Assembly (NCBI GenBank): GCA_002868945.1
Contig: PKTX01000004.1
Coordinates: 11,047-75,046 of the forward strand
Length of the DNA: 64,000 bases
Source: Desulfobulbaceae bacterium
GTDB taxonomy: Bacteria; Desulfobacterota; Desulfobulbia; Desulfobulbales; SURF-16
Direction of reading: 5' to 3'
The position numbers were made by a program, and so were the translations under genes. Positions 1-64,000 of the stretch are shown piece after piece. The notes below the pieces were generated by a model. It made no database searches, was not told the origin of the DNA, and was given only the letters and a program-made list of their open reading frames with translations. Positions within the stretch are counted from its first letter, which is position 1. Each line of letters opens with the position of its first letter.

Positions 1-4
1 TGCC

Positions 5-21
5 GTACATTATCCTGTACA
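5..21. promoter_or_regulatory. Candidate yefM-yoeB operator (GTACA / TGTACA inverted repeat next to the RBS)
   Basis: The sequence reads cGTACAttatccTGTACAGGAGGG, followed by ATG at 33. E. coli yefM-yoeB autoregulation uses palindromes with a TGTACA core (established knowledge). The window edge may cut off upstream repeats. Confidence 0.4.
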
Positions 22-32
22 GGAGGGCATCC

Positions 33-284
33 ATGAATACTATCACCTACACATCAGCAAGAGGAAACCTTGCAAAAACCATGGAAAAGGTTTGTGCAGA
101 TCATGAACCCGTGATTATCACCCGCAAGAAAGAAAATGCGGTAGTGATGCTTTCGCTTGATGACTACAAATCCTTGGAGGAGACTGCCTATCTTTTACGT
201 AGTCCCAAGAGTGCCAAGCGGCTTCTGGAGTCTATTGCAGAGCTGGAAAATGGAAAAGGAAAAGAGAGGGAACTTAGCGAGTGA
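33..284 (+). CDS. yefM: Phd/YefM-family antitoxin
   Basis: 83 aa. The N-terminus MNTITYTSARGNLAKTMEKV...PVIITRK...AVVMSLDDYKSLEETAYLLRSP is typical of YefM. Its stop overlaps the toxin start (GTGA). Confidence 0.85.
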   Translation: MNTITYTSARGNLAKTMEKVCADHEPVIITRKKENAVVMLSLDDYKSLEETAYLLRSPKSAKRLLESIAELENGKGKERELSE

Positions 285-535
285 AGCTGATTTTCTCAGA
301 AAATGCCTGGGACGATTACCTTTATTGGCAGAAAACAAACAAGAAGATCCTGAAGCGTATCAACTCATTGCTTAAAGAGATCGCACGTACTCCCTTTGAG
401 GGCACAGGCAAGCCGGAAGCTCTTCGGCATGCATTATCAGGCTATTGGTCGCGCCGCATCAATGATGAGCAGCGCTTAGTCTATAAGGCAACGGATGACT
501 CAATCTTTATTGCCCAGCTCCGTTATCATTATTGA
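281..535 (+). CDS. yoeB: YoeB/Txe-family mRNA interferase toxin
   Basis: 84 aa. MKLIFSENAWDDYLYWQ...GKPEALRHALSGYWSRRINDEQRLVY...LRYHY matches the conserved YoeB pattern, including the C-terminal YHY. GTG start with a 4-nt overlap onto yefM. Confidence 0.85.
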   Translation: MKLIFSENAWDDYLYWQKTNKKILKRINSLLKEIARTPFEGTGKPEALRHALSGYWSRRINDEQRLVYKATDDSIFIAQLRYHY

Positions 536-555
536 GCCAATAAGGGACTGAAATT

Positions 556-776
556 TTTAGGCCATCTTGAATAATTGCTGTTTTGCCCGATTTTTTCGGC
601 GCTACGAAAATTAAAATCCTCACATATGCTCGATATGCTGCACCCCAAGGACACCCGGAGTGTCGCAGGCTCCCTTACCTCTTTCAGGGCGCGCTTTTTA
701 TTTTCTATGCTTCGTGAACTCGAACAGGTAAGCGAGCGGAGCGAGACTCCGAAACATCTAATTATTCAAGATACCC
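556..776. repeat. Mosaic intergenic repeat, locus R1 (modules E, F, D, E')
   Basis: Four submodules recur at other loci. ggccatcttgaataattgct recurs at 25518, and as its reverse complement at 9061 and 59131. ctgcaccccaaggaYacYcggagWgtcgcaggctYccttacct recurs at 2575 and 35600(rc). ggtaagcgagcggagcgagactccgaaa recurs at 2527, 8925(rc) and 9034. Confidence 0.65.
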
Positions 777-866
777 TAAAATCGGATCGAATATCTCACT
801 ACCAGCGAATCCCAGCTTTCATCCCCGAAATGATGCTGTATGAGTGCGAATGCAGGGGGCCAAGCC

Positions 867-1910
867 TTACTTCTTGGTGGAATGGCAGGTGTAACAACCG
901 GTGCCCTCAGGCATGTTCGCATAATCCCAACGCAACATATCCGGCTGGTCAGAGCCGTGGGCCCGGTGGCAGGAGAGACAGGTTATCACAGCCTCGTCGC
1001 GGCTTGGCGCGTCAATGTTCAGATAGGCGACCGGCGCCTCGTTGCTGTAATTGTCAACAGGGTCATAGGCTCCGTACTCGCCGGTGCTGGGCAATAAAAT
1101 ATTATTGGGATGACGGAGCCAGGGGCTTGTTACCCCCATGTCTTTGTGAAAACCGGCGTGGCAACCAAGGCAAAAGGCGGAAATGGAGTGCCCCGCCGTG
1201 ATGCCGGTCCCCCCTCCCCACGTTATAGGTCCGTCTACCCCCTTGTAGACATTGCGGAGGCTGGGGTCGCTGCCGCCATCTTGTTCCCAGTCAGGGGCCT
1301 CGATTCCCAGGACATAGGCACCACTGTTTATGTGCCCTTTGAGAAACCTGAACCACGGTTTGCTGTCATCATGATGGGCAACCTCGGTGTGGCAGCCCTG
1401 GCAGCCCCTTTTGCCAAAGACGTTCTCGATGACGAGACTCTTGTGGCAGCTGGTGGTGCAGCCCGCCCCGAAGATGTTGCCAGGGGCACCTTCGGCGGCT
1501 GTGATATTAGCATCCTCTTCAGAGATTCCCCAGACATTGTGGCCATAGACATCATTCTCTGCGCCGCCTCGGCCCACCCAGTAGAAATTGCCGCCGGCCA
1601 GGGGGTTGGCTGGTGCCACGGTGGTGTTGAAGACAATGGGGGTACCGTTGACAATGGTCTCGGCAGTGGCGCTTGAATGGCATCCCACGCAATCATCCAT
1701 GAGCAGGGTCGTGCCTGTGCCGCCCTGGGCCATGGCGGCGCCGTCCTGGCTGTTGTGCATGGTGTGGCAATTGGAGCAGGAGCCTTCTACTTTGGCGTGG
1801 CAAACAGTGGCAACAAGGCAAAAATAAAGCAAGAAAAGCCCTGTCCAGGTCACCTTATTACTCCTTGTCGGCTTTAACACATGGTTGCCGCTGAGAGCCG
1901 CTGGTATCAT
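867..1910 (-). CDS. Secreted multiheme cytochrome c (about 7 heme sites)
   Basis: There are six CxxCH motifs (CSNCH, CVGCH, CQGCH, CLGCH, CLSCH, CYTCH) and one CxxxCH (CTTSCH). An N-terminal hydrophobic signal/anchor is present. RBS GAGGAAAAAAG precedes the ATG at 1910. Confidence 0.85.
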   Translation of the reverse strand: MIPAALSGNHVLKPTRSNKVTWTGLFLLYFCLVATVCHAKVEGSCSNCHTMHNSQDGAAMAQGGTGTTLLMDDCVGCHSSATAETIVNGTPIVFNTTVAPANPLAGGNFYWVGRGGAENDVYGHNVWGISEEDANITAAEGAPGNIFGAGCTTSCHKSLVIENVFGKRGCQGCHTEVAHHDDSKPWFRFLKGHINSGAYVLGIEAPDWEQDGGSDPSLRNVYKGVDGPITWGGGTGITAGHSISAFCLGCHAGFHKDMGVTSPWLRHPNNILLPSTGEYGAYDPVDNYSNEAPVAYLNIDAPSRDEAVITCLSCHRAHGSDQPDMLRWDYANMPEGTGCYTCHSTKK

Positions 1911-1965
1911 CTTTTTTCCTCATGAAACTGAACTGCTGGTAATGTTGTCATGGATCCTTCATTAC

Positions 1966-1999
1966 TGATAGCAAGTCTTACGTGATAGCAAGTTTTACG
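1966..1999. repeat. Perfectly tandem 17-bp direct repeat (TGATAGCAAGTYTTACG x2) upstream of the cytochrome gene
   Basis: tgatagcaagtcttacg (1966-1982) is followed directly by tgatagcaagttttacg (1983-1999). It lies 56-89 bp upstream of the cytochrome start at 1910. It may be a regulator binding site; that function is inferred. Confidence 0.5.
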
Positions 2000-2470
2000 C
2001 CACCTTGCCTGAGAAAAGAAGATGGCCGGACAAGGGGGGGCTTCCCTGTAGATAAAGGGCACGCTGCTGCCCCTCCCGGGATCGGCGAGATCAGTTCCTG
2101 CTCGGTAGTGGTCAGGATGTGGTGAGCAGAGAAGAAGGGTCTAGGAAAGTCACAACAGCGATCAAAAAACCGTCTCCATGCTCTCTGCAGGGTTCCCAGA
2201 GCTTGTGCTTTCATGAAATGTCCATACACCAAAGAGAGAAAGGGAACAATCCCGCCTTTGACTTCTGCTCTACACTCCCCTGTTGATTGACGAGTAGGAT
2301 GGCACCACCCATATCGACCTCAGCCATCATAAGCGCCCTATGGAGACCTGCAGGAGCACCCCAAGCCCGCTTCTTTGCGGGCGTGCCTAGGGTTTTCGCA
2401 CGCCTTGATCGCAAGCAGGTACACGAGCCTGCGAGATTCCGGCATGACCTGTTTACGGACAGGCACTTAG

Positions 2471-2688
2471 CAGCCTGTTGAAAAGCTACTGCGCTGGCTG
2501 ATGCGGCGTCAAAATTCGGCTTGAGCTAAGCGAGCGGAGCGAGACTCCGAAATGCTCCTAAACCACATGGAAACTGCACCCCAAGGATACTCGGAGAGTC
2601 GCAGGCTTCCTTACCTCCTGCGGGCGCGCATTTTTTCGCCCTATTTTTCCTTGCCTCAGCTGCGCTGGCTACGTTTTTCAACGGGCTG
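2471..2688. mobile_element. MITE-like element, type B (TIR cagccYgttgaaaa), 218 bp
   Basis: The ends are cagcctgttgaaaag ... acgtttttcaacgggctg. An inverted copy lies at 8815-9033 with roughly 85-90% identity by eye. Confidence 0.6.
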
Positions 2689-2696
2689 TTAGTTAG

Positions 2697-2835
2697 TGCC
2701 TGTCCAGAAATGGCCCTTTCATCCGATCTCGGCGTCATGCTCAAAAAATAATGCTCGGAATATCGGATATATGCCTGCGCTTATTTTTCTCGCAGTCCTT
2801 GATCTCGAACGAAATGACCTATTTCTGGACAGACA
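2697..2835. mobile_element. MITE-like element, type A (TIR tgYctgtccagaaatgg), 139 bp
   Basis: Terminal inverted repeats are tgcctgtccagaaatgg ... ctatttctggacagaca. It differs at only 3 of 139 positions from the copy at 25638-25776. It has no coding capacity. Confidence 0.75.
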
Positions 2836-4914
2836 CTAGTTGCTCTGTGTTGAATCCAACACCCGGCGGATCGTCTCGGCCAGCTCTTGCAGCGCCACCG
2901 GCTTCACCATGAAGGCCCGGACTCCGTTGGCCTGGGCCTCCTCCCGGCCGATAAGCTCGCTGTAACCGGTGCAGAGCACCACCGGCAGAGCCGGCCGAAG
3001 GCGAAGGACCCGTCGAGCCAGCTCGTAACCGCTGAGATGGGGCATGGTCATATCGGTGAGCAGCAGGTCAAAGGCCAAAGGATCGGTCTCAAGCAGAGTC
3101 AGGGCCTCCATCGGATCATTGAAAATCGTCACCTGATAGCCCAGGCCGCTGAGCATGGCCCGCAGCATGTCGGTGATCATATCCTCGTCGTCCACCACCA
3201 GCAGCCGCTCCGTGCCGGTGGGGAGCTCCTTCAGGCAATCCGCGCATCCAAGTCCGGCTTCGTCCGGCACCAGCGGCAGATAGACATGAAAGCTGGTACC
3301 CTGATCCGGCTCACTGTAAACCGTGATATGGCCCTGAAAACTTTTGACGATGCCGTGCACCACCGAAAGACCCAAACCGGTGCCTTCGCCTTTGGCCTTG
3401 GTGGTGAAATAGGGCTCGAAGATGCGGGGCAGGATCTCTTTTGCAACCCCGGGGCCGGTGTCGCTGATTTCGATGAGGGCATATCTGCCCGGGCTGAGCT
3501 CGGCCCCCACCACCTTGCCGTCTTGAGGATCGATCTCTATGCGACTCAGGCGAACCCCCAGCACGCCGCCGCTCTCACGCATGGCCTGATAGGCGTTGTT
3601 GCACAGATTCATGACAATTTGGTGAAGCTGGGTGGGGTCGGCCATGATCGCGCCGCAGTCCACGGGAACATCCTCGCGGATCTCGATGCTTGCCGGCAGG
3701 GAGGCTCGTAGCAACTTCAGGGCCTCCTTGATGATGGACTGGGGGAGCAGGGGCTGGTTTTCCTGGGGAGCCCGCCGGCTGAATGCCAGGATCTGCCCCA
3801 CCAGATCCTGGGCCCGCCGGGCGGCCTTGGTGATCTGGCCGAGATCCGAAGCCAGCGCTCCTTCGGGATCACGCAGCAGGGCCAGTTCAGCATAGCCGAG
3901 AATGGGAGCCAGGATGTTGTTGAAGTCGTGGGCGATGCCGCCGGCCAGGGTGCCGATGGCCTCCATCTTCTGGGCCTGGCGCAGGCGGTCTTCCAGGCGA
4001 AGCTTGTCCTCTTCATACTCCTTGCGTGCCGTGATATCGCGGTCGATGCCGCGATAGCCGCAAATCCGCCCCTGGCCATCGAACATGGGCGTGCCGCTGG
4101 ACTCAACAATGACCAAGCGGCCCTCCTTGGTGAGAAAACGCCGCTCCACCGCCTGATAGGGACTGGCCGAGTCCACGCAGGAGGAAAAAATCCGCCGCAA
4201 CTGGTCCCGACTCTCCGGCTCGCAGAGCACCTCGAAAAAAATCCTGCCGAGCAGTTCCTCGGGAGTATAGCCGTAAAGCTTCCGGCTCACCGGTGAACAG
4301 TAGGAGAACCTGCCTTCGCAGTCAACCTCCCAGACAAAATCACTGATTGTCTCCACCAGGGAGCGAAAACGATGCTCCGAGGCGCTGATCTCCTGGCGTT
4401 GCTGTTCCGCCAACCGGGAAAGATGCCACTTGGCCGTGAGCGAGAGGGCAAGCTGCTTGATTTCATCCGGGTCAAAGGGTTTGCGCAGAAAGAGCAGCTT
4501 TTCCGATGAGCCCACGGCCCGGACAATCTCCTCAATGCTGTGATCGGAATAGGCAGTGACAATAACCAGCTCAATCTCCGGATCCAGGGCACGGATTCGC
4601 TTTGACGTCTCCATTCCGTCCCAGCCGGGCGGCATCCGAACATCGACAAAAGCCAGGGCAAAGGGCTCTTCCTTGCGCAGCGCCTCCTCCACCATAGCGT
4701 ACCCTTCCTGCCCCTGAACGGCGAAGGAAAGAGAGTAATGCGCCACAGCAGGATCATCCTCCATCACCGGCGAGAGAAGATGGTTTATTTTGTCGGCGGA
4801 TGTTCCGGAAGATACCGCCTCCGGTGTCAACACCAGCTGATACGCCTTCCAAATATCCAGATCATCGTCAATTACCAGAATACGCCGGGGTTGCTGCATC
4901 TTATCCATTGTCAT
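2836..4914 (-). CDS. Hybrid sensor histidine kinase / response regulator (REC-PAS-HisKA-HATPase-REC)
   Basis: The N-terminal receiver is [12 protein letters not shown]...[14 protein letters not shown] region follows ([16 protein letters not shown]). The H-box is [11 protein letters not shown] and the G-boxes are DTGPGV / GTGLGLS. The C-terminal receiver is RLLVVDDED...LLLTDMTMP. The start was moved from ORF-track 5070 to the ATG at 4914 (MTMDK) to avoid overlapping the upstream kinase gene. Confidence 0.85.
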
Positions 4915-4960
4915 TGCCTTGTTGCCTTCCTTTTTCTGCTCCACATCCTGCCTGGTGCCT

Positions 4961-6742
4961 TCACTCTTCCACATTCTGCACCCCCGACACTGCGGCAGGC
5001 AGCAGCACACGGAAACACGCCCCTTTGCCCGGCCCTTCACTCTCTGCCTCGATAAAACCTCTGTTGGCAATCATGTAGTTGGCACAGGCATGCAAGCCAA
5101 AGCCGCTGCCCCGTGCCTTGGTGGAATAGCCGAAGTTGAAAAACCGCTTCTTTTCCTCTTCCGTAAATCCGCACCCCGTATCGGTAACGGAAAAGAAGAC
5201 CAGGCATTGGCCACTGTCCTCCCGGGTATCCGTGACAATGGTCAACTCCCGCACTTCAACGCCACTGTCATCCATGGACTCATAACCATTTTTGATCAAA
5301 TTGACCAGAACCTGAAGAAGCTTTGCCTCTTCCGCCCGCACCGGGGGCACCTCACCCAGGCGGGTCTCGACAGTGATCTGCCGCTTGCCGATATCATCGG
5401 CCAGAATTTTCAGGGCATCCTTGACAAGGCGGTTGATATCAAGATCTTCGGAATGGTCCATGAGCCGGGCGTAGCGCATCTGCAGCCGGATAATGCTTTC
5501 TATATGGCGATGTTTGCCGATGATTGAATGGAGTTCGTTGATGGTGCGATCAAACTCCTCGGTAACCCCGGCTGGAAGATAGCGGATGATCTCCAGGCAA
5601 TGCTCTTTCTCCGCCTGGTTCAACAGCCTCTTTCCTTCAAGAAAATCGCGCAACGGCATAACGGATTCCGCCAGTTTTGAACGAAGGGGACTTTGGGAGA
5701 GATGGGTGCACAGTGTCGTGGCTCCCACCTGAGCCGGCGTAATGGCGTTGCCGATATTGTGCAACACCCCCACGGCCATCTCTGCCATGCCCGCCTCGTG
5801 GGCCTGGCGGACCATGATGTCCTGCACCTCCCGCAGCTCCTGCGTCCTCTCCTCCACCTTTCGTTCCAGAGAACGGGCGTATTCATCAAGCTGTTGCCGC
5901 ATCAGACGCAACTTCTCAGTCATACTGTTGAACGAGGAGGCCAGCCCGACGAATTCCTCGCAAATCATACCCGACAAGGCTATTTCGCGATCAAGATCAC
6001 CGGCCGCAACCTGCTGGACACCGGCATGCAGCACTCTGGTCGTCCGCACAAAGGAACGGGTCAGGATGATGACCACCGTCAGTCCTGCCAGGAAGAAAAC
6101 AAAGAGGATATAGCAAAAATTAATGGTAACCTGGCGCATCTGCGCGGTCCAGGCCGACTGCGCCCGGGCAATTTCATTCTCCATGGGCGCCAAGGTATAG
6201 CCGCAACGAATTACCCCCCATAGCAGATCACCGCTATAAACCGGAAATACCGCCTCCAAAATCCTGCGGGCGCCCTCCTGTTCCTTCTCCGGCCACAAAT
6301 ATTCAACCGAGATTTTGCCGCCCGGCCTCTTCCCGGGAAACGTCTTCTCCATCAAAGTAGCGGCCTTATCGTCAAGCTCCCCGGTGAGGCGACTGCCGAC
6401 TAGATTAGTGTCGTTATGCGCAATAACGGTCCGTGACCGATCCATAATCATACAGTAGAGGATTTCAGGATCGTCCCGAACCACCTCGACAACCAGGTTC
6501 TGTAAGAAGGTGAAATCAAAACCGGCCACGGCCTCTCTGGTACTCATGGCCGTACTCCGAACCAGGGAGGCGCTGCGGAGGACCAGACCCTGTCGGATCA
6601 TATCGATATTGCGTTCGAGTTGAGTGTCGCGAAGCTGAACGGTTTCACGGAGGATGAAAAAGCTGAAGGCCGGAAAGAGCACGCAGAGCAGAATCAAGTT
6701 CATGCCCAGTAAGTATACGGTGATGGTTGGTCGTTTCCGCAT
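4961..6742 (-). CDS. Membrane sensor histidine kinase (periplasmic sensor domain, HAMP, kinase core)
   Basis: Two TM segments flank a periplasmic domain of about 170 aa. A HAMP-like linker is present. The H-region is GVLHNIGNAITP. The ATPase motifs are NLIKNGYES, DTGCGF and GSGFGLH. Confidence 0.8.
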   Translation of the reverse strand: MRKRPTITVYLLGMNLILLCVLFPAFSFFILRETVQLRDTQLERNIDMIRQGLVLRSASLVRSTAMSTREAVAGFDFTFLQNLVVEVVRDDPEILYCMIMDRSRTVIAHNDTNLVGSRLTGELDDKAATLMEKTFPGKRPGGKISVEYLWPEKEQEGARRILEAVFPVYSGDLLWGVIRCGYTLAPMENEIARAQSAWTAQMRQVTINFCYILFVFFLAGLTVVIILTRSFVRTTRVLHAGVQQVAAGDLDREIALSGMICEEFVGLASSFNSMTEKLRLMRQQLDEYARSLERKVEERTQELREVQDIMVRQAHEAGMAEMAVGVLHNIGNAITPAQVGATTLCTHLSQSPLRSKLAESVMPLRDFLEGKRLLNQAEKEHCLEIIRYLPAGVTEEFDRTINELHSIIGKHRHIESIIRLQMRYARLMDHSEDLDINRLVKDALKILADDIGKRQITVETRLGEVPPVRAEEAKLLQVLVNLIKNGYESMDDSGVEVRELTIVTDTREDSGQCLVFFSVTDTGCGFTEEEKKRFFNFGYSTKARGSGFGLHACANYMIANRGFIEAESEGPGKGACFRVLLPAAVSGVQNVEE

Positions 6743-6897
6743 GGTCTCCCTACGGTTTAAAAAACTATTTTACCCGTCATGGCCGCAGAGAGAACACATT
6801 CTCCTTCCGGATTGCCAGTTCTTTCAGGGTACCTGTGGAAAAAATGAAAAGGCAAGAAAAAATTGGCCCAATCAAGCCCTGCGGCGCCCTTGCCATT

Positions 6898-8610
6898 TTA
6901 GCCGAAATGCTTGTCCACAGTGGCGATTCGGCTGTGAATGGGCGGCACAATCTCATCGTCGATCCAGACATCCAGGACAGTGGGCCGCCCCTGGGCAATA
7001 ATATCGTGCGCCAGCTCGGGAGTAAGCGGGTTGGCGCCATCAAGGCGGACCCCCCGGGCCCCCAGGCCTTCGGCTATCTGGACAAAATCCACCCGTTTGA
7101 AACAGGGCGGCAGCCCGTCCGGGATCGGCGTCTTGAAAAGCCGCCGACCATGGTGGACCATGCCCAGCATGGCATTATTAAAGACCACCCAGATCACCGG
7201 AATATCATTATCCACTGCCGTGGCAACTTCAAATCCGTTCATCAGAAAAGAACCGTCGCCGACCATGGCCACCACCGGCCGCTCCGGCACCGCCAGCTTG
7301 GCGCCCACCGGCGCCGCCAACGCATAGCCCATGGAACCGAAGCCCAGGGAGACATAAAAACTGTAGGGCCGGTCAATGGTCATATGCCGTATGGCCCAGG
7401 CCATGGAAGTGCCGATGTCGGCAAAATAGACGGTATCAGCAGGGAAGCAGCGCTGAATGTCCAACACCAGATTCCGCGGGTGGTACAGGTTTTGCCGGCC
7501 GTCGCAATCTTCAGGCACATCCTGGTGCTTCCGCCGCAATGCAGCGACACTCTCCATCACCGAATTACCATGGACAGAGGAATACTGCTGCGAGCGCTCT
7601 TCCACAATAGCCTTGCACAGCTCCTTGAGATTCACTCTGGCATCGCCCACCAGCCCCACGGAAACGCAATAATTCCTGCCAATCTTCTCCTGATCGATAT
7701 CGACATGGATGAGGTGCTCGGTGGGACGGATGCGCTCGTCCCAACCGCTGGTCATCATCTCGGAAAAACTGGTGCCCACCCCGAGCATGACATCCGCCTC
7801 GTTGTCGATAATGTACTCCTTGGCCGCAGGGCTGCCGGCAAAACCCAAGACGCCAAGCGACAGGGGATGTGATTCCGGAAAGATCCCCTTGGCCTTGGGC
7901 GAAGTGGCCACCGGCACCTGCAGAAGCTGGGCAAGCTCAAGCAGCTCATTGGCGGCCCGGGAAAGCACAACCCCCCACCCGGCGATCACCACCGGGCGCT
8001 TGGCAGCCACCAGAAACTTAGCGGCCCGCTTGACGTTCTCCTCGTCAAAGAGCCGCCCCTCCATCCTGAAGGAACAGAGCTGTTGCTGCTCCACTTCACG
8101 CTTCATTATGTCGGTGGGCAGGTTGAGGTGGGTGGGGCCGGTGGGGCCGCTCATGGCGAGTCGCATAGCCTTCTGCAGCATATACTGGGCGCGGCCTTCC
8201 GTGATCAGCATGCCGCTGTATTTGGTGAAATTCCGGAAGATGTTGGTGATGTTCACCCCCTCGGAGCCGGACTCCTGGATGGCCCCCTTGCCGAACACCG
8301 AGGTGGCCACCTGGCCGGTGAGGGCCAGAACCGGAATCTGGTCGGCATAGGAAGAGGCCAAACCGGTAATAAGGTTGGAGGCGCCGGGGCCGGCCGTGGT
8401 GCAGCAGACGCCGAGACGCCGGGAAACCCGGGCAAAGCCGTCGGCCATGAAGGCGGCACCCGCCTCATGTTTGGTGACAATGGGCCTGAGGCTCTTCTTG
8501 TTGTGATAGATCGCGGCGTTCAGATCCTCGATGGCCCCTCCCGGCACGCCAAAAATATAGTCAACCCCGAAATTGGCCAAAAGATCGATCATCAACTCCG
8601 CAGTATTCAT
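6898..8610 (-). CDS. Thiamine-diphosphate-dependent enzyme, acetolactate synthase large-subunit-like
   Basis: NFGVDYIFGVPGGAIEDL, TTAGPGASNLITG and GSMGYALAAPVGAKLA...VAMVGDGSFLMN (the ThDP GDG-N motif) are present. The start was refined to the ATG at 8610, which has the strong RBS GGAGGGGAAA. Confidence 0.8.
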   Translation of the reverse strand: MNTAELMIDLLANFGVDYIFGVPGGAIEDLNAAIYHNKKSLRPIVTKHEAGAAFMADGFARVSRRLGVCCTTAGPGASNLITGLASSYADQIPVLALTGQVATSVFGKGAIQESGSEGVNITNIFRNFTKYSGMLITEGRAQYMLQKAMRLAMSGPTGPTHLNLPTDIMKREVEQQQLCSFRMEGRLFDEENVKRAAKFLVAAKRPVVIAGWGVVLSRAANELLELAQLLQVPVATSPKAKGIFPESHPLSLGVLGFAGSPAAKEYIIDNEADVMLGVGTSFSEMMTSGWDERIRPTEHLIHVDIDQEKIGRNYCVSVGLVGDARVNLKELCKAIVEERSQQYSSVHGNSVMESVAALRRKHQDVPEDCDGRQNLYHPRNLVLDIQRCFPADTVYFADIGTSMAWAIRHMTIDRPYSFYVSLGFGSMGYALAAPVGAKLAVPERPVVAMVGDGSFLMNGFEVATAVDNDIPVIWVVFNNAMLGMVHHGRRLFKTPIPDGLPPCFKRVDFVQIAEGLGARGVRLDGANPLTPELAHDIIAQGRPTVLDVWIDDEIVPPIHSRIATVDKHFG

Positions 8611-8814
8611 TTTCCCCTCCGGGATGAAGTTACGCAGCATACTCGCCGCTTCAATCATGCACCGCAAAAAGTGCAAAACACCTTGCGGTTTTCCTCTGTT
8701 TTCCAGTATGGAAATACCACGCTACCGCAACAAATAAAATTCCGTTTACCACCATCCAGCCATTACCTCATCAGCAGGCAGAAAAGGGTGCTCTGTAGCT
8801 CATGTGAGCGATAA

Positions 8815-9082
8815 ACGGCCTGCTGAGGCAAGGAAAAATGAGGCGAAAAAATGCGCCGCAGGAGGTAAGGGAGCCTGCGACACTCCGAGTACCCTTGGGG
8901 TGCTGTTTCCATGTGGCTCAGGAGCATTTCGGAGTCTCGCTCCGCTCGCTTGGCTCAAGCCGAATCTTAACGACGCATCAGCAGATAGCGAACGAAGAGA
9001 GACCTTCGAGCATAGTAGTTTTTCAACAGGCTGGTAAGCGAGCGGAGCGGGACTCGAAAATAGCAATTATTCAAAATGGCCT
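8815..9082. mobile_element. Type B MITE-like element (inverted copy, left end truncated) plus D/E modules
   Basis: 8815-9033 aligns to the reverse complement of 2471-2688. It is followed by ggtaagcgagcggagcgggactcg and agcaattattcaaaatggcc. Confidence 0.6.
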
Positions 9083-9163
9083 TTATTCCAGGAATAGAGG
9101 CTTAGACTCGATGGTCATCAAAAATAAAAAAGAGTTCTTCACTCGTGTTGAGAGAAATAAAAA

Positions 9164-10285
9164 ATGCGCTTCCTTTTCATGCTGAAAATCTATCTGCGAA
9201 TACTCCGAGTCACCTGGCGGGCATACGGATTCGGCTCGGTTTTTCTTACCTGGCTTTTGGTGGAGCCCGCCATGAAAATACTCACCGGCCTGACCCTGGC
9301 CCTGGACCACCTCTTCTTCCCCGGCTTCCGCAAGGTCAGGGTGGAAAAACCCATCTTCATCATCGGTCACCCCAGAAGCGGCACCACCTTTCTCCACCAC
9401 CTGCTGAGCCAACACGAAGAGGCAGCGCCCTTCCACACCTGGCATCTCTTTTTCCCGGCCCTCACCGCCCGCTTTCTGTTCCGGCCCCTGGTAAACCTGC
9501 TGCTCCGCAGAGGCAAGGGTGAGGTGATGCCGGAATGGACCGGCCACCGCATGGCACTGGACAAGACGGAGGAAGAGGAGATGCTCTTCCTGCACAACTA
9601 CGACACCAACTTTATCACCATCGGCATGCTCTCCTTTGACGAGCGGTCCTATCCGGAGCTGCAATACCACGACCGCCAGCCCAAAGAAGCACGCCTGCGT
9701 TCCATGCGTTTCCTGGACGGCTGCTTCCGGCGCCACCTTTACGCCACAGGCAAACGCCGGATCATCGCCCAGACCCACCTATCCACCTTCCGCCTCAAGA
9801 CCATGCTGGAGTTCTACCCGGATGCCCGATTCATTTTCATCATGCGCAACCCCCACCATGTGGTGCCCTCCTTTCTCTCCCTGCTGCACAACAGCATTGA
9901 GTTTCGCTGGGGCATCAAGCAGCTCCGGCCCGAACTGCTGCAGCGCTACAACGAACAGCGCTTTCAGGGCATGGTGGACCTGTACCGCTACTTTTACGAG
10001 ATGGACACCCAGGGCGACCTGCCGCCGGACCGGGATTTGGTCCTGCCCTACGACCTCCTGCGCAACAACCTGAACACCGCCTTTGCCCGCATCATGGAGT
10101 TCAGCGGACTGCCGGCAAGCGAGGAACTGCAACGGGCCATACGAGAGCGGGCCGAAAAACAGGTGACCTACCAGCGCAAACACAAGGTGAAAGAACTGGC
10201 CGAGTTCGGCCTGAGCCGAGAGCGCATCAGCCAGGCCTTTGCCTTTGTCTTTGAGCACTACGGCATGGAGGACAAGGGGGAGTAG
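9164..10285 (+). CDS. Sulfotransferase family protein
   Basis: The PAPS 5'-phosphosulfate-binding loop is IIGHPRSGTTFLHHLL. A 3'-phosphate-binding-like motif is IMRNPHHVVPSFLS. The exact start is uncertain (9164, or the internal MKILTG). Confidence 0.7.
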   Translation: MRFLFMLKIYLRILRVTWRAYGFGSVFLTWLLVEPAMKILTGLTLALDHLFFPGFRKVRVEKPIFIIGHPRSGTTFLHHLLSQHEEAAPFHTWHLFFPALTARFLFRPLVNLLLRRGKGEVMPEWTGHRMALDKTEEEEMLFLHNYDTNFITIGMLSFDERSYPELQYHDRQPKEARLRSMRFLDGCFRRHLYATGKRRIIAQTHLSTFRLKTMLEFYPDARFIFIMRNPHHVVPSFLSLLHNSIEFRWGIKQLRPELLQRYNEQRFQGMVDLYRYFYEMDTQGDLPPDRDLVLPYDLLRNNLNTAFARIMEFSGLPASEELQRAIRERAEKQVTYQRKHKVKELAEFGLSRERISQAFAFVFEHYGMEDKGE

Positions 10286-10509
10286 CTGACCAGGGCAAAC
10301 AGTGCCCCTTCCGGAAAAACCACCATCACGATCCACGGTTACACCTGGTTACCCAGGCCGCCTGATCCGCCATTGCAGAAAAGCGGCACGGGGCGATATC
10401 CTCCACTGCGTGGGCCGGTCGGTTTGCCTGCTCGCGCCGCCGGCTCATGCTGACCCTGCCCCAGACGCGATTGGTCTCGATCATGGCTGATGGGCCTCGC
10501 AAGAAACTT

Positions 10510-11361
10510 TCATCTCCCGGAACTCTTCGATTCAGGCACAGGCCGTGGCCCTTTGCCCTGATAGTCAATGTCCTGGCAATGCAGCGGAAAAAACGACTCC
10601 GGCGGCTGATCGGCCGCCTCGGCATAGCAGGCATGAATACCTGAGCTGACCATGATGGCGCAAGCCCGATATATTTCTTCGGGGGTAAATTTTTGATCGC
10701 ACAGAAAAGCTGTCAGATATCCGGCCAAATTGATTGTTTCTGCAAAGTGTGCAGAAATAAATTTTTCTATCTCCATGGCGAGCTCCAGATGCTCGCCAAC
10801 AACAAACCCTAACTTTCCCGCCACCTGGTGCATGGCAAAGACCCGTTCGTCCCCCTTCGCAACCGGCCGAGCATAACCGACAATGATTGGCTTTGCGCGT
10901 GGGTTTCTCTGTTGTTCACGGACGATCTCTTCAATGCTCACTCCCTGCTCGTACTTCCGGCGTGCTGCCCTAATAAAATCGGCGCTTTTCATTAAAGTCC
11001 CAGGCCCGTACAATTCGGAATCAGACGCCATATCCCCTGCGCACACAGCGGCTACCGGAGAAGTTTGCAGGGTTCCGGCGAGACTGCCGACCTGGTTGCA
11101 CCAGATGCGAGCATCCGGCCAGCTGAGGCAAATGAACAACGCCTCGAACCAATCTGCCAAACGACGCTCCACCAGTCGACCAACGCCGTTTAATAGCAGA
11201 ACCTGAAAAAAGGAAGCCTCGCCAACCAGATCCTCCAACATGGAATATCCCTGGTTGTAAACAGCCTCCCCGATAACCCAACCACCTTTTCGCGTATAAA
11301 TTTTCCCTCGCCGCTGGTCCCAGAATGAGGTGTCATTTTTTTGCTTCTGCTGCGATAACAT
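10510..11361 (-). CDS. Citrate synthase / citryl-CoA lyase-like superfamily protein (divergent)
   Basis: ASFFQVLLLNGVGRL...LFICLSWPDARIW...GSLAGTLQTSPVAAVCAG follows the helix pattern of the citrate-synthase-like fold. The start was taken at MLSQQK (11361), giving a 29-nt overlap with the upstream paralog. The family call rests on pattern resemblance only. Confidence 0.45.
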   Translation of the reverse strand: MLSQQKQKNDTSFWDQRRGKIYTRKGGWVIGEAVYNQGYSMLEDLVGEASFFQVLLLNGVGRLVERRLADWFEALFICLSWPDARIWCNQVGSLAGTLQTSPVAAVCAGDMASDSELYGPGTLMKSADFIRAARRKYEQGVSIEEIVREQQRNPRAKPIIVGYARPVAKGDERVFAMHQVAGKLGFVVGEHLELAMEIEKFISAHFAETINLAGYLTAFLCDQKFTPEEIYRACAIMVSSGIHACYAEAADQPPESFFPLHCQDIDYQGKGPRPVPESKSSGR

Positions 11362-12208
11362 AATGCTCCTCGTCCAAGAATGGCATGGCGGTGATGGGCT
11401 TATTGGCAAGTTCCAAGCCGTGGGCTAACACCCCCGGAGCAGAGATGAGCTGATAAAGCCCCGCGCCGACGCGATAATGAAACCCGAGATCACAAAAAAC
11501 AGCCGCGGCAACCCCTGGCCCCAGCCAGCCCAGGCCCTGGGGCGTTAATTCTTCGGCAAACCCCGCCCCCCAGGCCAAGGCCCTGCCGGCGCCAGGCAGA
11601 GTGCCGAGCTGGGCAGCCAGCTGTCGCGGCATGGGATCGATGCCGCCAAAGCGGCTGCCAAAGCCGGGCGCAGCATGGAAGTCCCCCTCGTCAGGCCGTG
11701 GCGCGGCAAGAGACTCTTCGGCAACCTCCGCAGGCAAGCGCTTCAGGTTCGCAGTCAGAAAACGCATGGAAGCCAACACCTCGGCGCTTCCCAGATGCGC
11801 ACCACCCAACACCGAAAGGCCAATGGGCAGCAGGTGTTGGGGATGGGTCTTGCTCACTGCGGCATTCATGGCCGCCCGGGTGGCCGGGTGGCGGGGACCC
11901 GGGTTGATCATGGCGATGCACAGGAACTCCAGCATCTCGGCCTGCTCCGGGGTGGGCAGCTCACCTTGAAAGAGGAGAAAGAGGACCTCTGCAAAGCTCC
12001 TCTTGCCGGCCAGTTCCAGGATATCGTAGCCGTGGCAGCGACACTGCTCCGCCAGGTAGGGATTCTCCTCCGTGGGAGTCTCCTGCCATATCCGGGTCCG
12101 GGTGCGATTGACAAAGGTCATGTCCCGCTTTCTGACCTGATTTTTCTCAACTGCCATATGCTGCCTACACCTCGTTTCTTTGAAAAGGCTTTGCCTGCCT
12201 TTCGACAA
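11333..12208 (-). CDS. Citrate synthase / citryl-CoA lyase-like superfamily protein (divergent)
   Basis: SFAEVLFLLFQGELPTPEQAEMLEFLCIAMINPGPRHPATRAAMNAAVS...LGGAHLGSAEV resembles the citryl-CoA lyase pattern SF.EV..LL..GELP ... DHG..P...R...S ... HGGA.E. The start is uncertain (12208, 12157 or 12121). Confidence 0.5.
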   Translation of the reverse strand: MSKGRQSLFKETRCRQHMAVEKNQVRKRDMTFVNRTRTRIWQETPTEENPYLAEQCRCHGYDILELAGKRSFAEVLFLLFQGELPTPEQAEMLEFLCIAMINPGPRHPATRAAMNAAVSKTHPQHLLPIGLSVLGGAHLGSAEVLASMRFLTANLKRLPAEVAEESLAAPRPDEGDFHAAPGFGSRFGGIDPMPRQLAAQLGTLPGAGRALAWGAGFAEELTPQGLGWLGPGVAAAVFCDLGFHYRVGAGLYQLISAPGVLAHGLELANKPITAMPFLDEEHYVIAAEAKK

Positions 12209-12246
12209 TCAAACCCCTCTGAATTGCCAAACCATGATACCCCTCC

Positions 12247-14358
12247 CTAAAAGCGATAGCTGATCTCCCCCCAGAGGGCACGGCCTTCGATGGGGTAATC
12301 GTCGGCAATGTATGCCCCGCCCGGGGCGGCCGCCGCATAGGGACTGGGAATCCTGCCCGCCTCGTCGAAGAGGTTGCGGAGGCCCACTGCCGCATCCCAG
12401 TGGTTGGCAATGTTCTTGCGCCGCACCTGCAGATTAACCACCTCATAATCGGCAATGTCATCGCGCGGGTCACCCTCGGCCCGATGGCGGTCGCCGATCC
12501 AGTAGAGCTGACCGTCCAGGGACCAGTCCGGCAGGAAAGTCCAGCTCGGATTCAGGAAGAACTGCATTGCCGGGGCGTCCGGCACCACCGCCTCGACCTT
12601 CTTGTTTTTGGAGTACTGGTAGCCAAAATTGGCACGCAGCCGGAAGTCGCGGTGCAGCAGCCAGTCCATCTCCAGCTCAAAGCCCCGGCCCTCCTGCTCG
12701 CCGTAGTTGGTGTAGGCCTGCGGGTAGGGACCGACAAGCTCGACGAGTTTCGTGGCCTCATAGTTAAACAGACTGAGGATCAAGCGGAGATCCTTGGTGG
12801 GCTGATAGTCAAAGGCCAGCTCAATGGTTTCGATCTCCTCGGGGGTAAGGGCCGGGTTGCCGGTGGTCTGGGGGTTGTTCTTGACATACTGCTCGCTGAA
12901 GGAGGGGGCGCGGAAGGCCTGGCCGTACATGAGCTTGGTGGTGAGGTCGTAGCGGGTCTCCCAGACCAGAGCCGCCCTGGGGTTGACGGTGGAGCCGAAA
13001 TCGGAGTACTCGTCATAGCGCAGGCCGGCGGTGAGGGTCCAGTTCCGGGCAAACTGCCACTCATCCTGCACCAGGCCGTACCAGAGGGTGCGGCTTGCCT
13101 CGGCTATATAGATGTGGGCCGGGTCGGTCACATGCACCATGGGGCCGAACTGGTTGGCCCCGGCAGCCGGACCAAAGTTCTTGTATTGATCACGGCCGAA
13201 GTTGTAGGACTTGGCGCCGACGCCGAGGCGGAGCTGGTGATTGCGAAACCCTTTGTACAGGCCGCCGGCCTCAAGACCGCCGTCCTGGGAGGTATAGATG
13301 GGATTACCCAGCATATTGAGAAAAGCGGCGGGAAAGAACTGGAGGAATAGATCCTGATGGATGTAAGAGTAGTATATCCTGCTCTCCAGCTCCCAGTTCT
13401 CAAGCAGCTTGTCGTTGCGGTAGGCCAGATCGGCAAGCAGGGATTTTGTTTCAACTCTGTTGTCGTAGGTGACGGCCTGGAAGCCGCCCGGACCAAGGCT
13501 GGAATCCTGCAGGGAGCCGTAGAGATGGAGGGTCCAGTTCTCCCGGCGCAGGTTGAGGTGGCTGTCCAATTGTTCGTTCCAGGTGTCCAGGTGGCCGGGG
13601 GCATTGGAGAGGGCGCCTGCCCCCACTGCATGAAGATAATCCCGCTCAACGATCCGATCCTTGTCGCCGCTGGTCTTGCGATGCTCCACGCCAAAGGCGA
13701 CATCAAAACCATTGTACTGGCCGCCGTGCTGGGTCCAGATATGGGAGGTGTCGAAGGAGCCGTAGCGGGCCCCGACCTGGGTGCCGTTGATCTCGAAGTT
13801 ATCCTTGGTGATGACGTTAACCGTGCCGCTGAAGGCATCGGCGCCGTGCAGGGCCGAGCCCGGCCCCCGCACCACCTCCACCCTGGAGATCATGGCCACC
13901 GGCATCTGATAACCGATATAGCGGCTCCCTTGGTAGCTGGAGGTGAAGGGCACGCCGTTGATCAACAACAGCACCTGCGGGTTGGTACTGGTGTGGATCC
14001 CGCGGATCGACCAGATAGATGAAAAATATCCGGTGCCAGACGGCTCCACATGCAGCCCGGGCACCGTCTCCAGCACCTCATCCAGGGTGGTGGCGCCTAT
14101 CCCTCTGATATCATCCGCCGTGATGACCGAAGCCACCGAGGGGGCCAGATGCACCGGCTTGAGCGAGCCGGTGGCCGTGAGCAGCAACCGGTCGGCACGG
14201 TAGACATCCTCCTCCTGCGGCCCCTGGCCGAACATCTGCTCAAAGGCCTCCACCTCGTCCTTGCCGGTGGAGGTGGAAGGGGAATCCGTTGCCATGGCCA
14301 CGGTGGCACAGGACAAACAGCATAAGAACGCTGCCGTCATAAGCTGCTTTTTTTGCAT
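12247..14358 (-). CDS. TonB-dependent outer-membrane receptor
   Basis: Signal peptide MQKKQLMTAAFLCCLSCATVAMA. Plug domain VITADDIRGIGATTLDEVLETVPGLHV. The long barrel ends with the terminal aromatic ...EISYRF. The start was refined to 14358, which has a G-rich RBS. Confidence 0.85.
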   Translation of the reverse strand: MQKKQLMTAAFLCCLSCATVAMATDSPSTSTGKDEVEAFEQMFGQGPQEEDVYRADRLLLTATGSLKPVHLAPSVASVITADDIRGIGATTLDEVLETVPGLHVEPSGTGYFSSIWSIRGIHTSTNPQVLLLINGVPFTSSYQGSRYIGYQMPVAMISRVEVVRGPGSALHGADAFSGTVNVITKDNFEINGTQVGARYGSFDTSHIWTQHGGQYNGFDVAFGVEHRKTSGDKDRIVERDYLHAVGAGALSNAPGHLDTWNEQLDSHLNLRRENWTLHLYGSLQDSSLGPGGFQAVTYDNRVETKSLLADLAYRNDKLLENWELESRIYYSYIHQDLFLQFFPAAFLNMLGNPIYTSQDGGLEAGGLYKGFRNHQLRLGVGAKSYNFGRDQYKNFGPAAGANQFGPMVHVTDPAHIYIAEASRTLWYGLVQDEWQFARNWTLTAGLRYDEYSDFGSTVNPRAALVWETRYDLTTKLMYGQAFRAPSFSEQYVKNNPQTTGNPALTPEEIETIELAFDYQPTKDLRLILSLFNYEATKLVELVGPYPQAYTNYGEQEGRGFELEMDWLLHRDFRLRANFGYQYSKNKKVEAVVPDAPAMQFFLNPSWTFLPDWSLDGQLYWIGDRHRAEGDPRDDIADYEVVNLQVRRKNIANHWDAAVGLRNLFDEAGRIPSPYAAAAPGGAYIADDYPIEGRALWGEISYRF

Positions 14359-14431
14359 CCCCCCTTCCCCCTTCCCCCTTCCGCTGTTGGATAAACGCCG
14401 AACAAGAGTGTGCAAGGAATTTTCTCACTAG

Positions 14432-14548
14432 TGCCTGTCCAGAAATGGCCCTCTCGGATTCTCGTAAACTCGCTTACCGGCCCGATCTCCCGGAGTCTCG
14501 CAAGCTCGCGTAACTCGTCATGCTCCAAAAATAATGCCTGGACAGACA
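14432..14548. mobile_element. Type A MITE-like element, short variant (117 bp)
   Basis: tgcctgtccagaaatggccctctcgga ... aataatgcctggacagaca. Its internal modules match the reverse complement of 35700-35840. Confidence 0.6.
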
Positions 14549-14696
14549 CCCACTAAAAAATCCCTGCTGAATTTCTCTCAGGCTACGGGGAGAAACAAAA
14601 AAAATCAAGAAAACATTTGGCGGTAAAAACAAAAAAAACCCTTTGACTTCATCTAGTTAGCAGGATGCCGAGATATCCGACATGGCCCGTTTCCGT

Positions 14697-15635
14697 TTAG
14701 CGGATAACAACGGTGGCCATATCAAGCACCTGGGGTGAGACAGGTAGCTCAATGTGTTTCACGGTTTTGAGATTGACGATAAGCTGGGTGCCGATGGGGT
14801 CCATCACCCCGATTTCCTGGGGCTTCTGGCCATGCAGCAGTATATTGCGGGCCATGTCCGCAACCTGGCTTCCGATCTGATCGGCATCCGGGTTGACCGC
14901 AAGGGCCAGCCCCATCCTGGCCAGATTCTGCGTCTGTCCGACACAGAGGAGTTTCTCCTTCAGACAGCGATCCTCAAGCCAGTCCACGTTGTCCAGGGTG
15001 TAGATGACAGGATCGTTCAGCAGCCAAAAGGCATCCACCCTGCCCGCGAGTCGCTTGAAGGCGCGCTGGAAATCACTTGGCCGATCAATGCGCTCGGTCA
15101 CCAGCTCCAGGTCGAGCAGGTCCGCCGCTGCCCTGGCCTGGCTGAAAATCGTTTCCGAAAGAGGGCTGTAGAGGAGACCGATACGCCGCATGGCGGGCTG
15201 CAACATGGTCATATTGACAAACTGGGTGCCGGGCGAGATCTCGGCGGCAATCCCGGCAATATTGCTGCTGCCGTCCAGCAGCTTATAACGCTGCCAGTTC
15301 AACACCAGGGCGAAAAGAACCGGAATCTCCTGGCTATCCTGAGTCCAGAGCTTTGCCACATAGGCGGCTTTGGCACCCAAGGCGAAAATCAGGGATGGTC
15401 GACAATCAAAAAGCTTTTCCTTCAAACCGGGATCATGGGTAATATCACCATGCAGGTTAAAAATCCGCACCGGCAGCCCTATTTCCTCGCTGAAGATGGT
15501 GACCTGCTGCCAATAAGCCGCCTCGCTGTCCGAAAGCAGGATGGCGATGGGACCGCCGGGGGCAGCAACAACCGATGTCACGCTGCCGGCCCAGAGGCCG
15601 AGCGCCAGCAAGAGGAGGAGTATTTTTTTGCACAT
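14697..15635 (-). CDS. Periplasmic ABC-type substrate-binding-like protein (ABC_sub_bind-like), orphan
   Basis: Signal peptide MCKKILLLLLALGLWAGSVTSVVA, then PIAILLSDSEAAYWQQV... typical of this binding-protein fold. The start was refined to 15635, 4 bp after the upstream stop. No permease or ATPase gene is nearby. Confidence 0.6.
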   Translation of the reverse strand: MCKKILLLLLALGLWAGSVTSVVAAPGGPIAILLSDSEAAYWQQVTIFSEEIGLPVRIFNLHGDITHDPGLKEKLFDCRPSLIFALGAKAAYVAKLWTQDSQEIPVLFALVLNWQRYKLLDGSSNIAGIAAEISPGTQFVNMTMLQPAMRRIGLLYSPLSETIFSQARAAADLLDLELVTERIDRPSDFQRAFKRLAGRVDAFWLLNDPVIYTLDNVDWLEDRCLKEKLLCVGQTQNLARMGLALAVNPDADQIGSQVADMARNILLHGQKPQEIGVMDPIGTQLIVNLKTVKHIELPVSPQVLDMATVVIR

Positions 15636-15639
15636 TGAG

Positions 15640-16446
15640 CTACTCAACATTGGGAATCCGCCATGTATCGATTTGCAGCATATCCATAATACGTGCCGCT
15701 TTTCCGCCCTCTTTACCTGCGAGGAGCAGCTGTCGCATCTTTTCGACTCCTCCGGGCGGGACCACGCCGGCGACATAACAGAGAACCGGCAGGGGAAGTG
15801 GATCCGAAACAGCCAGGATTTTGACCCTCTCGAGCAGACGGGGGTTAAGGCGGCCGACATGCTCCAGGTTGTCCTGGGAAACAAGGGCCGCCTTCACCTG
15901 CCGCAAGGCAAGGGCAAAGAGGGCGTCGGAATCCTTGGCAGTGGTGATAAACTTGAGTTCCTTGCCCCGCAAGCCGATACGCTGGAAGATAGTCTCGTCC
16001 AGCAGGGCTAGCCCGGCCTCTCCCACCGGCGTCATGGCAATGGTGGTGCCGGCCAGCGTCTCGGTTGTCAATCCGGAATCATCGGCAACGAGCAGCACCT
16101 TACGGTAGGTGGTCGTCCCTTGGCGGACCGGAATAAGAAACGGCTTGAAGCGTTTATGGTTGCCGTCCTGATGGAGGTACCATTCCGGCAGAAACAGAAA
16201 AGCAGGCGTTGCGCTCCGCACCTCACGGTCGAAATCGTGGAATCGAGCAAAAGGCTGAAAGGAAAAGCCCGAGGCGGACAAAAGAGTGTCCATGGCCTCC
16301 TTGAGGCTGGAGAGGTTGTTGTGGCATGAGTCGGGATTGAAATAAAGAAAATGAACAGAAGAGGCAGCACCCCCTGAACGAAGGGGCACGCACACCAGCA
16401 ACACCAGCGTCAGCAGAGCTGCTATATGCTTACAACACCAGCGCAT
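15640..16446 (-). CDS. Periplasmic PhnD-like (phosphonate-binding-fold) protein, orphan
   Basis: A signal peptide is present. YRKVLLVADDSGLTTETLAGTTIAMTPVGEAG and KFITTAKDSDALFALALRQVKAALV resemble the PhnD-like PBP fold. Confidence 0.55.
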   Translation of the reverse strand: MRWCCKHIAALLTLVLLVCVPLRSGGAASSVHFLYFNPDSCHNNLSSLKEAMDTLLSASGFSFQPFARFHDFDREVRSATPAFLFLPEWYLHQDGNHKRFKPFLIPVRQGTTTYRKVLLVADDSGLTTETLAGTTIAMTPVGEAGLALLDETIFQRIGLRGKELKFITTAKDSDALFALALRQVKAALVSQDNLEHVGRLNPRLLERVKILAVSDPLPLPVLCYVAGVVPPGGVEKMRQLLLAGKEGGKAARIMDMLQIDTWRIPNVE

Positions 16447-16538
16447 TCAGGCCACCATTTAAACAAGAGAATCATAGCCGTATTTATAGCATATCCGCGC
16501 TCATCCCCCATAGCATTTAAATTGTTTTTTTACGGGTT

Positions 16539-16628
16539 TCAACTTCCCCAGTTGAGATAACTATGCGACACGAAACGAGCTGAAAACCGTTTCGGACGTA
16601 TGATGCTGCCAGAACTCAGGAGTCAGGA
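16539..16628 (+). repeat. Repeat family 2, copy A (two conserved hairpins)
   Basis: tcaacttccccagttgagataactatgcgacacgaaacgagctgaaaaccgtttcgg...ctcaggagtcagga. Homologous copies lie at 25411-25505 (+) and 53094-53191 (-). Confidence 0.6.
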
Positions 16629-16769
16629 TGTCTTCATACAAGAGACAGCAAGCAGCGAAAATGCGAAATCTTTTTGTCAGAAAAGCGCCTCGCTTTCAAC
16701 CATTGCTGTCCAAGGCATAAAAGGCGGTCAACCGCTGAACCGGGTGGTTATCCGCACACCAGCGCGCTG

Positions 16770-16935
16770 CTAGTGTCGTGTCAAGGATGAAATGTTATAA
16801 TATCGTGCCGCAATTTTTTATGCCTGCAAGGCGTGGCTTCAGGAGCATAGCAGCGCTCTGTGACTGAAGCCGCAACGCGGCAGGCATGAAAAAGGGCAAG
16901 CGAGATGTGACAGTTCAGAGTTGACACGACACTAG
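16770..16935. mobile_element. Hairpin-type MITE-like element, type C (TIR ctagtgtcgtgtcaa), 166 bp
   Basis: ctagtgtcgtgtcaa at 16770-16784 matches ttgacacgacactag at 16921-16935 perfectly. Nested inner inverted repeats are atgcctgc/gcaggcat and ggcttcag/ctgaagcc. The right end contains the stop codon of the OMP gene. Confidence 0.65.
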
Positions 16936-17600
16936 AACTTATAGGTCACGCCGACCTTGATCACCGGGTAATATGTATAGCTGTCCAGGTCATCCTCAAG
17001 ATCCTTTTTTTCCTGCTCCAGATCGGCGCGAAAGGCGGCATTGGTGGCCAGGGGGCCGCTGACCTCCAGATCAACATCAGGGGATCCCAGAAAGGCGACG
17101 CCAATATCCGCAAACATCGTCCAGTTGCTGTCCCGGCCGACCGGATTCCCCCAGCCTATGCCCAGGTAGGGCGCCGCCGTATTGTAGCTGATTTCCGCAT
17201 CGAGCCGACCGACATTGGTCGCCGCGTAGACGGTATCATTAATGGTGTATGTGGCGCCGGGGTTCGGTTCCCCTCTGCCTGTCACCTTATTGTCGTTGAG
17301 CAAAACGCCGCCGGTTATCCTGAATCTCCCCTGGAACGGGTGCCAGTCTGCAGCAATAAGCCCGGAAAACAACTCAAGATCAGCGTCGTAATCAACACCA
17401 TCACTCTCGGCATCAATACCATACTCTGCCCAATGCACTCCGCCTCGGACGTTAAGGTGGCTGGGGACAATGGGGGTTGTCACTTCCACACCAGCACCAA
17501 GGGTGGAGACATGGGCTCCAACCGCCACATCAAAGGCCTGGGCATTGGTCGTTATGGCCACGCCGGCCAGGGTCAGGGCGCATACATGCATTTTCTTCAT
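16932..17600 (-). CDS. Small outer-membrane beta-barrel protein (OmpW/OmpA-barrel-like)
   Basis: Signal peptide MKKMHVCALTLAGVAITTNAQA. The sequence has an alternating amphipathic strand pattern and ends ...VGVTYKF. Confidence 0.7.
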   Translation of the reverse strand: MKKMHVCALTLAGVAITTNAQAFDVAVGAHVSTLGAGVEVTTPIVPSHLNVRGGVHWAEYGIDAESDGVDYDADLELFSGLIAADWHPFQGRFRITGGVLLNDNKVTGRGEPNPGATYTINDTVYAATNVGRLDAEISYNTAAPYLGIGWGNPVGRDSNWTMFADIGVAFLGSPDVDLEVSGPLATNAAFRADLEQEKKDLEDDLDSYTYYPVIKVGVTYKF

Positions 17601-17768
17601 TTTATTCTCCTTTTTCCTTCTTTTTAGGGATATCTTGGCATCTCAACTTTCTGAAAAAGTATTATCATGCCATAATGGTTTGCCATGGCGGCGCCCTTTT
17701 ATTTTGCCGGTGAATGCTGACAAGCAAAAACACTCTCGCTCAGCGGATTTTCCGGTTCCCCTGACGCC

Positions 17769-18698
17769 TTACACATCCTCACCCTTTCCACCGCGCAGCT
17801 TCTCCAGGAGCTCCACCTCAATGGGCCGGCTGGCCTCGCCGAAGTAAAGGGTCTGATGCGGAAAGGGAATCTCAATGCCGCGCTCGTCAAAGGCCTGCTT
17901 GACGCGGCGCAGATACTCCCTGCCCACCTGCCACTGCCTGATGGGCTTGGTACGGATACGGCCCTTAATCACCACTGCCGAGTTATCAAGCTTATCCACC
18001 CCGAAGATCTCCGGCGCTCCCAGCATAAACGGCCCAAAGACGGCATCATTGCTGAGCGCCTCGCCCACCTCGGTCATCACGGCAATGACAGCATCGGTGT
18101 TTTCCTTGTAGGCCACGCCGATATCAAAGACATAGGCGGACCACTCATTGGTCATATTACTCAGGGTGGTGATGGTGCCGTTGGGAAAGACATGAACCAC
18201 ACCGCCTAAGTCCCGCAACACCGTGGTGCGGAACTTGATATTCTCCACAAGGCCGCCGGTGCCGTTAATAATGGCCACATCGCCGACGCGGATCTGATTT
18301 TCCAGGATGATAAAAAAGCCGGAGATGATGTCCCGCACCAGATTCTGGGCCCCGAAACCGACAGCCACACCGACAATACCGGCACTGGCCAGGATGGGCC
18401 CCACCTCAAAGCCCAGCTCCTTAAGCAGCACAAGGAGCACGGTCAACCAGAGGACGATAAAGGTGGCCTGCCTGATGAGGCGGACAATGGTTTCCACCCT
18501 TTTGGCCGATTCCGTGGGCGGTTCGCCGGCCTGGGCGTCTTTTTCATGGAGGCGTTGTTCCAGACGGCTCAACAGACGCTGAATAACCTTCATGATCAGC
18601 CAGCCGCCAAGGAGGATGATCAGCACCCTGAAACCGGAGACAATGAGGATATCCCAGTCAACGCTCTTGAAATAGTGCATGATAGTATCCATCTCCAC
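17769..18698 (-). CDS. Mechanosensitive ion channel, MscS family
   Basis: Three N-terminal TM segments are followed by GVAVGFGAQNLVRDIISGFFIILENQIRVGDVAIING, the MscS TM3/beta-domain signature. Confidence 0.85.
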   Translation of the reverse strand: MEMDTIMHYFKSVDWDILIVSGFRVLIILLGGWLIMKVIQRLLSRLEQRLHEKDAQAGEPPTESAKRVETIVRLIRQATFIVLWLTVLLVLLKELGFEVGPILASAGIVGVAVGFGAQNLVRDIISGFFIILENQIRVGDVAIINGTGGLVENIKFRTTVLRDLGGVVHVFPNGTITTLSNMTNEWSAYVFDIGVAYKENTDAVIAVMTEVGEALSNDAVFGPFMLGAPEIFGVDKLDNSAVVIKGRIRTKPIRQWQVGREYLRRVKQAFDERGIEIPFPHQTLYFGEASRPIEVELLEKLRGGKGEDV

Positions 18699-19095
18699 CT
18701 CCCTTTTCTCTTTTCAGACCTGGGGCTGTTGCCGGATGACCGGGCTGATCCGACAAAAAAGGCCCGGCGAGCGCCAATGACCGTCACAACCCGACCTGCC
18801 GACACCAGACAAGAGGCGCACCCATGGCCGCCTGTCAAGAGTATGGCATAGTCAGGCCCGACCATACAAGGCCGCTGCCGAAATTGTCCGGCCCTACTCC
18901 GCCGCAGCCTCTGTATTTTGAGGCGATTCCCTGCGGCACTCCCGCCCCCCATAGCCTGCTCTCTCCTTTACTTTCAGCCGGCTGCCTGCCTATACTTTAA
19001 CAAAACAGTATTTCTGGCCGCAGCCTGTTGATAATAGTTATCAATAATGCTACTTTGTTGTTTTCTTCCCCAGCAACCCCGAACCCGAGAGTGCC

Positions 19096-21360
19096 ATGTC
19101 CAGCCCCACCAGCGAAGAAGCAGCACAGAAAATCCTCTTTCTTGGCTCCAACGTCAAGATCCGTAACATTGCCATCAAGGAGGTCAGCCTCATTGAGGAG
19201 GGCAGCCTGCCGGCCTACGGCTATAATCCCGGCGACTTTGTCGAGCTTCTGGCCGGCAAGGTGGAGGTAGAAAACGGCCGCCTCGACCAGTGCATGACCT
19301 GGCTGGCCGCCTACCTGACCTCTGCCAACCTCTCCCCCAAAATCACCACCTTCACCTATGGCGAACAGAAGGACATCTTCCAGATCTTCCGCAAGTACCA
19401 ACGGCCGGAGATCGACAAGGACCATGGCTGGTTCATGGTCCATCAAATTCTGCCTTATGCCGGTCGCGGCGAGGATGACAAGGCCTTTGCCGTCACCGAC
19501 GCCAACCGCCGGGAGACTGGTGGCCATGACGGTATTCTGGTGATTGACGATGGCGGCCGACCACCGCAGGTGGCAGGCGAGCTCAAGGAACTCAACCCCA
19601 AGGCCTGGGCCATTGCCATGGGCATCAGCGTTGCCCACTGGGCCGATTGGGCCCGCGAGTTCGGCGAGAACTTCATGCTCTTTGCCCGCCTCTCCGACCT
19701 GGAGACCACCCGCATGGAGATGGACAGCTCGGTGGTCTGGGAATCCATTGTCGCCATGTGCCTGCGCGCCCTGCGTTCGCCGGAGGTAGGGTTGTGGGAT
19801 GCCCGCAGCCAGCGCTTTCGCTGCCACATCATGGTGGAGATGTTCCCGCACGGCCTGCTGACCATCACTCCGGACCGCGTCTTTTTCCGGCACCGGGCCG
19901 GCAGCCTGCCGGAAAAAAGCTCGCCGCGCCAGAAGGGCTCGGTACCGGCCTATGACACCCTGGTCACCTCCATGCTGGCCATGGAGTTCATCCGCGCCGG
20001 CACCGTGATATCGGGACGCTGCCACTCGCAGATCTTCTCCCGCAAGGTCCTGAGCAACTGGCACTGGCTCTACGAGCACGGTTATTACTTTTCCGACACC
20101 CTGGAGTTCCCCTCCCTTGACCTTCACAGCCACTACCTGGGCGATCACTCCTGCACCGAGGTGGAGGAGTATGACCCCTTTTTTATCGAGCTGCCCTCCT
20201 TTTCCCCCGAGTTTGACCGCAGCCTGGAAAAGGTGGCCAGCCAGACCTGGGATGCCGAAAAGAGACGCGGCCTGCGCTCCTTTTTCGACCGGGCAGACCG
20301 GGCCAAGATAGCCGCCACCTTCAGCGGCAGACATGGCTACATGGATGTCATCCTGGAGGTACTCCACTACCTTAAAGAAGAAGTGAGCCACAAGAACGGT
20401 TTTGAACAGCTGCGTATGTACAATATCGGCCACCTGCGCACCACGGACCCGGCCGAGATCGGCCCGGTCCTCACCCTGCAGTCGGTGATGGACTCCTACG
20501 TCAGCAAGGAAAGCTTTCAGCGCCCCTTGTGCATCGGCGTCTTCGGGCCGCCCGGCTCCGGCAAATCCTTTTCCGTCAAGGAGGTGGCCCGAGTCATCGG
20601 CCAGAAATTCGACAGCAATCCCTTTGACTTTTTCGAGTTCAACCTCACCCAGTTTTCCGACCCCAATGAAATCAACTCCTCCATCGACCTGATCCGTGCC
20701 TCGGTGGCCAAGGGCAAGGTGCCCATCACCTTCTGGGACGAGTTTGACTGCCGCTACGACCATAATGAGTTCGGCTACCTGCGCTACTTTCTGCCCTCCA
20801 TGCAGGACGGCGTCACCTATGTGCACGGCACCCCCTACTACATCGGCCGTTCCATCTTTGTCTTTGCCGGCGGTGTCAAATCAAACTGGGAGGGCATGGA
20901 AAAGCTGCTGGCCACCGACGATCCCATTAAACTGCAGGAGGCCAAGACCCTGAAGATTCCCGACTTCATGAGCCGGTTGCGGGTGGTACTGGACATCGAC
21001 GGCATCAATATCCCCGACAATCTGCTCAGTGACTCGGCCAGCGTTGAGGAGCTTGACGACCTGCGCCGCGTCCTGCTGAAGAGGGCCTTTATCATTGCCC
21101 ACCAGATGGACACCCACTGGAAAAAGGCGGCCCGCAAGACCTCGGGTCTGCTGCTGCGCCTGCTGCTGGCCAAATACAAGTTCGGAGCCCGCTCCATTGA
21201 GGCGGTGATCGAGGCGAGCCGCGCCGCCGACCGCCTGGTCTACGGCCTGCCCGAACTCATCGGCCCGTCCGGGGCCAGAATTCATGCCGATTGGCGGGTG
21301 GAGCTGGAGAGAAGGATCGATCAGATCAGAAAACAGCAGGGGCTGCGCTCGGTCTGGTAG
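19096..21360 (+). CDS. Large AAA+ ATPase with an uncharacterised N-terminal domain of about 470 aa
   Basis: Walker A is GVFGPPGSGKSFSVKEVA. Walker B is VPITFWDEFD. An AAA lid-like helical C-terminus follows. I recognise no motif in the N-terminal two thirds. Confidence 0.75.
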   Translation: MSSPTSEEAAQKILFLGSNVKIRNIAIKEVSLIEEGSLPAYGYNPGDFVELLAGKVEVENGRLDQCMTWLAAYLTSANLSPKITTFTYGEQKDIFQIFRKYQRPEIDKDHGWFMVHQILPYAGRGEDDKAFAVTDANRRETGGHDGILVIDDGGRPPQVAGELKELNPKAWAIAMGISVAHWADWAREFGENFMLFARLSDLETTRMEMDSSVVWESIVAMCLRALRSPEVGLWDARSQRFRCHIMVEMFPHGLLTITPDRVFFRHRAGSLPEKSSPRQKGSVPAYDTLVTSMLAMEFIRAGTVISGRCHSQIFSRKVLSNWHWLYEHGYYFSDTLEFPSLDLHSHYLGDHSCTEVEEYDPFFIELPSFSPEFDRSLEKVASQTWDAEKRRGLRSFFDRADRAKIAATFSGRHGYMDVILEVLHYLKEEVSHKNGFEQLRMYNIGHLRTTDPAEIGPVLTLQSVMDSYVSKESFQRPLCIGVFGPPGSGKSFSVKEVARVIGQKFDSNPFDFFEFNLTQFSDPNEINSSIDLIRASVAKGKVPITFWDEFDCRYDHNEFGYLRYFLPSMQDGVTYVHGTPYYIGRSIFVFAGGVKSNWEGMEKLLATDDPIKLQEAKTLKIPDFMSRLRVVLDIDGINIPDNLLSDSASVEELDDLRRVLLKRAFIIAHQMDTHWKKAARKTSGLLLRLLLAKYKFGARSIEAVIEASRAADRLVYGLPELIGPSGARIHADWRVELERRIDQIRKQQGLRSVW

Positions 21361-21438
21361 CCACCGGCCAGCACCACGGTGTCTCCTGACAACCATGCCG
21401 GCCCAGCCCGCGCCCAGTGCCGCAAAGCAGGGCAGAGA

Positions 21439-22740
21439 TCAGCTCGAGTGTCGGCTGAGTTGATAGGCCAGACGGAAGCGCTCCGAGCCGGGCTGCATGG
21501 TCACGGCCCTGGCAAACTGCCTGCGGGCGGCAACATCATCACCGTTTGCCTCCAGGCATTTGCCGTACCAGTAGAAGTTGCTGGCATGATAGGGTTCCAG
21601 CAGGACCTTGTCGCGGCTCTGGGCCAAGGCCTGATTGAGATGGAAACGTGCCTTTTCCTGATTGCCCACCAGCCTGAAGCTCTTCGAGAGGGAGAGATTG
21701 ACCGGCACGTGGCGCGGATGGCGGCCATAAAAGGCCATATCGAGCCGCACGGCCTTGCCGCTTGCCGCAACAAAGGCCTGGTCATCTCCCAGTTCCTTAT
21801 AACAGGCGGCCAGGCTGCGCAGGAACTGGCGATTCTCCGGTTCTTTCAGCAACACGGTCTCATAGAGCAAGGCGGCATTGGCCCAACCTCCATAGCGTGT
21901 ATAACGCTCGGCAAACTTTTTGTTGCCGTTGTGAAAACGTTTGGCAATCCCCTGATGGATCGCGGCATTTTGCCAGCAATACCAGCTTATGGTTCCGGCG
22001 CCGCCAAGTGAGGCAAGGACCACGCCGACCATTGCAATTGCCAGCCCCCTGCCAATATGTAGCCGTCCCCCCTCTTTTGCGAAGAGATGGTAATAATGAA
22101 GGGACAGAAAGGCCAGGGCCATGCCAACCAGGAGCTCCGCCACCTCCGCCTCATTAAAGGAAAAGAGGCGCACCTCACAGAGTGCCGCTACCACAAAATA
22201 GGGACTGAGATAGAGTGGCGGCACCGGCACATGGTCGGCCAACCTGCCTGCCAGCCGATTACTGCTTCTCCGCACCAGTGGGTAGACCAGGCCATAACCG
22301 AGTAGGCCCGTCACAAGCACCACCTCCACCGCCCTTTTCTGCCAGGTTACCACCGGACCGGTGAGGAGGTTGTGGAGATTGAGCTCCTGCTGCAGATTAT
22401 GACGCTGAAAAAAGTCGGGAGTGGCCAGGGCAAAGAGCCGCTGCCCCCAGGAAATCTCCTCGCCCACCACATAGAAACAGGCCAGGGCAAGCAGGGCGAA
22501 AAAAACTCGATAATGGCGGGACCGCCAAACCAGACGGGCGGCAAGCACAAGGGTGGCACCAAAAAAGAAGACCTGCGTCCACTCGCCGGGCATGTCCTCA
22601 TAGGTGGCCAGGATATAGAGCTTGGGAAAATAGAAGACACAAACCGCAAACAGGCCGAGGACGGCAGTCAGGAGCAGAGTGGCGGTAACCTCTTCGAGGG
22701 TAACCTGCCGACGCTGATTTGCTCTGGCTTTCTGTCTCAT
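21439..22740 (-). CDS. Polytopic membrane protein with a C-terminal TPR domain
   Basis: About 8 predicted TM helices with an EEISWGQRLF motif. TPR-like repeats follow (ALLYETVLLKEPEN..., CYKELGDDQAF..., WYGKCLEANGDDVAARRQF). Confidence 0.6.
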   Translation of the reverse strand: MRQKARANQRRQVTLEEVTATLLLTAVLGLFAVCVFYFPKLYILATYEDMPGEWTQVFFFGATLVLAARLVWRSRHYRVFFALLALACFYVVGEEISWGQRLFALATPDFFQRHNLQQELNLHNLLTGPVVTWQKRAVEVVLVTGLLGYGLVYPLVRRSSNRLAGRLADHVPVPPLYLSPYFVVAALCEVRLFSFNEAEVAELLVGMALAFLSLHYYHLFAKEGGRLHIGRGLAIAMVGVVLASLGGAGTISWYCWQNAAIHQGIAKRFHNGNKKFAERYTRYGGWANAALLYETVLLKEPENRQFLRSLAACYKELGDDQAFVAASGKAVRLDMAFYGRHPRHVPVNLSLSKSFRLVGNQEKARFHLNQALAQSRDKVLLEPYHASNFYWYGKCLEANGDDVAARRQFARAVTMQPGSERFRLAYQLSRHSS

Positions 22741-22949
22741 TGCACCCTCCCGACCAGGGGCTTGAGGATCATCTCCAGCGGGACGGCACCAGCCTCAACC
22801 AACCACAGCCCCCAAAAGCCCCCCACATGCCACTCAGGAGCCCTCCCCTGGCACGTGGTCTGATAGAGGCTCGGGCAGAACAGAAGAGGCAGCCCCGGCG
22901 CCGTTAGCACCAAGACAAAGCTTGGCAGCCATAATCTGGTGTTCACCAT
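22737..22949 (-). CDS. Possible small membrane protein translationally coupled to the TPR membrane protein
   Basis: 70 aa with a hydrophobic N-terminus. RBS AGGGGGG lies 8 nt upstream of the ATG at 22949. Its stop overlaps the downstream start (ATGA). No homology can be judged. Confidence 0.3.
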   Translation of the reverse strand: MVNTRLWLPSFVLVLTAPGLPLLFCPSLYQTTCQGRAPEWHVGGFWGLWLVEAGAVPLEMILKPLVGRVQ

Positions 22950-23062
22950 TAGTTACCCCCCTGAAAACCAGCCTTTCCGGCCCGTCCGAGCCGGAAAGAG
23001 TGCAGACTCTGCCTGCCTGAAATACGGCAGCCAAAGTCTGCACATCCTCGAGCTGATCTCTC

Positions 23063-23488
23063 TTAGTGATGATCGCTGTCATGCCAGTGGTCATCGCTAT
23101 CGCTGTCGTACCAGTGGTCATCGCTGTCGCTGTCGCCATGATCATGATCCGACTCGTCGGCATCCTGGTTGACGCAGGCACCGCCCACATCAACCTTGGG
23201 AGACCAATAGAGGCCGGTCTCGTAGGACGGGGCCCGCCACAGGTAGCTCACCGTGGTGATGTCGTTGGGGCGCAGGGTTACCTCGCGGCAGACATGGCCC
23301 ACGGCATTGCCGGCGTCATCAAAGGCCCGCATACGCACCGCGGCCCGCAGGTAATTGCCGGTGGCGTTCTTGACATCGGCAGACACGGCCACGGCCTCAT
23401 TCATCTGGACCGAGCCGGCGGCCAAGGCCAGGCCGGAGGTTGCAAATGCGATGAACATCGCAAAGAGAACGGTTCTTGTAAGCTTCAT
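23063..23488 (-). CDS. Small secreted protein with a His/Asp-rich C-terminal tail
   Basis: Signal peptide MKLTRTVLFAMFIAFATSGLALA. The tail is DADESDHDHGDSDSDDHWYDSDSDDHWHDSDHH, encoded by a 27-bp tandem repeat (23084-23110 and 23111-23137). Confidence 0.65.
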   Translation of the reverse strand: MKLTRTVLFAMFIAFATSGLALAAGSVQMNEAVAVSADVKNATGNYLRAAVRMRAFDDAGNAVGHVCREVTLRPNDITTVSYLWRAPSYETGLYWSPKVDVGGACVNQDADESDHDHGDSDSDDHWYDSDSDDHWHDSDHH

Positions 23489-23560
23489 GGGTATTATTCC
23501 TCCAATTATCAGGATATTTTTTCTTTTTTACTCAAATAGCATTCCTTTGCCTGCCGCCCC

Positions 23561-25000
23561 TTACGGCACAACAACGGTGGGGGCATCCATGCTGACCACA
23601 AAGGCGGCCGGGTCATCAAGACCAGGTTCGGCCTGGGCCACGCTGGCATCAAAGGTGGGGGTCATCCTGATGGTGAAGCTGGCATTTCCGTTACCATCTG
23701 CAGTGGGCCAGTTCTGGGCACCTGCCACGGAAATGTAGGCATTGATGTTGACATTGGCCAGGTCATCGATATTGCCCGGCACCCACAACGAATCAGCCAT
23801 CCAGGCCGCGATGGTGGCATCATCCACCGGAATGGGGGCACGGACATCGGTACCCACGGAAGGCGCGATCTCACTGGCAATGCCGTCGCCATCATAGTCG
23901 TGGAGCTGATAATCCTCACGATAGGTCACCCACTGGCCGTCACAACCGGCATTGGGGGCGCCGGCCATGGCAGCCTCTTCGTCAAAGGCGCCGTCACAAC
24001 TGGCGGTGAGCATGTTGTCGGTATAGGGATTACCGTCGTCATCATAGAAGAAACCACCCTTCATCTGATCGCCGGGCAGCCACTCGCCAAAGAGGTCACG
24101 ATGGACCTGGGACAGGCCGGTGGTGGTGATGGACGTCTCTCCGGCCAGCAGACCAAAATTGGCACGAACGTAAGGGTTGAAATAGCCGGTGGAGGTGTGG
24201 TGCTTGTCAATGGCACCAAACAGGCCATGAGCCATGAGAGCGTCGAGCTCACCCTGATTCATTACCGTACTCGGCGTGGGAGCGACATCGTCGTAGACGG
24301 CTCCGCTCTTGGCACAGTAGGCGATACCATCGCCGGGACTCGCCTTGACAAACTGGCCGTTGACCATGAAGCCGAGCTCCTGGGTAAAGCCGGTAACCCG
24401 GCTGCCCGTATGGTTGCCATACTTCTGAAGAATACGATAGACATCACTGCTGCCCGTGGCGGACACGTCAAAGGTCAGATCCACCGGGCCATCAAGTACA
24501 TAGCTCACCATCTTGAAACGCTTACTGGACTGCCAGGGATCTGAACACTGCTTGATATCGGTGCCCCAGGGTGACTCCGGCATCCAGCCGGCCGACATGA
24601 TGCAGTTTTGGCCGGTGACGTCATCCCCGGTAACAACACTAAGGCCGGGTCCCTGGGTATCTCTCTCCTTCCAGGTCATGGCGCCGTTCTGGCTGGTCAT
24701 GGAGAGATCGGTAAAGATATTGGTCGTGCCCACCAAGTACTTGACCCAGCCGCTGGGCATGAAGCCGTCCGTGGCCACGGTTCCGGTGTTGGGGTCAACC
24801 AGGCTGCCCGGTTCCACCCAATTAAAGATATCGAATCCGTCATAGGGAATACCGGTCTCGATGGCGACTTCCTGCTGAGACTGGGCCGGCGAGGTAAGCG
24901 ACATATCCCACCGCTCGATGACATCCGCCTTGGCAACACCAGCGGCGCTGACCAGACCCAGGGCCGCGACAGCGACCATTACTTTTCTGCTTCCTTTCAT
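23561..25000 (-). CDS. Secreted protein of unknown function (479 aa)
   Basis: Signal peptide MKGSRKVMVAVAALGLVSAAGVAKA. Asp-rich, calcium-site-like stretches are present (FYDDDGNPYTDN, HDYDGDGIASE). I recognise no family. Confidence 0.6.
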   Translation of the reverse strand: MKGSRKVMVAVAALGLVSAAGVAKADVIERWDMSLTSPAQSQQEVAIETGIPYDGFDIFNWVEPGSLVDPNTGTVATDGFMPSGWVKYLVGTTNIFTDLSMTSQNGAMTWKERDTQGPGLSVVTGDDVTGQNCIMSAGWMPESPWGTDIKQCSDPWQSSKRFKMVSYVLDGPVDLTFDVSATGSSDVYRILQKYGNHTGSRVTGFTQELGFMVNGQFVKASPGDGIAYCAKSGAVYDDVAPTPSTVMNQGELDALMAHGLFGAIDKHHTSTGYFNPYVRANFGLLAGETSITTTGLSQVHRDLFGEWLPGDQMKGGFFYDDDGNPYTDNMLTASCDGAFDEEAAMAGAPNAGCDGQWVTYREDYQLHDYDGDGIASEIAPSVGTDVRAPIPVDDATIAAWMADSLWVPGNIDDLANVNINAYISVAGAQNWPTADGNGNASFTIRMTPTFDASVAQAEPGLDDPAAFVVSMDAPTVVVP

Positions 25001-25410
25001 GTAACTTCTCCTTCCTCAAGGTTAGTAAGGCGCTCCTCGGACAAGGGCAAAAGGGCCAGGAAATCGGCTCGCCCTTGTTCCTGCCGATCAACATCAGGCA
25101 GCAGGAGAGGAACAGAACAACAAACTCTTCGAGGGGAGATAAGAGCAGAGAACGTACCACCTGGACGTAAAAAAAGATCACTAACCGTAAAATGCCGCCA
25201 ATATCCTGCAATCACGGTATTTTTTTTCGAAAAAAAAGCAGCGGCCCACCAAAAAACACGGCAATTCGTCGCAGCAGGCAGAAACTGCTCAACAACTCAC
25301 TAGAACCTGCAGAGCCATTTCGGCTTACAACGAACCGAAAAATCCCGGCTTTGCAAAAAAATGAAAAGAGAGGTGAAAAAAATAGGATGAACGGGATACC
25401 AACAAGAAAT

Positions 25411-25505
25411 TTAACTTTCCGAGTTGAGATAATTATTAGACATTACACGAGGTAAAAGCGATTTGGACGTGTGCTTCAAGGAGAATTCAGGAGTCAGGAA
25501 ACAGA
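25411..25505 (+). repeat. Repeat family 2, copy B
   Basis: ttaactttccgagttgagataatt...gagaattcaggagtcaggaaacag. The first hairpin is retained with a U-G-compatible change. Confidence 0.55.
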
Positions 25506-25637
25506 AAAAAAGCTTAAGGCCATCTTGAATAATTGCTCTTTTGGTCGTTCTGACGTCTGGAGTGCGGCCCTGCATTCCGGCATGTTGCAAAAAATTTCAG
25601 CGCCCCACTAACAATCCAGACAAGATCAGCAAGATAG

Positions 25638-25776
25638 TGCCTGTCCAGAAATGGCCCTTTCACCCGATCTCGGCGTCATGCTCAAAAAATAATGCTCGGA
25701 ATATCACATATATGCCTGCGCTTATTTTTCTCGCAGTCCTTGATCTCGAACGAAATGACCTATTTCTGGACAGACA
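25638..25776. mobile_element. Type A MITE-like element, 139 bp
   Basis: 136 of 139 positions are identical to 2697-2835. It is preceded by module E (ggccatcttgaataattgct at 25518). Confidence 0.75.
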
Positions 25777-25811
25777 CAAGAGAACAGAGGCCGGACGTTG
25801 AGAGAAAAGAA

Positions 25812-27485
25812 CTAATTCTGGTCCGGCAGAGAGAAGATGAAGCGGTTGCGACCCTCGGCCTTGGCGGCATACATGGCGGTATCGGCATTCTTGACCAGAA
25901 CATCGGCACTGGTAAGCTCCGGCGACGACAGACAGATACCAATGCTCACCCCGATAACGCACTCGTCATCATGGATAAAAAAGGGTTTGTCAAAGGCCTC
26001 CAGGATCTTGGTGGCCACCTTCATGGCATCACTGGCATGACGCACCCGGCTGAGCAGGATGGTAAACTCGTCGCCACCCACCCGGGAGACGGTATCGGAC
26101 TCACGCACCGTTGCCGTCAAGCGCCGGGCCACCTCCTGCAGGGCCAGGTCGCCCCCCTCATGGCCATGCTTATCATTAAGCGGCTTGAAGTGATCAAGAT
26201 CAAGATAAAAGAGGGCGAAGAGATGGCCATAGCGCCGAGCCTCCTTCATGGTGACCTGCAAGCGATCAAAGAAGAGGTTGCGGTTGGGCAGGCCGGTGAG
26301 TTTATCGAAGTTGGCCAGAAACTCCAGCTGGTCACGCTGCTCCTTGAGTTCGCTGATATCATGGCCGAGACAGGAGATACCCTGCAGGGTGCCGTCAGGC
26401 AGATAGAGGGCACTGGCCGAAAAGAGCACCGGGATGGCACGTTTATCGGCGTCAACATAAAAGGCCTCCAGATTGATGACCGCCTTACCCTCGAGCAGCC
26501 CCTGAAACAGGGAACTGGCAACCGCCTCATCCGGATGGCTGAATAGCGCGGAAAAGGCCGCCCCCTCAAGCTCCTCTTCGGATAGACGCAGCAGGCGCAG
26601 GGTGGCATGGTTCACCGTCTGGATGGTGAGATCCGGATTGAGAATAATCAGGGAGTCGGACATATTATTAATGATATTATCAACATAATCACGAGAGACC
26701 GTGATGTGTTGGAGCTCACGGGTCATCTGCCAGAAGGACACGGCCAGGTCGTGAATCTCGTCACCATCGGGGCTGCCGGCCGGTTTGTCCACCGTGCGAC
26801 CCCGGCTGAAATCAAGGATCATCTTTTTGACGCTGGCCAGGGGCGCTATGATCTCCTTATTGGCCAGCCAGTTAATGACCATGGTGGTGAGCACCAGGAA
26901 GAGAACAAAGAGAACCTGAAGCAGACGGGTATAGCGATCAATACGCTCATTATTATTGGTGAGATCGGTGACGATCATCTCCTGAAGCGATTTCACGACA
27001 GTCCTAAAATCGGCATCAAGGCGGGCCCGGAGCTTGCCGAGCTGAAGCACCTCCCGGCGTGCTGCAAAGATATCGCCCTGGTGCACCGCTTCCAGATAAT
27101 ACTGGGACGCCATGACAAAATAGTCATTATAATCGTCGCGCAGGGCCAGGATGCGGGGATAGAGATCATTATGGCGGCGACTGGCCAGCCGCACCAGCTC
27201 GTCGAGCAGGGCGGCGATCTCCTCATGCCGACCATTGGCCTGCACGACTTCGCCCTCCTCACCGGTAAGCAGGCCGTTTTCATAATCATCACTCTGGGCC
27301 TTAAAGAGGGCCTGGACCCGAATACCATTGGAGGAGAGGGGCAGATCTGTTTTCTCGATGTGGGAAATGGAGGCCTTGGTCTGGTTATTGACCCAGGTGG
27401 TGGCCAGGGTGGCAACGAGATAGCTGAGCAGGGCCACACTGACGCAGGCCCATATTTTGCTGCGGATATTACGGAGAAAACGCAT
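25812..27485 (-). CDS. Diguanylate cyclase (periplasmic helical sensor-TM-HAMP-PAS-GGDEF)
   Basis: The GGDEF active site is SRVGGDEFTILL, with an upstream RxxD-like region. A PAS region (IIILNPDLTIQTVNHA) and two TM segments flanking a periplasmic domain are present. Confidence 0.85.
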   Translation of the reverse strand: MRFLRNIRSKIWACVSVALLSYLVATLATTWVNNQTKASISHIEKTDLPLSSNGIRVQALFKAQSDDYENGLLTGEEGEVVQANGRHEEIAALLDELVRLASRRHNDLYPRILALRDDYNDYFVMASQYYLEAVHQGDIFAARREVLQLGKLRARLDADFRTVVKSLQEMIVTDLTNNNERIDRYTRLLQVLFVLFLVLTTMVINWLANKEIIAPLASVKKMILDFSRGRTVDKPAGSPDGDEIHDLAVSFWQMTRELQHITVSRDYVDNIINNMSDSLIILNPDLTIQTVNHATLRLLRLSEEELEGAAFSALFSHPDEAVASSLFQGLLEGKAVINLEAFYVDADKRAIPVLFSASALYLPDGTLQGISCLGHDISELKEQRDQLEFLANFDKLTGLPNRNLFFDRLQVTMKEARRYGHLFALFYLDLDHFKPLNDKHGHEGGDLALQEVARRLTATVRESDTVSRVGGDEFTILLSRVRHASDAMKVATKILEAFDKPFFIHDDECVIGVSIGICLSSPELTSADVLVKNADTAMYAAKAEGRNRFIFSLPDQN

Positions 27486-27492
27486 GGCACAC

Positions 27493-27942
27493 CTAGTCGA
27501 CTATGGGAATCGCCCTCACCTCGGGCGTAAGCGCCTGCGGGCTGACATAGCCCAGCCCGTTGCAATGGGCCGTGATAAAATTGATGACCTCCTGGTCGGT
27601 CTGTACGGATGGCGGCGGCATACCCTGGCCACGAAAGAGCATCTTTTTGCGAAAGAACAGATACTGGCGTGGCGACCTCTTCAGGATATCATAAGTGAAG
27701 TCACTGTAAATTTTGGGATTTTCATTAATCACCACGGCAATATTTTTGCCGCTCGACCAGCTTCGTTTCCTGCTTAAAAAGATGAGCGCCACATCCTTAC
27801 GGCTGAGACTCTCGACCTGATTGTTGTGGTTTGCCACCAACACGAAACTGTCGCCGGCAGCGGCCTGCGTGCCTGCGGCCGCCATCAGTCCCAGCAGGAC
27901 AAGGAGCCCACCCAGATATTTTCTCCCCAAAAAATGCATCAT
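27493..27942 (-). CDS. Small periplasmic PBP-like (PstS-type half-domain) protein
   Basis: 149 aa with a signal peptide. FVLVANHNNQVESLSRKDVALIFLSRKRSWSSGKNIAVV matches the PBP-like pattern hhVh....v..Ls..#h..If.g....W..G..I. There is a 1-nt stop/start overlap with the porin gene. Confidence 0.6.
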   Translation of the reverse strand: MMHFLGRKYLGGLLVLLGLMAAAGTQAAAGDSFVLVANHNNQVESLSRKDVALIFLSRKRSWSSGKNIAVVINENPKIYSDFTYDILKRSPRQYLFFRKKMLFRGQGMPPPSVQTDQEVINFITAHCNGLGYVSPQALTPEVRAIPIVD

Positions 27943-29147
27943 CAGAAATTAAAGGTGAGCTTGAGGGCACCATACTGCCAATAACGCTCGGCGCCGCCCG
28001 GATTGAAGTAGCCCATGTAAAAGGCGGTGCCGTCAATGGTATGCCACTCTGCCTTAAAGGTCCAGTTATCACTGATATCATAGCGCAAGGCCACAGCCAG
28101 ATCCTTGCGCCATGGATAAAGATTCCTGCTACCCACTGCCTCATGACGATTTCTGATCAGCCGGTAATACTCGTCATAAAAAAGCGACAGGGTAAGGGTT
28201 TCAATGGGGCTGTAGCTCAACAGCACATACCAGGCCCGTGAGCGGCCATCCAGGGTGGTCCGGCTAAACTGCTGCTGGCGCCGATCTGTCTCGCTGTACT
28301 CGGCAGCAACGCTGAACCGTTGCCAGGAGTACTCCAGGGAGGCTACCACCTTGCCCTTGACCCGCAGACTGCTGACCCGGGTGGCATGGATCCGCGCCTC
28401 ATCCTCCAGGCTCAGAAAGGTAAGGGCGGCGCGCAGGCCTTCCAGGGCCGGGTTATAATAGAGGGCGGCGCCATAGACGTAGTCGTTTTCACGGCTCAGA
28501 TTATCGGTGGTCAGATTGAGGGCATAGAGTTGATTGTAGCGGTTGACAATCTCCGTGGCCGCCAGGGTGGCCAGGGAGTCATCATCATAGTCGATCTGAC
28601 CGACGAAGAGCTGGTAATCAAGATCCCCCCACGGTCCGAGGGGCAGGTTACCGTAAACCTCCCCCCCCCAATGGGCCTGCCAGGAATCGCGCCTGGTCTC
28701 GTCATAGATTGATTGCGGCAAAAAGATCAGGGGCCGCAGAAAATCGGAGTCCCGCTCCATATTATAGAGGCCCATGGGCATCTTGATCTTACCGACCCGT
28801 GCACCCAAAGGATCTGTCAGGTGGTACTCTGCCACCAACCAATCGGTGCGGACATTGCCGTTACTGGCCTCGCCGAAATGGCAGTAGAGCGCCTGACCGC
28901 CGAGGCGAAATTTGTCAGTGACCTGGGCATTGAGGTTGACCCCAATCTCGCGAAACTTAAAGGTACCGTCTTTGCTATCACCGAGAAAATCATTGCCGTT
29001 GGTGTCCAGGTAGCCCTGGGTGGCAAAGCCGTGAAGCTGGATCCTTTCCCCCAGGTCAATGGCAGCCGCCGGCCTCGCAGGCAGAATAAGCAACAACAGC
29101 AAAGAAAAAGACAGGGGCCGGACAGAAAAAAAACAGCGAAAAGACAT
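27942..29147 (-). CDS. Outer-membrane beta-barrel porin-like protein
   Basis: A signal peptide is present (...ILPARPAAA). The beta-strand-rich sequence ends ...GALKLTFNF. TAATG gives a 1-nt overlap with the upstream regulator gene. Confidence 0.65.
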   Translation of the reverse strand: MSFRCFFSVRPLSFSLLLLLILPARPAAAIDLGERIQLHGFATQGYLDTNGNDFLGDSKDGTFKFREIGVNLNAQVTDKFRLGGQALYCHFGEASNGNVRTDWLVAEYHLTDPLGARVGKIKMPMGLYNMERDSDFLRPLIFLPQSIYDETRRDSWQAHWGGEVYGNLPLGPWGDLDYQLFVGQIDYDDDSLATLAATEIVNRYNQLYALNLTTDNLSRENDYVYGAALYYNPALEGLRAALTFLSLEDEARIHATRVSSLRVKGKVVASLEYSWQRFSVAAEYSETDRRQQQFSRTTLDGRSRAWYVLLSYSPIETLTLSLFYDEYYRLIRNRHEAVGSRNLYPWRKDLAVALRYDISDNWTFKAEWHTIDGTAFYMGYFNPGGAERYWQYGALKLTFNF

Positions 29148-30493
29148 TAGGCTTGTGCTCTCCTGAGTTGATAATCTGTAATTTTTTTACGCAGGGTGGT
29201 GGGTGAGATATCCAAGGCATGGGCGCTGTGGGTGATATTCCAGTCATGTCTGACCAACACCTGGCTTATGTGCATCTTTTCCACGGCTGCCAGGGTGCCG
29301 CCCACGGGCCGCAGGCTCTGCTGCTTTTTGTCGGCCTGCTCCGGAACCAGATCTTCGGCATCAATGTCGTTGCCATGGGCCAGGACAATGGCCCGAGTAA
29401 GGGTATTTTCCAGCTCACGGACATTGCCGGGCCAGTTCCAGGCCCGCAGCTTCTGGCGGGCCGCCGTACTCAGGGTGGGGGCCGGCCGGCCCATCTTGCC
29501 GGCGATTTTGATGAGCAGATGCTCAGCCAGGGCATCGATATCGCCGCGCCGCTCACGCAGGGGCGGCACCCCGATACTCACCACGTTGAGACGGTAAAAA
29601 AGGTCGCGACGGAAGGTGCCCTTGTCCACCATCTCCACAAGATTGCGGTGGGTGGCTGTGACGATGCGGGCCAGCAGCGGCCTGGACTTGAGCCCTCCCA
29701 CCGGCACAAACTCATCCTCCTGCAGAACGCGCAGCAGCTTGCTCTGCAGGTCCAGGGACATATCGCCGATTTCATCGAGAAACACCGTGCCGCAGCCGGC
29801 AAACTCCAGCTTGCCCACCTTGTTCTGCTCGGCGCCGGTGAAGGCCCCCTTTTCATAGCCGAAAAGCTCACTTTCAAGCAGGGTGGGGACAAAGGCCGAG
29901 CAATTAATGGCCACAAAGGGTTGCTCCGGTGCCGTGGCCTCATGGAGGATGCGGGCCACCAACTCCTTGCCGGTGCCGCTCTCGCCCTTGACCAGCACGG
30001 TGACACGACTGCGGGCCAATCGACCGATCTGCTTGTGAATGTCGATAATTTTGCGATCCGAGCCCACCATTTCCAGGGGTTTGGTCTTCTCGGGACACAC
30101 CTCATCCTGCTCTGCCGTGCCATTGCCCTTTTTCTTGAGGGCTTCGACCTTGGCCGCCATATCCAGCAGCTCGTCAAGATCCAGGGGCTTACGCAGGTAG
30201 TCATAGGCACCGTCGCGCAGGGCCGTTACAGCCTCGGTATTCTCCGTGTTGCCGGTCATGATGACCACGATCACCCCGGGCCGGCTGTCAAGGATAGCAG
30301 GCAGGGCCTTGAGACCATGCACGTCGGGTAGATTGAGGTCGAGCAGCACCAGGTCCGGGGTGATCTCCGGCAGGCGAGTCATGCCGTCCGAGATGTTGTG
30401 GGCCACGGCCACGCCGTGGCCCTCGGCCTTGAGTTGAATCTCCAACGATCTGGCCAAGGCCAGATCGTCATCAATAATAAGAATTTTGATCAT
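29147..30493 (-). CDS. Sigma-54-dependent response regulator (NtrC family: REC-AAA+-Fis HTH)
   Basis: The receiver is KILIIDDD...LLDLNLPD. AAA+ motifs are VLVKGESGTGKE and the GAFTGA loop YEKGAFTGA, followed by FLDEIGDM. The C-terminal HTH is HSAHALDISPTTLRKKI. Confidence 0.9.
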   Translation of the reverse strand: MIKILIIDDDLALARSLEIQLKAEGHGVAVAHNISDGMTRLPEITPDLVLLDLNLPDVHGLKALPAILDSRPGVIVVIMTGNTENTEAVTALRDGAYDYLRKPLDLDELLDMAAKVEALKKKGNGTAEQDEVCPEKTKPLEMVGSDRKIIDIHKQIGRLARSRVTVLVKGESGTGKELVARILHEATAPEQPFVAINCSAFVPTLLESELFGYEKGAFTGAEQNKVGKLEFAGCGTVFLDEIGDMSLDLQSKLLRVLQEDEFVPVGGLKSRPLLARIVTATHRNLVEMVDKGTFRRDLFYRLNVVSIGVPPLRERRGDIDALAEHLLIKIAGKMGRPAPTLSTAARQKLRAWNWPGNVRELENTLTRAIVLAHGNDIDAEDLVPEQADKKQQSLRPVGGTLAAVEKMHISQVLVRHDWNITHSAHALDISPTTLRKKITDYQLRRAQA

Positions 30494-30530
30494 ACCTGTT
30501 AACCCCTGCTATTGGGACAAAAGTATCTAG

Positions 30531-30707
30531 TGTCTGTCCAGAAATGGCCCTCTCGGAGTCTCGCGAGCTCGCTTGCCTCGTCATGCTCAAAAAATAATGC
30601 TCGGAGGTAAGCGAAACGAAGTGGAGACTCCGATATCGTATATATGCCTGTGCTTATTTTTCTCGCAGTCCTTGATCTCGAACGAAATAACCATTTCTGG
30701 ACAGACA
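30531..30707. mobile_element. Type A MITE-like element with an inserted module (177 bp)
   Basis: tgtctgtccagaaatggccctctcggagtctcgcgagctcgc ... gaaataaccatttctggacagaca. It lies between the kinase and regulator genes of one operon. Confidence 0.7.
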
Positions 30708-30784
30708 CTCTCTAAACAACCATACCGGCCACCACCACATGCAGAGCGTGTGCAGCATGGTTTTTTTCCCTTCTGCCATGGAAA

Positions 30785-32542
30785 TCAATCCTGAAAAAGT
30801 AATGAAAAAACAGCCCCTCCCTCAGGATTATTTCCTGCAAAAACTGCGCCGCCTTGATAATCCATCACTTTTTTCACATTGGCCAGACCAAGACCGGTAC
30901 CCAGTTCGCGGGTGGTAAAAAAGGGATGGAATACCTTTTCCATCTGCTCAACAGTCAAACCAGGGCCATGATCCGTGACACTGATCAGGACAGCGCCGGT
31001 GCCGTCCCGGGGGCGCTGGCCGGCTATTATCACCTCACTGGCCACCGGCGACCATTGGATGGCATTGCCCACCAGATTGGCGAGGGCTCGGCAGGAATGG
31101 GCTCTGTCGGCCCGGAAGAGGGCATTGCCAAGATTATCTTCAACCCGCAGGACGATATCCTTGGCTGCCGCTTCTGATTGCAGGGTAGTGAGCACCTCAT
31201 CAACAAGCTGGCAAAAAGTGATCTTCTTTTTGCGGATATCCAGGGGCTTGCTGAACTGCAGCAGGTCGTCAAACATCTGCTCCAACCGGCCGACCTGCAC
31301 CAGGGAGATATCGGCCATTTCGCCATAGGCCTCGTCACCGGCCACCTTCCGGGCCAAGGCCTGCAGATTGATCTTTATGGAGGAGAGCGGATTACGCATC
31401 TCATGGACAATGCTGGAGCTCATCCTGCCCACCGTACTTAATGCCGTGCTCTGCAGCATGGAGCGCTGTTGCTGCTCCAGGGTGTCCATCATGGTATTAA
31501 AGGCCTCCCCCACCTCCTGAACATACTCCTCCTTGAAAGGCGGCAGCCGCTGGCTGTGTTGACCGGCAGTAATCCGGCGGGCAACCCTGGCCAGCTCATC
31601 CAGGGGGGCGGTCAAACGGCTGGAAAGGTTCTTGGCCAGGACAACGACAATAAGAACGGTGACAAACACGGTGACCAGGCCATAGAGGATAAAACTCTGA
31701 AACTGGTTGAGAGCACCGCCGGTGGGGAACTGGCTGATGAGCAGCCAGTCAAACTCATCAATGGGGGCATGAATCGAATAGACCTCGTCACCTTCGCAGT
31801 TCAGCATGCGCCTCACCTGCCAGGCCGGGCTGTCCAGCAGAGAGGTCGGCACCCTGTTCCCCGCACATTCCTGCACCGGTTCGGTCTGGTCCGCCAAGGA
31901 GGAACGATAAAGAATTTTGCCCTGCCTACTTACCAGGATATAACGCCCACCCTCATTAAGATCCGAGGTGTCACCGAGGATACGATCCAATGAGCGGCTC
32001 AGGTTGACCTCGGCCACCAGAAAGGCACCGACCTCTCCCTGTTTATTGAGCAGGGCCTGGCCCACCGGCAAAATAACATCGCCATTATCATGACGATACT
32101 CGCCGCCAAGCTGAAAGAGGCCACCCGGCGCCTCAAGCGCCCGGCGATACTGTCCCTGCGGCATCTGGACCGCTCCCTTGACCCCTTCCGGATACCGAAC
32201 AAGCAGGCTCCAGTCGGAACGATAGAGGCTAATGGAGCGATAGATAATATGGCCCTTGAAGAGTTTCCGGGCAGCGAGCAGGTAGCGCTCCTGTTCACTG
32301 CCCCCCTGGCGGCCGGAGCCGGTAAAGGCCAAGTGATAGAAGTCCTGCCGGGTGTGGCTCACCCAGGTTCGCAACCAGAGAAGGCGGGAACGCAGAGAAA
32401 AGGAGAGGTGCTCCTTTTCGACATTTTCAATGGAATTACGGGCAAAGATGTGGTTTTGAAAGGCCATTATCAGCAGAGGAAAGAGACCCACAAAGGTCAT
32501 GGCCAAAAAAATCTGTCTATTCAGTCCAGAGGTTATTTTCAT
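30785..32542 (-). CDS. Membrane sensor histidine kinase (periplasmic Cache-like domain, HAMP, HisKA, HATPase)
   Basis: Two TM segments flank a sensor domain of about 270 aa. The H-box is SSIVHEMRNPLSS. The ATPase motifs are NLVGNAIQW, DHGPGL and GTGLGLA. Confidence 0.85.
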   Translation of the reverse strand: MKITSGLNRQIFLAMTFVGLFPLLIMAFQNHIFARNSIENVEKEHLSFSLRSRLLWLRTWVSHTRQDFYHLAFTGSGRQGGSEQERYLLAARKLFKGHIIYRSISLYRSDWSLLVRYPEGVKGAVQMPQGQYRRALEAPGGLFQLGGEYRHDNGDVILPVGQALLNKQGEVGAFLVAEVNLSRSLDRILGDTSDLNEGGRYILVSRQGKILYRSSLADQTEPVQECAGNRVPTSLLDSPAWQVRRMLNCEGDEVYSIHAPIDEFDWLLISQFPTGGALNQFQSFILYGLVTVFVTVLIVVVLAKNLSSRLTAPLDELARVARRITAGQHSQRLPPFKEEYVQEVGEAFNTMMDTLEQQQRSMLQSTALSTVGRMSSSIVHEMRNPLSSIKINLQALARKVAGDEAYGEMADISLVQVGRLEQMFDDLLQFSKPLDIRKKKITFCQLVDEVLTTLQSEAAAKDIVLRVEDNLGNALFRADRAHSCRALANLVGNAIQWSPVASEVIIAGQRPRDGTGAVLISVTDHGPGLTVEQMEKVFHPFFTTRELGTGLGLANVKKVMDYQGGAVFAGNNPEGGAVFSLLFQD

Positions 32543-32670
32543 ACCGCTTTAAAGAAGCCTTTCAACAATGAACACCCCATATCCTTGGCCATCTCATAAA
32601 CTTACCAGATTTCTCTAAACAGCGACAACAACTATCATCCGTCATCTTTTGCGGTGGGTGCAAAATCCCC

Positions 32671-32699
32671 TTGCCCAATTGGGCCAAGTGCGTTATACA
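32671..32699 (+). promoter_or_regulatory. Candidate sigma-70 promoter for tRNA-Arg
   Basis: TTGCCC (32671-32676), a 17-nt spacer, then TATACA (32694-32699). The -10 element ends 15 nt before the mature tRNA 5' end. Confidence 0.35.
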
Positions 32700-32714
32700 A
32701 ACTTCTCGATTTAT

Positions 32715-32791
32715 GCACCAGTAGCTCAGCTGGATAGAGTACATGACTACGAATCATGGGGTCGCAGGTTCGAATCCTGCCTGGTGTACCA
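32715..32791 (+). tRNA. tRNA-Arg (anticodon ACG), CCA encoded
   Basis: 77 nt, GCACCAGTAGCTCAGCTGGATAGAGTACATGACTACGAATCATGGGGTCGCAGGTTCGAATCCTGCCTGGTGTACCA. I folded the cloverleaf by hand: anticodon stem CATGA/TCATG, loop CTACGAA, T-arm GGTTCGAATCC. It is very similar to E. coli tRNA-Arg(ACG). The 1-72 pair is G-U. Confidence 0.9.
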
Positions 32792-32804
32792 GAAACGCAA
32801 AAAA

Positions 32805-32841
32805 GGGGCGATTGAGACTTTCTCAATCGCCCCTTTTTTTT
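32805..32841. terminator. Bidirectional Rho-independent terminator
   Basis: Stem ggggcgattgaga / tctcaatcgcccc with loop ctt. An A-run lies on the left and T8 on the right. It sits between the convergent tRNA (+) and the MAD-repeat gene (-). Confidence 0.8.
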
Positions 32842-32880
32842 GTGATCGGACGAGGACGTAAGGGAATTGCCTCCCCCTGG

Positions 32881-34050
32881 TCATTGCAGCCCCTCAGCCA
32901 CAATGAGAGAGATAGCCATCTCCTGGGTGGCCAGGATGGAGGCTTGGCTGATGGCCAGGTAGTCACTCTGGAGCTGCTGGGTCAACAGGATCTGCTCCGC
33001 GGTGAGGCCGATATTATCGGCCATGGCCAGGATGAGGTCAGCCATCTCGCCGATGGAGTTGGCCATCACACCGATATCTGCAGACATCTCCAGCATACTG
33101 CCGATGGAGGCGGAAAGGTTCTGGTCGCTGAGGGCAGCGACCATGCTCTGCAGGGCCAGATTATAGCCGTCCAGGACAATGGCCACCGATGAGGCCATGC
33201 TGGCCATATTGTTCATGGCCAGCATGGTGGAATCATCAATCACCATGGTGCTCGTGGCACTGTCGGACTCTATCTGGTCTGCCATGGCCAGTCCCTGCAC
33301 CATAAAATTTCTGACGTCATCGGCGGCGGCGGCCAACTGGTACTTGATGGTCCAGGGGCTGAAGACGGTGCCGGTCAGGTCGGCAGCCAGCAGCTCGCCC
33401 TGGACAGCCAGGCTGTTGAGATCAAGGTCATAGCTGGCCGTCTCCACCGCCGACACCAGGGTCAGCATATTGGTCTGGGTCTGCAGGAGGGTGGCCTGGG
33501 TCATGGCCACATTCTGATTCTGAATCTCCTGGGTGACGAGGATACGGTCGGCCATCAGGCCGATATTGTCCGCCATGACCAGGATACGGTCGGCCATCTC
33601 ACCGATGCGGTCGGCCATGGTGCCGATATCGTCGGAGAGCTGCAGCATGGCGGTGAGACCATCCTTGATGGTGATGGTGTCGGCCGCCGGTACCAGAAGC
33701 TGCAGTTCAGCGGCCAGCCGGCCAACCTCATCCGCCAACTCGACATTGGCCATGAACAACCCCTCCAGGGCGATGAGCATGGTATCGTCAATGGTGATGG
33801 GCGCCGCCAGGCTGCTGTTGACCGCCTCAATATCTTCAACCAGGGCGCGGGCCGCCTGATGAGCAGCGGTCAGCGGCGCACAGACCACCTCTGGGCTGAG
33901 GCTGGTGGCGGTAAACTGGCCCTCCACGGCAGCGGCCTGGTGGACCAGGCCCTCGATATCCGTGGTGACATCAGCGCGGGCGCTGTGGGGCAGCAGCAGG
34001 ACCAGGACGACGAAGAGAGGGGCTATGGTGGTATGCAGTAGATTTTTCAT
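32881..34050 (-). CDS. Secreted Met-rich heptad-repeat protein A (x-I-G-x-M-A-D repeats), unknown family
   Basis: Signal peptide MKNLLHTTIAPLFVVLVLLLPHSARA. Two internal halves each end in DIGTMADRIGEMADRILVMADNIGLMADRILVTQ / DIGVMANSIGEMADLILAMADNIGLTAEQILLTQ. The start was refined to 34050, which has RBS AAGGAG. Confidence 0.8.
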   Translation of the reverse strand: MKNLLHTTIAPLFVVLVLLLPHSARADVTTDIEGLVHQAAAVEGQFTATSLSPEVVCAPLTAAHQAARALVEDIEAVNSSLAAPITIDDTMLIALEGLFMANVELADEVGRLAAELQLLVPAADTITIKDGLTAMLQLSDDIGTMADRIGEMADRILVMADNIGLMADRILVTQEIQNQNVAMTQATLLQTQTNMLTLVSAVETASYDLDLNSLAVQGELLAADLTGTVFSPWTIKYQLAAAADDVRNFMVQGLAMADQIESDSATSTMVIDDSTMLAMNNMASMASSVAIVLDGYNLALQSMVAALSDQNLSASIGSMLEMSADIGVMANSIGEMADLILAMADNIGLTAEQILLTQQLQSDYLAISQASILATQEMAISLIVAEGLQ

Positions 34051-34074
34051 GGTCTTTCTCCTTATCATCCCGAC

Positions 34075-35238
34075 CTACAGGCCCATATTTCTGATCACGG
34101 TGAGGGTGACGTTCTGGGCCGTGAGCAAAGAGCTCTGCGTGAGTTCGATATTGGCCTGCTGCAGCTCCTGGGTGGCGACGATGCGATCGGCCATCACACC
34201 GATATTGTCGGCCATGACAATGATCTTGTCGCTCATCTCCATGATGCGGCCGGCCATGACACCGATATCGGCACTAAGGCGCAGCATGGCGGCGGTGGCG
34301 TCAGCAAGGATCACCGTATCGGTGAGCGGTGCCAGTTGTTCGATGCTGGCGCTGTACACCTCCAGCGAGCTGGCCAGGCCGGCATAGATGGCAGAGAGAT
34401 GTCCAAAATAGGTCAGGGTATCACCGTTAAGAGAGTGGCTGGCGTCCTGGCTGCTGACACTCATCCAGGTATAGAGATCAACCACACTGGTGACCATGAG
34501 GCTGGTGGTGGCCTGCAACCGTTCAAGCTCCTGGGCCATGTTGTCCGTGCTCAGACTGACGACGGCCATATCGTCGACAAGATTTTCGCCGTTGTCAGCC
34601 ACCTGCCCCAGGGTAACATTATAGATGATGCTGGACAGGCTGTCGCTTAAGGCCACCATGTTCTGCTGGGTGGTAAGGATAGCGGCCTGGGTCAGGGCGA
34701 CATTGGCGTTCTGAAGCTGCTGGCTGATGAGAATCCGATCGGCCATGGTGCCGATATTGTCGGCCATGGCCAGGATACGGTCGGCCATCTCCAGGATGCG
34801 ATCAGCCATGGTGCCGATGTCGTCGGAGAGCTCCAGCATGGCGCTCAAGGCGGCCCGATACTCCACCAGGTCCGCCACATCCTCGATGTCGTCAACCTCA
34901 AGACTGAGCCGCACACCATTGGCAGCCATCTCCCTGGCCATGGTGGACAGGCTGTCCAGGGCATCGAGTTCATCACTGCCAATGGAAAGCGGCGCGGCGA
35001 GCTCGGCCTGGATGGTCTCGATATTGATCACAAACGCCTGGATATCGCTATTGATAAGCCCCAGGTCGCTGCAGGTCTGACCGGTAAAACTGAAATCAAC
35101 CAAGGATGTATTGATCCCGTCAGCCTGACCGACCAAGGCCTGCAGGTCGTTGCCGAGAGCCGCCTGCACGGGCTGACTCAGCACAGTCAGTAACACGACG
35201 ACCAGCAGCCCTGTTGTACTCCTTTTACAAAAAAGCAT
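34075..35238 (-). CDS. Secreted Met-rich heptad-repeat protein B (paralog of A)
   Basis: Signal peptide MLFCKRSTTGLLVVVLLTVLSQPVQA. The modules are DIGTMADRILEMADRILAMADNIGTMADRILISQ and DIGVMAGRIMEMSDKIIVMADNIGVMADRIVATQ. RBS GAGGA is present. Confidence 0.8.
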   Translation of the reverse strand: MLFCKRSTTGLLVVVLLTVLSQPVQAALGNDLQALVGQADGINTSLVDFSFTGQTCSDLGLINSDIQAFVINIETIQAELAAPLSIGSDELDALDSLSTMAREMAANGVRLSLEVDDIEDVADLVEYRAALSAMLELSDDIGTMADRILEMADRILAMADNIGTMADRILISQQLQNANVALTQAAILTTQQNMVALSDSLSSIIYNVTLGQVADNGENLVDDMAVVSLSTDNMAQELERLQATTSLMVTSVVDLYTWMSVSSQDASHSLNGDTLTYFGHLSAIYAGLASSLEVYSASIEQLAPLTDTVILADATAAMLRLSADIGVMAGRIMEMSDKIIVMADNIGVMADRIVATQELQQANIELTQSSLLTAQNVTLTVIRNMGL

Positions 35239-35536
35239 TTGCGTATCCTCAGTGGCAGTTTAATAATTCAACTATTTAATTATATTATTTCCGAGAAGAT
35301 AGTCGGTTTGCTGGCCAACGTCAACTGTGCCGCCCGAGAAAAACAGTCCGATCCTCAGCCGCTGATCTGCCGGCAAATGAAAAAAGAACCCCTGACAGCG
35401 TTCTTCGCCGCAGCCGGCACCGCGCCTGGCGCCCCCGGCCGCGCCACCACTTTTCCTTGCTTTTTGCCCATGAAATAGCTGATCATGGGCCAGCGACCGG
35501 GCCAAGCGACACTGGCATAAAACATGCATCACCTAT

Positions 35537-35840
35537 TATCTGGCCAGAAACAGAACATTTCGGATGTCTCGCGTACCTGTTGGCGATCAAGGAGTGCGAA
35601 AAGAGAAGCACGCCCTGAAAGAGGTAAGGGAGCCTGCGACACTCCGGGTGCCCTTGGCGTGCAGGTGTCCATGCGATATCGGAGTCTCCACTTCGTTTCG
35701 CTTACCTCCGAGCATTATTTTTGGGCATGACGAGGCAAGCGAGCTCGCGAGACTCCGGGAGATCGGGCCGGTAAGCGAGTTTACGAGACTCCCGGTAAGC
35801 GAGTTTACGAGACTCCGAGAGGGCCATTTCCGGAGAGACA
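35537..35840. mobile_element. Composite type A MITE-like element with multiple internal modules (304 bp)
   Basis: Degenerate TIRs are tatctggccagaaacag ... ccatttccggagagaca. It contains module F(rc) and three tandem copies of a 23-25-bp unit, gg(c/t)aagcgag(ctcg/ttta)cgagactcc. Confidence 0.65.
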
Positions 35841-35878
35841 CTACCTAAAATGGATTAACCAGAACATTTTTTCCCTGG

Positions 35879-35892
35879 TGCTTCCGGAAGCA
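35879..35892. promoter_or_regulatory. Perfect 14-bp palindrome TGCTTCCGGAAGCA upstream of gspE
   Basis: It lies about 90 bp upstream of the gspE ATG, in the divergent region shared with the MAD-repeat genes. It is a candidate operator; that function is inferred. Confidence 0.3.
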
Positions 35893-35981
35893 GATATCGC
35901 TTTCAGGTTGTTAATTATGCTGACAATGGTAAAGAGAAACAATCGGTTAGCTCTTACAATGAGATAGAAGACTCCGCACCC

Positions 35982-37697
35982 ATGACCGTTATCTACCCAA
36001 AAAAAGCTCAACTCGGCCCCCTGCTCGTGGAAAATGGCAAGATCAGCCAGGAACAACTCGACCGGGCCATGGCGCATCTTGACACGGTGCCGCAGCCCCT
36101 CAGCGAAATTCTGGTCTCGCTGGGGTTTGTCAGCAGCCAGGACATCCTGGCCGCCCTGGCCGAGCAACTGGGTCTGACCCTCTATAAGGAGCAAGAGGAG
36201 GACATCGTCCTGCCGGTGGAACTGCCCAAGATCTTTCACCAAGGTCATCCCTTTCTCCTTATCCAGCGTAAAAAGGAACTTGTCGTCGTCACCCACAACC
36301 CGGAAGAGAGCGAGATTATCAGCGCCGCCGACATCGCCCTGCAACAGCTCAACACCACTTTGCGGAGCGAGGCTGAAGAGACCCTGCCCGCCACCTTTGC
36401 CATCGAACTACTGGCTGAACCGGAGCTGCGCAAGCTGTGCGACGACTACTATGACCTGGGGTTCAACCGACCGGATTCGGAACAGTTCGGCCTTGACGAG
36501 GCGGATGTCGACAAACTCAAGGACATGGCCTCGGAGGCACCGGTCATCCGCTACGTCAACAACCTGATCGATACCGCCTTAAGCCGCCGCGCCTCCGACA
36601 TTCACATCGAGACCTTTGAGGAGGGCCAGCTTGTCCGTTTCCGGATAGACGGAATTCTTTACGACCACGAGACACCGCTTAAATCAATGCAGGCAGCCAT
36701 CATCTCCCGCATCAAACTGCTGGCCGGCCTCGACATTGCCGAGCGCCGCATGCCCCAGGACGGCAAGATCTCCCTGCGCCTCAGCGGCAAAGAGGTGGAC
36801 CTGCGCGTCTCCACCCTGCCCACCATCCACGGCGAGGGCGTGGTGATCCGTATTCTGGAGAAGACCAGCGTTATCCTCGACCTGGACAGTCTGGGCATGC
36901 CGGCCGGCGTCGAACAGGATTTTGAGAAGCTGATCAATCTGCCCAACGGTATCATTCTGGTCACCGGCCCCACCGGCTCGGGCAAGACCACCAGCCTCTA
37001 CTGCGCCCTCAACAAGATCAACATCGGCTCCAACAAGATTATCACCATTGAGGACCCGGTGGAGTATCAGCTACACGGCATCAACCAGATCCAGATCAAG
37101 CCGGAGATCGGTCTCACCTTTGCAAAAGGGCTGCGGGCCATTGTCCGCCAGGATCCGGATGTCATCATGGTGGGCGAGATCCGCGACCTGGAGACCGCCG
37201 AGATTGCCGTGCAATCGTCGCTCACCGGCCACCTGGTCTTTTCCACCCTGCACACCAACGACGCTCTGTCCGCGGTGATGCGCATGGCGGATCTCGGCGT
37301 GGAACGTTTTCTGATCTCGTCGGCCCTGCGCGGTGTGCTGGCCCAGCGCCTGGTGCGGCGGATCTGTCCGGAATGCCGGACCCAGCAGGGCATGGCCGCC
37401 GACCAGCTCGGCACCGTGCCGGGCGGCGATTTCGCCACCTTTGTCGGCAGCGGCTGCCAGCACTGCGCCGGCACCGGCTTTGTCGGCCGGGTGGGTATCT
37501 ACGAACTGCTCACCATGAACAGCGACCTGTGCCGCAGCGTATCGCGCGGCAAGGACCTCAAACACCTGGAGGAGGTGGCCCGCAGCCACGGCTTCCAGGA
37601 GATGTTCTTGGACGGCCTTGCCAAGGCCAGGCAAGAGGTGACCACCCTGCCGGAGGTTATGCGGGTGGCCAGGGAGATGGAAAGTGTCATTGTTTAG
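35982..37697 (+). CDS. gspE: Type II secretion ATPase GspE
   Basis: The N-terminal T2SSE_N-like region is LGPLLVENGKISQEQLDRAM. Walker A is VTGPTGSGKTT, the Asp box/Walker B is DPDVIMVGEIRD, and the His box is LVFSTLHTNDA. The tetracysteine motif is CPEC...CQHC. Confidence 0.9.
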   Translation: MTVIYPKKAQLGPLLVENGKISQEQLDRAMAHLDTVPQPLSEILVSLGFVSSQDILAALAEQLGLTLYKEQEEDIVLPVELPKIFHQGHPFLLIQRKKELVVVTHNPEESEIISAADIALQQLNTTLRSEAEETLPATFAIELLAEPELRKLCDDYYDLGFNRPDSEQFGLDEADVDKLKDMASEAPVIRYVNNLIDTALSRRASDIHIETFEEGQLVRFRIDGILYDHETPLKSMQAAIISRIKLLAGLDIAERRMPQDGKISLRLSGKEVDLRVSTLPTIHGEGVVIRILEKTSVILDLDSLGMPAGVEQDFEKLINLPNGIILVTGPTGSGKTTSLYCALNKINIGSNKIITIEDPVEYQLHGINQIQIKPEIGLTFAKGLRAIVRQDPDVIMVGEIRDLETAEIAVQSSLTGHLVFSTLHTNDALSAVMRMADLGVERFLISSALRGVLAQRLVRRICPECRTQQGMAADQLGTVPGGDFATFVGSGCQHCAGTGFVGRVGIYELLTMNSDLCRSVSRGKDLKHLEEVARSHGFQEMFLDGLAKARQEVTTLPEVMRVAREMESVIV

Positions 37698-38904
37698 GTA
37701 TCAGGCCCAGGCGCCGGAGGGCGTGGTGGAGGGTGTGCTGGAGGGAGAAGACCGCCACGCCGTCAGTGTGCAGCTTTTGCGCCAGGGATTGCGGCCCTTT
37801 GTCATAGAGCCCTATCAGGCCCAGCGTTCCCGACTTAGCAAAGGCATTTCCACAAGCCGCCTGACCAAGAAGAGCCTGACCAGCGCCGACATGGAGTTTT
37901 TCACCTCGCAGCTGGCCCTGCTGGTCAAGGGCGGCATCTCCCTGGATGGCGCCCTGCGCCTTATCGCCCGCCAGAGTGACAAAAAGGAACTGGCCGACTT
38001 TGCCGGGCGCCTGGAGCAAAAACTCAAGGAGGGGCTGGCCCTGTCCACCGCCCTGGAACAGGAAGCCGCCTTTAACGCCATGTACGCCAATATCGTCCGA
38101 GCCGGCGAAGAGGGCGGCGTCCTGCCGGAAATGCTGGACAATATCGCCGACTATCAGGCCCAGTCCCGCGAGCTGCGCCAGTTTGTCATCTCAAGCTCCA
38201 TTTATCCCCTGATCCTGCTGGCCGCCGGTTTCGGCATCCTCATTGTCCTCTTTACCGTGATCCTGCCGCGCTTCAAGGTGCTGTTTGAAGGCATGGACAA
38301 GGAGCTGCCCATGAACGTGGCCATGCTCATGGGGATTGCCGACTTCATGAGCAGCCACTTCCTGCTCACCGGCCTGACAGTGCTGGGTCTGCCGGTGCTG
38401 CTCTACTTCTTTATCAAGAGTGACCGGGGCCGGCAGCTTGTCGATGATCTGGCCATCAGAGTGCCCATTGTCAACGGCTTTATCCGTGACCTGGAGACCA
38501 CCCGCATCTTCCGCACCATGCAGGTGCTGGTGGAAAACGGTGTCCACCTGGTGACAGCCCTGCGCATCAGCGCCGGCGTGGCCACAAACCACCACTACAA
38601 GGAGCTGCTGGCCCGGGCCACCGTTGCCCTCAAGGAGGGCCAGCAGGTGGCGCCAAAGCTGCAAGGCGGGCTGATTCCGGCCCTGGCCGTGGACCTGCTG
38701 GGCATCGGTGAGGAGTCAGGTCGGGTGGGTGAAACCTGCGGTCAGATCGCCCGCCATTTTGAAAAACAGCTCAAGGAACGGCTCAAGCGCTTTATTGCCC
38801 TGCTGGAACCGGTTTTTTTACTCATTATGTCCCTGGGGGCCGGCTACATCGTCCTTTCCATGCTGTCGGTCATCCTGGGCATGAACGATATCAGCGGGGG
38901 CTAG
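37684..38904 (+). CDS. gspF: Type II secretion inner-membrane platform protein GspF
   Basis: 406 aa. SLFRYQAQAPEG is the typical GspF N-terminus. Duplicated T2SSF domains and three TM segments are present. GTG start with a 14-nt overlap onto gspE. Confidence 0.9.
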   Translation: MSLFRYQAQAPEGVVEGVLEGEDRHAVSVQLLRQGLRPFVIEPYQAQRSRLSKGISTSRLTKKSLTSADMEFFTSQLALLVKGGISLDGALRLIARQSDKKELADFAGRLEQKLKEGLALSTALEQEAAFNAMYANIVRAGEEGGVLPEMLDNIADYQAQSRELRQFVISSSIYPLILLAAGFGILIVLFTVILPRFKVLFEGMDKELPMNVAMLMGIADFMSSHFLLTGLTVLGLPVLLYFFIKSDRGRQLVDDLAIRVPIVNGFIRDLETTRIFRTMQVLVENGVHLVTALRISAGVATNHHYKELLARATVALKEGQQVAPKLQGGLIPALAVDLLGIGEESGRVGETCGQIARHFEKQLKERLKRFIALLEPVFLLIMSLGAGYIVLSMLSVILGMNDISGG

Positions 38905-39318
38905 ATGGGCAGTAAAACGCAAGGCTTTTCACTCCTGGAAATCCTGGCCGTGCTGGCCATCATGGCCCTGGTGGCGGTGATTGCCGCGCCACCGGTGGGC
39001 GGCATGCTCGACAAGATCGCCTTTCGCAAGGAGGTCAATGGGGCCATGGCCCAGATCCGCGGCTGGAAACTGCAGGCCGTGAGCACGGGCCAGCCCGTAC
39101 GTGTCCTGCTGGAGGAGGGCAACCTCTACATCAAGGTAGGCCGAAACGAGGCCCGGCGCCGCCAACTGCCCCAGGGCGTCCAATGGACAATGGAGCCGGC
39201 CTCTCTCCTCTTTTCGCCGGAGGGCTGGGCCACACCGGCCACCATTGAGATTGCCAGTAAACAGCGGCGCCGCACCCTGACCATCAGCCCGCTGACCGGA
39301 CAGCCCGAGAAGATATGA
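38905..39318 (+). CDS. gspH: Minor pseudopilin, GspH-like
   Basis: The prepilin motif is TQG|FSLLEILAVLAIMALV. 137 aa. It starts directly after the gspF stop. Confidence 0.7.
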   Translation: MGSKTQGFSLLEILAVLAIMALVAVIAAPPVGGMLDKIAFRKEVNGAMAQIRGWKLQAVSTGQPVRVLLEEGNLYIKVGRNEARRRQLPQGVQWTMEPASLLFSPEGWATPATIEIASKQRRRTLTISPLTGQPEKI

Positions 39319-39884
39319 AGCGGATAGACAGGCATCACATAGATCCAGACAACAACGGTTTCAGCCTCCTGGAGGTCATGGTGGCCCTGCTGCTCTTAAC
39401 CATGGTCTCCACCATGATCTACTCCATGCTCAACCGCGCCATCTTCTTTGCCGAGCGCGGTGAACGCAAGAATCGGCAGATCGAACAACACGTGGCCCTG
39501 ATCTCCCTTATCCAGCGCCAGGTGATGAGTGGCTGGTTCAATCCGCGCACCAAGAAGGTCGTGATAACGGGCGACAGTGGCTTTTTACGGCTGGCCACGG
39601 CCAGTCCCTTCCTGGCCAGGCCCGGCCAGGTGGTCATGGCCTTTTACCGTGTCGATACGGCGACCAACACCCTCTACTACCTGGAGAGAAAGGATTTCTA
39701 CAATGCCGACTACAACGACTATATCCCAGATTATAGCGAGATGACCCCCCTGCTGTCAGGCGCCGGCGCCATAGAGCTCGATTTTGACGAGGAAACACTG
39801 CGGGTCAGCCTCTCCCATAACGGCACGGCATACGAGTTTCGCCCCTGGTGTGCGCCTGCCCCGATGGAGGTTGCCGGTGGCTGA
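39315..39884 (+). CDS. gspJ: Minor pseudopilin, GspJ-like
   Basis: The prepilin motif is NNG|FSLLEVMVALLLLTMV. 189 aa. ATGA overlap with gspH. Confidence 0.6.
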   Translation: MKRIDRHHIDPDNNGFSLLEVMVALLLLTMVSTMIYSMLNRAIFFAERGERKNRQIEQHVALISLIQRQVMSGWFNPRTKKVVITGDSGFLRLATASPFLARPGQVVMAFYRVDTATNTLYYLERKDFYNADYNDYIPDYSEMTPLLSGAGAIELDFDEETLRVSLSHNGTAYEFRPWCAPAPMEVAGG

Positions 39885-40203
39885 ACCCTGCCGTTATAGT
39901 GACAGCGAATCCGGCTTTACCCTGCTTGAGGTGATGATCGCCGCCCTGCTGCTCAGCCTGAGCTATGTGGCGGTGCTGGAGAGCTTCTCCTCCTCCATGC
40001 AGCGCCTGATCAAACTGGAAAAGCGGCAGGAAGCCTTTATCCGCCAGGACCTGGCGTTGACGGAAACCATTAAATTCCGGGGCCCCCGCCTCGATTACGA
40101 GGAGTCGGCCGGCGAAATGGTCACGGAAGGAACCACCTACAGCCTCTTTGTCGTTCGCAGTGAAGAAGGCCTGCTTGAAAGCCTTGAATTGCGCCGGAAC
40201 TAA
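39877..40203 (+). CDS. gspI: Minor pseudopilin, GspI-like
   Basis: The prepilin motif is ESG|FTLLEVMIAALLLSL. I chose the in-frame GTG at 39877, which overlaps the upstream stop, rather than the ORF-track ATG at 39784, which would overlap 100 nt. Confidence 0.6.
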   Translation: MAEPCRYSDSESGFTLLEVMIAALLLSLSYVAVLESFSSSMQRLIKLEKRQEAFIRQDLALTETIKFRGPRLDYEESAGEMVTEGTTYSLFVVRSEEGLLESLELRRN

Positions 40204-40206
40204 CAA

Positions 40207-41193
40207 ATGACCACGATCATGATCAAGAGCCGCCCCGCCGCCATAGCATCCGCGCCAGCACCGCAGTCAGGCTTTGCCCTGGTGGTGGTTATTCTGGTAC
40301 TGCTGCTGGCAACGGTGCTGGCCGCCGAGATGACCTTTGCCGTGCGCACCGGCACCCTGGAGGGCTTTAATCTCCGGCAGCGCCTGGTGGGACGTGCCCT
40401 GGCCCAGGGTGCCATCAACCAGGCCCTCTTTGAGCTGCTCGATACCCCCCTGGACCTTGATACGGAGGACGAGCGCCGCTACCTGGGCCGCGAGGAGGAG
40501 GGCGTTCTGGCCACCGGTCGCCTGCGCTATGTGGTGGTCAACGAGTCGGGCAAGATTGACCTGAACGGCGCCGACCGCTCCCTGGTGACCACCTTTGCCG
40601 ACTATATCGGCCTGGACGAGGAAGGCCAGGCCATCCTGGCCGACTCGCTGGAGGATTGGCGCGACGCCGACAACCTGCACCGCCTCCAGGGCGCCGAGGA
40701 CGACTATTATCAGGAGCTGCAGCCGCCCTATCGGGCCCGCCACGGCAGGTTTACGTCAGTGAGCGAACTGGCCCTGGTGCGCGGCGCCACCGCCATTACC
40801 GAGCGCTTCAGATTGGCCGATCTCTTTACCGTCCACAATCCAAGTGGCAAGATCAACTTCAACAGCCTGACACCGGCCATGCTCGCCTTTGTCTGCCTGG
40901 ATGATGCCGACAAAATGGCGCTCTACCATGAGCTGCGTGCCAAACAGGGCGACCTGACAGCCCTGGAGGCCCGCGCCATTCTCGGCGAGGAGCGCTATGG
41001 CGAGTGCGCCGATTTTCTTACCTACAACAATAACAAGGTACCCTTTTTCACCATCACGGCCACCGGCTATGCCGGCCGCCAACCGGAACCGGCAGAGGAG
41101 ATCAGGGCGCAGCCCGGCACCAGGGTTACTGTCCTCTTTGAGAAAAAGGGATTGGCCCTGCGCTATTACGGCTGGCAGGAGGAGTGGTCATGA
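40207..41193 (+). CDS. gspK: Minor pseudopilin GspK
   Basis: QSG|FALVVVILVLLL lacks Glu5, as is typical for GspK. The LADSLEDWRDADN motif is present. 328 aa. Confidence 0.8.
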   Translation: MTTIMIKSRPAAIASAPAPQSGFALVVVILVLLLATVLAAEMTFAVRTGTLEGFNLRQRLVGRALAQGAINQALFELLDTPLDLDTEDERRYLGREEEGVLATGRLRYVVVNESGKIDLNGADRSLVTTFADYIGLDEEGQAILADSLEDWRDADNLHRLQGAEDDYYQELQPPYRARHGRFTSVSELALVRGATAITERFRLADLFTVHNPSGKINFNSLTPAMLAFVCLDDADKMALYHELRAKQGDLTALEARAILGEERYGECADFLTYNNNKVPFFTITATGYAGRQPEPAEEIRAQPGTRVTVLFEKKGLALRYYGWQEEWS

Positions 41194-42335
41194 GTCGGCG
41201 GCTTGACATCTTCATCCATGGCCGCGGCGTCAGCCTCGGCCAGGTGCAGGCGGATGGCTACCGGCTGCGGCTGCTCACCAATGATGTGACGGATATGGAC
41301 CGACTCCTGACCCAGACCCAAATGACCCGTACCATCGCCGGTGCCGAGGTGGACGTCTATATCAGCGAAGATCTGCTCTTCTTCAGCACCATCAACCTGC
41401 CGCGCCAGACACCTGACATCAAAAAGGCCATTGATCTGCAGATCGACATACTCAGCCCCTTTGCTGACGACAGCCTGACCGCCTTTGCCTTTCAGCGCCA
41501 GCAGGACGACTATCGCGTTAACCTTTACCTCTGCCGGCGTTCCCATATTATGCCTGTTCTGGAGAGCCTCTTTGCGGCCGGGGCCCATCTCACCGGCCTT
41601 TTCCCGGAGAGTCAACGCTACCTGACCCGTGCCAACCAGAAGAAGAGCTGGTCACTCCGGCATGCCGGCCGCCTGGCCAAGATCAGCCATTTTGAGCAGG
41701 GTACGGTGGTGGATAGCGACCTCTGCACCACCCCTGTGGAGAGCAATGAACTCGGCCAGATCATCAACGCCGTCGACCTGACCGGCGACGATCCAGAGCT
41801 AAGCGCCGACCAAGAGGCCGGCGCCCTGCTCGCCCAGCCTGCCTGCGGTCGCTCCTACGACATGCTACCTGCCACATTCCGTCGGCCGGACTACCTGAAA
41901 AAGGCCCTGCTGATCCTGACGGCCATCAACATCGTTCTGCTCCTTGCCCTTGGTGCCGGCAAGGGGTTGGCCATCTACCGCCAGGCCGACCTGCTCGACC
42001 AGCAGATTAGCGCCACCAAGGTGAAGGCGGACAAGGCCCTGGAGCTGAAGGGGCGCATCAACACGATCAAAAAGGAGCTGGAGAGCTACCGGAGCATGGG
42101 CTCCAATATCGACCTGATCGGTTTCATGGCCACCCTGAGCAGCAAAATGCCCACCTCCGCCTACCTCGACCAGCTCCGTCTGGACAGTGCCAGCCGCACC
42201 GTTACCCTGCAGGGCTACACCGACGACCTTAACGAGCTGACCGCAGCCATTCCCGATCTGGGCGCCGCCACCCTCAAGTCCACCATGAAGCGGCGCAACA
42301 AGACCTATTTTCACCTGGAGGTCAATCTGCCATGA
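41190..42335 (+). CDS. gspL: GspL-like assembly protein (cytoplasmic domain-TM-periplasmic PilN-like domain)
   Basis: Its position and architecture fit GspL, with a single TM segment ALLILTAINIVLLLALGAG. The start is ATG 41190 (ATGA overlap) or GTG 41184. Confidence 0.6.
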   Translation: MSRRLDIFIHGRGVSLGQVQADGYRLRLLTNDVTDMDRLLTQTQMTRTIAGAEVDVYISEDLLFFSTINLPRQTPDIKKAIDLQIDILSPFADDSLTAFAFQRQQDDYRVNLYLCRRSHIMPVLESLFAAGAHLTGLFPESQRYLTRANQKKSWSLRHAGRLAKISHFEQGTVVDSDLCTTPVESNELGQIINAVDLTGDDPELSADQEAGALLAQPACGRSYDMLPATFRRPDYLKKALLILTAINIVLLLALGAGKGLAIYRQADLLDQQISATKVKADKALELKGRINTIKKELESYRSMGSNIDLIGFMATLSSKMPTSAYLDQLRLDSASRTVTLQGYTDDLNELTAAIPDLGAATLKSTMKRRNKTYFHLEVNLP

Positions 42336-42934
42336 TGACCACCTCCCCTCTCCGCGAACTGCGTCTTGACCGTAAAACCATCCTGGTTACGGTGGCCTTT
42401 CTCATGGTTGGCCTCGGTCTGCTGCGTTTCACCCTTGCTATGTACAACGAAAAGGTTGCGGCCCTGGAGGCGAAAAAGACCATCCTCTTTGCCCAGCAGA
42501 AGAGCAGCAAGCAACTGCCCAGTCTGCAACGGGAACTTGCCCTGCTTGAACGGCAACACAAACAGGCCGGCGCCCTGCTCTTTGAGGGGACCAACGCCGA
42601 TACCATCACCTCCACCGTCCAGATCCACCTCCAGTCACTCATTGCCGCCGCCGGCCTGGAACCGGAGTCGCTGCGGCCGGTGGGCGGCAAAGGCCCGGAA
42701 GGCACCATCAACACCATCAGCATCAAGCTGCGCTTAAACGGTACCCTGCAGAATCTGGCCCAATTCCTGGCTGCCCTCTACAGTAACAACAGGTTCTTCC
42801 TGGTTGAGAGCTGCACCCTGAAGCCACAGAAACTCAAAGAGGTAAAGGCCTTCATAGACCTCAAGGCCTTTTATCGCACCCCGCCGGTGACACCCCAGGC
42901 GGCAACGGCGGGGCTCTCAAGGAGACGGCCATGA
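42332..42934 (+). CDS. gspM: GspM/PilO-like assembly protein
   Basis: 200 aa with an N-terminal TM segment, a coiled region and an alpha/beta C-terminus. ATGA overlaps occur at both ends. Confidence 0.6.
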   Translation: MMTTSPLRELRLDRKTILVTVAFLMVGLGLLRFTLAMYNEKVAALEAKKTILFAQQKSSKQLPSLQRELALLERQHKQAGALLFEGTNADTITSTVQIHLQSLIAAAGLEPESLRPVGGKGPEGTINTISIKLRLNGTLQNLAQFLAALYSNNRFFLVESCTLKPQKLKEVKAFIDLKAFYRTPPVTPQAATAGLSRRRP

Positions 42935-43587
42935 TCAAACCCGTTCTCAGCACCGCCCTGGTCCTGCTCTGCCTGCTGCTTATCAAGGCCAACATCGACA
43001 CCTTCAGGGCATCGCCGGCGCAATTAGCGGAGACACCGGCGGCCAGCAGCGAAAAGCGCAGCCGCACCCTGCGCCCGCCAGCGCCGCTTAACCTCAACCC
43101 CAGGCTGAACAGCCAGCAGCTGCCCGATCTGCACAGCGGTTATATCTTTAATACTGAACGGTTCCTGGCCAAGGAATCGCGGCAGACCAAAACCGGCAAG
43201 GGCTACGGCCAGAATATCCGCATGGAGGATGTGGTCTTTAACGGCGCCATTATCGGGCCGGGATTCACCAAGGCCCTGGTCTCCTACCAGACGGCCTCCC
43301 GGCAAACGCCGCGCCCCATCCGCTCCGCCCCCACAGGCGCTGTTGCCGACCAAGCCCGAACCGTGCAACTGGAGGTGGACGATCAGCTTGGCGGCTACAC
43401 CGTTCAGGAGATCACCGCCGATTTTATTTTATTTAGCAAAGGATCTGATACAATCAAAAAACCGCTCTTTGATATCGAAAAGGAACGGCAGCAGGTAGCG
43501 CCGCAGCCAACACCGGCCACGCACGCAAGGCCGACACCTAAGCCGCGACCGGTTATACCGACTCGCCCCGTACCTGCCCGCCCCTAA
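42931..43587 (+). CDS. GspC/PilP-like secretin-interacting protein (putative)
   Basis: An N-terminal TM segment is present. The C-terminal beta-rich segment is LEVDDQLGGYTVQEITADFILFSKGSDTIKKPLF, followed by a Pro-rich tail. It lies immediately upstream of the secretin gene. Confidence 0.45.
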   Translation: MIKPVLSTALVLLCLLLIKANIDTFRASPAQLAETPAASSEKRSRTLRPPAPLNLNPRLNSQQLPDLHSGYIFNTERFLAKESRQTKTGKGYGQNIRMEDVVFNGAIIGPGFTKALVSYQTASRQTPRPIRSAPTGAVADQARTVQLEVDDQLGGYTVQEITADFILFSKGSDTIKKPLFDIEKERQQVAPQPTPATHARPTPKPRPVIPTRPVPARP

Positions 43588-43610
43588 GCGGTACTACTAC
43601 GTTGACCATT

Positions 43611-45875
43611 ATGAATACACAATCCGTCATATCCCCTCCCCTCAGACACGCCGACCGGCTGGCATTGTTCATCCTGGCCGGTCTCACCCTGCTCCTGGCG
43701 GGCTGTGCCGACCGTGCCCTGCTCCCGGAGTCCAACAGCCTCAACCTCCATGAGATCAGTTCCCGCATCAATAAAGGAGACGACCGCTCCAGCCTTCTTG
43801 TCCAGGAGCAGAGCGAGGAGACTGATAGCGAGGCCACACTCTCGCAGGATATCGAGGTGGTGGGCGAGGCCGACAACCGGGAACTGCAGCGCTTGAGCAG
43901 CATGGCAGAATTATTGCCCGAGACTTGGCAGCAGGCCGAGAACCAACAAGGAGAAGGCGACCGACAGACCACGACCAGCGGCCAGGAGGATACCGGGCTG
44001 CTTCTCAACTTTGACAATGCCGACATTTACGAGGTGATCCAGGTGCTCGGTGATGCCCTGAACCTCAACTACATCATCGACCCCCAGGTCAAGGGGGTGG
44101 TCAATATCCGCTCGGGCCGCACGATCCCCACCCACCAGCTCTTTCCGATCTTTCGCAAGATCCTGCATATGAACGGCCTCGACATTCGCAGCGAAGGCAG
44201 CCACGACTATATCTTCGTGGCCCGCAAGCCCTTTGGCCAGCAGATCAACAACCCGGCCGACATTGAAGACCTGGCCCCCTCCTCCCGCCTGCTCCTGCAG
44301 GTGGTGCCGATCATGCATCTGGCCGCGCCGGAAGCCGGCAAGCTCATTGAGCCCTATCTTTCCCAGCAGGGCACCATCAGCACCATTGCCAACCAGAACA
44401 CCCTCTTGATCAGCGATTATGAAAGCAAGATCGTCGATGTGATCAACATCCTCTCCCGCCTCGACGTCTCGCCACTGGCCAACCTGAAAATCCGGCTGAT
44501 CAAGGTGGAAAACGCCCCGCTCTTTGATCTGCGCGACGAGGTGATGGAGATCATCAACAACCTGCATATCAACAGCACCGACTTTGCAGGCATCGCCATC
44601 CAGCCCCTGGAACGGATCAGCTCCCTGCTCCTGGTAAGCAGGAGTCAGTTCCTGGTGGACAACAGTGAGAAGTGGATCCGCCAGCTCGATGTCATGCCCG
44701 GCCGCGATCGCGACAATATCTACATCTACAATGCCCGCAACACGGTGGCCAGCGAACTGGCCACCTTGGTCAACACCCTGATCCAGGAGGAGATCCCGCC
44801 GGCAACCAGCTCCTCCACCACGAGCCCCACCTCCAGCAAGCCCGTGGCCGGCATGCCCCCGCAAGCGCGCCCAGTCAGCCGGGCCCGCACCACGCCCCCA
44901 AAGCCGCCCCTGGCCTCGCTGCGTTTTGCCGGCACGCCCCTGCTGTTGCCCGACGACAACCGCAACATCATTCTGATCCGCGCCCTGCCGCCGGATTATA
45001 GCCGCCTGGTGCGGCTGCTCGAACGCCTTGACAACCTGCCGCGCCAGGTGCTGGTGGAGGTGATTGTAGCCGAAATCACCCTCAAGGATGAGCTGTCCCT
45101 CGGTGTGGAGTGGGCCATTCTCAACAATAAGCTGGGCTGGGAAAACGGCCAGAAATACTCCTTTGACATGGACACCTTCGGCCTGACCAGCTCGCTCTCC
45201 ACCGCCCTCAATCTGGTGGTGGAGGGCGGTGACCAGGTCAAGGGACTGCTCAAGACCTTAGCCAGCAAGACCGACATCTCCATCCTCTCCTCGCCCCAGG
45301 TCCTGGTGCTTAACAACGAGACAGCCACGGTCAATGTCGGCGAGGAGGTGCCCATTGTCACCACCATCACCGAGAACGAATACACCTCCGGCAGTGACGT
45401 GCCCAAGGTGGACAAGACCATCCAGTACAAGGATACCGGCACAATTCTCGAGGTGACGCCGCAGATCAACTACGACGGCATTATCATCCTTGACGTCAAA
45501 CAGACGGTGAGCAAGGCCCTGCCCATCCAGGCGGATGGCGTCCAGTCCAATCCCATCCGCACCAAGGAGCTCAAGACCAAATTCGCGGTTAAGGACGGTC
45601 AATCCATCCTCATCGGCGGCCTGATCGGCACCGACAACACGGTGACCGACAGCGGGATTCCCCTGCTGAAAGACATCCCGCTCCTGGGCTATCTCTTCAA
45701 ATATGAAAGCCGGGAGTTGCAGAAGACCGAGCTACTGATCATGCTCACCCCCTATGTCATTGAGACTGAGGACGTTCTTGAGCAGTATATCAAGGAATTC
45801 CAGGGCAAGATGGGCGAACTGCGCGACGAGCTGCAGCTCAGGCCCGGTGCCATAACCGGCTTGTCCACCCAATAG
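43611..45875 (+). CDS. gspD: Secretin GspD with a lipoprotein signal peptide
   Basis: The lipobox is LTLLLAG|C. The N0 domain is LLNFDNADIYEVIQVLGDALNLNYIIDPQVKG. The secretin core is ILSSPQVLVLNNETATVNVGEEVPIV ... GIPLLKDIPLLGYLFKYES...ELLIMLTPYVI. The start is ATG 43611 (the ORF track used TTG 43602). Confidence 0.9.
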   Translation: MNTQSVISPPLRHADRLALFILAGLTLLLAGCADRALLPESNSLNLHEISSRINKGDDRSSLLVQEQSEETDSEATLSQDIEVVGEADNRELQRLSSMAELLPETWQQAENQQGEGDRQTTTSGQEDTGLLLNFDNADIYEVIQVLGDALNLNYIIDPQVKGVVNIRSGRTIPTHQLFPIFRKILHMNGLDIRSEGSHDYIFVARKPFGQQINNPADIEDLAPSSRLLLQVVPIMHLAAPEAGKLIEPYLSQQGTISTIANQNTLLISDYESKIVDVINILSRLDVSPLANLKIRLIKVENAPLFDLRDEVMEIINNLHINSTDFAGIAIQPLERISSLLLVSRSQFLVDNSEKWIRQLDVMPGRDRDNIYIYNARNTVASELATLVNTLIQEEIPPATSSSTTSPTSSKPVAGMPPQARPVSRARTTPPKPPLASLRFAGTPLLLPDDNRNIILIRALPPDYSRLVRLLERLDNLPRQVLVEVIVAEITLKDELSLGVEWAILNNKLGWENGQKYSFDMDTFGLTSSLSTALNLVVEGGDQVKGLLKTLASKTDISILSSPQVLVLNNETATVNVGEEVPIVTTITENEYTSGSDVPKVDKTIQYKDTGTILEVTPQINYDGIIILDVKQTVSKALPIQADGVQSNPIRTKELKTKFAVKDGQSILIGGLIGTDNTVTDSGIPLLKDIPLLGYLFKYESRELQKTELLIMLTPYVIETEDVLEQYIKEFQGKMGELRDELQLRPGAITGLSTQ

Positions 45876-45978
45876 GCCGAGATGGCCCACAACCCCACAC
45901 TGGTATCTCCGGCACACGGCTGCGGCCTGCCGGAGAGAGAGAAAAATTCCCGCCCCGGGCCGGGACATTCAAGAAAAG

Positions 45979-46425
45979 GTGCTCTCCGTGAAAAAACGTT
46001 GTCAGACAAGAACTATCGCCTCAAACAACCATGGTTTTTCCCTGCTGGAGCTCATGGCCGTCATGGCCATCCTGGTGATGATTGCCACCTTTGCCGTGCC
46101 CAAATACTACAACCAGGTGCGCAAGGCCAAACAGCAGACCGCCAAAACCCAGATTGAGATGCTGATGACCGCCATGAACGCCTACCGCCTCGATGTCGGC
46201 GACTTCCCCAGCCAGAGCGAGGGCCTGGCGGCCCTGCAGGCCAATCCTGGCATAGACGGCTGGGACGGACCCTACCTGGCCAAGGATCTGCCGCTGGACC
46301 CGTGGAAGCGCGACTACCAATACCGCAACCCGGGCCAGTATGGCGAGATTGACATCTACACCCTGGGCAAGGACAACCGCGAGGGGGGAGAGAAGGAAGA
46401 CAAGGACATCGGCAGCTGGCAGTAA
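45979..46425 (+). CDS. gspG: Major pseudopilin GspG
   Basis: NHG|FSLLELMAVMAILVMIATFAVPKY...AKTQI...DGWDGPYL...DPWKRDYQYRNPGQYGEIDIYTLGKD is the canonical GspG sequence pattern. The start is GTG, at 45979 or 45988. Confidence 0.9.
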   Translation: MLSVKKRCQTRTIASNNHGFSLLELMAVMAILVMIATFAVPKYYNQVRKAKQQTAKTQIEMLMTAMNAYRLDVGDFPSQSEGLAALQANPGIDGWDGPYLAKDLPLDPWKRDYQYRNPGQYGEIDIYTLGKDNREGGEKEDKDIGSWQ

Positions 46426-46428
46426 GAA

Positions 46429-46728
46429 ATGACGGTCAATAATAGCAAAAACGGGCCATGGGTAATTGGCGGTGTCGGCGGGAGTGGTACGCGAGTGGTT
46501 GCTGAAATCTTTGCTGCCCTTGGTGTTTATATCGGAAACGATTTAAACGCTGCCAGCGACAACCTTCTTTACACCTTATTATTTAAACGTCCCCGTTGGT
46601 TCCTCCAAAATAGAACTGACCCTCATGCTTTGGGGATCGGTTTTGATCTGCTCAGAAAAATTATGGTCGACGGGGTAAACTTTCTTCGAAAGAACTTCTT
46701 TTTCTGGGAAAGGCTGTTTCGGCTATGA
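46429..46728 (+). CDS. Sulfotransferase N-terminal fragment (P-loop part), AT-rich
   Basis: WVIGGVGGSGTRVVAEIF is a PAPS-binding P-loop-like motif. The ORF starts 3 nt after the gspG stop. GC content is clearly lower than in the flanking DNA. Confidence 0.5.
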   Translation: MTVNNSKNGPWVIGGVGGSGTRVVAEIFAALGVYIGNDLNAASDNLLYTLLFKRPRWFLQNRTDPHALGIGFDLLRKIMVDGVNFLRKNFFFWERLFRL

Positions 46729-47318
46729 GTATATGGGGCCATAATCACTATGGTAAAGGCAAAGGCGCCTGGCCGTTTTTTCGTCTACAAAAAATATTTT
46801 CCCCACAGGCGCAGATGGGACCTAATCACATAGGCTGGGGCTGGAAAGAGCCAAACAGCCACCTGCTCATCAAAATGATGGCTCGCCATTTTAACAACTT
46901 CAAATATATCCACACAATCCGTCATGGCCTGGATATGGCCTTCAGCAAAAACCAACAGCAGCTCTTCAACTGGCACAGTCTTTACGGAGTCAAGAAACCT
47001 CTCTCCACCGCAGAAATACCGACAGCCTCGTTCAAATTCTGGCTTCGTGCCAACAGAAAAATCATGCAGCAAGGCGACAGGTTAGGACCGGAACGCTTTT
47101 TAGTGATCAATTTTGAAAATTTATGCCTGCACCCTGAACAAGAAGTCAAAAAAATACTTTCTTTTCTTAAAATTACCCCCTCCCGAGAAATTCTACAGAC
47201 ATGTTGTGCTATTCCCCAAAAACCAAAATCCATGGGCCGCTTTAGAAGTCATGATCTTTCCCTGTTTGACCGTGATGATCTAAACAAACTTACTTCTTTT
47301 GATTTTTCAGCTACCTGA
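46725..47318 (+). CDS. Sulfotransferase C-terminal fragment (3'-phosphate-binding part), AT-rich
   Basis: GWGWKEPNSHLL and IHTIRHGLDMAFS resemble the sulfotransferase core. The ATGA junction joins it to the preceding ORF. Its reading frame is already open from 46647. Confidence 0.5.
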   Translation: MSIWGHNHYGKGKGAWPFFRLQKIFSPQAQMGPNHIGWGWKEPNSHLLIKMMARHFNNFKYIHTIRHGLDMAFSKNQQQLFNWHSLYGVKKPLSTAEIPTASFKFWLRANRKIMQQGDRLGPERFLVINFENLCLHPEQEVKKILSFLKITPSREILQTCCAIPQKPKSMGRFRSHDLSLFDRDDLNKLTSFDFSAT

Positions 47319-47353
47319 CCAGGCGGCTACTTCACCGTCAGCGCACATAACCC

Positions 47354-48724
47354 TTAAAAATAGACGGGTTTCACCTCCGGCGCCCCACTGTCGGTGCCGG
47401 GCTGGTCAAGGGCGCGGATGGCCTGGCGCGCCGATCTCGTCATATCGTTGATGCCGATGCCGTCCCAGCCAAAGCCGCACAGGCCAAGACCCTGATTATT
47501 CTGCTCCAGGGCCGTGCGCCAACTCAACAGATTCAAATGATCCCCCTCCATCTGGGGGATACCACCGCGGGGTCGCAGGACGCGGGCAAAGTGCGGTGCT
47601 CCTTCAGGCAGCGCCAGCAGCTCCCGCAGGTCAGCCACCACCCGACGGATCATCTCCGTATCGTCAAGATCCAACCGCTCAGGGTGACGGCGCCCGCCCA
47701 CCAGGGCCTCCAGCAGCACCTTGCCCTGCGGCGCCCGGCCGGGAAACATACGCGAGGTAAACATACATCCCAGGGTGAAACGCCCCTCGCATTCCGGTGT
47801 CAAAAAGCCGAAGCCCTTGGGGATGCTGTTGTTGTCAACAAAGCCGAGGCTGACATTGCAGATATGGGAGAGAGGAACACGCGCCACCGGCGGTTGAAAG
47901 GGAGCCAGCAGCTCCAGGGCGGCATTGACCGGCAGGGCACAGATGACATGCTCGGCCAGCAGAACACCGCTGTCGGTGCCGAGCCGCCAGCCCTGCTCTG
48001 ATTTTTCCAGGGAGTGTACCCGGCAGCCGGTGCGGATATCATGGCCTGTGGCCAGGCGTTGCACCAGAATCTCCAGGCCCTGGGGGAAATTGATCATGGC
48101 AGGCAGGGAGGTGATCCCTTTTCCCTTGCCGGACTTGGCCCTGGCCTTCATACCGCGCAGCAGAGAGCCATACTCCACCTCAAGCCTGCGTACACCCGGC
48201 ATCACCGCATCCATGCTGAGACGATGCAGATCACCTGAAAAGGTGCCGGTGACCGCAGCATCCACCAGGGGCAGCACCCCTTTGCCGAAACGATAGGCAG
48301 CCCACTGGCCGATGGTGGGATGGCCGGGTAAGGGCTTTTTCCAGAGATCACCCAGCAGCCGTACCTTATCCCAGGGGCTCAGTAGTTTGGAGGTGATGAG
48401 CTCCTGCGGTTTCTGCGGCAGGGCACGAAGACGACCCCGTCGACAGAGGTAGCGATGGAACTCCTTTAAAGGGGCACGCTGCATAACGGCCATGAGATCC
48501 AGGTCGGCGAGAATCTCGCGACTCTCCTCCTTATTGTCGAGGAAGCCGTGCGGGCCCCACTCACAGAGATAGCCTTCCTCCTCATGGGAACGGATCACCC
48601 CGCCGCTCTGCTCTGATTTTTCGAGGAGCAGGCAGGACAACTCCGGCCGCTCCTGTTTGAGAAAATGCGCGCAGGCCAGACCGGAAAGTCCGGCGCCGAC
48701 AATAATGACATCCTTTTTCTTCAT
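47354..48724 (-). CDS. hemY: Protoporphyrinogen/coproporphyrinogen oxidase, HemY-type FAD amine-oxidase fold
   Basis: The dinucleotide-binding motif is KKDVIIVGAGLSGLACAHFL...LLEKSEQSGGVIRS. The C-terminal GLGLCGFGWDGIGINDMTRSA is typical of the PPO family. I preferred the start at MKKKD (48724) over the TTG at 48751. Confidence 0.7.
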   Translation of the reverse strand: MKKKDVIIVGAGLSGLACAHFLKQERPELSCLLLEKSEQSGGVIRSHEEEGYLCEWGPHGFLDNKEESREILADLDLMAVMQRAPLKEFHRYLCRRGRLRALPQKPQELITSKLLSPWDKVRLLGDLWKKPLPGHPTIGQWAAYRFGKGVLPLVDAAVTGTFSGDLHRLSMDAVMPGVRRLEVEYGSLLRGMKARAKSGKGKGITSLPAMINFPQGLEILVQRLATGHDIRTGCRVHSLEKSEQGWRLGTDSGVLLAEHVICALPVNAALELLAPFQPPVARVPLSHICNVSLGFVDNNSIPKGFGFLTPECEGRFTLGCMFTSRMFPGRAPQGKVLLEALVGGRRHPERLDLDDTEMIRRVVADLRELLALPEGAPHFARVLRPRGGIPQMEGDHLNLLSWRTALEQNNQGLGLCGFGWDGIGINDMTRSARQAIRALDQPGTDSGAPEVKPVYF

Positions 48725-48991
48725 AGCAATACCGGTTGAAAGATTCGCCAAACAAATCCGCTTGGCCAGGGTGATCAGGCAGACTCCGCCTCAACAAAGT
48801 GGGGGTGACAATCTTCGTCTCATTGAATAGAGTAGGAGGCATGCAGAGGGGTTCTGGCAGATGACTGCCTTATGCCGCGACCGGCACACCTGCACGCAAA
48901 ATCTCGCCGAACGCGACACCCTTGTTTCATAAAATTTTTTATCAACAAGATCAATGCGCGCCGCAAGGCCATCTTTACTATAGCCGCAACC

Positions 48992-49672
48992 ATGGATCAT
49001 TCACCACACATCCTGATTATCTCCTACTCCCTGAGCGGCCAGACCAAAAACCTGCTCAGCGCCTTGATTGCCGGTCTTGATAGTACCGGCTGTCATGTCC
49101 ATCACGAACGGTTGCAGCCGGTGAAACCGCTGCGCTTCCCCTTTGGCTCCGTGGCAAAAACAGTGGAGATGATGCTGCGGACCTTTATGCGGCAGCGGCT
49201 GGCCATCCAGCCCCTTACCGCCCAGTGCGACCAGGAGTATGATCTGGTCATCATCGCCGGCCCCACCTGGTCCTACCAGCCCAGCGGTCCGATTCTGGCC
49301 TTTCTTGACCGCGACGGCAGCCGTCTCCTGCACCATAAAGCCGTTATCCCCCTTATCTCCTGCCGTGGATACTGGCGCATGCACCTCTGGGGCCTGAAGC
49401 GGCTTCTGAAAAGGTATCAGGCCCAGCCGATCAACGCCATCATCTTCAGCCACCCGGCCAAGGAGCCGTGGCGCACCCTGGGCGTCTTTTTCAAATTGAG
49501 CGGCAGGTATCCGGAAAAGATGCCCCTCCTCAAGAGGCACTATCACCGCTACGGCCACGCCAGAAAACAACTGGCCAAGGCCGAGGAGTTCGGGCGGCGC
49601 ATCGGCGCCCAACTCAAGGCCAAGCAGTCCCTGGCCCACCTCGACTTCCACGACCCGATCGCCCTGCCCTAA
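48992..49672 (+). CDS. Flavodoxin-like-fold protein (putative)
   Basis: HILIISYSLSGQTKNLLSAL...YDLVIIAGPTWSYQPSGP resembles a flavodoxin-type nucleotide-binding fold. The start was taken at MDHSPH, so the ORF-track N-terminus was discarded. Confidence 0.4.
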   Translation: MDHSPHILIISYSLSGQTKNLLSALIAGLDSTGCHVHHERLQPVKPLRFPFGSVAKTVEMMLRTFMRQRLAIQPLTAQCDQEYDLVIIAGPTWSYQPSGPILAFLDRDGSRLLHHKAVIPLISCRGYWRMHLWGLKRLLKRYQAQPINAIIFSHPAKEPWRTLGVFFKLSGRYPEKMPLLKRHYHRYGHARKQLAKAEEFGRRIGAQLKAKQSLAHLDFHDPIALP

Positions 49673-49761
49673 GCCACGCCTCATCCCTCACCAACAAAAA
49701 GGCGGCTCGGCAGCGTGCCTCCCCTGGGGCGTCTCTCGCCGCCATCCTTGCAATGAGGAAC

Positions 49762-51594
49762 TCAGAACTGCAGCCCGGATTGGCGATCAGCAGCCATCTT
49801 TCCCTGCCATCTCTTGAGCTGCTCTGCATAGATCTGTTTGTCAGCCGGTCTGGCCAGGGCCAGGGCCCTTTTTTCAATCTCCAGGGCCCTCTCTTTTTTA
49901 CCCAGGCGCCAATAGGCATGGGCCAGGGTATCGAGGATATGGGCGGCAGCCGGCTGCAGGGAAACAGCCTTGGCGGCCAGTTGCAGGGCCCGTTCAGCAT
50001 CGATAAAACGCTCGTCCCGACTGGTCACCAGCAGCCAGGCCAGGTTGTTGAGGACCTCGGGGTTGTCCGGGGCCGACCGCAGCGACTGCTCATAGGCCGC
50101 AATGGCCCTGGCATAGTCGCCCTGTCTGTAATAGACATCACCCAGGGCCCAGTGCACCTGGTAGTTATCAGGAGTGCGGGCCGCCTCCTTTTCCAACTGG
50201 GCCACCGCCTGTTTGGTGACCGCCTGTTCCACCAGATCTTCCGGCAGGCTGAAGGCAAGAAAGCCGCCGGCCGCCACCAGCAGGCCATACATGGCCAAGG
50301 CAAGATAGACCTTGCGATGATGGCGCCCCACCAAGCTGGCGTCCGCATCACAGGCAACCATAAAATCAACACGCTGACTGATACCGAAGTGATGCCAGCT
50401 CGGCAGATCCCTGATGTTGCCGCTCAACCAGGCCACCTTTTCCAAGGCGGCGCTGATCGCCCCCCCGCCGCCCATGGCCTGCAGGGCATGCAGGTCCGCC
50501 TGTCTCTCAAAGTTACGCATGAAAAAACCAAAAACAAAACGCAGAAAGGAAACCAGGAGAATAAGCAGAAGTATGGGCAGGGTAATATCAAGCAGGCTGG
50601 CCGCCGACACCTTGCTCCACCGGGCCAGCTCATAGAACCACTCCCCCTGCAAGACCAGGTAAAGCAGCACCTCCAGCAGGGGATTAACGATAATGGAAAA
50701 ACCAACCAGGATAAAGAGATAGAGCTGCATATGGTAGCGCTTGACATGACCGATCTCATGGGCCAGCACCGCCTCGACCTCGTTCACCGTCAGGTTGGCA
50801 AGCAGGGCCGGTGTCAGCATGATATAGCGAAAACGGCCGATAAAGCCGACCACTCCGGCGGTTACCATCTGGCCGCCATAGAGGGGCCAGATCATTATGT
50901 CGCGATAATGGAGGTTAAGTCGCCGGCAAAAGGACTCCACATGGAATCTAACAGGGCCGGCCGCCAGGGGATGACACTTCCAGAACCGCATGAGCAGAGG
51001 CGGAAAAATCAGGGCGACAAAAGAGATAAAGATGCCCAGGATAACGACTTCACTATACGCGGACGCCATGAAACGATCCACCGCCGGCACTGACAGCAGT
51101 CGCAGAATATCAAGGACAAGGGATATCAGAAACCAGGGCAGAACAATGGGGAGATTGACCCGGATGTTTTCCAGGATGAAATCGACATTGCTCGTGCTTC
51201 TGCCGAAAATCGCGGCGCTCCTCTCCGCGGCAGCCAGCCAGACATGGCCAAGATAGACAAAAAAGAGCAGCAAACCCAGGAAGCTGCCCAACACCGGTAT
51301 ATCGGCGACAAAGGGCAACAGGGCGAAATAGTAGAGGCAATCCAGCACATAGATATCAATGGCCAGCCAGGAGATGGCCAGCAGGGTCAGATACTTCTCC
51401 GCCTGCAGATATGTCTTGACGTTGTAAACACGGCGACTGGAGAAAAAGAGGCGACAGAGAAGATGAAAGAGCAACAACTTACCGGCAAAAATGAGCATGG
51501 CCGGCAGAGGCGGCAGGAGGGGCTGGGCAGGGACAGTCCTGGCGGCCAGCAGAAAAATGACCACCAGGAGATAGATGAGATTGCTGTAACTCAC
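49762..51594 (-). CDS. M48-family membrane metalloprotease with a C-terminal TPR domain
   Basis: The zinc motif is LAHEIGHVKRYH. There are multiple TM segments and C-terminal TPR repeats (ALGDVYYRQGDYARAIAAYEQSL..., LAHAYWRLGKKERALE). It has a GTG start, and the start position is uncertain. Confidence 0.75.
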   Translation of the reverse strand: MSYSNLIYLLVVIFLLAARTVPAQPLLPPLPAMLIFAGKLLLFHLLCRLFFSSRRVYNVKTYLQAEKYLTLLAISWLAIDIYVLDCLYYFALLPFVADIPVLGSFLGLLLFFVYLGHVWLAAAERSAAIFGRSTSNVDFILENIRVNLPIVLPWFLISLVLDILRLLSVPAVDRFMASAYSEVVILGIFISFVALIFPPLLMRFWKCHPLAAGPVRFHVESFCRRLNLHYRDIMIWPLYGGQMVTAGVVGFIGRFRYIMLTPALLANLTVNEVEAVLAHEIGHVKRYHMQLYLFILVGFSIIVNPLLEVLLYLVLQGEWFYELARWSKVSAASLLDITLPILLLILLVSFLRFVFGFFMRNFERQADLHALQAMGGGGAISAALEKVAWLSGNIRDLPSWHHFGISQRVDFMVACDADASLVGRHHRKVYLALAMYGLLVAAGGFLAFSLPEDLVEQAVTKQAVAQLEKEAARTPDNYQVHWALGDVYYRQGDYARAIAAYEQSLRSAPDNPEVLNNLAWLLVTSRDERFIDAERALQLAAKAVSLQPAAAHILDTLAHAYWRLGKKERALEIEKRALALARPADKQIYAEQLKRWQGKMAADRQSGLQF

Positions 51595-51618
51595 AAAGAA
51601 GTCGGTGTAAAGGAGTGA

Positions 51619-52482
51619 TCAGCAGGCCTGACGGGCCCGTTTGCTCTGCCGATAGTTATGGGCATAATAGCGCCTGAGAATCTCCTGCAGGCGGGCCTTC
51701 TCAAAAATCCGGTTCTGGACAAAATATTCACCAAGACGTTTCTGCTGTGATTTCTGGAGAGCCAACAAGGTGTTGAGCTGACGCGGCGTCAACAGGCCTC
51801 GGTCAACAGCCCTTTGGCCAATGGGTCGACCGTCCGGTGACCTGAGCAGTGAAAAGACATCCTCAGGGGAGAGCCAGCCGAAGCGACAGCCTATTTCTCC
51901 AAGTCGGGGTCGGCTGCTGCGCTGCCAGACGAGGGCCTTAATGAGGCTCTGCCAGGATACCAGGCCGGAATAGTAGAGAAAATGACCAAAGAGGAGGGGC
52001 CGATTGGGCAGGCGACCGCTGAAAAGATTGCCCTGGGTGCCGTTATGAGAGGGGCGCTCCTTGCTGTAGCCGCACCCCTGCCCGGCGGAACCGGCTGTTT
52101 TTTGCCGGTGGCGGGCCTGGGCCCGTTTACGATTGAAATCTGTGCGGGCGGTGCGGCCGGCCTGATACGGGTTGGCGCGCGCCGCAGGGGAAACCACTGC
52201 CACCCTTACCCCCTTTTCCCGGGCATCGAGATAAAAACTCAGGTTTTTATAGGCCTTTTGCACACGCTGAAACTGCTGAGCGCCGCGCAGCTGAGCCACC
52301 TGTCCCTGCCCCACCAGGCTGTCGGGATGGGTTTCCTTGGCTCGCTTGCGATAGGCACTCTTGACGCCGGAGAGTTGTACGTACTCCAGGAACTCACGGG
52401 AAATAGTGAGCTCATCGCCGAAGATGACCTGACACGCCTGCAATAGATCCTGTTCAACCAATACCGCTGTCATTTTTCCCAT
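51619..52482 (-). CDS. J-domain (DnaJ-like) protein
   Basis: SAYRKRAKETHPDSL carries the HPD tripeptide in a J-domain context. The rest of the protein has no recognisable motif. Confidence 0.6.
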   Translation of the reverse strand: MGKMTAVLVEQDLLQACQVIFGDELTISREFLEYVQLSGVKSAYRKRAKETHPDSLVGQGQVAQLRGAQQFQRVQKAYKNLSFYLDAREKGVRVAVVSPAARANPYQAGRTARTDFNRKRAQARHRQKTAGSAGQGCGYSKERPSHNGTQGNLFSGRLPNRPLLFGHFLYYSGLVSWQSLIKALVWQRSSRPRLGEIGCRFGWLSPEDVFSLLRSPDGRPIGQRAVDRGLLTPRQLNTLLALQKSQQKRLGEYFVQNRIFEKARLQEILRRYYAHNYRQSKRARQAC

Positions 52483-53093
52483 TATGTGCCTTGGCAGAGC
52501 ACACCATCACAGTGATAGCAGGCCCTGTGAAGCCGCAGCCGGTTCGCAGTTCCACGCAGCGTCCTTAATAACCATTGGCCATTAAAATACCTTTTTCCTG
52601 CCATAATATCCACCCAAAAACAGCTGATTGCGGATTTTGGGTATCTTGACACAAGGAGACATTATTATTCGAGTTTGACAAGTATAGAAAACAAAAAGTG
52701 CAACATATCGAAATGAGAGCCTTCCTCCTCACGCCTGCCCCCTCATCCTTTACCGACAAAAAGGCGGTTGCTGCCCAAGGCAAGTGCGCCGGTACGGTAT
52801 GACAAAAAACCAGGGATAAAACCACCTGAAGGGGAACGATTCAGCACCACGGCAGGTTCAGGAGATATGGAGGATAACCCAACCGGCAGGAAAAACGGGA
52901 CGGGCAAGGCCTTATGCGCACGGCGCCTGCCCTGCAAAATGAAAGAAATCAACGTCTCAACGTTCCGACTTGTGAGATCTTGTCGACATTACGATATTGT
53001 ATAGATTGAAAATGCTATGACGAAGCTTTTCCCAACATGCCGGAAGGCAGCAGCCGGAATCCAGAAGTAAGAACCGCTGATTTTTTAGACTTT

Positions 53094-53191
53094 TCTCCTG
53101 TTTCCTGACTTCTGAATTCTCGCCAAATCAGATGTGCGAAACGGCATTCAGCTCGTTTCATGTCGAATAGTTTTTCAACTGGGAAAGTTGA
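53094..53191 (-). repeat. Repeat family 2, copy C
   Basis: The reverse complement reads tcaactttcccagttgaaaaactattcgacatgaaacgagctgaatgccgtttcgcac...gaattcagaagtcaggaaacagg. It lies directly downstream of feoA. Confidence 0.6.
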
Positions 53192-53200
53192 GCCACCGTA

Positions 53201-53530
53201 CTATTCGGCAGGTGCCACCTCCACATGCAGAGCCTCGGACTCACTGAGGGTAATATCGAAATCACCGACCTTCAGAAGGATAGGGTCGCCAAGCGGTGCA
53301 CGGCGTACCACATCCACCCGGGCCTGCGGGGTAAGACCTAGGTCAAGGAGACGGCGGCGCAGCTGCCCACAGCCATTATAACGTTTCACACAGACACAGC
53401 TACCGGGCTTCACCTCACTGAGAGGCATGCAACCCTTGGCACAGGCGTGCCTGGCGCATGTACCTTCGCCCTTGTCTTGCTCGCGACACTTCTTGTTTGA
53501 ACAGAAAAAACGTATAATCTCGCTTGTCAC
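53201..53530 (-). CDS. feoA: FeoA-domain protein with a Cys-rich N-terminal extension
   Basis: The C-terminal SH3-like FeoA pattern is RRRLLDLGLTPQARVDVVRRAPLGDPILLKVGDFDITLSESEA. The N-terminus carries 9 Cys. No feoB gene is adjacent. Confidence 0.7.
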   Translation of the reverse strand: MTSEIIRFFCSNKKCREQDKGEGTCARHACAKGCMPLSEVKPGSCVCVKRYNGCGQLRRRLLDLGLTPQARVDVVRRAPLGDPILLKVGDFDITLSESEALHVEVAPAE

Positions 53531-53881
53531 CGGTCGCTCCTCTCATCATTAACATACTGCAGCTTACCACTCCTAACAGGGCAAGAGTTACCTTGTCAAG
53601 ATAAAGTTAGTCTAACCTTATTGACACCGTTTTGCAACCGCCGGTTCCTTTTTTTTCACGCATCGCCTCTTTTTTCACGAGCCGGTCATCTTTACCGGCG
53701 ACACCAGTCAAAAGCATAGCGCCCCCCTCTTGACAATTTCAGACGGGCGGGGTATTTCAAGGCCTCAATTAAGTTCTTATTTTTTGGCATAAATTTACAG
53801 TTTACAAGAATGTAATTTTTTCAAAATGCGTCACGGCCCTTGGTTGCAGGCGCTATCTGTTCAATATTAAAGGAGTAACAC

Positions 53882-55024
53882 ATGTGCCGGTTAGCTATGA
53901 AAACCGCAAGTAAGCCGTTCTCCCCCTTTTCCGTGCTGCAAGCCATGGAGTCCATGCAGGAAGGGTACGACGGCAGTGGTCTCGGCCTCCTACTTCGTGG
54001 TCTGGAATTCTCGGACTACAAGTACCAGGCCGGGGACCCTATCCTGTCAGGCATTGCCCATACCCCGGCTGCCCTCTCCCGCCTCAGCGAGATCATGGAC
54101 AGCAAGGGTTTTGAGTTGAAGTATGACCATGAGTTCGACGTTGATCGCAGCAGGCTTGAGGCGCGGGATCGCCACAAGTATGTGTTGCGGGTCTACAAAC
54201 AGCCCAAGGAGTGGGATTCTCTCTCGCAGGAGGAAACCGAGCATGCCATGATGATGACCCGTATCGGTCTGCGCCTTGACGGCGCTGATCATGGCGACGA
54301 CCTCACCGCCTTTTCCCTGTGGCCCGATGTGGCCATGATCAAGGAGGTGGGCTGGCCCCTGGAGATCGGCCAGGCTTTCGGCCTTGACAATGATCGCATC
54401 AAATCCCGCATCTGTTTTGCCCAGGGCCGCCAGAACACCAACTACGGCATCAACCTCTACGCCTGCCACCCCTTCTTTATTGAAGGTGTGGCCACCATGA
54501 CCAACGGCGAGAACACCGCCTTTGGCCCCATCAGGGACTGGCTTTCCGGCAAGGGCTACCCCGGCTACATGGGCTACCAGTCCGACTCCGAGGTTTTTGC
54601 CCATATCCTCCATTATGTCACCAAGCAGCTCAAACTGCCCCTGGAGACCTATAAGCACGTTATCACTCCCTTAAGCAACAGCGAGTTGGCCGATCACCCC
54701 CAGGGCGATTTCCTCCTGGGTTTACGCAATGTCTGCCGCCGCCTCATTATCGACGGCCCCAATGCGGTGATCGGCTCCCTGGCCGACGAGACCTGCCTGC
54801 TGGCCATGGACGCCAAAAAGCTGCGGCCGGCCACGGTGGGCGGCAAACCGGGCGAGTGGGCCATGGCCTCAGAGATGTGCGGCGTCGATGCCTTGATCCC
54901 GGACCGGGATCGCAGCAAAGATCTCCAGCCCATGCGTGAACACACAATAATTATCCCTCCAGATAGAAAGGAGCTCCAGATATGGTCTCAATACGATCAA
55001 TTCACTCTCAACCAGGCAGCCTGA
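53882..55024 (+). CDS. Glutamate synthase, glutamine amidotransferase (class II, Ntn) subunit
   Basis: The N-terminal MC(RLAMKT) places the catalytic Cys at position 2. The strong RBS is AAGGAG. It is the first gene of a three-gene split glutamate synthase. Confidence 0.75.
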   Translation: MCRLAMKTASKPFSPFSVLQAMESMQEGYDGSGLGLLLRGLEFSDYKYQAGDPILSGIAHTPAALSRLSEIMDSKGFELKYDHEFDVDRSRLEARDRHKYVLRVYKQPKEWDSLSQEETEHAMMMTRIGLRLDGADHGDDLTAFSLWPDVAMIKEVGWPLEIGQAFGLDNDRIKSRICFAQGRQNTNYGINLYACHPFFIEGVATMTNGENTAFGPIRDWLSGKGYPGYMGYQSDSEVFAHILHYVTKQLKLPLETYKHVITPLSNSELADHPQGDFLLGLRNVCRRLIIDGPNAVIGSLADETCLLAMDAKKLRPATVGGKPGEWAMASEMCGVDALIPDRDRSKDLQPMREHTIIIPPDRKELQIWSQYDQFTLNQAA

Positions 55025-56619
55025 GCCCCAACGACCTGCCCTGGATCATCAAACATCAGCCGGACCGCTGCACCCTGTGCGGCAAATGCGCCGCAGTCTG
55101 TCCGGTGAACACCCTGAAGCTGGCCTATATGCGCAAGCGCATGCCCAAGGTGGTGCTCTCCTCCACTGAGCGCGGCAGCTCCTTCAAGACCTTTGTCGGC
55201 ATCCGCCAGCGCACCGATGTCGGCCGCCGCTGTGTGGGATGCGGCTCCTGCGCCATGGTCTGCCCCAACGAGGCCATTACCCCGGTCTACAATGCCAATG
55301 ACCGCTACCGCTACCAGGCAACGGCGGGCGGTGAGCCGGTAAAACGCGGCGGTCGCCGCAATGAGCCGGGCGCCAGCCTGCTGGATCGCATCATTTTCAA
55401 CCGCATCTCCATGCTCACGGATCCCGCCCTGGATGCCGGCCGCCATGAATTTTCCTGCAACACCCTGCTGGGTCGCGTCCTGTCACCCGAGGAGTATGTA
55501 CGCCGCAAAATGAGTGGCGAGTGGATACCGCCGGTGCGGGAGATTTTCCCCTTTGTCATCGGCTCCATGTCCTTTGGTGCCCTGTCCCCCAACATGTGGC
55601 TCGGACTATTACAGGGTGTGGCTTATTGCAATGAGGTGCTCGGCATTCCGGTGGTCATGGCCACCGGTGAGGGCGGCTGCCCGCCCTGGGTCCTGAAAAG
55701 CCCCTTTTTGAAGTATGTCATTCTGCAGATCGCTTCCGGCTATTTCGGCTGGGATGAGATCATCCGCGCCATTCCGGATATGCAGTGCGATCCTGCCGCC
55801 ATTGAAATTAAGTATGGCCAGGGCGCCAAGCCCGGTGACGGCGGCCTGCTCCAGTGGTTCAAGGTTTCCAAGCTCATAGCCCGTCTGCGCGGCGTGCCCG
55901 AGGGCGTTGACCTGCCCAGCCCGCCGGTACACCAGACCCTCTACTCCATCGAGGAATCGGTGATGAAGATGATCCAGTCCATGTCCATGGCCTGGAACTT
56001 CAAGGTGCCGGTCTATCCGAAGATCTCCGGGTCCACCTCGGCCAAGTCGGTACTCAACAATCTGGTGCGCAACCCGTACGCCTCGGCCTTGATGATCGAC
56101 GGTATTGACGGCGGCACCGGCGCCGCCTATGACATCTCCCTCAATGCCACCGGCCACCCCATTGCCTCCAATGTCCGCGACTGCTATCTGGACCTCTGTG
56201 CCCAAGGCAAGCAGAATGAAATCCCCATTTTTGCAGCCGGCGGTGTCGGCAAGAACGGCAACGTCGTGCAAAACGGCCTGGCCCTCATCATGCTGGGCGC
56301 CTCCGGCGTCCACATCGGCAAGTTTATCATGCAGTCGGCCGCCGGTTGCCTCGGCTCGGAACGGAACCGCTGCAACGTTTGCAACATCGGCGTCTGCCCC
56401 AAGGGCATCACCAGCCAGAACGCCAAGATCTACCGGCGCCTTGATCCGGATGATGTGGCCCAGCGACTGGTGGAGACCTTTCAATCCATCCAGACAGAGA
56501 TTAAAAAGACCATGGCGCCCCTGGGCCGCTCTCAGAGCCTGCCCATCGGCATGTCCGACGCCCTTGCCATTGCCGACAAGGCCGCCGCTGATCGCCTGAA
56601 GATTCGCTACGTTTGTTAA
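54982..56619 (+). CDS. Glutamate synthase FMN-binding (GltB central domain) subunit with an N-terminal 2x[4Fe-4S] ferredoxin domain
   Basis: The ferredoxin cysteines are CTLCGKCAAVCP and CVGCGSCAMVCP. The FMN domain shows SMSFGALS, KYGQGAKPGDGG, DGIDGGTGAA and FAAGGV. RBS AAGGAG is present. It overlaps the upstream gene by 43 nt. Confidence 0.85.
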   Translation: MVSIRSIHSQPGSLSPNDLPWIIKHQPDRCTLCGKCAAVCPVNTLKLAYMRKRMPKVVLSSTERGSSFKTFVGIRQRTDVGRRCVGCGSCAMVCPNEAITPVYNANDRYRYQATAGGEPVKRGGRRNEPGASLLDRIIFNRISMLTDPALDAGRHEFSCNTLLGRVLSPEEYVRRKMSGEWIPPVREIFPFVIGSMSFGALSPNMWLGLLQGVAYCNEVLGIPVVMATGEGGCPPWVLKSPFLKYVILQIASGYFGWDEIIRAIPDMQCDPAAIEIKYGQGAKPGDGGLLQWFKVSKLIARLRGVPEGVDLPSPPVHQTLYSIEESVMKMIQSMSMAWNFKVPVYPKISGSTSAKSVLNNLVRNPYASALMIDGIDGGTGAAYDISLNATGHPIASNVRDCYLDLCAQGKQNEIPIFAAGGVGKNGNVVQNGLALIMLGASGVHIGKFIMQSAAGCLGSERNRCNVCNIGVCPKGITSQNAKIYRRLDPDDVAQRLVETFQSIQTEIKKTMAPLGRSQSLPIGMSDALAIADKAAADRLKIRYVC

Positions 56620-56631
56620 AGGAATTAAGAT

Positions 56632-58965
56632 ATGAGCAAGAAAATAACAGTAAAAGGAGTGGATGATAACGGCCAGCGCCTCAGCTCCCAGAAGTTTGAA
56701 GAGCTGGTGCAGGAGGCCTTTACCACTTCCCGCCACCTGCTCCTGGAAACATATGGCCAGCATAATGTCGGCGGCCGCCTGAAGTCGGGCGGCGAACCCA
56801 TTTTGGTGGAGGTCAACGGCCCCTGCGGTCAGCGTCTGGGCTGCATGGGCATGCCCGGCACCAAAATCATCTGCCACGGCCCGGCCTCGGACGATGTGGG
56901 TTGGCTCAACATCGGCGCTGAAATCACGGTCAAGGGCAATGCCACCAACGGCGTCTGCAACGCCATGGCCGAGGGCAAGGTCTATGTGGGCGGCTCCATC
57001 GGCGCCCGTGGCCTGACCATGACCAAATGGAATCCCGACTATGAACGGCCGGAACTCTGGGTCCTGGGCTCCTGCGGTGACTCCTTTGCCGAGTTCAACT
57101 GCGGCGGCATTGCCGTGGTCTGCGGTGTTGATGCCAACAACCCGGAGAATCTCCTGGGATATCGACCCTGTGTGGGCATGGTGGGCGGCGCCATCTACTA
57201 TCGCGGCAAGATCGACCGCTCCTACTCCCAGATCAATGTCAAGGCCATCCTGCCGGACAACACCCAGTGGCAGTGGCTCATGGACCGGCTGCCCGCCTAC
57301 CTGGAGGCCATTGGCCGGCCGGAATTGCTGGAGGAGCTTTCCCAACGTGACGAGTGGGGCATGCTGATGGCCATTCCGCCCCAGGAACGGGCCCTGATGA
57401 AGACCTCGCCTATGCCCATGGAGGAGTTCAAACAGAAGATCTGGAATCCCGGTTTCGGTGGTGGCGACCCCATCCGCGATCTGGCCCCCGGCCTGGACCG
57501 TTCCGTGATCGGCATGGTGGAGACCGGCGACCTGCGCCGCAAAAAACCGTTCTGGGCCAACCGCGACAAGGCGGCGCCCTGCGCCTACTACTGTCCGGTC
57601 CACATCCCCACCATTGACCGCCTGCGTTTAATGCGGGAGGGCAAGGGCAAGGAGGCCTATGAAATGCTCATGGAGTATACGCCGCTGCCCGCCTCCGTCT
57701 GTGGTCATATCTGCCCCAACCTCTGTATGCAGAACTGCTCGCGCCAGAAGGTGGATGAAAAGATCGATGTACAGATGCTCGGCCGCGCCGCCAAGGATGA
57801 ACCACCTCCCAAGTCGGATCCGCCCCTGGGCAAGAAGGTGGCCATCATCGGCGGTGGTCCGGCCGGCATGAACGCGGCCTGGCAGCTGGCCAAAGGCGGC
57901 GTTGAGGCCCACATCTTTGAAAAGGACCACCGACTCGGCGGCAAACTGGCCCAGGTCATCCCCTGGGAACGAATGCCGCAGGCCATCTGGGAATCTGAAA
58001 TCTCCCGTTTCATGGCCGTGGACAATATCAAGGTCCACTTCGGCGTGGACATGACCAAGGAGCGCTTCGCCGAGCTCAAAAACGAGTATGACCACGTGAT
58101 TGTTGCCGTGGGCACCCATCAACCACGCACCCTGCGCTTCCCCGGACATGAGCGGGTTATCCCCGCCCTTGATTTTCTGAAGGCAGCCAAGGGAGACAAT
58201 CCCCCCAAGATCGGCAAGCAGGTGGTGATCATCGGTGCCGGCAATGTCGGATGTGACGTGGCCTGTGACGCTTACAAGCTCGGCGCCGAGCAGGTTACCC
58301 TGGTGGACATCCAGCAGCCCATGGCCTTTGGCAAGGAAAAGGCGGCAGCCGAGGCCCTGGGCGCCAAATTCAAGTGGCCCGTACAGACCAAGGAGGTCAC
58401 GGCAGAGGGTCTGGTGGATGCGGCCGGCCATCTCATTCCGGCCCAGACCGTCATTATTTCCATCGGTGATGTGCCCGCCCTTGACTTCCTGCCCGACAGT
58501 GTTGAGGTGCTCAATGTGGGCGGCGCAGCCTGGGTCAAATCCAACGCAGCCGGACGCACCTCCGACCCCAAGGTCTCGGCCATCGGCGACGTGGAACGGC
58601 CCGGCCTGGCCACCAACGCCCTGGGCGCCGGCAAAAATACGGCAGAGGCCCTGCTGGCCCAGTTCAAGGGCGAGGAGTGGCACGGCTTTGCCCAGGACCT
58701 GATTCCCCAGTCCCGCCTGACCCTGGCCCATTATGCCCCGGAACAGTGCGGTATCTCCGAGTCATCAGAGGCGGAACGCTGTCTGAGCTGCGGCACCTGC
58801 CGCGACTGCCACCTCTGCGAGACCATCTGCCCGGAACAGGCCATCAGCCGCGAAAAACTGCCGGACGACTCCTTCCGCTACGTCTCCGACGATGACAAAT
58901 GTATTGCCTGCGGATTCTGCGCCGACACCTGTCCCTGCGGCATCTGGGTACTCCAGCCTTTTTAG
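56632..58965 (+). CDS. Fusion of the glutamate synthase GXGXG domain, a GltD-like NAD(P)H oxidoreductase and a C-terminal 2x[4Fe-4S] ferredoxin
   Basis: The GXGXG-domain repeats are GQRLGCMGMPGTKIICHGPASDDVGW...VKGNATNGVCNAMAEGKVYVGGS. The GltD-type cluster cysteines are CPVHIP...CGHICPNLCMQNC. The dinucleotide motifs are VAIIGGGPAG and VVIIGAGNVGCD. The tail is CLSCGTCRDC...CIACGFCADTCP. Confidence 0.85.
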   Translation: MSKKITVKGVDDNGQRLSSQKFEELVQEAFTTSRHLLLETYGQHNVGGRLKSGGEPILVEVNGPCGQRLGCMGMPGTKIICHGPASDDVGWLNIGAEITVKGNATNGVCNAMAEGKVYVGGSIGARGLTMTKWNPDYERPELWVLGSCGDSFAEFNCGGIAVVCGVDANNPENLLGYRPCVGMVGGAIYYRGKIDRSYSQINVKAILPDNTQWQWLMDRLPAYLEAIGRPELLEELSQRDEWGMLMAIPPQERALMKTSPMPMEEFKQKIWNPGFGGGDPIRDLAPGLDRSVIGMVETGDLRRKKPFWANRDKAAPCAYYCPVHIPTIDRLRLMREGKGKEAYEMLMEYTPLPASVCGHICPNLCMQNCSRQKVDEKIDVQMLGRAAKDEPPPKSDPPLGKKVAIIGGGPAGMNAAWQLAKGGVEAHIFEKDHRLGGKLAQVIPWERMPQAIWESEISRFMAVDNIKVHFGVDMTKERFAELKNEYDHVIVAVGTHQPRTLRFPGHERVIPALDFLKAAKGDNPPKIGKQVVIIGAGNVGCDVACDAYKLGAEQVTLVDIQQPMAFGKEKAAAEALGAKFKWPVQTKEVTAEGLVDAAGHLIPAQTVIISIGDVPALDFLPDSVEVLNVGGAAWVKSNAAGRTSDPKVSAIGDVERPGLATNALGAGKNTAEALLAQFKGEEWHGFAQDLIPQSRLTLAHYAPEQCGISESSEAERCLSCGTCRDCHLCETICPEQAISREKLPDDSFRYVSDDDKCIACGFCADTCPCGIWVLQPF

Positions 58966-59018
58966 GCGGCTCTCTTATTGTTCAGCCGACAGGCCGCCCC
59001 TCCCATAAGGGTGTCTTT

Positions 59019-59152
59019 AATAATTAGATTTTTCGTTCAAGATCAAGGCATGCGAAAAAAATAAGCGCAGGCATATATTTGATATTCCGAGCATTATTTT
59101 TTGAGCATAACGCAGAGATTGGACGAAAAAGCAATTATTCAAGATAGCCATA
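59019..59152. repeat. Mosaic intergenic repeat, locus R8 (type A core without TIRs, plus module E)
   Basis: The reverse complement reads atggctatcttgaataattgct...gttatgctcaaaaaataatgctcggaatatc.atatatgcctgcgcttattttt..cgca.gccttgatct.gaacgaaa. Confidence 0.6.
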
Positions 59153-59182
59153 AGTTTTGTGGTAGGAAATGCGACCTGAAAA

Positions 59183-59215
59183 GGGGTTTGCTGGTGACAG
59201 CAGGCCCCTTTTTTT
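59183..59215 (+). terminator. Rho-independent terminator after the glutamate synthase operon
   Basis: The 11-bp stem is ggggtttgctg / cagcaggcccc (two G-U pairs), with loop gtga, followed by T7. Confidence 0.75.
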
Positions 59216-59370
59216 GTTAGTGAAACATTACAGACAAATCGGCTGTCATATTGACGACAACCACCTGCCCAGGACCTAACAGCCCGACAAAAAACAACAG
59301 CGTTCGCTGCCTTTTTCAACGGGCCGACAAGGGTAGACCATAATGCGTTTTATTTATGCGAGGATCAACC

Positions 59371-60480
59371 ATGACCGCACCTTCCGACAAGAGAGACATC
59401 ACCTTCCCCAGCCTGCCAAGCATCGACCAGGGCCAGCTTGATGAGGCCTGGGCCGAAGCAGCGCGCCAGAGTGCCGAATATGCCCCCGGCGAACGCCGGG
59501 CCCTCAAGGAACGCATCAAACAACTCCTGAAGGAGCAGGATGCCGTGCTGGTGGCCCACTACTACACCTCCGACGACCTGCAGCAGCTGGCCGAAGAGAC
59601 CGGCGGCCACGTGGCCGATTCCCTGGAGATGGCCCGCTTCGGCAATGAACATCCGGCCTCCACGCTGGTGGTGGCCGGCGTCTGCTTCATGGGGGAGACC
59701 GCCAAGATACTCAATCCCGAAAAACGGGTATTAATGCCGGACAAACGCGCCACCTGCTCCCTGGATCTGGAGTGTCCGGCCGAGCCCTTTGCCCGGTTTT
59801 GCGATGCGCACCCCGACTACACCAGTGTCGTTTACGCCAACACCAGTGCCGCGGTAAAGGCCAGGGCCGACTGGGTGGTGACCTCCGGCATTGCCCTGCC
59901 CATTATCAAACACCTGGCCACACAGCAGGAAAAGGTGCTCTGGGCCCCGGATCGACACCTGGGTTCCTACGTGCAGGGCCGCACCGGTGTCGACATGCTG
60001 ATCTGGCCGGGCAGCTGCGTGGTGCATGAACAGTTCAAGGCCGATGGCATCAAAAAACTGCACGAAAAGTATCCGCAGGCCCAGGTCCTGGTCCATCCCG
60101 AATCACCGGCCGACGTCATTGCCCTGGCCGATGTGGTTGACTCCACCACCGGCCTGATCAAGGCCTCCCTCAACCCCGAGGTCCAGCAGTTCATTGTGGC
60201 AACCGAGCCGGGCATCTTCTACAAGATGAAACAGGCCTCGCCCCGGAAAACCTTTCTGGAGGCACCCAGCGGCGGCCTGGGCGGTAGCTGCGAGAGCTGT
60301 CTGCGCTGTCCCTGGATGGCCATGAACGGCCTGCGCAACCTGGCCCGGGTCCTGGAGACCGGCGACCAGGAGATCACTATCAACGAGGATGTTCGGCGCA
60401 AGGCCCTGCTGCCCATTCAGCGCATGCTCGACTTTGCCAAGCAGCAGCGCATCACCATGAAGGACAAGGGGAACGCCTGA
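59371..60480 (+). CDS. nadA: Quinolinate synthase NadA
   Basis: [54 protein letters not shown] and HPESP are conserved NadA blocks. The start is the ATG at 59371, with RBS AGGA. Confidence 0.9.
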
Positions 60481-60512
60481 GCCCTCCTCCGACAGCCTGC
60501 CCCTGCACAAAG

Positions 60513-60550
60513 GTCGCGGCGCGCAACCGGGAAGCGCTGGGCGCCGCGAC
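60513..60550. other. GC-rich perfect 10-bp-stem hairpin downstream of nadA (no T-run)
   Basis: gtcgcggcgc ... gcgccgcgac with an 18-nt loop. It may stabilise the transcript 3' end or act as a weak terminator. Confidence 0.4.
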
Positions 60551-60895
60551 AGTCTAGCGGATGAGGTCTTCGTGGTCCGCCGCGTCTCACCCGACCTAAT
60601 GGCCTTCAGACAGAACCTCCCGGTTGTAGCGCACAGTTTGCCCGACAAAAACAGAGGTGGGCAGGCATCTGCGGCACAGCAAGAGAAAGACCTCGGTTCC
60701 CTGCATGCCGGGTTGGCGGGCCCACCTGGTCACCAAAGAGGCAAATTGTCGCGATGCGACAATTTTTCCATAAAAAATGAAATTAATTGCCAACAATTTT
60801 TTACAACTTTCGTACAATGGTTCTCCAGTTCCAGAATTTTGGTGACACTGTGCGCCAAACAACATTCCCCGCTTTTGTCTCAGAGAGGATGACAC

Positions 60896-62173
60896 ATGGA
60901 TGACTTCAAGTTCGAAACCCTGGCCCTGCATGCCGGCCACACCGTTGACAATGATACCCTGTCCAGAGGGGTACCCATCTATCGCACGAGCTCCTATCTC
61001 TTCCGCGATACCGAACATGCCGCCAACCTTTTCGGCCTGAAGGAAATGGGCAACATCTATACGCGCCTGATGAACCCCACCCAGGATGTCCTGGAAAAGA
61101 GGGTGGCGGCCCTGGAAGGCGGCGTCGCCGCCCTGGCCCTTGCCTCAGGGACCTCGGCAATCTTCTACACAATTATCAACATCTGCAAACAGGGGGATGA
61201 GGTTGTGGCGGCCAACAACCTCTACGGCGGCACCTATACCCAATTTGACACCATCCTGCCCCAGCTCGGCGTCACGGTTCGTCTTGTCGACCCCAGTGAC
61301 CCGGCCAACTTTGCGGCAGCCGTCAATGAGCGGACCAGGGCGATCTATTGTGAAACCATCGGCAATCCCGGCCTGGATATGACCGACCTTGAGGCGGTGA
61401 GCAAGGTGGCCAAGAAGCATCACCTGCCCCTTATTGTTGATTCCACCTTTACACCGCCCTGCCTGCTGCGTCCCCTGGAGCACGGCGCCGATATCGTCCT
61501 CCACTCCCTCACCAAATGGATGGGCGGCCATGGTGTTGCTGTCGGCGGTATTGTCGTGGACGGCGGCACCTTTGACTGGACCGACTCCCGTTTCACCCTC
61601 TACAATGAACCTGACCCCAGTTATCACGGCCTGCGCTATGGCCATGATCTCGGCGAGCTTAGTCCGATGGCCTTTGCCCTGCGCATGCGCCTTGTTGCCC
61701 TGCGAAACCTGGGGGCCTGTATTTCTCCGGACAATGCCTGGTGTTTCCTGCAGGGCCTGGAAACCCTGGCCCTGCGCATGGAGCGCCACTGTGCCAACGC
61801 CCAGGCCGTTGCCGACTACCTGAACGGCCATGACCAGGTGGAGTGGGTGCGTTATCCCGGCCTGGAGGAGAACGGCCCGGCCCGCAGATATCTGAAAAAC
61901 GGTTTCGGCGGCATGGTGGCCTGTGGCCTGAAGTCGGGCCGCGCCGGCGGCCAGAAGTTCATCGAGGCCCTCAGACTCTTTTCCCACCTGGCCAATGTCG
62001 GCGATGCCAAGTCCCTGGCCATCCATCCGGCCACCACCACCCACTCCCAGCTCAGCAAAGAGCAGCTGGAGGATGCCGGTCTGTCGGAGTCGATGATCCG
62101 TCTGTCAGTGGGCATTGAAAATATCGACGACATCCTGGCCGACCTGGACCAGGCCCTGTCCGCCTGCGCTTAG
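60896..62173 (+). CDS. metY: O-acetylhomoserine sulfhydrylase (PLP-dependent, MetY/Cys-Met metabolism family)
   Basis: FETLALHAGH, PIYRTSSY, NPT..VLE.RVAALEGG, and HSLTKWMGGHG, where the K is the PLP-binding lysine. RBS GAGAGGA is present. Confidence 0.9.
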   Translation: MDDFKFETLALHAGHTVDNDTLSRGVPIYRTSSYLFRDTEHAANLFGLKEMGNIYTRLMNPTQDVLEKRVAALEGGVAALALASGTSAIFYTIINICKQGDEVVAANNLYGGTYTQFDTILPQLGVTVRLVDPSDPANFAAAVNERTRAIYCETIGNPGLDMTDLEAVSKVAKKHHLPLIVDSTFTPPCLLRPLEHGADIVLHSLTKWMGGHGVAVGGIVVDGGTFDWTDSRFTLYNEPDPSYHGLRYGHDLGELSPMAFALRMRLVALRNLGACISPDNAWCFLQGLETLALRMERHCANAQAVADYLNGHDQVEWVRYPGLEENGPARRYLKNGFGGMVACGLKSGRAGGQKFIEALRLFSHLANVGDAKSLAIHPATTTHSQLSKEQLEDAGLSESMIRLSVGIENIDDILADLDQALSACA

Positions 62174-62185
62174 AAGGAGAATGGC

Positions 62186-63310
62186 GTGCTGGAAACCGGC
62201 AAAAAATATTATACCTTTGCCGATAACGGTGAGGGCCTGGAGCTTGACTGCGGCAGCAGGCTGGGCCCGGTAACCCTGGCCTACGAGACCTATGGCGAAC
62301 TCAGCGCCGCCCACGACAATGCCATCCTCATTCTGCATGCCTTTACGGGCGACTCCCATGTCGCCTCCCACCCCGGCTTGCAGGGCGAGGCCGCCCTGCC
62401 CGGCTGGTGGGAGACCATGGTGGGACCGGGTAAGGCCATTGACACGGAGAAATACTTTGTCATCTGCTCCAATATCCTGGGAAGCTGCATGGGCTCCACC
62501 GGCCCCTGTTCCCTGAACCCGGCCACCAATGCCCCCTACGGCCTCGACTTCCCGCTGGTGACCATTGCCGACATGGTGCGGGCCCAGAAACAGCTTATCG
62601 ATCATCTGCAGATCCGCAGACTTGTTGCCGTGATCGGCGGCTCGGTGGGTGGCATGCAGGCCCTGCAATGGTGCCTGAGCTATCCACAGATGGTGCGCGC
62701 CGCTATTCCTCTGGCCACCACCATGCGCCACTCCGCCCAGGCCATTGCCTTTAATGAAATTGCCCGCCAGGCCATCATGGCGGATCCCAACTGGAACAAC
62801 GGCAGATATGGCGCTAAACCGCCGGAACTGGGCCTGGCCGTGGCCCGCATGATAGGCCATGTCACCTACCTCTCTGACGAGGCCATGCGGCGCAAGTTCG
62901 GCCGCCGTCTCCAGGACCGTCACGATTTTTCCTTCCATTTTGAAAGCGATTTTCAGGTGGAAAGCTATCTGCGCCACCAGGGCAGCAAGTTTGTGCGCCG
63001 TTTTGACGCCAACTCGCTGCTCTATCTCACCAAGGCTGCCGACTATTTCGACTTGACCGGCAGTGATGAGGGCTCCATTGTCGGCCTGGCCGGTGCTGAT
63101 ATCCGTTTTCTGGTGATTTCCTTCACCTCGGACTGGCTTTACCCCACCTATCAATCCCGCGAAATGGTGCACGCCTTAAAGAGAGAGGGACTTGATGTCA
63201 GTTTCTGCGAGATAGAGGCGGACTGCGGCCATGACGCCTTTCTCCTTGAAAATGAGCGGCTGAAAAACATGGTGCGCGGCTTTCTGGCAGGGGTGAGCAA
63301 AAATGGGTGA
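62186..63310 (+). CDS. metX: Homoserine O-acetyltransferase MetX
   Basis: NAILILHAFTGDSH, WWETMVGPGKAIDTEKYFVICSNILGSCMGSTGP, VIGGSVGGMQALQW and GHDAFL are conserved MetX blocks. GTG start with RBS GAAGGAGAA. Confidence 0.9.
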   Translation: MLETGKKYYTFADNGEGLELDCGSRLGPVTLAYETYGELSAAHDNAILILHAFTGDSHVASHPGLQGEAALPGWWETMVGPGKAIDTEKYFVICSNILGSCMGSTGPCSLNPATNAPYGLDFPLVTIADMVRAQKQLIDHLQIRRLVAVIGGSVGGMQALQWCLSYPQMVRAAIPLATTMRHSAQAIAFNEIARQAIMADPNWNNGRYGAKPPELGLAVARMIGHVTYLSDEAMRRKFGRRLQDRHDFSFHFESDFQVESYLRHQGSKFVRRFDANSLLYLTKAADYFDLTGSDEGSIVGLAGADIRFLVISFTSDWLYPTYQSREMVHALKREGLDVSFCEIEADCGHDAFLLENERLKNMVRGFLAGVSKNG

Positions 63311-63317
63311 GGATGTC

Positions 63318-63923
63318 ATGCGTTTTGATCTGCAGGTCATCTCTTCATGGATTACGCCGGGCAGCAGGGTGCTTTACCTGGGCTGCGGCCATGGTGACCT
63401 TCTCTATCACCTGCAGTCGCACAAGAATGTGCGGGGTGTCGGCATTGAGGCGGATCGGGAAAAGGCGGCCTTCTGCATCAGTCGAGGCCTCTCCGTGCTC
63501 CAGGAAAATTTCAATGAAGAGATTCTCGATTACCCGGCCAACCATTTTGACTATGTGGTGCTGAGCCAAACCCTGCAGCAGGTCTATCGGCCCGAAGAAT
63601 TGATTCGCAATCTGCTTGTCATCGGCAGGCGGGTCATTGTCAGTTTTCCCAACTTCAGTCATTGGCGGGGCCGCTTGCAGCTGCTCTGCACCGGCACGGC
63701 CCCCAAGAATGAACATCTGCCTTACGAGTGGTACACCACCCCCAACATCCGGGTCATTGCCATGAAGGATTTCCGCAAGTTTCTGGCAACCATCAACGCC
63801 GAGATCGTCCACGAGGTGGCAATCAACAGCCACCATCACCAGAAAAAGGGCAATATCATCCATTTTCTGCCCGATTGGCGCGCCACCTACGGCATTTTCC
63901 TGATCACGGCCCGCAACCGCTGA
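63318..63923 (+). CDS. metW: Methionine biosynthesis protein MetW
   Basis: MRFDLQVISSWI..GSRVLYLGCGHGDLL...GVGIE is the conserved MetW N-terminus. The gene follows metX, as is usual for the metXW pair. Confidence 0.85.
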   Translation: MRFDLQVISSWITPGSRVLYLGCGHGDLLYHLQSHKNVRGVGIEADREKAAFCISRGLSVLQENFNEEILDYPANHFDYVVLSQTLQQVYRPEELIRNLLVIGRRVIVSFPNFSHWRGRLQLLCTGTAPKNEHLPYEWYTTPNIRVIAMKDFRKFLATINAEIVHEVAINSHHHQKKGNIIHFLPDWRATYGIFLITARNR

Positions 63924-63961
63924 AACAGCCTTTCCCAACAGCCTTTCCCAACAGCCTTGCC
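63924..63961. repeat. 13-bp tandem repeat (aacagcctttccc x2 plus a degenerate third copy)
   Basis: It starts immediately after the metW stop: aacagcctttccc aacagcctttccc aacagccttgcc. Confidence 0.7.
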
Positions 63962-64000
63962 TGCCCGAAACCGACCCTTGTCAAGTCTCGCAGGTTCGCT

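Follow-up and report, generated by a model that had tools for sequence, protein, structure and literature searches.

The intergenic repeats in the window, the whole 64-kb stretch of Desulfobulbaceae DNA that we analysed, are very probably non-autonomous elements (MITEs) that use the ends of an ISNCY-family insertion sequence and enclose a hairpin interior. They form a genuine MITE family and are neither a fixed regulatory RNA nor a BIME. That this family is mobile, with its transposase encoded elsewhere, is strongly supported by target-site duplications (TSDs), by scattered sites in many genomes, by absence from the two sites compared in syntenic relatives, and by an insertion sequence that agrees with it in ends and TSD length. 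The kind of MITE is ordinary; the family has spread widely among Desulfobulbaceae and sulfate reducers related to them, and is seemingly undescribed, as we found no prior description of it in the literature on sulfate-reducer MITEs, ISNCY and ISDol1.

Copies and ends of the element

Five copies bounded by terminal inverted repeats (TIRs) lie in the window (Table 1), as the preliminary description had claimed. The TIR motif TGYCTGTCCAGAAATGG has eight matches in the 64 kb (2697+/2835−, 14432+, 25638+/25776−, 30531+/30707− and 35840−), against 0.03 expected, and GTGYCTGTCCAGAAATRG is present at both element ends. As the register of the 6-bp TSDs shows, the true ends of these A-type elements, GTGYCTGTCCAGAAATGG...CAC (GTG...CAC), lie one base further out on each side than first described. 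The copies are short and non-coding, measuring 118–306 bp in the window with a modal length of 141 bp across genomes, and no meaningful open reading frame (ORF) was seen inside them.

Table 1 Repeat elements of the window and insertion sequences with A-type ends. Strand is that of the stronger hairpin; TSDs are given left/right.
Feature	Location	Strand	Length (bp)	TSD	Covariance model	Remarks
A-type MITE	window 2696–2836	−	141	TAGTTA (2690–2695)/TAGTTG (2837–2842)	158 bits	
A-type MITE	window 14431–14548	−	118	TCACTA/CCACTA	matched	two units
A-type MITE	window 25637–25777	−	141	AAGATA/AAGAGA	160.5 bits	
A-type MITE	window 30530–30708	−	179	TATCTA/TCTCTA	matched	
A-type MITE	window 35536–35841	+	306	CACCTA/TACCTA		opposite orientation
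Truncated sixth copy	window 2340–2466	−				homologous, by eye, to right part of the 35536 element
B-type sibling	window 59009–59149	+	141	ATAA/ATAA (4 bp)	116 bits	full length
B-type-ended composite	window 560–776	+	217			60-nt module and one unit
Insertion sequence	L013, 501–2179		1679			downstream end exactly GTGTCTGTCCAGAAATGG
Insertion sequence	L137		1688	TAACTA/TAACTA		
Insertion sequence	L138, Desulfogranum marinum		1700	TAGCTA/TAGCTA		end GTGTCTGTCCATAAATGGC
Insertion sequence	L136			TAGGTT/TAGGTT		length greater owing to assembly gap

The copies at 2696 and 25637 differ at exactly three positions (27, 70 and 71 of the 141-bp unit), the number that had been counted by hand. The remaining copies are modified in various ways. 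Two optional units of ~24–27 nt lie in inverted orientation inside the 30530 copy, and an internal deletion has left only 11 nt of the right TIR in the 14431 copy. In the 35536 copy the left TIR is degenerate (TTATCTGGCCAGAAACAG), and this copy holds five main-type units together with a 60-nt module, which itself contains a variant unit. Over the whole window there are 14 occurrences of the GGTAAGCGA-N-GAGACTCC unit. At 35736–35816, two such units stand in tandem and a third lies 15 nt away; the tandem arrangement reported earlier therefore holds for two units and not as a strict triplication. Copies from other genomes carry the optional modules at identical sites; the modules therefore seem to be variants that were inherited or exchanged, and not a mosaic of local origin. 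The likeness to BIMEs that had been proposed is one of modularity only, the elements having TIRs and TSDs. The truncated sixth copy, which is additional to those listed before, has CCTGTTTACGGACAGGCAC as its right TIR.

Target-site duplications and distribution

The preliminary description had suggested looking for TSDs, and each of the five window copies has one of 6 bp with a single mismatch (5/6). It had also called the family recently active, which it may be; the two 141-bp copies are 97.9% identical, but all five window TSDs have already mutated and no transposase is nearby. Of 51 copies, taken from many genomes of Desulfobulbaceae, Desulfosarcina and other Desulfobacterota, 24 have a perfect 6-bp TSD, and the mean identity at this length is 0.82. 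The remaining lengths between 3 and 10 bp gave 0.21–0.38, and only 2 bp also scored high (0.70), because TA stands at either end of the target, whose consensus is T-A-R-Y-T-A (TARYTA).

Loci from many Desulfobacterota genomes contain the 141-bp unit in full, at 70–95% identity, with at least ~15 copies in one Desulfobulbaceae metagenome-assembled genome (MAG), and the 51 copies lie in unrelated gene contexts. A scan of viral contigs for the TIR returned 45 single matches, probably due to chance, and no pairs.

Gene context and comparison with relatives

The window copies occupy varied positions relative to genes. At the 2696 copy, the stop codon (2836–2838, minus strand) of a hybrid histidine kinase gene is supplied by the junction TA|G; the product of this gene (2836–5070) ends at most 2–3 residues away from the C-terminal ends of its orthologues. 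The 25637 copy lies 34 nt 3' of the stop of a PAS-GGDEF gene (25812–27485, minus). The 30530 copy lies, as correctly noted before, between a sensor histidine kinase gene (30785–32542, minus) and a sigma-54 response regulator gene (29147–30493, minus). The 14431 copy has an ABC substrate-binding protein gene on one side and a TonB-dependent receptor gene on the other, and the 35536 copy is in a divergent intergenic region upstream of a T2SS-E-like ATPase gene. Since the element starts with G and ends with C, and its target starts and ends with TA, every junction reads TAG inward; insertion on a TAA or TAG stop codon therefore keeps the stop, which fits the presence of copies directly at gene ends, even within an operon.

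Relatives L140–L143, at ~70% nucleotide identity, are syntenic with the window over 21856–32569, and no TIR was found in 21 kb of their sequence. Only 6 bp separate the kinase stop from the regulator start in these relatives, compared with 291 bp in the window with the MITE, where the lineage also has 112 additional non-MITE bases in this spacer. The element is absent from the relatives both at this site and 3' of the GGDEF gene, in comparisons whose sites are not base-exact. The preliminary description had named two observations that would speak against mobility, namely copies confined to this stretch and the same elements at orthologous positions in relatives; copies are found in many Desulfobacterota genomes, and the two sites compared in relatives lack the element.

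These data bear on whether the repeats might instead be a conserved cis-regulatory or small-RNA family at fixed loci. Such a family would account for a structure conserved with covariation (see below) and for the signalling genes in the neighbourhood of copies, which encode kinases, a GGDEF protein and a sigma-54 regulator. However, it is contradicted by the 6-bp TSDs, by the absence of the element from both sites compared in syntenic relatives, by unrelated flanking genes and random orientation over the 51 copies, and by the existence of an insertion sequence with identical ends. A search of Rfam at gathering thresholds returned only a tRNA in the whole window, and the region 2400–2900 had no match up to E = 5. 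We consider this reading very improbable.

An insertion sequence with the same ends

A full-length insertion sequence with the same TIRs, which the preliminary description had proposed searching for, was found in four genomes (L013, L136, L137 and L138). It has A-type ends and TSDs, measures 1.68–1.70 kb and encodes a 451–456-aa DDE transposase of the ISNCY family. All four insertion sequences begin with GTGYCTGTCCA and have 6-bp TSDs (5 bp in L013). The 454-aa ORF of L013 matched the NF033593 model, 'ISNCY family transposase', over positions 12–444 of 444 with 419.8 bits, above the cut-off of 325, and also matched Pfam DUF772 and DDE_Tnp_1. By size and TSD, the insertion sequences resemble the ISDol1 group of ISfinder, with its 1.6–1.9 kb and 6–7-bp repeats.

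The MITE ends are those of the downstream end of these insertion sequences (19/19 nt in the Desulfogranum marinum copy). In the four copies, the left and right ends of the insertion sequence have only ~12 bp in common; the MITE resembles the downstream (IRR) end on both of its sides, and its interior has no relation to the insertion-sequence copies examined. It follows that the MITE did not arise from the insertion sequence by simple deletion. End identity and TSD length suggest that the MITE is paired with the ISNCY transposase, and the transposase found here may be the mover of the window copies.

The window itself contains no transposase by tblastn over the 64 kb, in agreement with what had been stated before. 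In 88 genome loci, a search for an autonomous element as TIR pairs 0.4–4 kb apart with a TSD returned only a composite of two MITEs, and an ORF beside a lone TIR (L087), considered as a candidate transposase, proved to encode a J-domain protein.

A second set of ends on the same core

Three stretches had been described as TIR-less fragments. The one at 59019–59152 is no such fragment but a full-length element (59009–59149) with different ends, and both 556–776 and 9063–9081 carry these same alternative ends, which we call B-type. In the 59009 element, the hairpin core of the A-type (interior 87% identical) is combined with the ends GGGTGTCTTTAATAATTAGA...GCAATTATTCAAGATAGCC, giving an end set (GGCTATCTTGAATAATTGC) different from that of the A-type; the B-type end motif is GGCYATCTTGAATAATTGC. 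The 560–776 composite is flanked by TTTA/TAAA, which is not a convincing TSD. Overall, A-type and B-type cores are 80–89% identical and their ends share only 8–12 of the 20 terminal bases. The 4-bp TSDs of B-type elements are perfect in 7 of 10 cases, and no partner insertion sequence of the B-type ends was found. Three variants of the core were each found with both A- and B-type ends. Conversely, A-type ends occur with unrelated interiors (L011/L057, L035/L041/L073 and the OFTM167 class), and the ends therefore do not need the hairpin core.

A conserved hairpin core

The core is unusually well conserved, and its hairpin is kept by compensatory changes. The ~100-nt interior forms a hairpin with 41 consensus pairs, 18 of which show compensatory double changes. 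Paired cells amounted to 96.6% versus 87.6% in shuffles, none of 500 shuffles was as good, and slid controls gave 6–9 pairs. A- and B-type elements alike keep an internal loop (ATCAAGG / GACGC); readings of this loop as an IHF site or a Dam site did not fit by eye.

In 43 of 51 copies, the hairpin of one strand exceeds that of the other in stability by 10–20 kcal/mol (−63.5 versus −43.3 kcal/mol on the two strands of the 2696 copy), and RNAalifold gave −36.7 on the stable strand versus −13.4 on the other. Counted on the consensus structure for both strands, an alignment of one arm against the other being unreliable owing to bulges, there are 73 G.U cells versus 8 A.C cells, and 9 versus 0 columns with the state in at least two sequences. 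The asymmetry persists with the interior alone. It is partly inherited from common ancestors, so the strand counts are not independent. Orientation of the stable strand is random relative to flanking genes (about 12 sense to 10 antisense) and to local GC skew (16/39), giving no support to the ideas that the stable strand is the one co-transcribed with the upstream gene or that it tracks the leading strand. Scans for promoters and terminators inside the elements gave nothing convincing.

REP/BIME and REPIN elements likewise combine short units into modular mosaics and have hairpins that favour one strand. In the repeats of the window, the long hairpin has strand-specific G.T/G.U pairs, as would suit single-strand substrates, and the 21–27-nt unit bears a loose likeness to REP sequences. 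We nevertheless regard it as highly unlikely that the repeats belong with REP/BIME or REPIN elements and owe their movement to a RAYT transposase (HUH, single-strand). REP/BIME and REPIN elements depend on HUH enzymes and are not known to have TIRs or TSDs, nor is HUH-mediated insertion of the REP/REPIN or IS200/IS605 type known to yield TIRs or fixed-length TSDs. The elements described here, in contrast, have TIRs together with TSDs of constant length (6 bp in the A-type and 4 bp in the B-type), and the insertion sequence that they match in ends and TSD is of the DDE type. Pfam on 10 ORFs of the window revealed no RAYT gene.

Returning to the MITE reading, it is possible, although we think it doubtful, that selection acts on the hairpin core as a functional module in single-stranded form (RNA, or ssDNA in transposition or replication), carried on at least two transposon 'shells' and more than selfish DNA. 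The strand asymmetry, seen also in the interior alone, would fit such selection, as would the strong covariation, the internal loop conserved in both types, and the same core, in three variants, with A- and B-type ends. However, the stable strand shows no preferred orientation relative to flanking genes or GC skew, the core is without an internal promoter, terminator or Rfam match, and part of the asymmetry comes from common ancestry. A DNA palindrome can also gain compensatory changes without selection, through intrastrand templated repair, and A-type ends are found on unrelated interiors. Equally tentative is the proposal that the core has repeatedly changed or exchanged its ends, riding both A-type (ISNCY, 6-bp TSD) and B-type (4-bp TSD) transposase systems as a selected, strand-specific passenger and not as mere filler between inverted repeats. 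If the core were selected, the family would offer a natural test of MITEs spreading functional RNA or ssDNA structures and switching transposase.

Discussion

Correia/NEMIS (Neisseria), ERIC/IRU (enterobacteria), RUP (Streptococcus pneumoniae) and Chunjie (Geobacter uraniireducens) are bacterial MITEs with whole-length hairpins. The family described here is similar to them in being 100–200 bp long and non-coding, with TIRs, TSDs and many intergenic copies, in forming a long stem-loop if transcribed, in being tolerated at gene ends and in operons, and in having size variants with optional modules. Unlike Correia and RUP (TA), A-type elements have a 6-bp TSD at TARYTA and the ends GTGYCTGTCCAGAAATGG. 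The family also differs from these MITEs in its Desulfobacterota host, in its probable ISNCY-type partner transposase, and in a core whose conservation, with compensatory changes, extends over several families and orders and which also occurs with a second end set. With ISNCY insertion sequences (NF033593) it shares the A-type ends, the 6-bp TSD and the TA-rich target; unlike them, the MITE lacks a transposase gene, has an unrelated interior and has ends of the IRR type on both sides.

In the mechanism that we propose, the terminal ~12–19 bp (GTGYCTGTCCA[G/T]AAATGG) would act as the recognition ends of an ISNCY-family insertion sequence, with an IS5-related DDE transposase. This transposase, encoded elsewhere in the genome, would cut out or copy the element, and insertion at TA-rich hexamers (TARYTA) with a 6-bp staggered cut would produce the 6-bp TSD. 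A stable stem-loop would probably form in any read-through transcript, and the element may have an effect at the RNA level; the effect on the host is perhaps nil.

For the intergenic repeats of Desulfobulbaceae and related sulfate reducers, exact ends, a target rule (TARYTA, 6 bp) and an ISNCY partner are now given. The definition of the family aids annotation and explains assembly breaks in these MAGs. Insertions of this kind come between the genes of operons and fall on stop codons while leaving the protein undamaged.

A-type copies in the window

The motif TGYCTGTCCAGAAATGG occurred eight times in the 64-kb window against 0.03 occurrences expected by chance (motif count), and all eight sites lay where the preliminary description had placed its terminal inverted repeats (TIRs). 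A repeat search of the window recovered a near-identical copy pair (149 nt, 97%) and common sub-modules; the two 141-bp copies were 97.9% identical, with exactly the three differences counted before. Reading the junctions moved the previously described ends one base further out on each side, giving true ends of GTG...CAC. A further palindromic element, with ends CTA-GTGTCGTGTCAAGGATG...GTTGACACGACAC-TAG, had opening bases similar to the A-type TIR, a weak covariance-model match (27 bits) and no 6-bp target-site duplication (TSD) at its flanks.

Features of the window and related loci (L-numbers denote loci from other genomes; flanks are left/right TSDs)
Feature	Position or locus	Flanks	Remarks
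A-type copy	2696-2836	TAGTTA/TAGTTG	141 bp; ends read from junctions
A-type copy	14431-14548	TCACTA/CCACTA	right TIR shortened to 11 nt
A-type copy	25637-25777	AAGATA/AAGAGA	141 bp; ends read from junctions
A-type copy	30530-30708	TATCTA/TCTCTA	179 bp; ends read from junctions
A-type copy	35536-35841	CACCTA/TACCTA	opposite orientation; left TIR degenerate
Extra copy	2340-2466		truncated
Palindromic element	16782-16934		
B-type elements or ends	59009-59149; 560-776; 9063-9081; 25518-25536		
B-type elsewhere	L036, L145, L147, L148, L152, L154, L155, L166		
A-type ends, unrelated interiors	L011/L057; L035/L041/L073; L007/L045; L012/L048/L060/L063/L079; L042/L072		
Optional unit	727-750; 2525-2548; 8931-8954; 9033-9056		also within MITEs
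Optional unit elsewhere	L015, L028, L051, L061, L065		
Third repeat	2480-2660; 8830-9010 (other strand)		
Insertion sequence	L013, 501-2179	AACTA/AACTA	1679 bp
Insertion sequence	L136, Desulfobulbaceae MAG	TAGGTT/TAGGTT	assembly gap inside
Insertion sequence	L137, GCA_054013575.1	TAACTA/TAACTA	1688 bp
Insertion sequence	L138, Desulfogranum marinum	TAGCTA/TAGCTA	1700 bp
Two small overlapping ORFs	33-535		by-eye translation resembles YefM/Phd-type antitoxin, then YoeB-type toxin (putative)
Tandem paralogous gene pair	32881-35238, minus strand		395 and 387 aa; internal 193-nt repeats in common, four copies; only weak DUF7162 match
tRNA gene	32715-32788		just upstream of the gene pair

Dispersal and target sites

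Scanning one genome per species for GTGYCTGTCCAGAAATRG gave at least 88 loci. We estimate that chance alone would yield about 70 matches over the whole collection, which accounts for singletons in unrelated phyla. The matches listed clustered strongly in Desulfobacterota (Desulfobulbaceae MAG JAHLLM01, Ca. Desulfobulbus rimicarensis, Desulfosarcina, a Desulfoarculaceae MAG, Desulfocapsa and several 'Deltaproteobacteria' MAGs). In Desulfobacterota loci the entire 141-bp unit, beyond the ends alone, was repeated at 70-95% identity.

Among the matches listed we extracted 51 TIR-bounded copies. Direct repeats flanked these at a length of exactly 6 bp: 24 of the 51 pairs were perfect and mean identity was 0.82, compared with 0.21-0.38 for the remaining lengths between 3 and 10 bp; identity at 2 bp was also high (0.70) because the target, with consensus T-A-R-Y-T-A, begins and ends with TA. 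Such repeats indicate that A-type elements have moved. That this movement was recent, as proposed earlier, is at most a possibility for this genome: the two 141-bp copies are near-identical, but all five window TSDs have decayed, and neither a transposase nor an insertion polymorphism was seen.

Relatives with a 78%-identical regulator retained the gene order kinase, sigma-54 regulator, 404-aa, 148-aa, PAS-GGDEF and 477-aa genes, with 6 bp between kinase stop and regulator start. In the window, where Pfam bore out the kinase/sigma-54 regulator context described for one copy, this interval is 291 bp (76 nt, the 179-bp MITE and 36 nt). The 112 non-MITE bases of this spacer (30709-30784 and 30494-30529) are absent in relatives. 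A 21-kb syntenic locus (L143; ~70% nucleotide identity across window 21856-32569) had no TIR anywhere, not even 3' of the GGDEF gene, the site of the 25637 copy in the window. The comparison argues that the A-type element is not a fixed regulatory element.

A-type elements begin with G and end with C, and their target begins and ends with TA; read inward, every A-type junction is therefore TAG. One of these junctions is itself the stop codon of the hybrid kinase gene (2836-5070); the reconstructed pre-insertion site reads AAC TAA, and the C-terminus (...LDSTQSN) lies 2-3 residues or less from orthologue ends (...LDEK, ...LDSRQ). Junction TAGs abutted an ORF stop in 8 of 51 A-type copies (crude ORF calls). 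A-type junctions thus appear neutral for stop codons.

A candidate autonomous partner

Searching with tblastn agreed with the preliminary description that the 64-kb window holds no cognate transposase; full-length insertion sequences with the same TIRs were found outside it. One single-TIR locus (L013) proved to be a complete insertion sequence, with the downstream end exactly GTGTCTGTCCAGAAATGG and the opposite end GTGCCTGTCCATGAGGAC. It codes for a 454-aa protein matching NCBIfam NF033593 'ISNCY family transposase' (419.8 bits, cut-off 325) and containing Pfam domains DUF772 and DDE_Tnp_1. The transposase family is very large (5795 matches at E<=1e-20), with many matches on ~1.7-kb contigs, as expected for a repeated insertion sequence, and three homologues on longer contigs (L136, L137, L138) had the same anatomy. 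Within each insertion sequence the left and right ends have only ~12 bp in common, and both MITE ends resemble the downstream one, which in L138 (GTGTCTGTCCATAAATGGC) matches them at 19/19 positions. In its interior the MITE bears no relation to the insertion sequence, and it is therefore not a simple internal-deletion derivative. Presumably, the size (1.6-1.9 kb) and 6-7-bp duplication fit the ISfinder group ISDol1 within ISNCY.

Ends, duplications and transposase together make it very probable that the repeats are a genuine MITE family mobilised by ISNCY-type insertion sequences; a literature search found no prior description of this family.

Exchange of ends and cores; optional modules

A covariance model of the hairpin matched 59009-59149 over its full length (116 bits). 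Its interior shares 87% identity with the 2696 copy, and only 9-10 of the terminal 20 nt match; the ends are instead GGCYATCTTGAATAATTGC and GGGTRTCTTGAATAATTAG, found also at 560, 9081 and 25518. A metagenome scan with this end gave more full copies, and ten elements had a 4-bp TSD, perfect in seven (TTCA, TTAC, TATA, TAAA, TTTA, TTAA, TTAT). This B-type is a second MITE family with the A-type's hairpin core and optional units. Each of three recognisable core variants was seen with A-type as well as B-type ends, so ends and cores have been recombined on more than one occasion. Several unrelated interiors also lie between A-type ends, minimal forms of 45-73 bp among them; the same ISNCY ends are therefore used by many distinct MITE families. 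The A-type ends define a superfamily, with the hairpin core as one passenger.

The optional unit, (C)AGG-TAAGCGAG-N3-8-CGAGACTCC-GA (21-27 nt), was counted 14 times in the window and recurs in other genomes. Its flanks are conserved and its middle variable, and it is common to three or more repeat families and to several genomes. It is inserted in either orientation at three fixed core sites, identical in A- and B-type copies of different genomes, and paired units change the fold of the element. The third repeat, type C of the preliminary description, joins this unit with a 60-nt module (CTGCACCCCAAGG...CCTTACCT) and is conserved in another Desulfobulbaceae MAG (L028, about 470-520). The 'BIME-like mosaic' described previously is apt for this modular build, but the likeness to BIMEs goes no further.

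Strand bias of the hairpin core

The predicted fold of the 141-bp unit spans its whole length, at -63.5 kcal/mol (z = -8.5) for one strand and -43.3 for the other. RNAalifold on 24 diverse copies (alignment A1) gave 41 pairs, 18 with compensatory double changes, compared with 6-9 such pairs in slid controls; paired cells made up 96.6% versus 87.6% in shuffles, and none of 500 shuffles matched the pairing. The same strand was more stable in 43 of 51 copies (mean difference 9 kcal/mol). Consensus cells held 73 G.U versus 8 A.C, recurring in at least two sequences at nine and zero pairs, respectively, and reciprocal consensus folding of the other strand gave -13.4 versus -36.7 kcal/mol. The asymmetry was kept in interiors alone and in sub-lineages with other interiors; the class from MAG OFTM167, labelled 'Verrucomicrobia', had none.

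Templated repair inside a DNA palindrome could be an alternative source of the compensatory changes. The stable strand favoured neither sense nor antisense to the upstream gene (about 12:10) and did not follow local GC skew (16/39), scans found no promoter or terminator within the element, and Rfam gave no match to it. That a strand-biased, covarying core common to two transposon shells reflects selection on a single-stranded function is a tentative reading, which we consider rather doubtful. It is nevertheless this core, carried on two transposon shells, that deserves follow-up.
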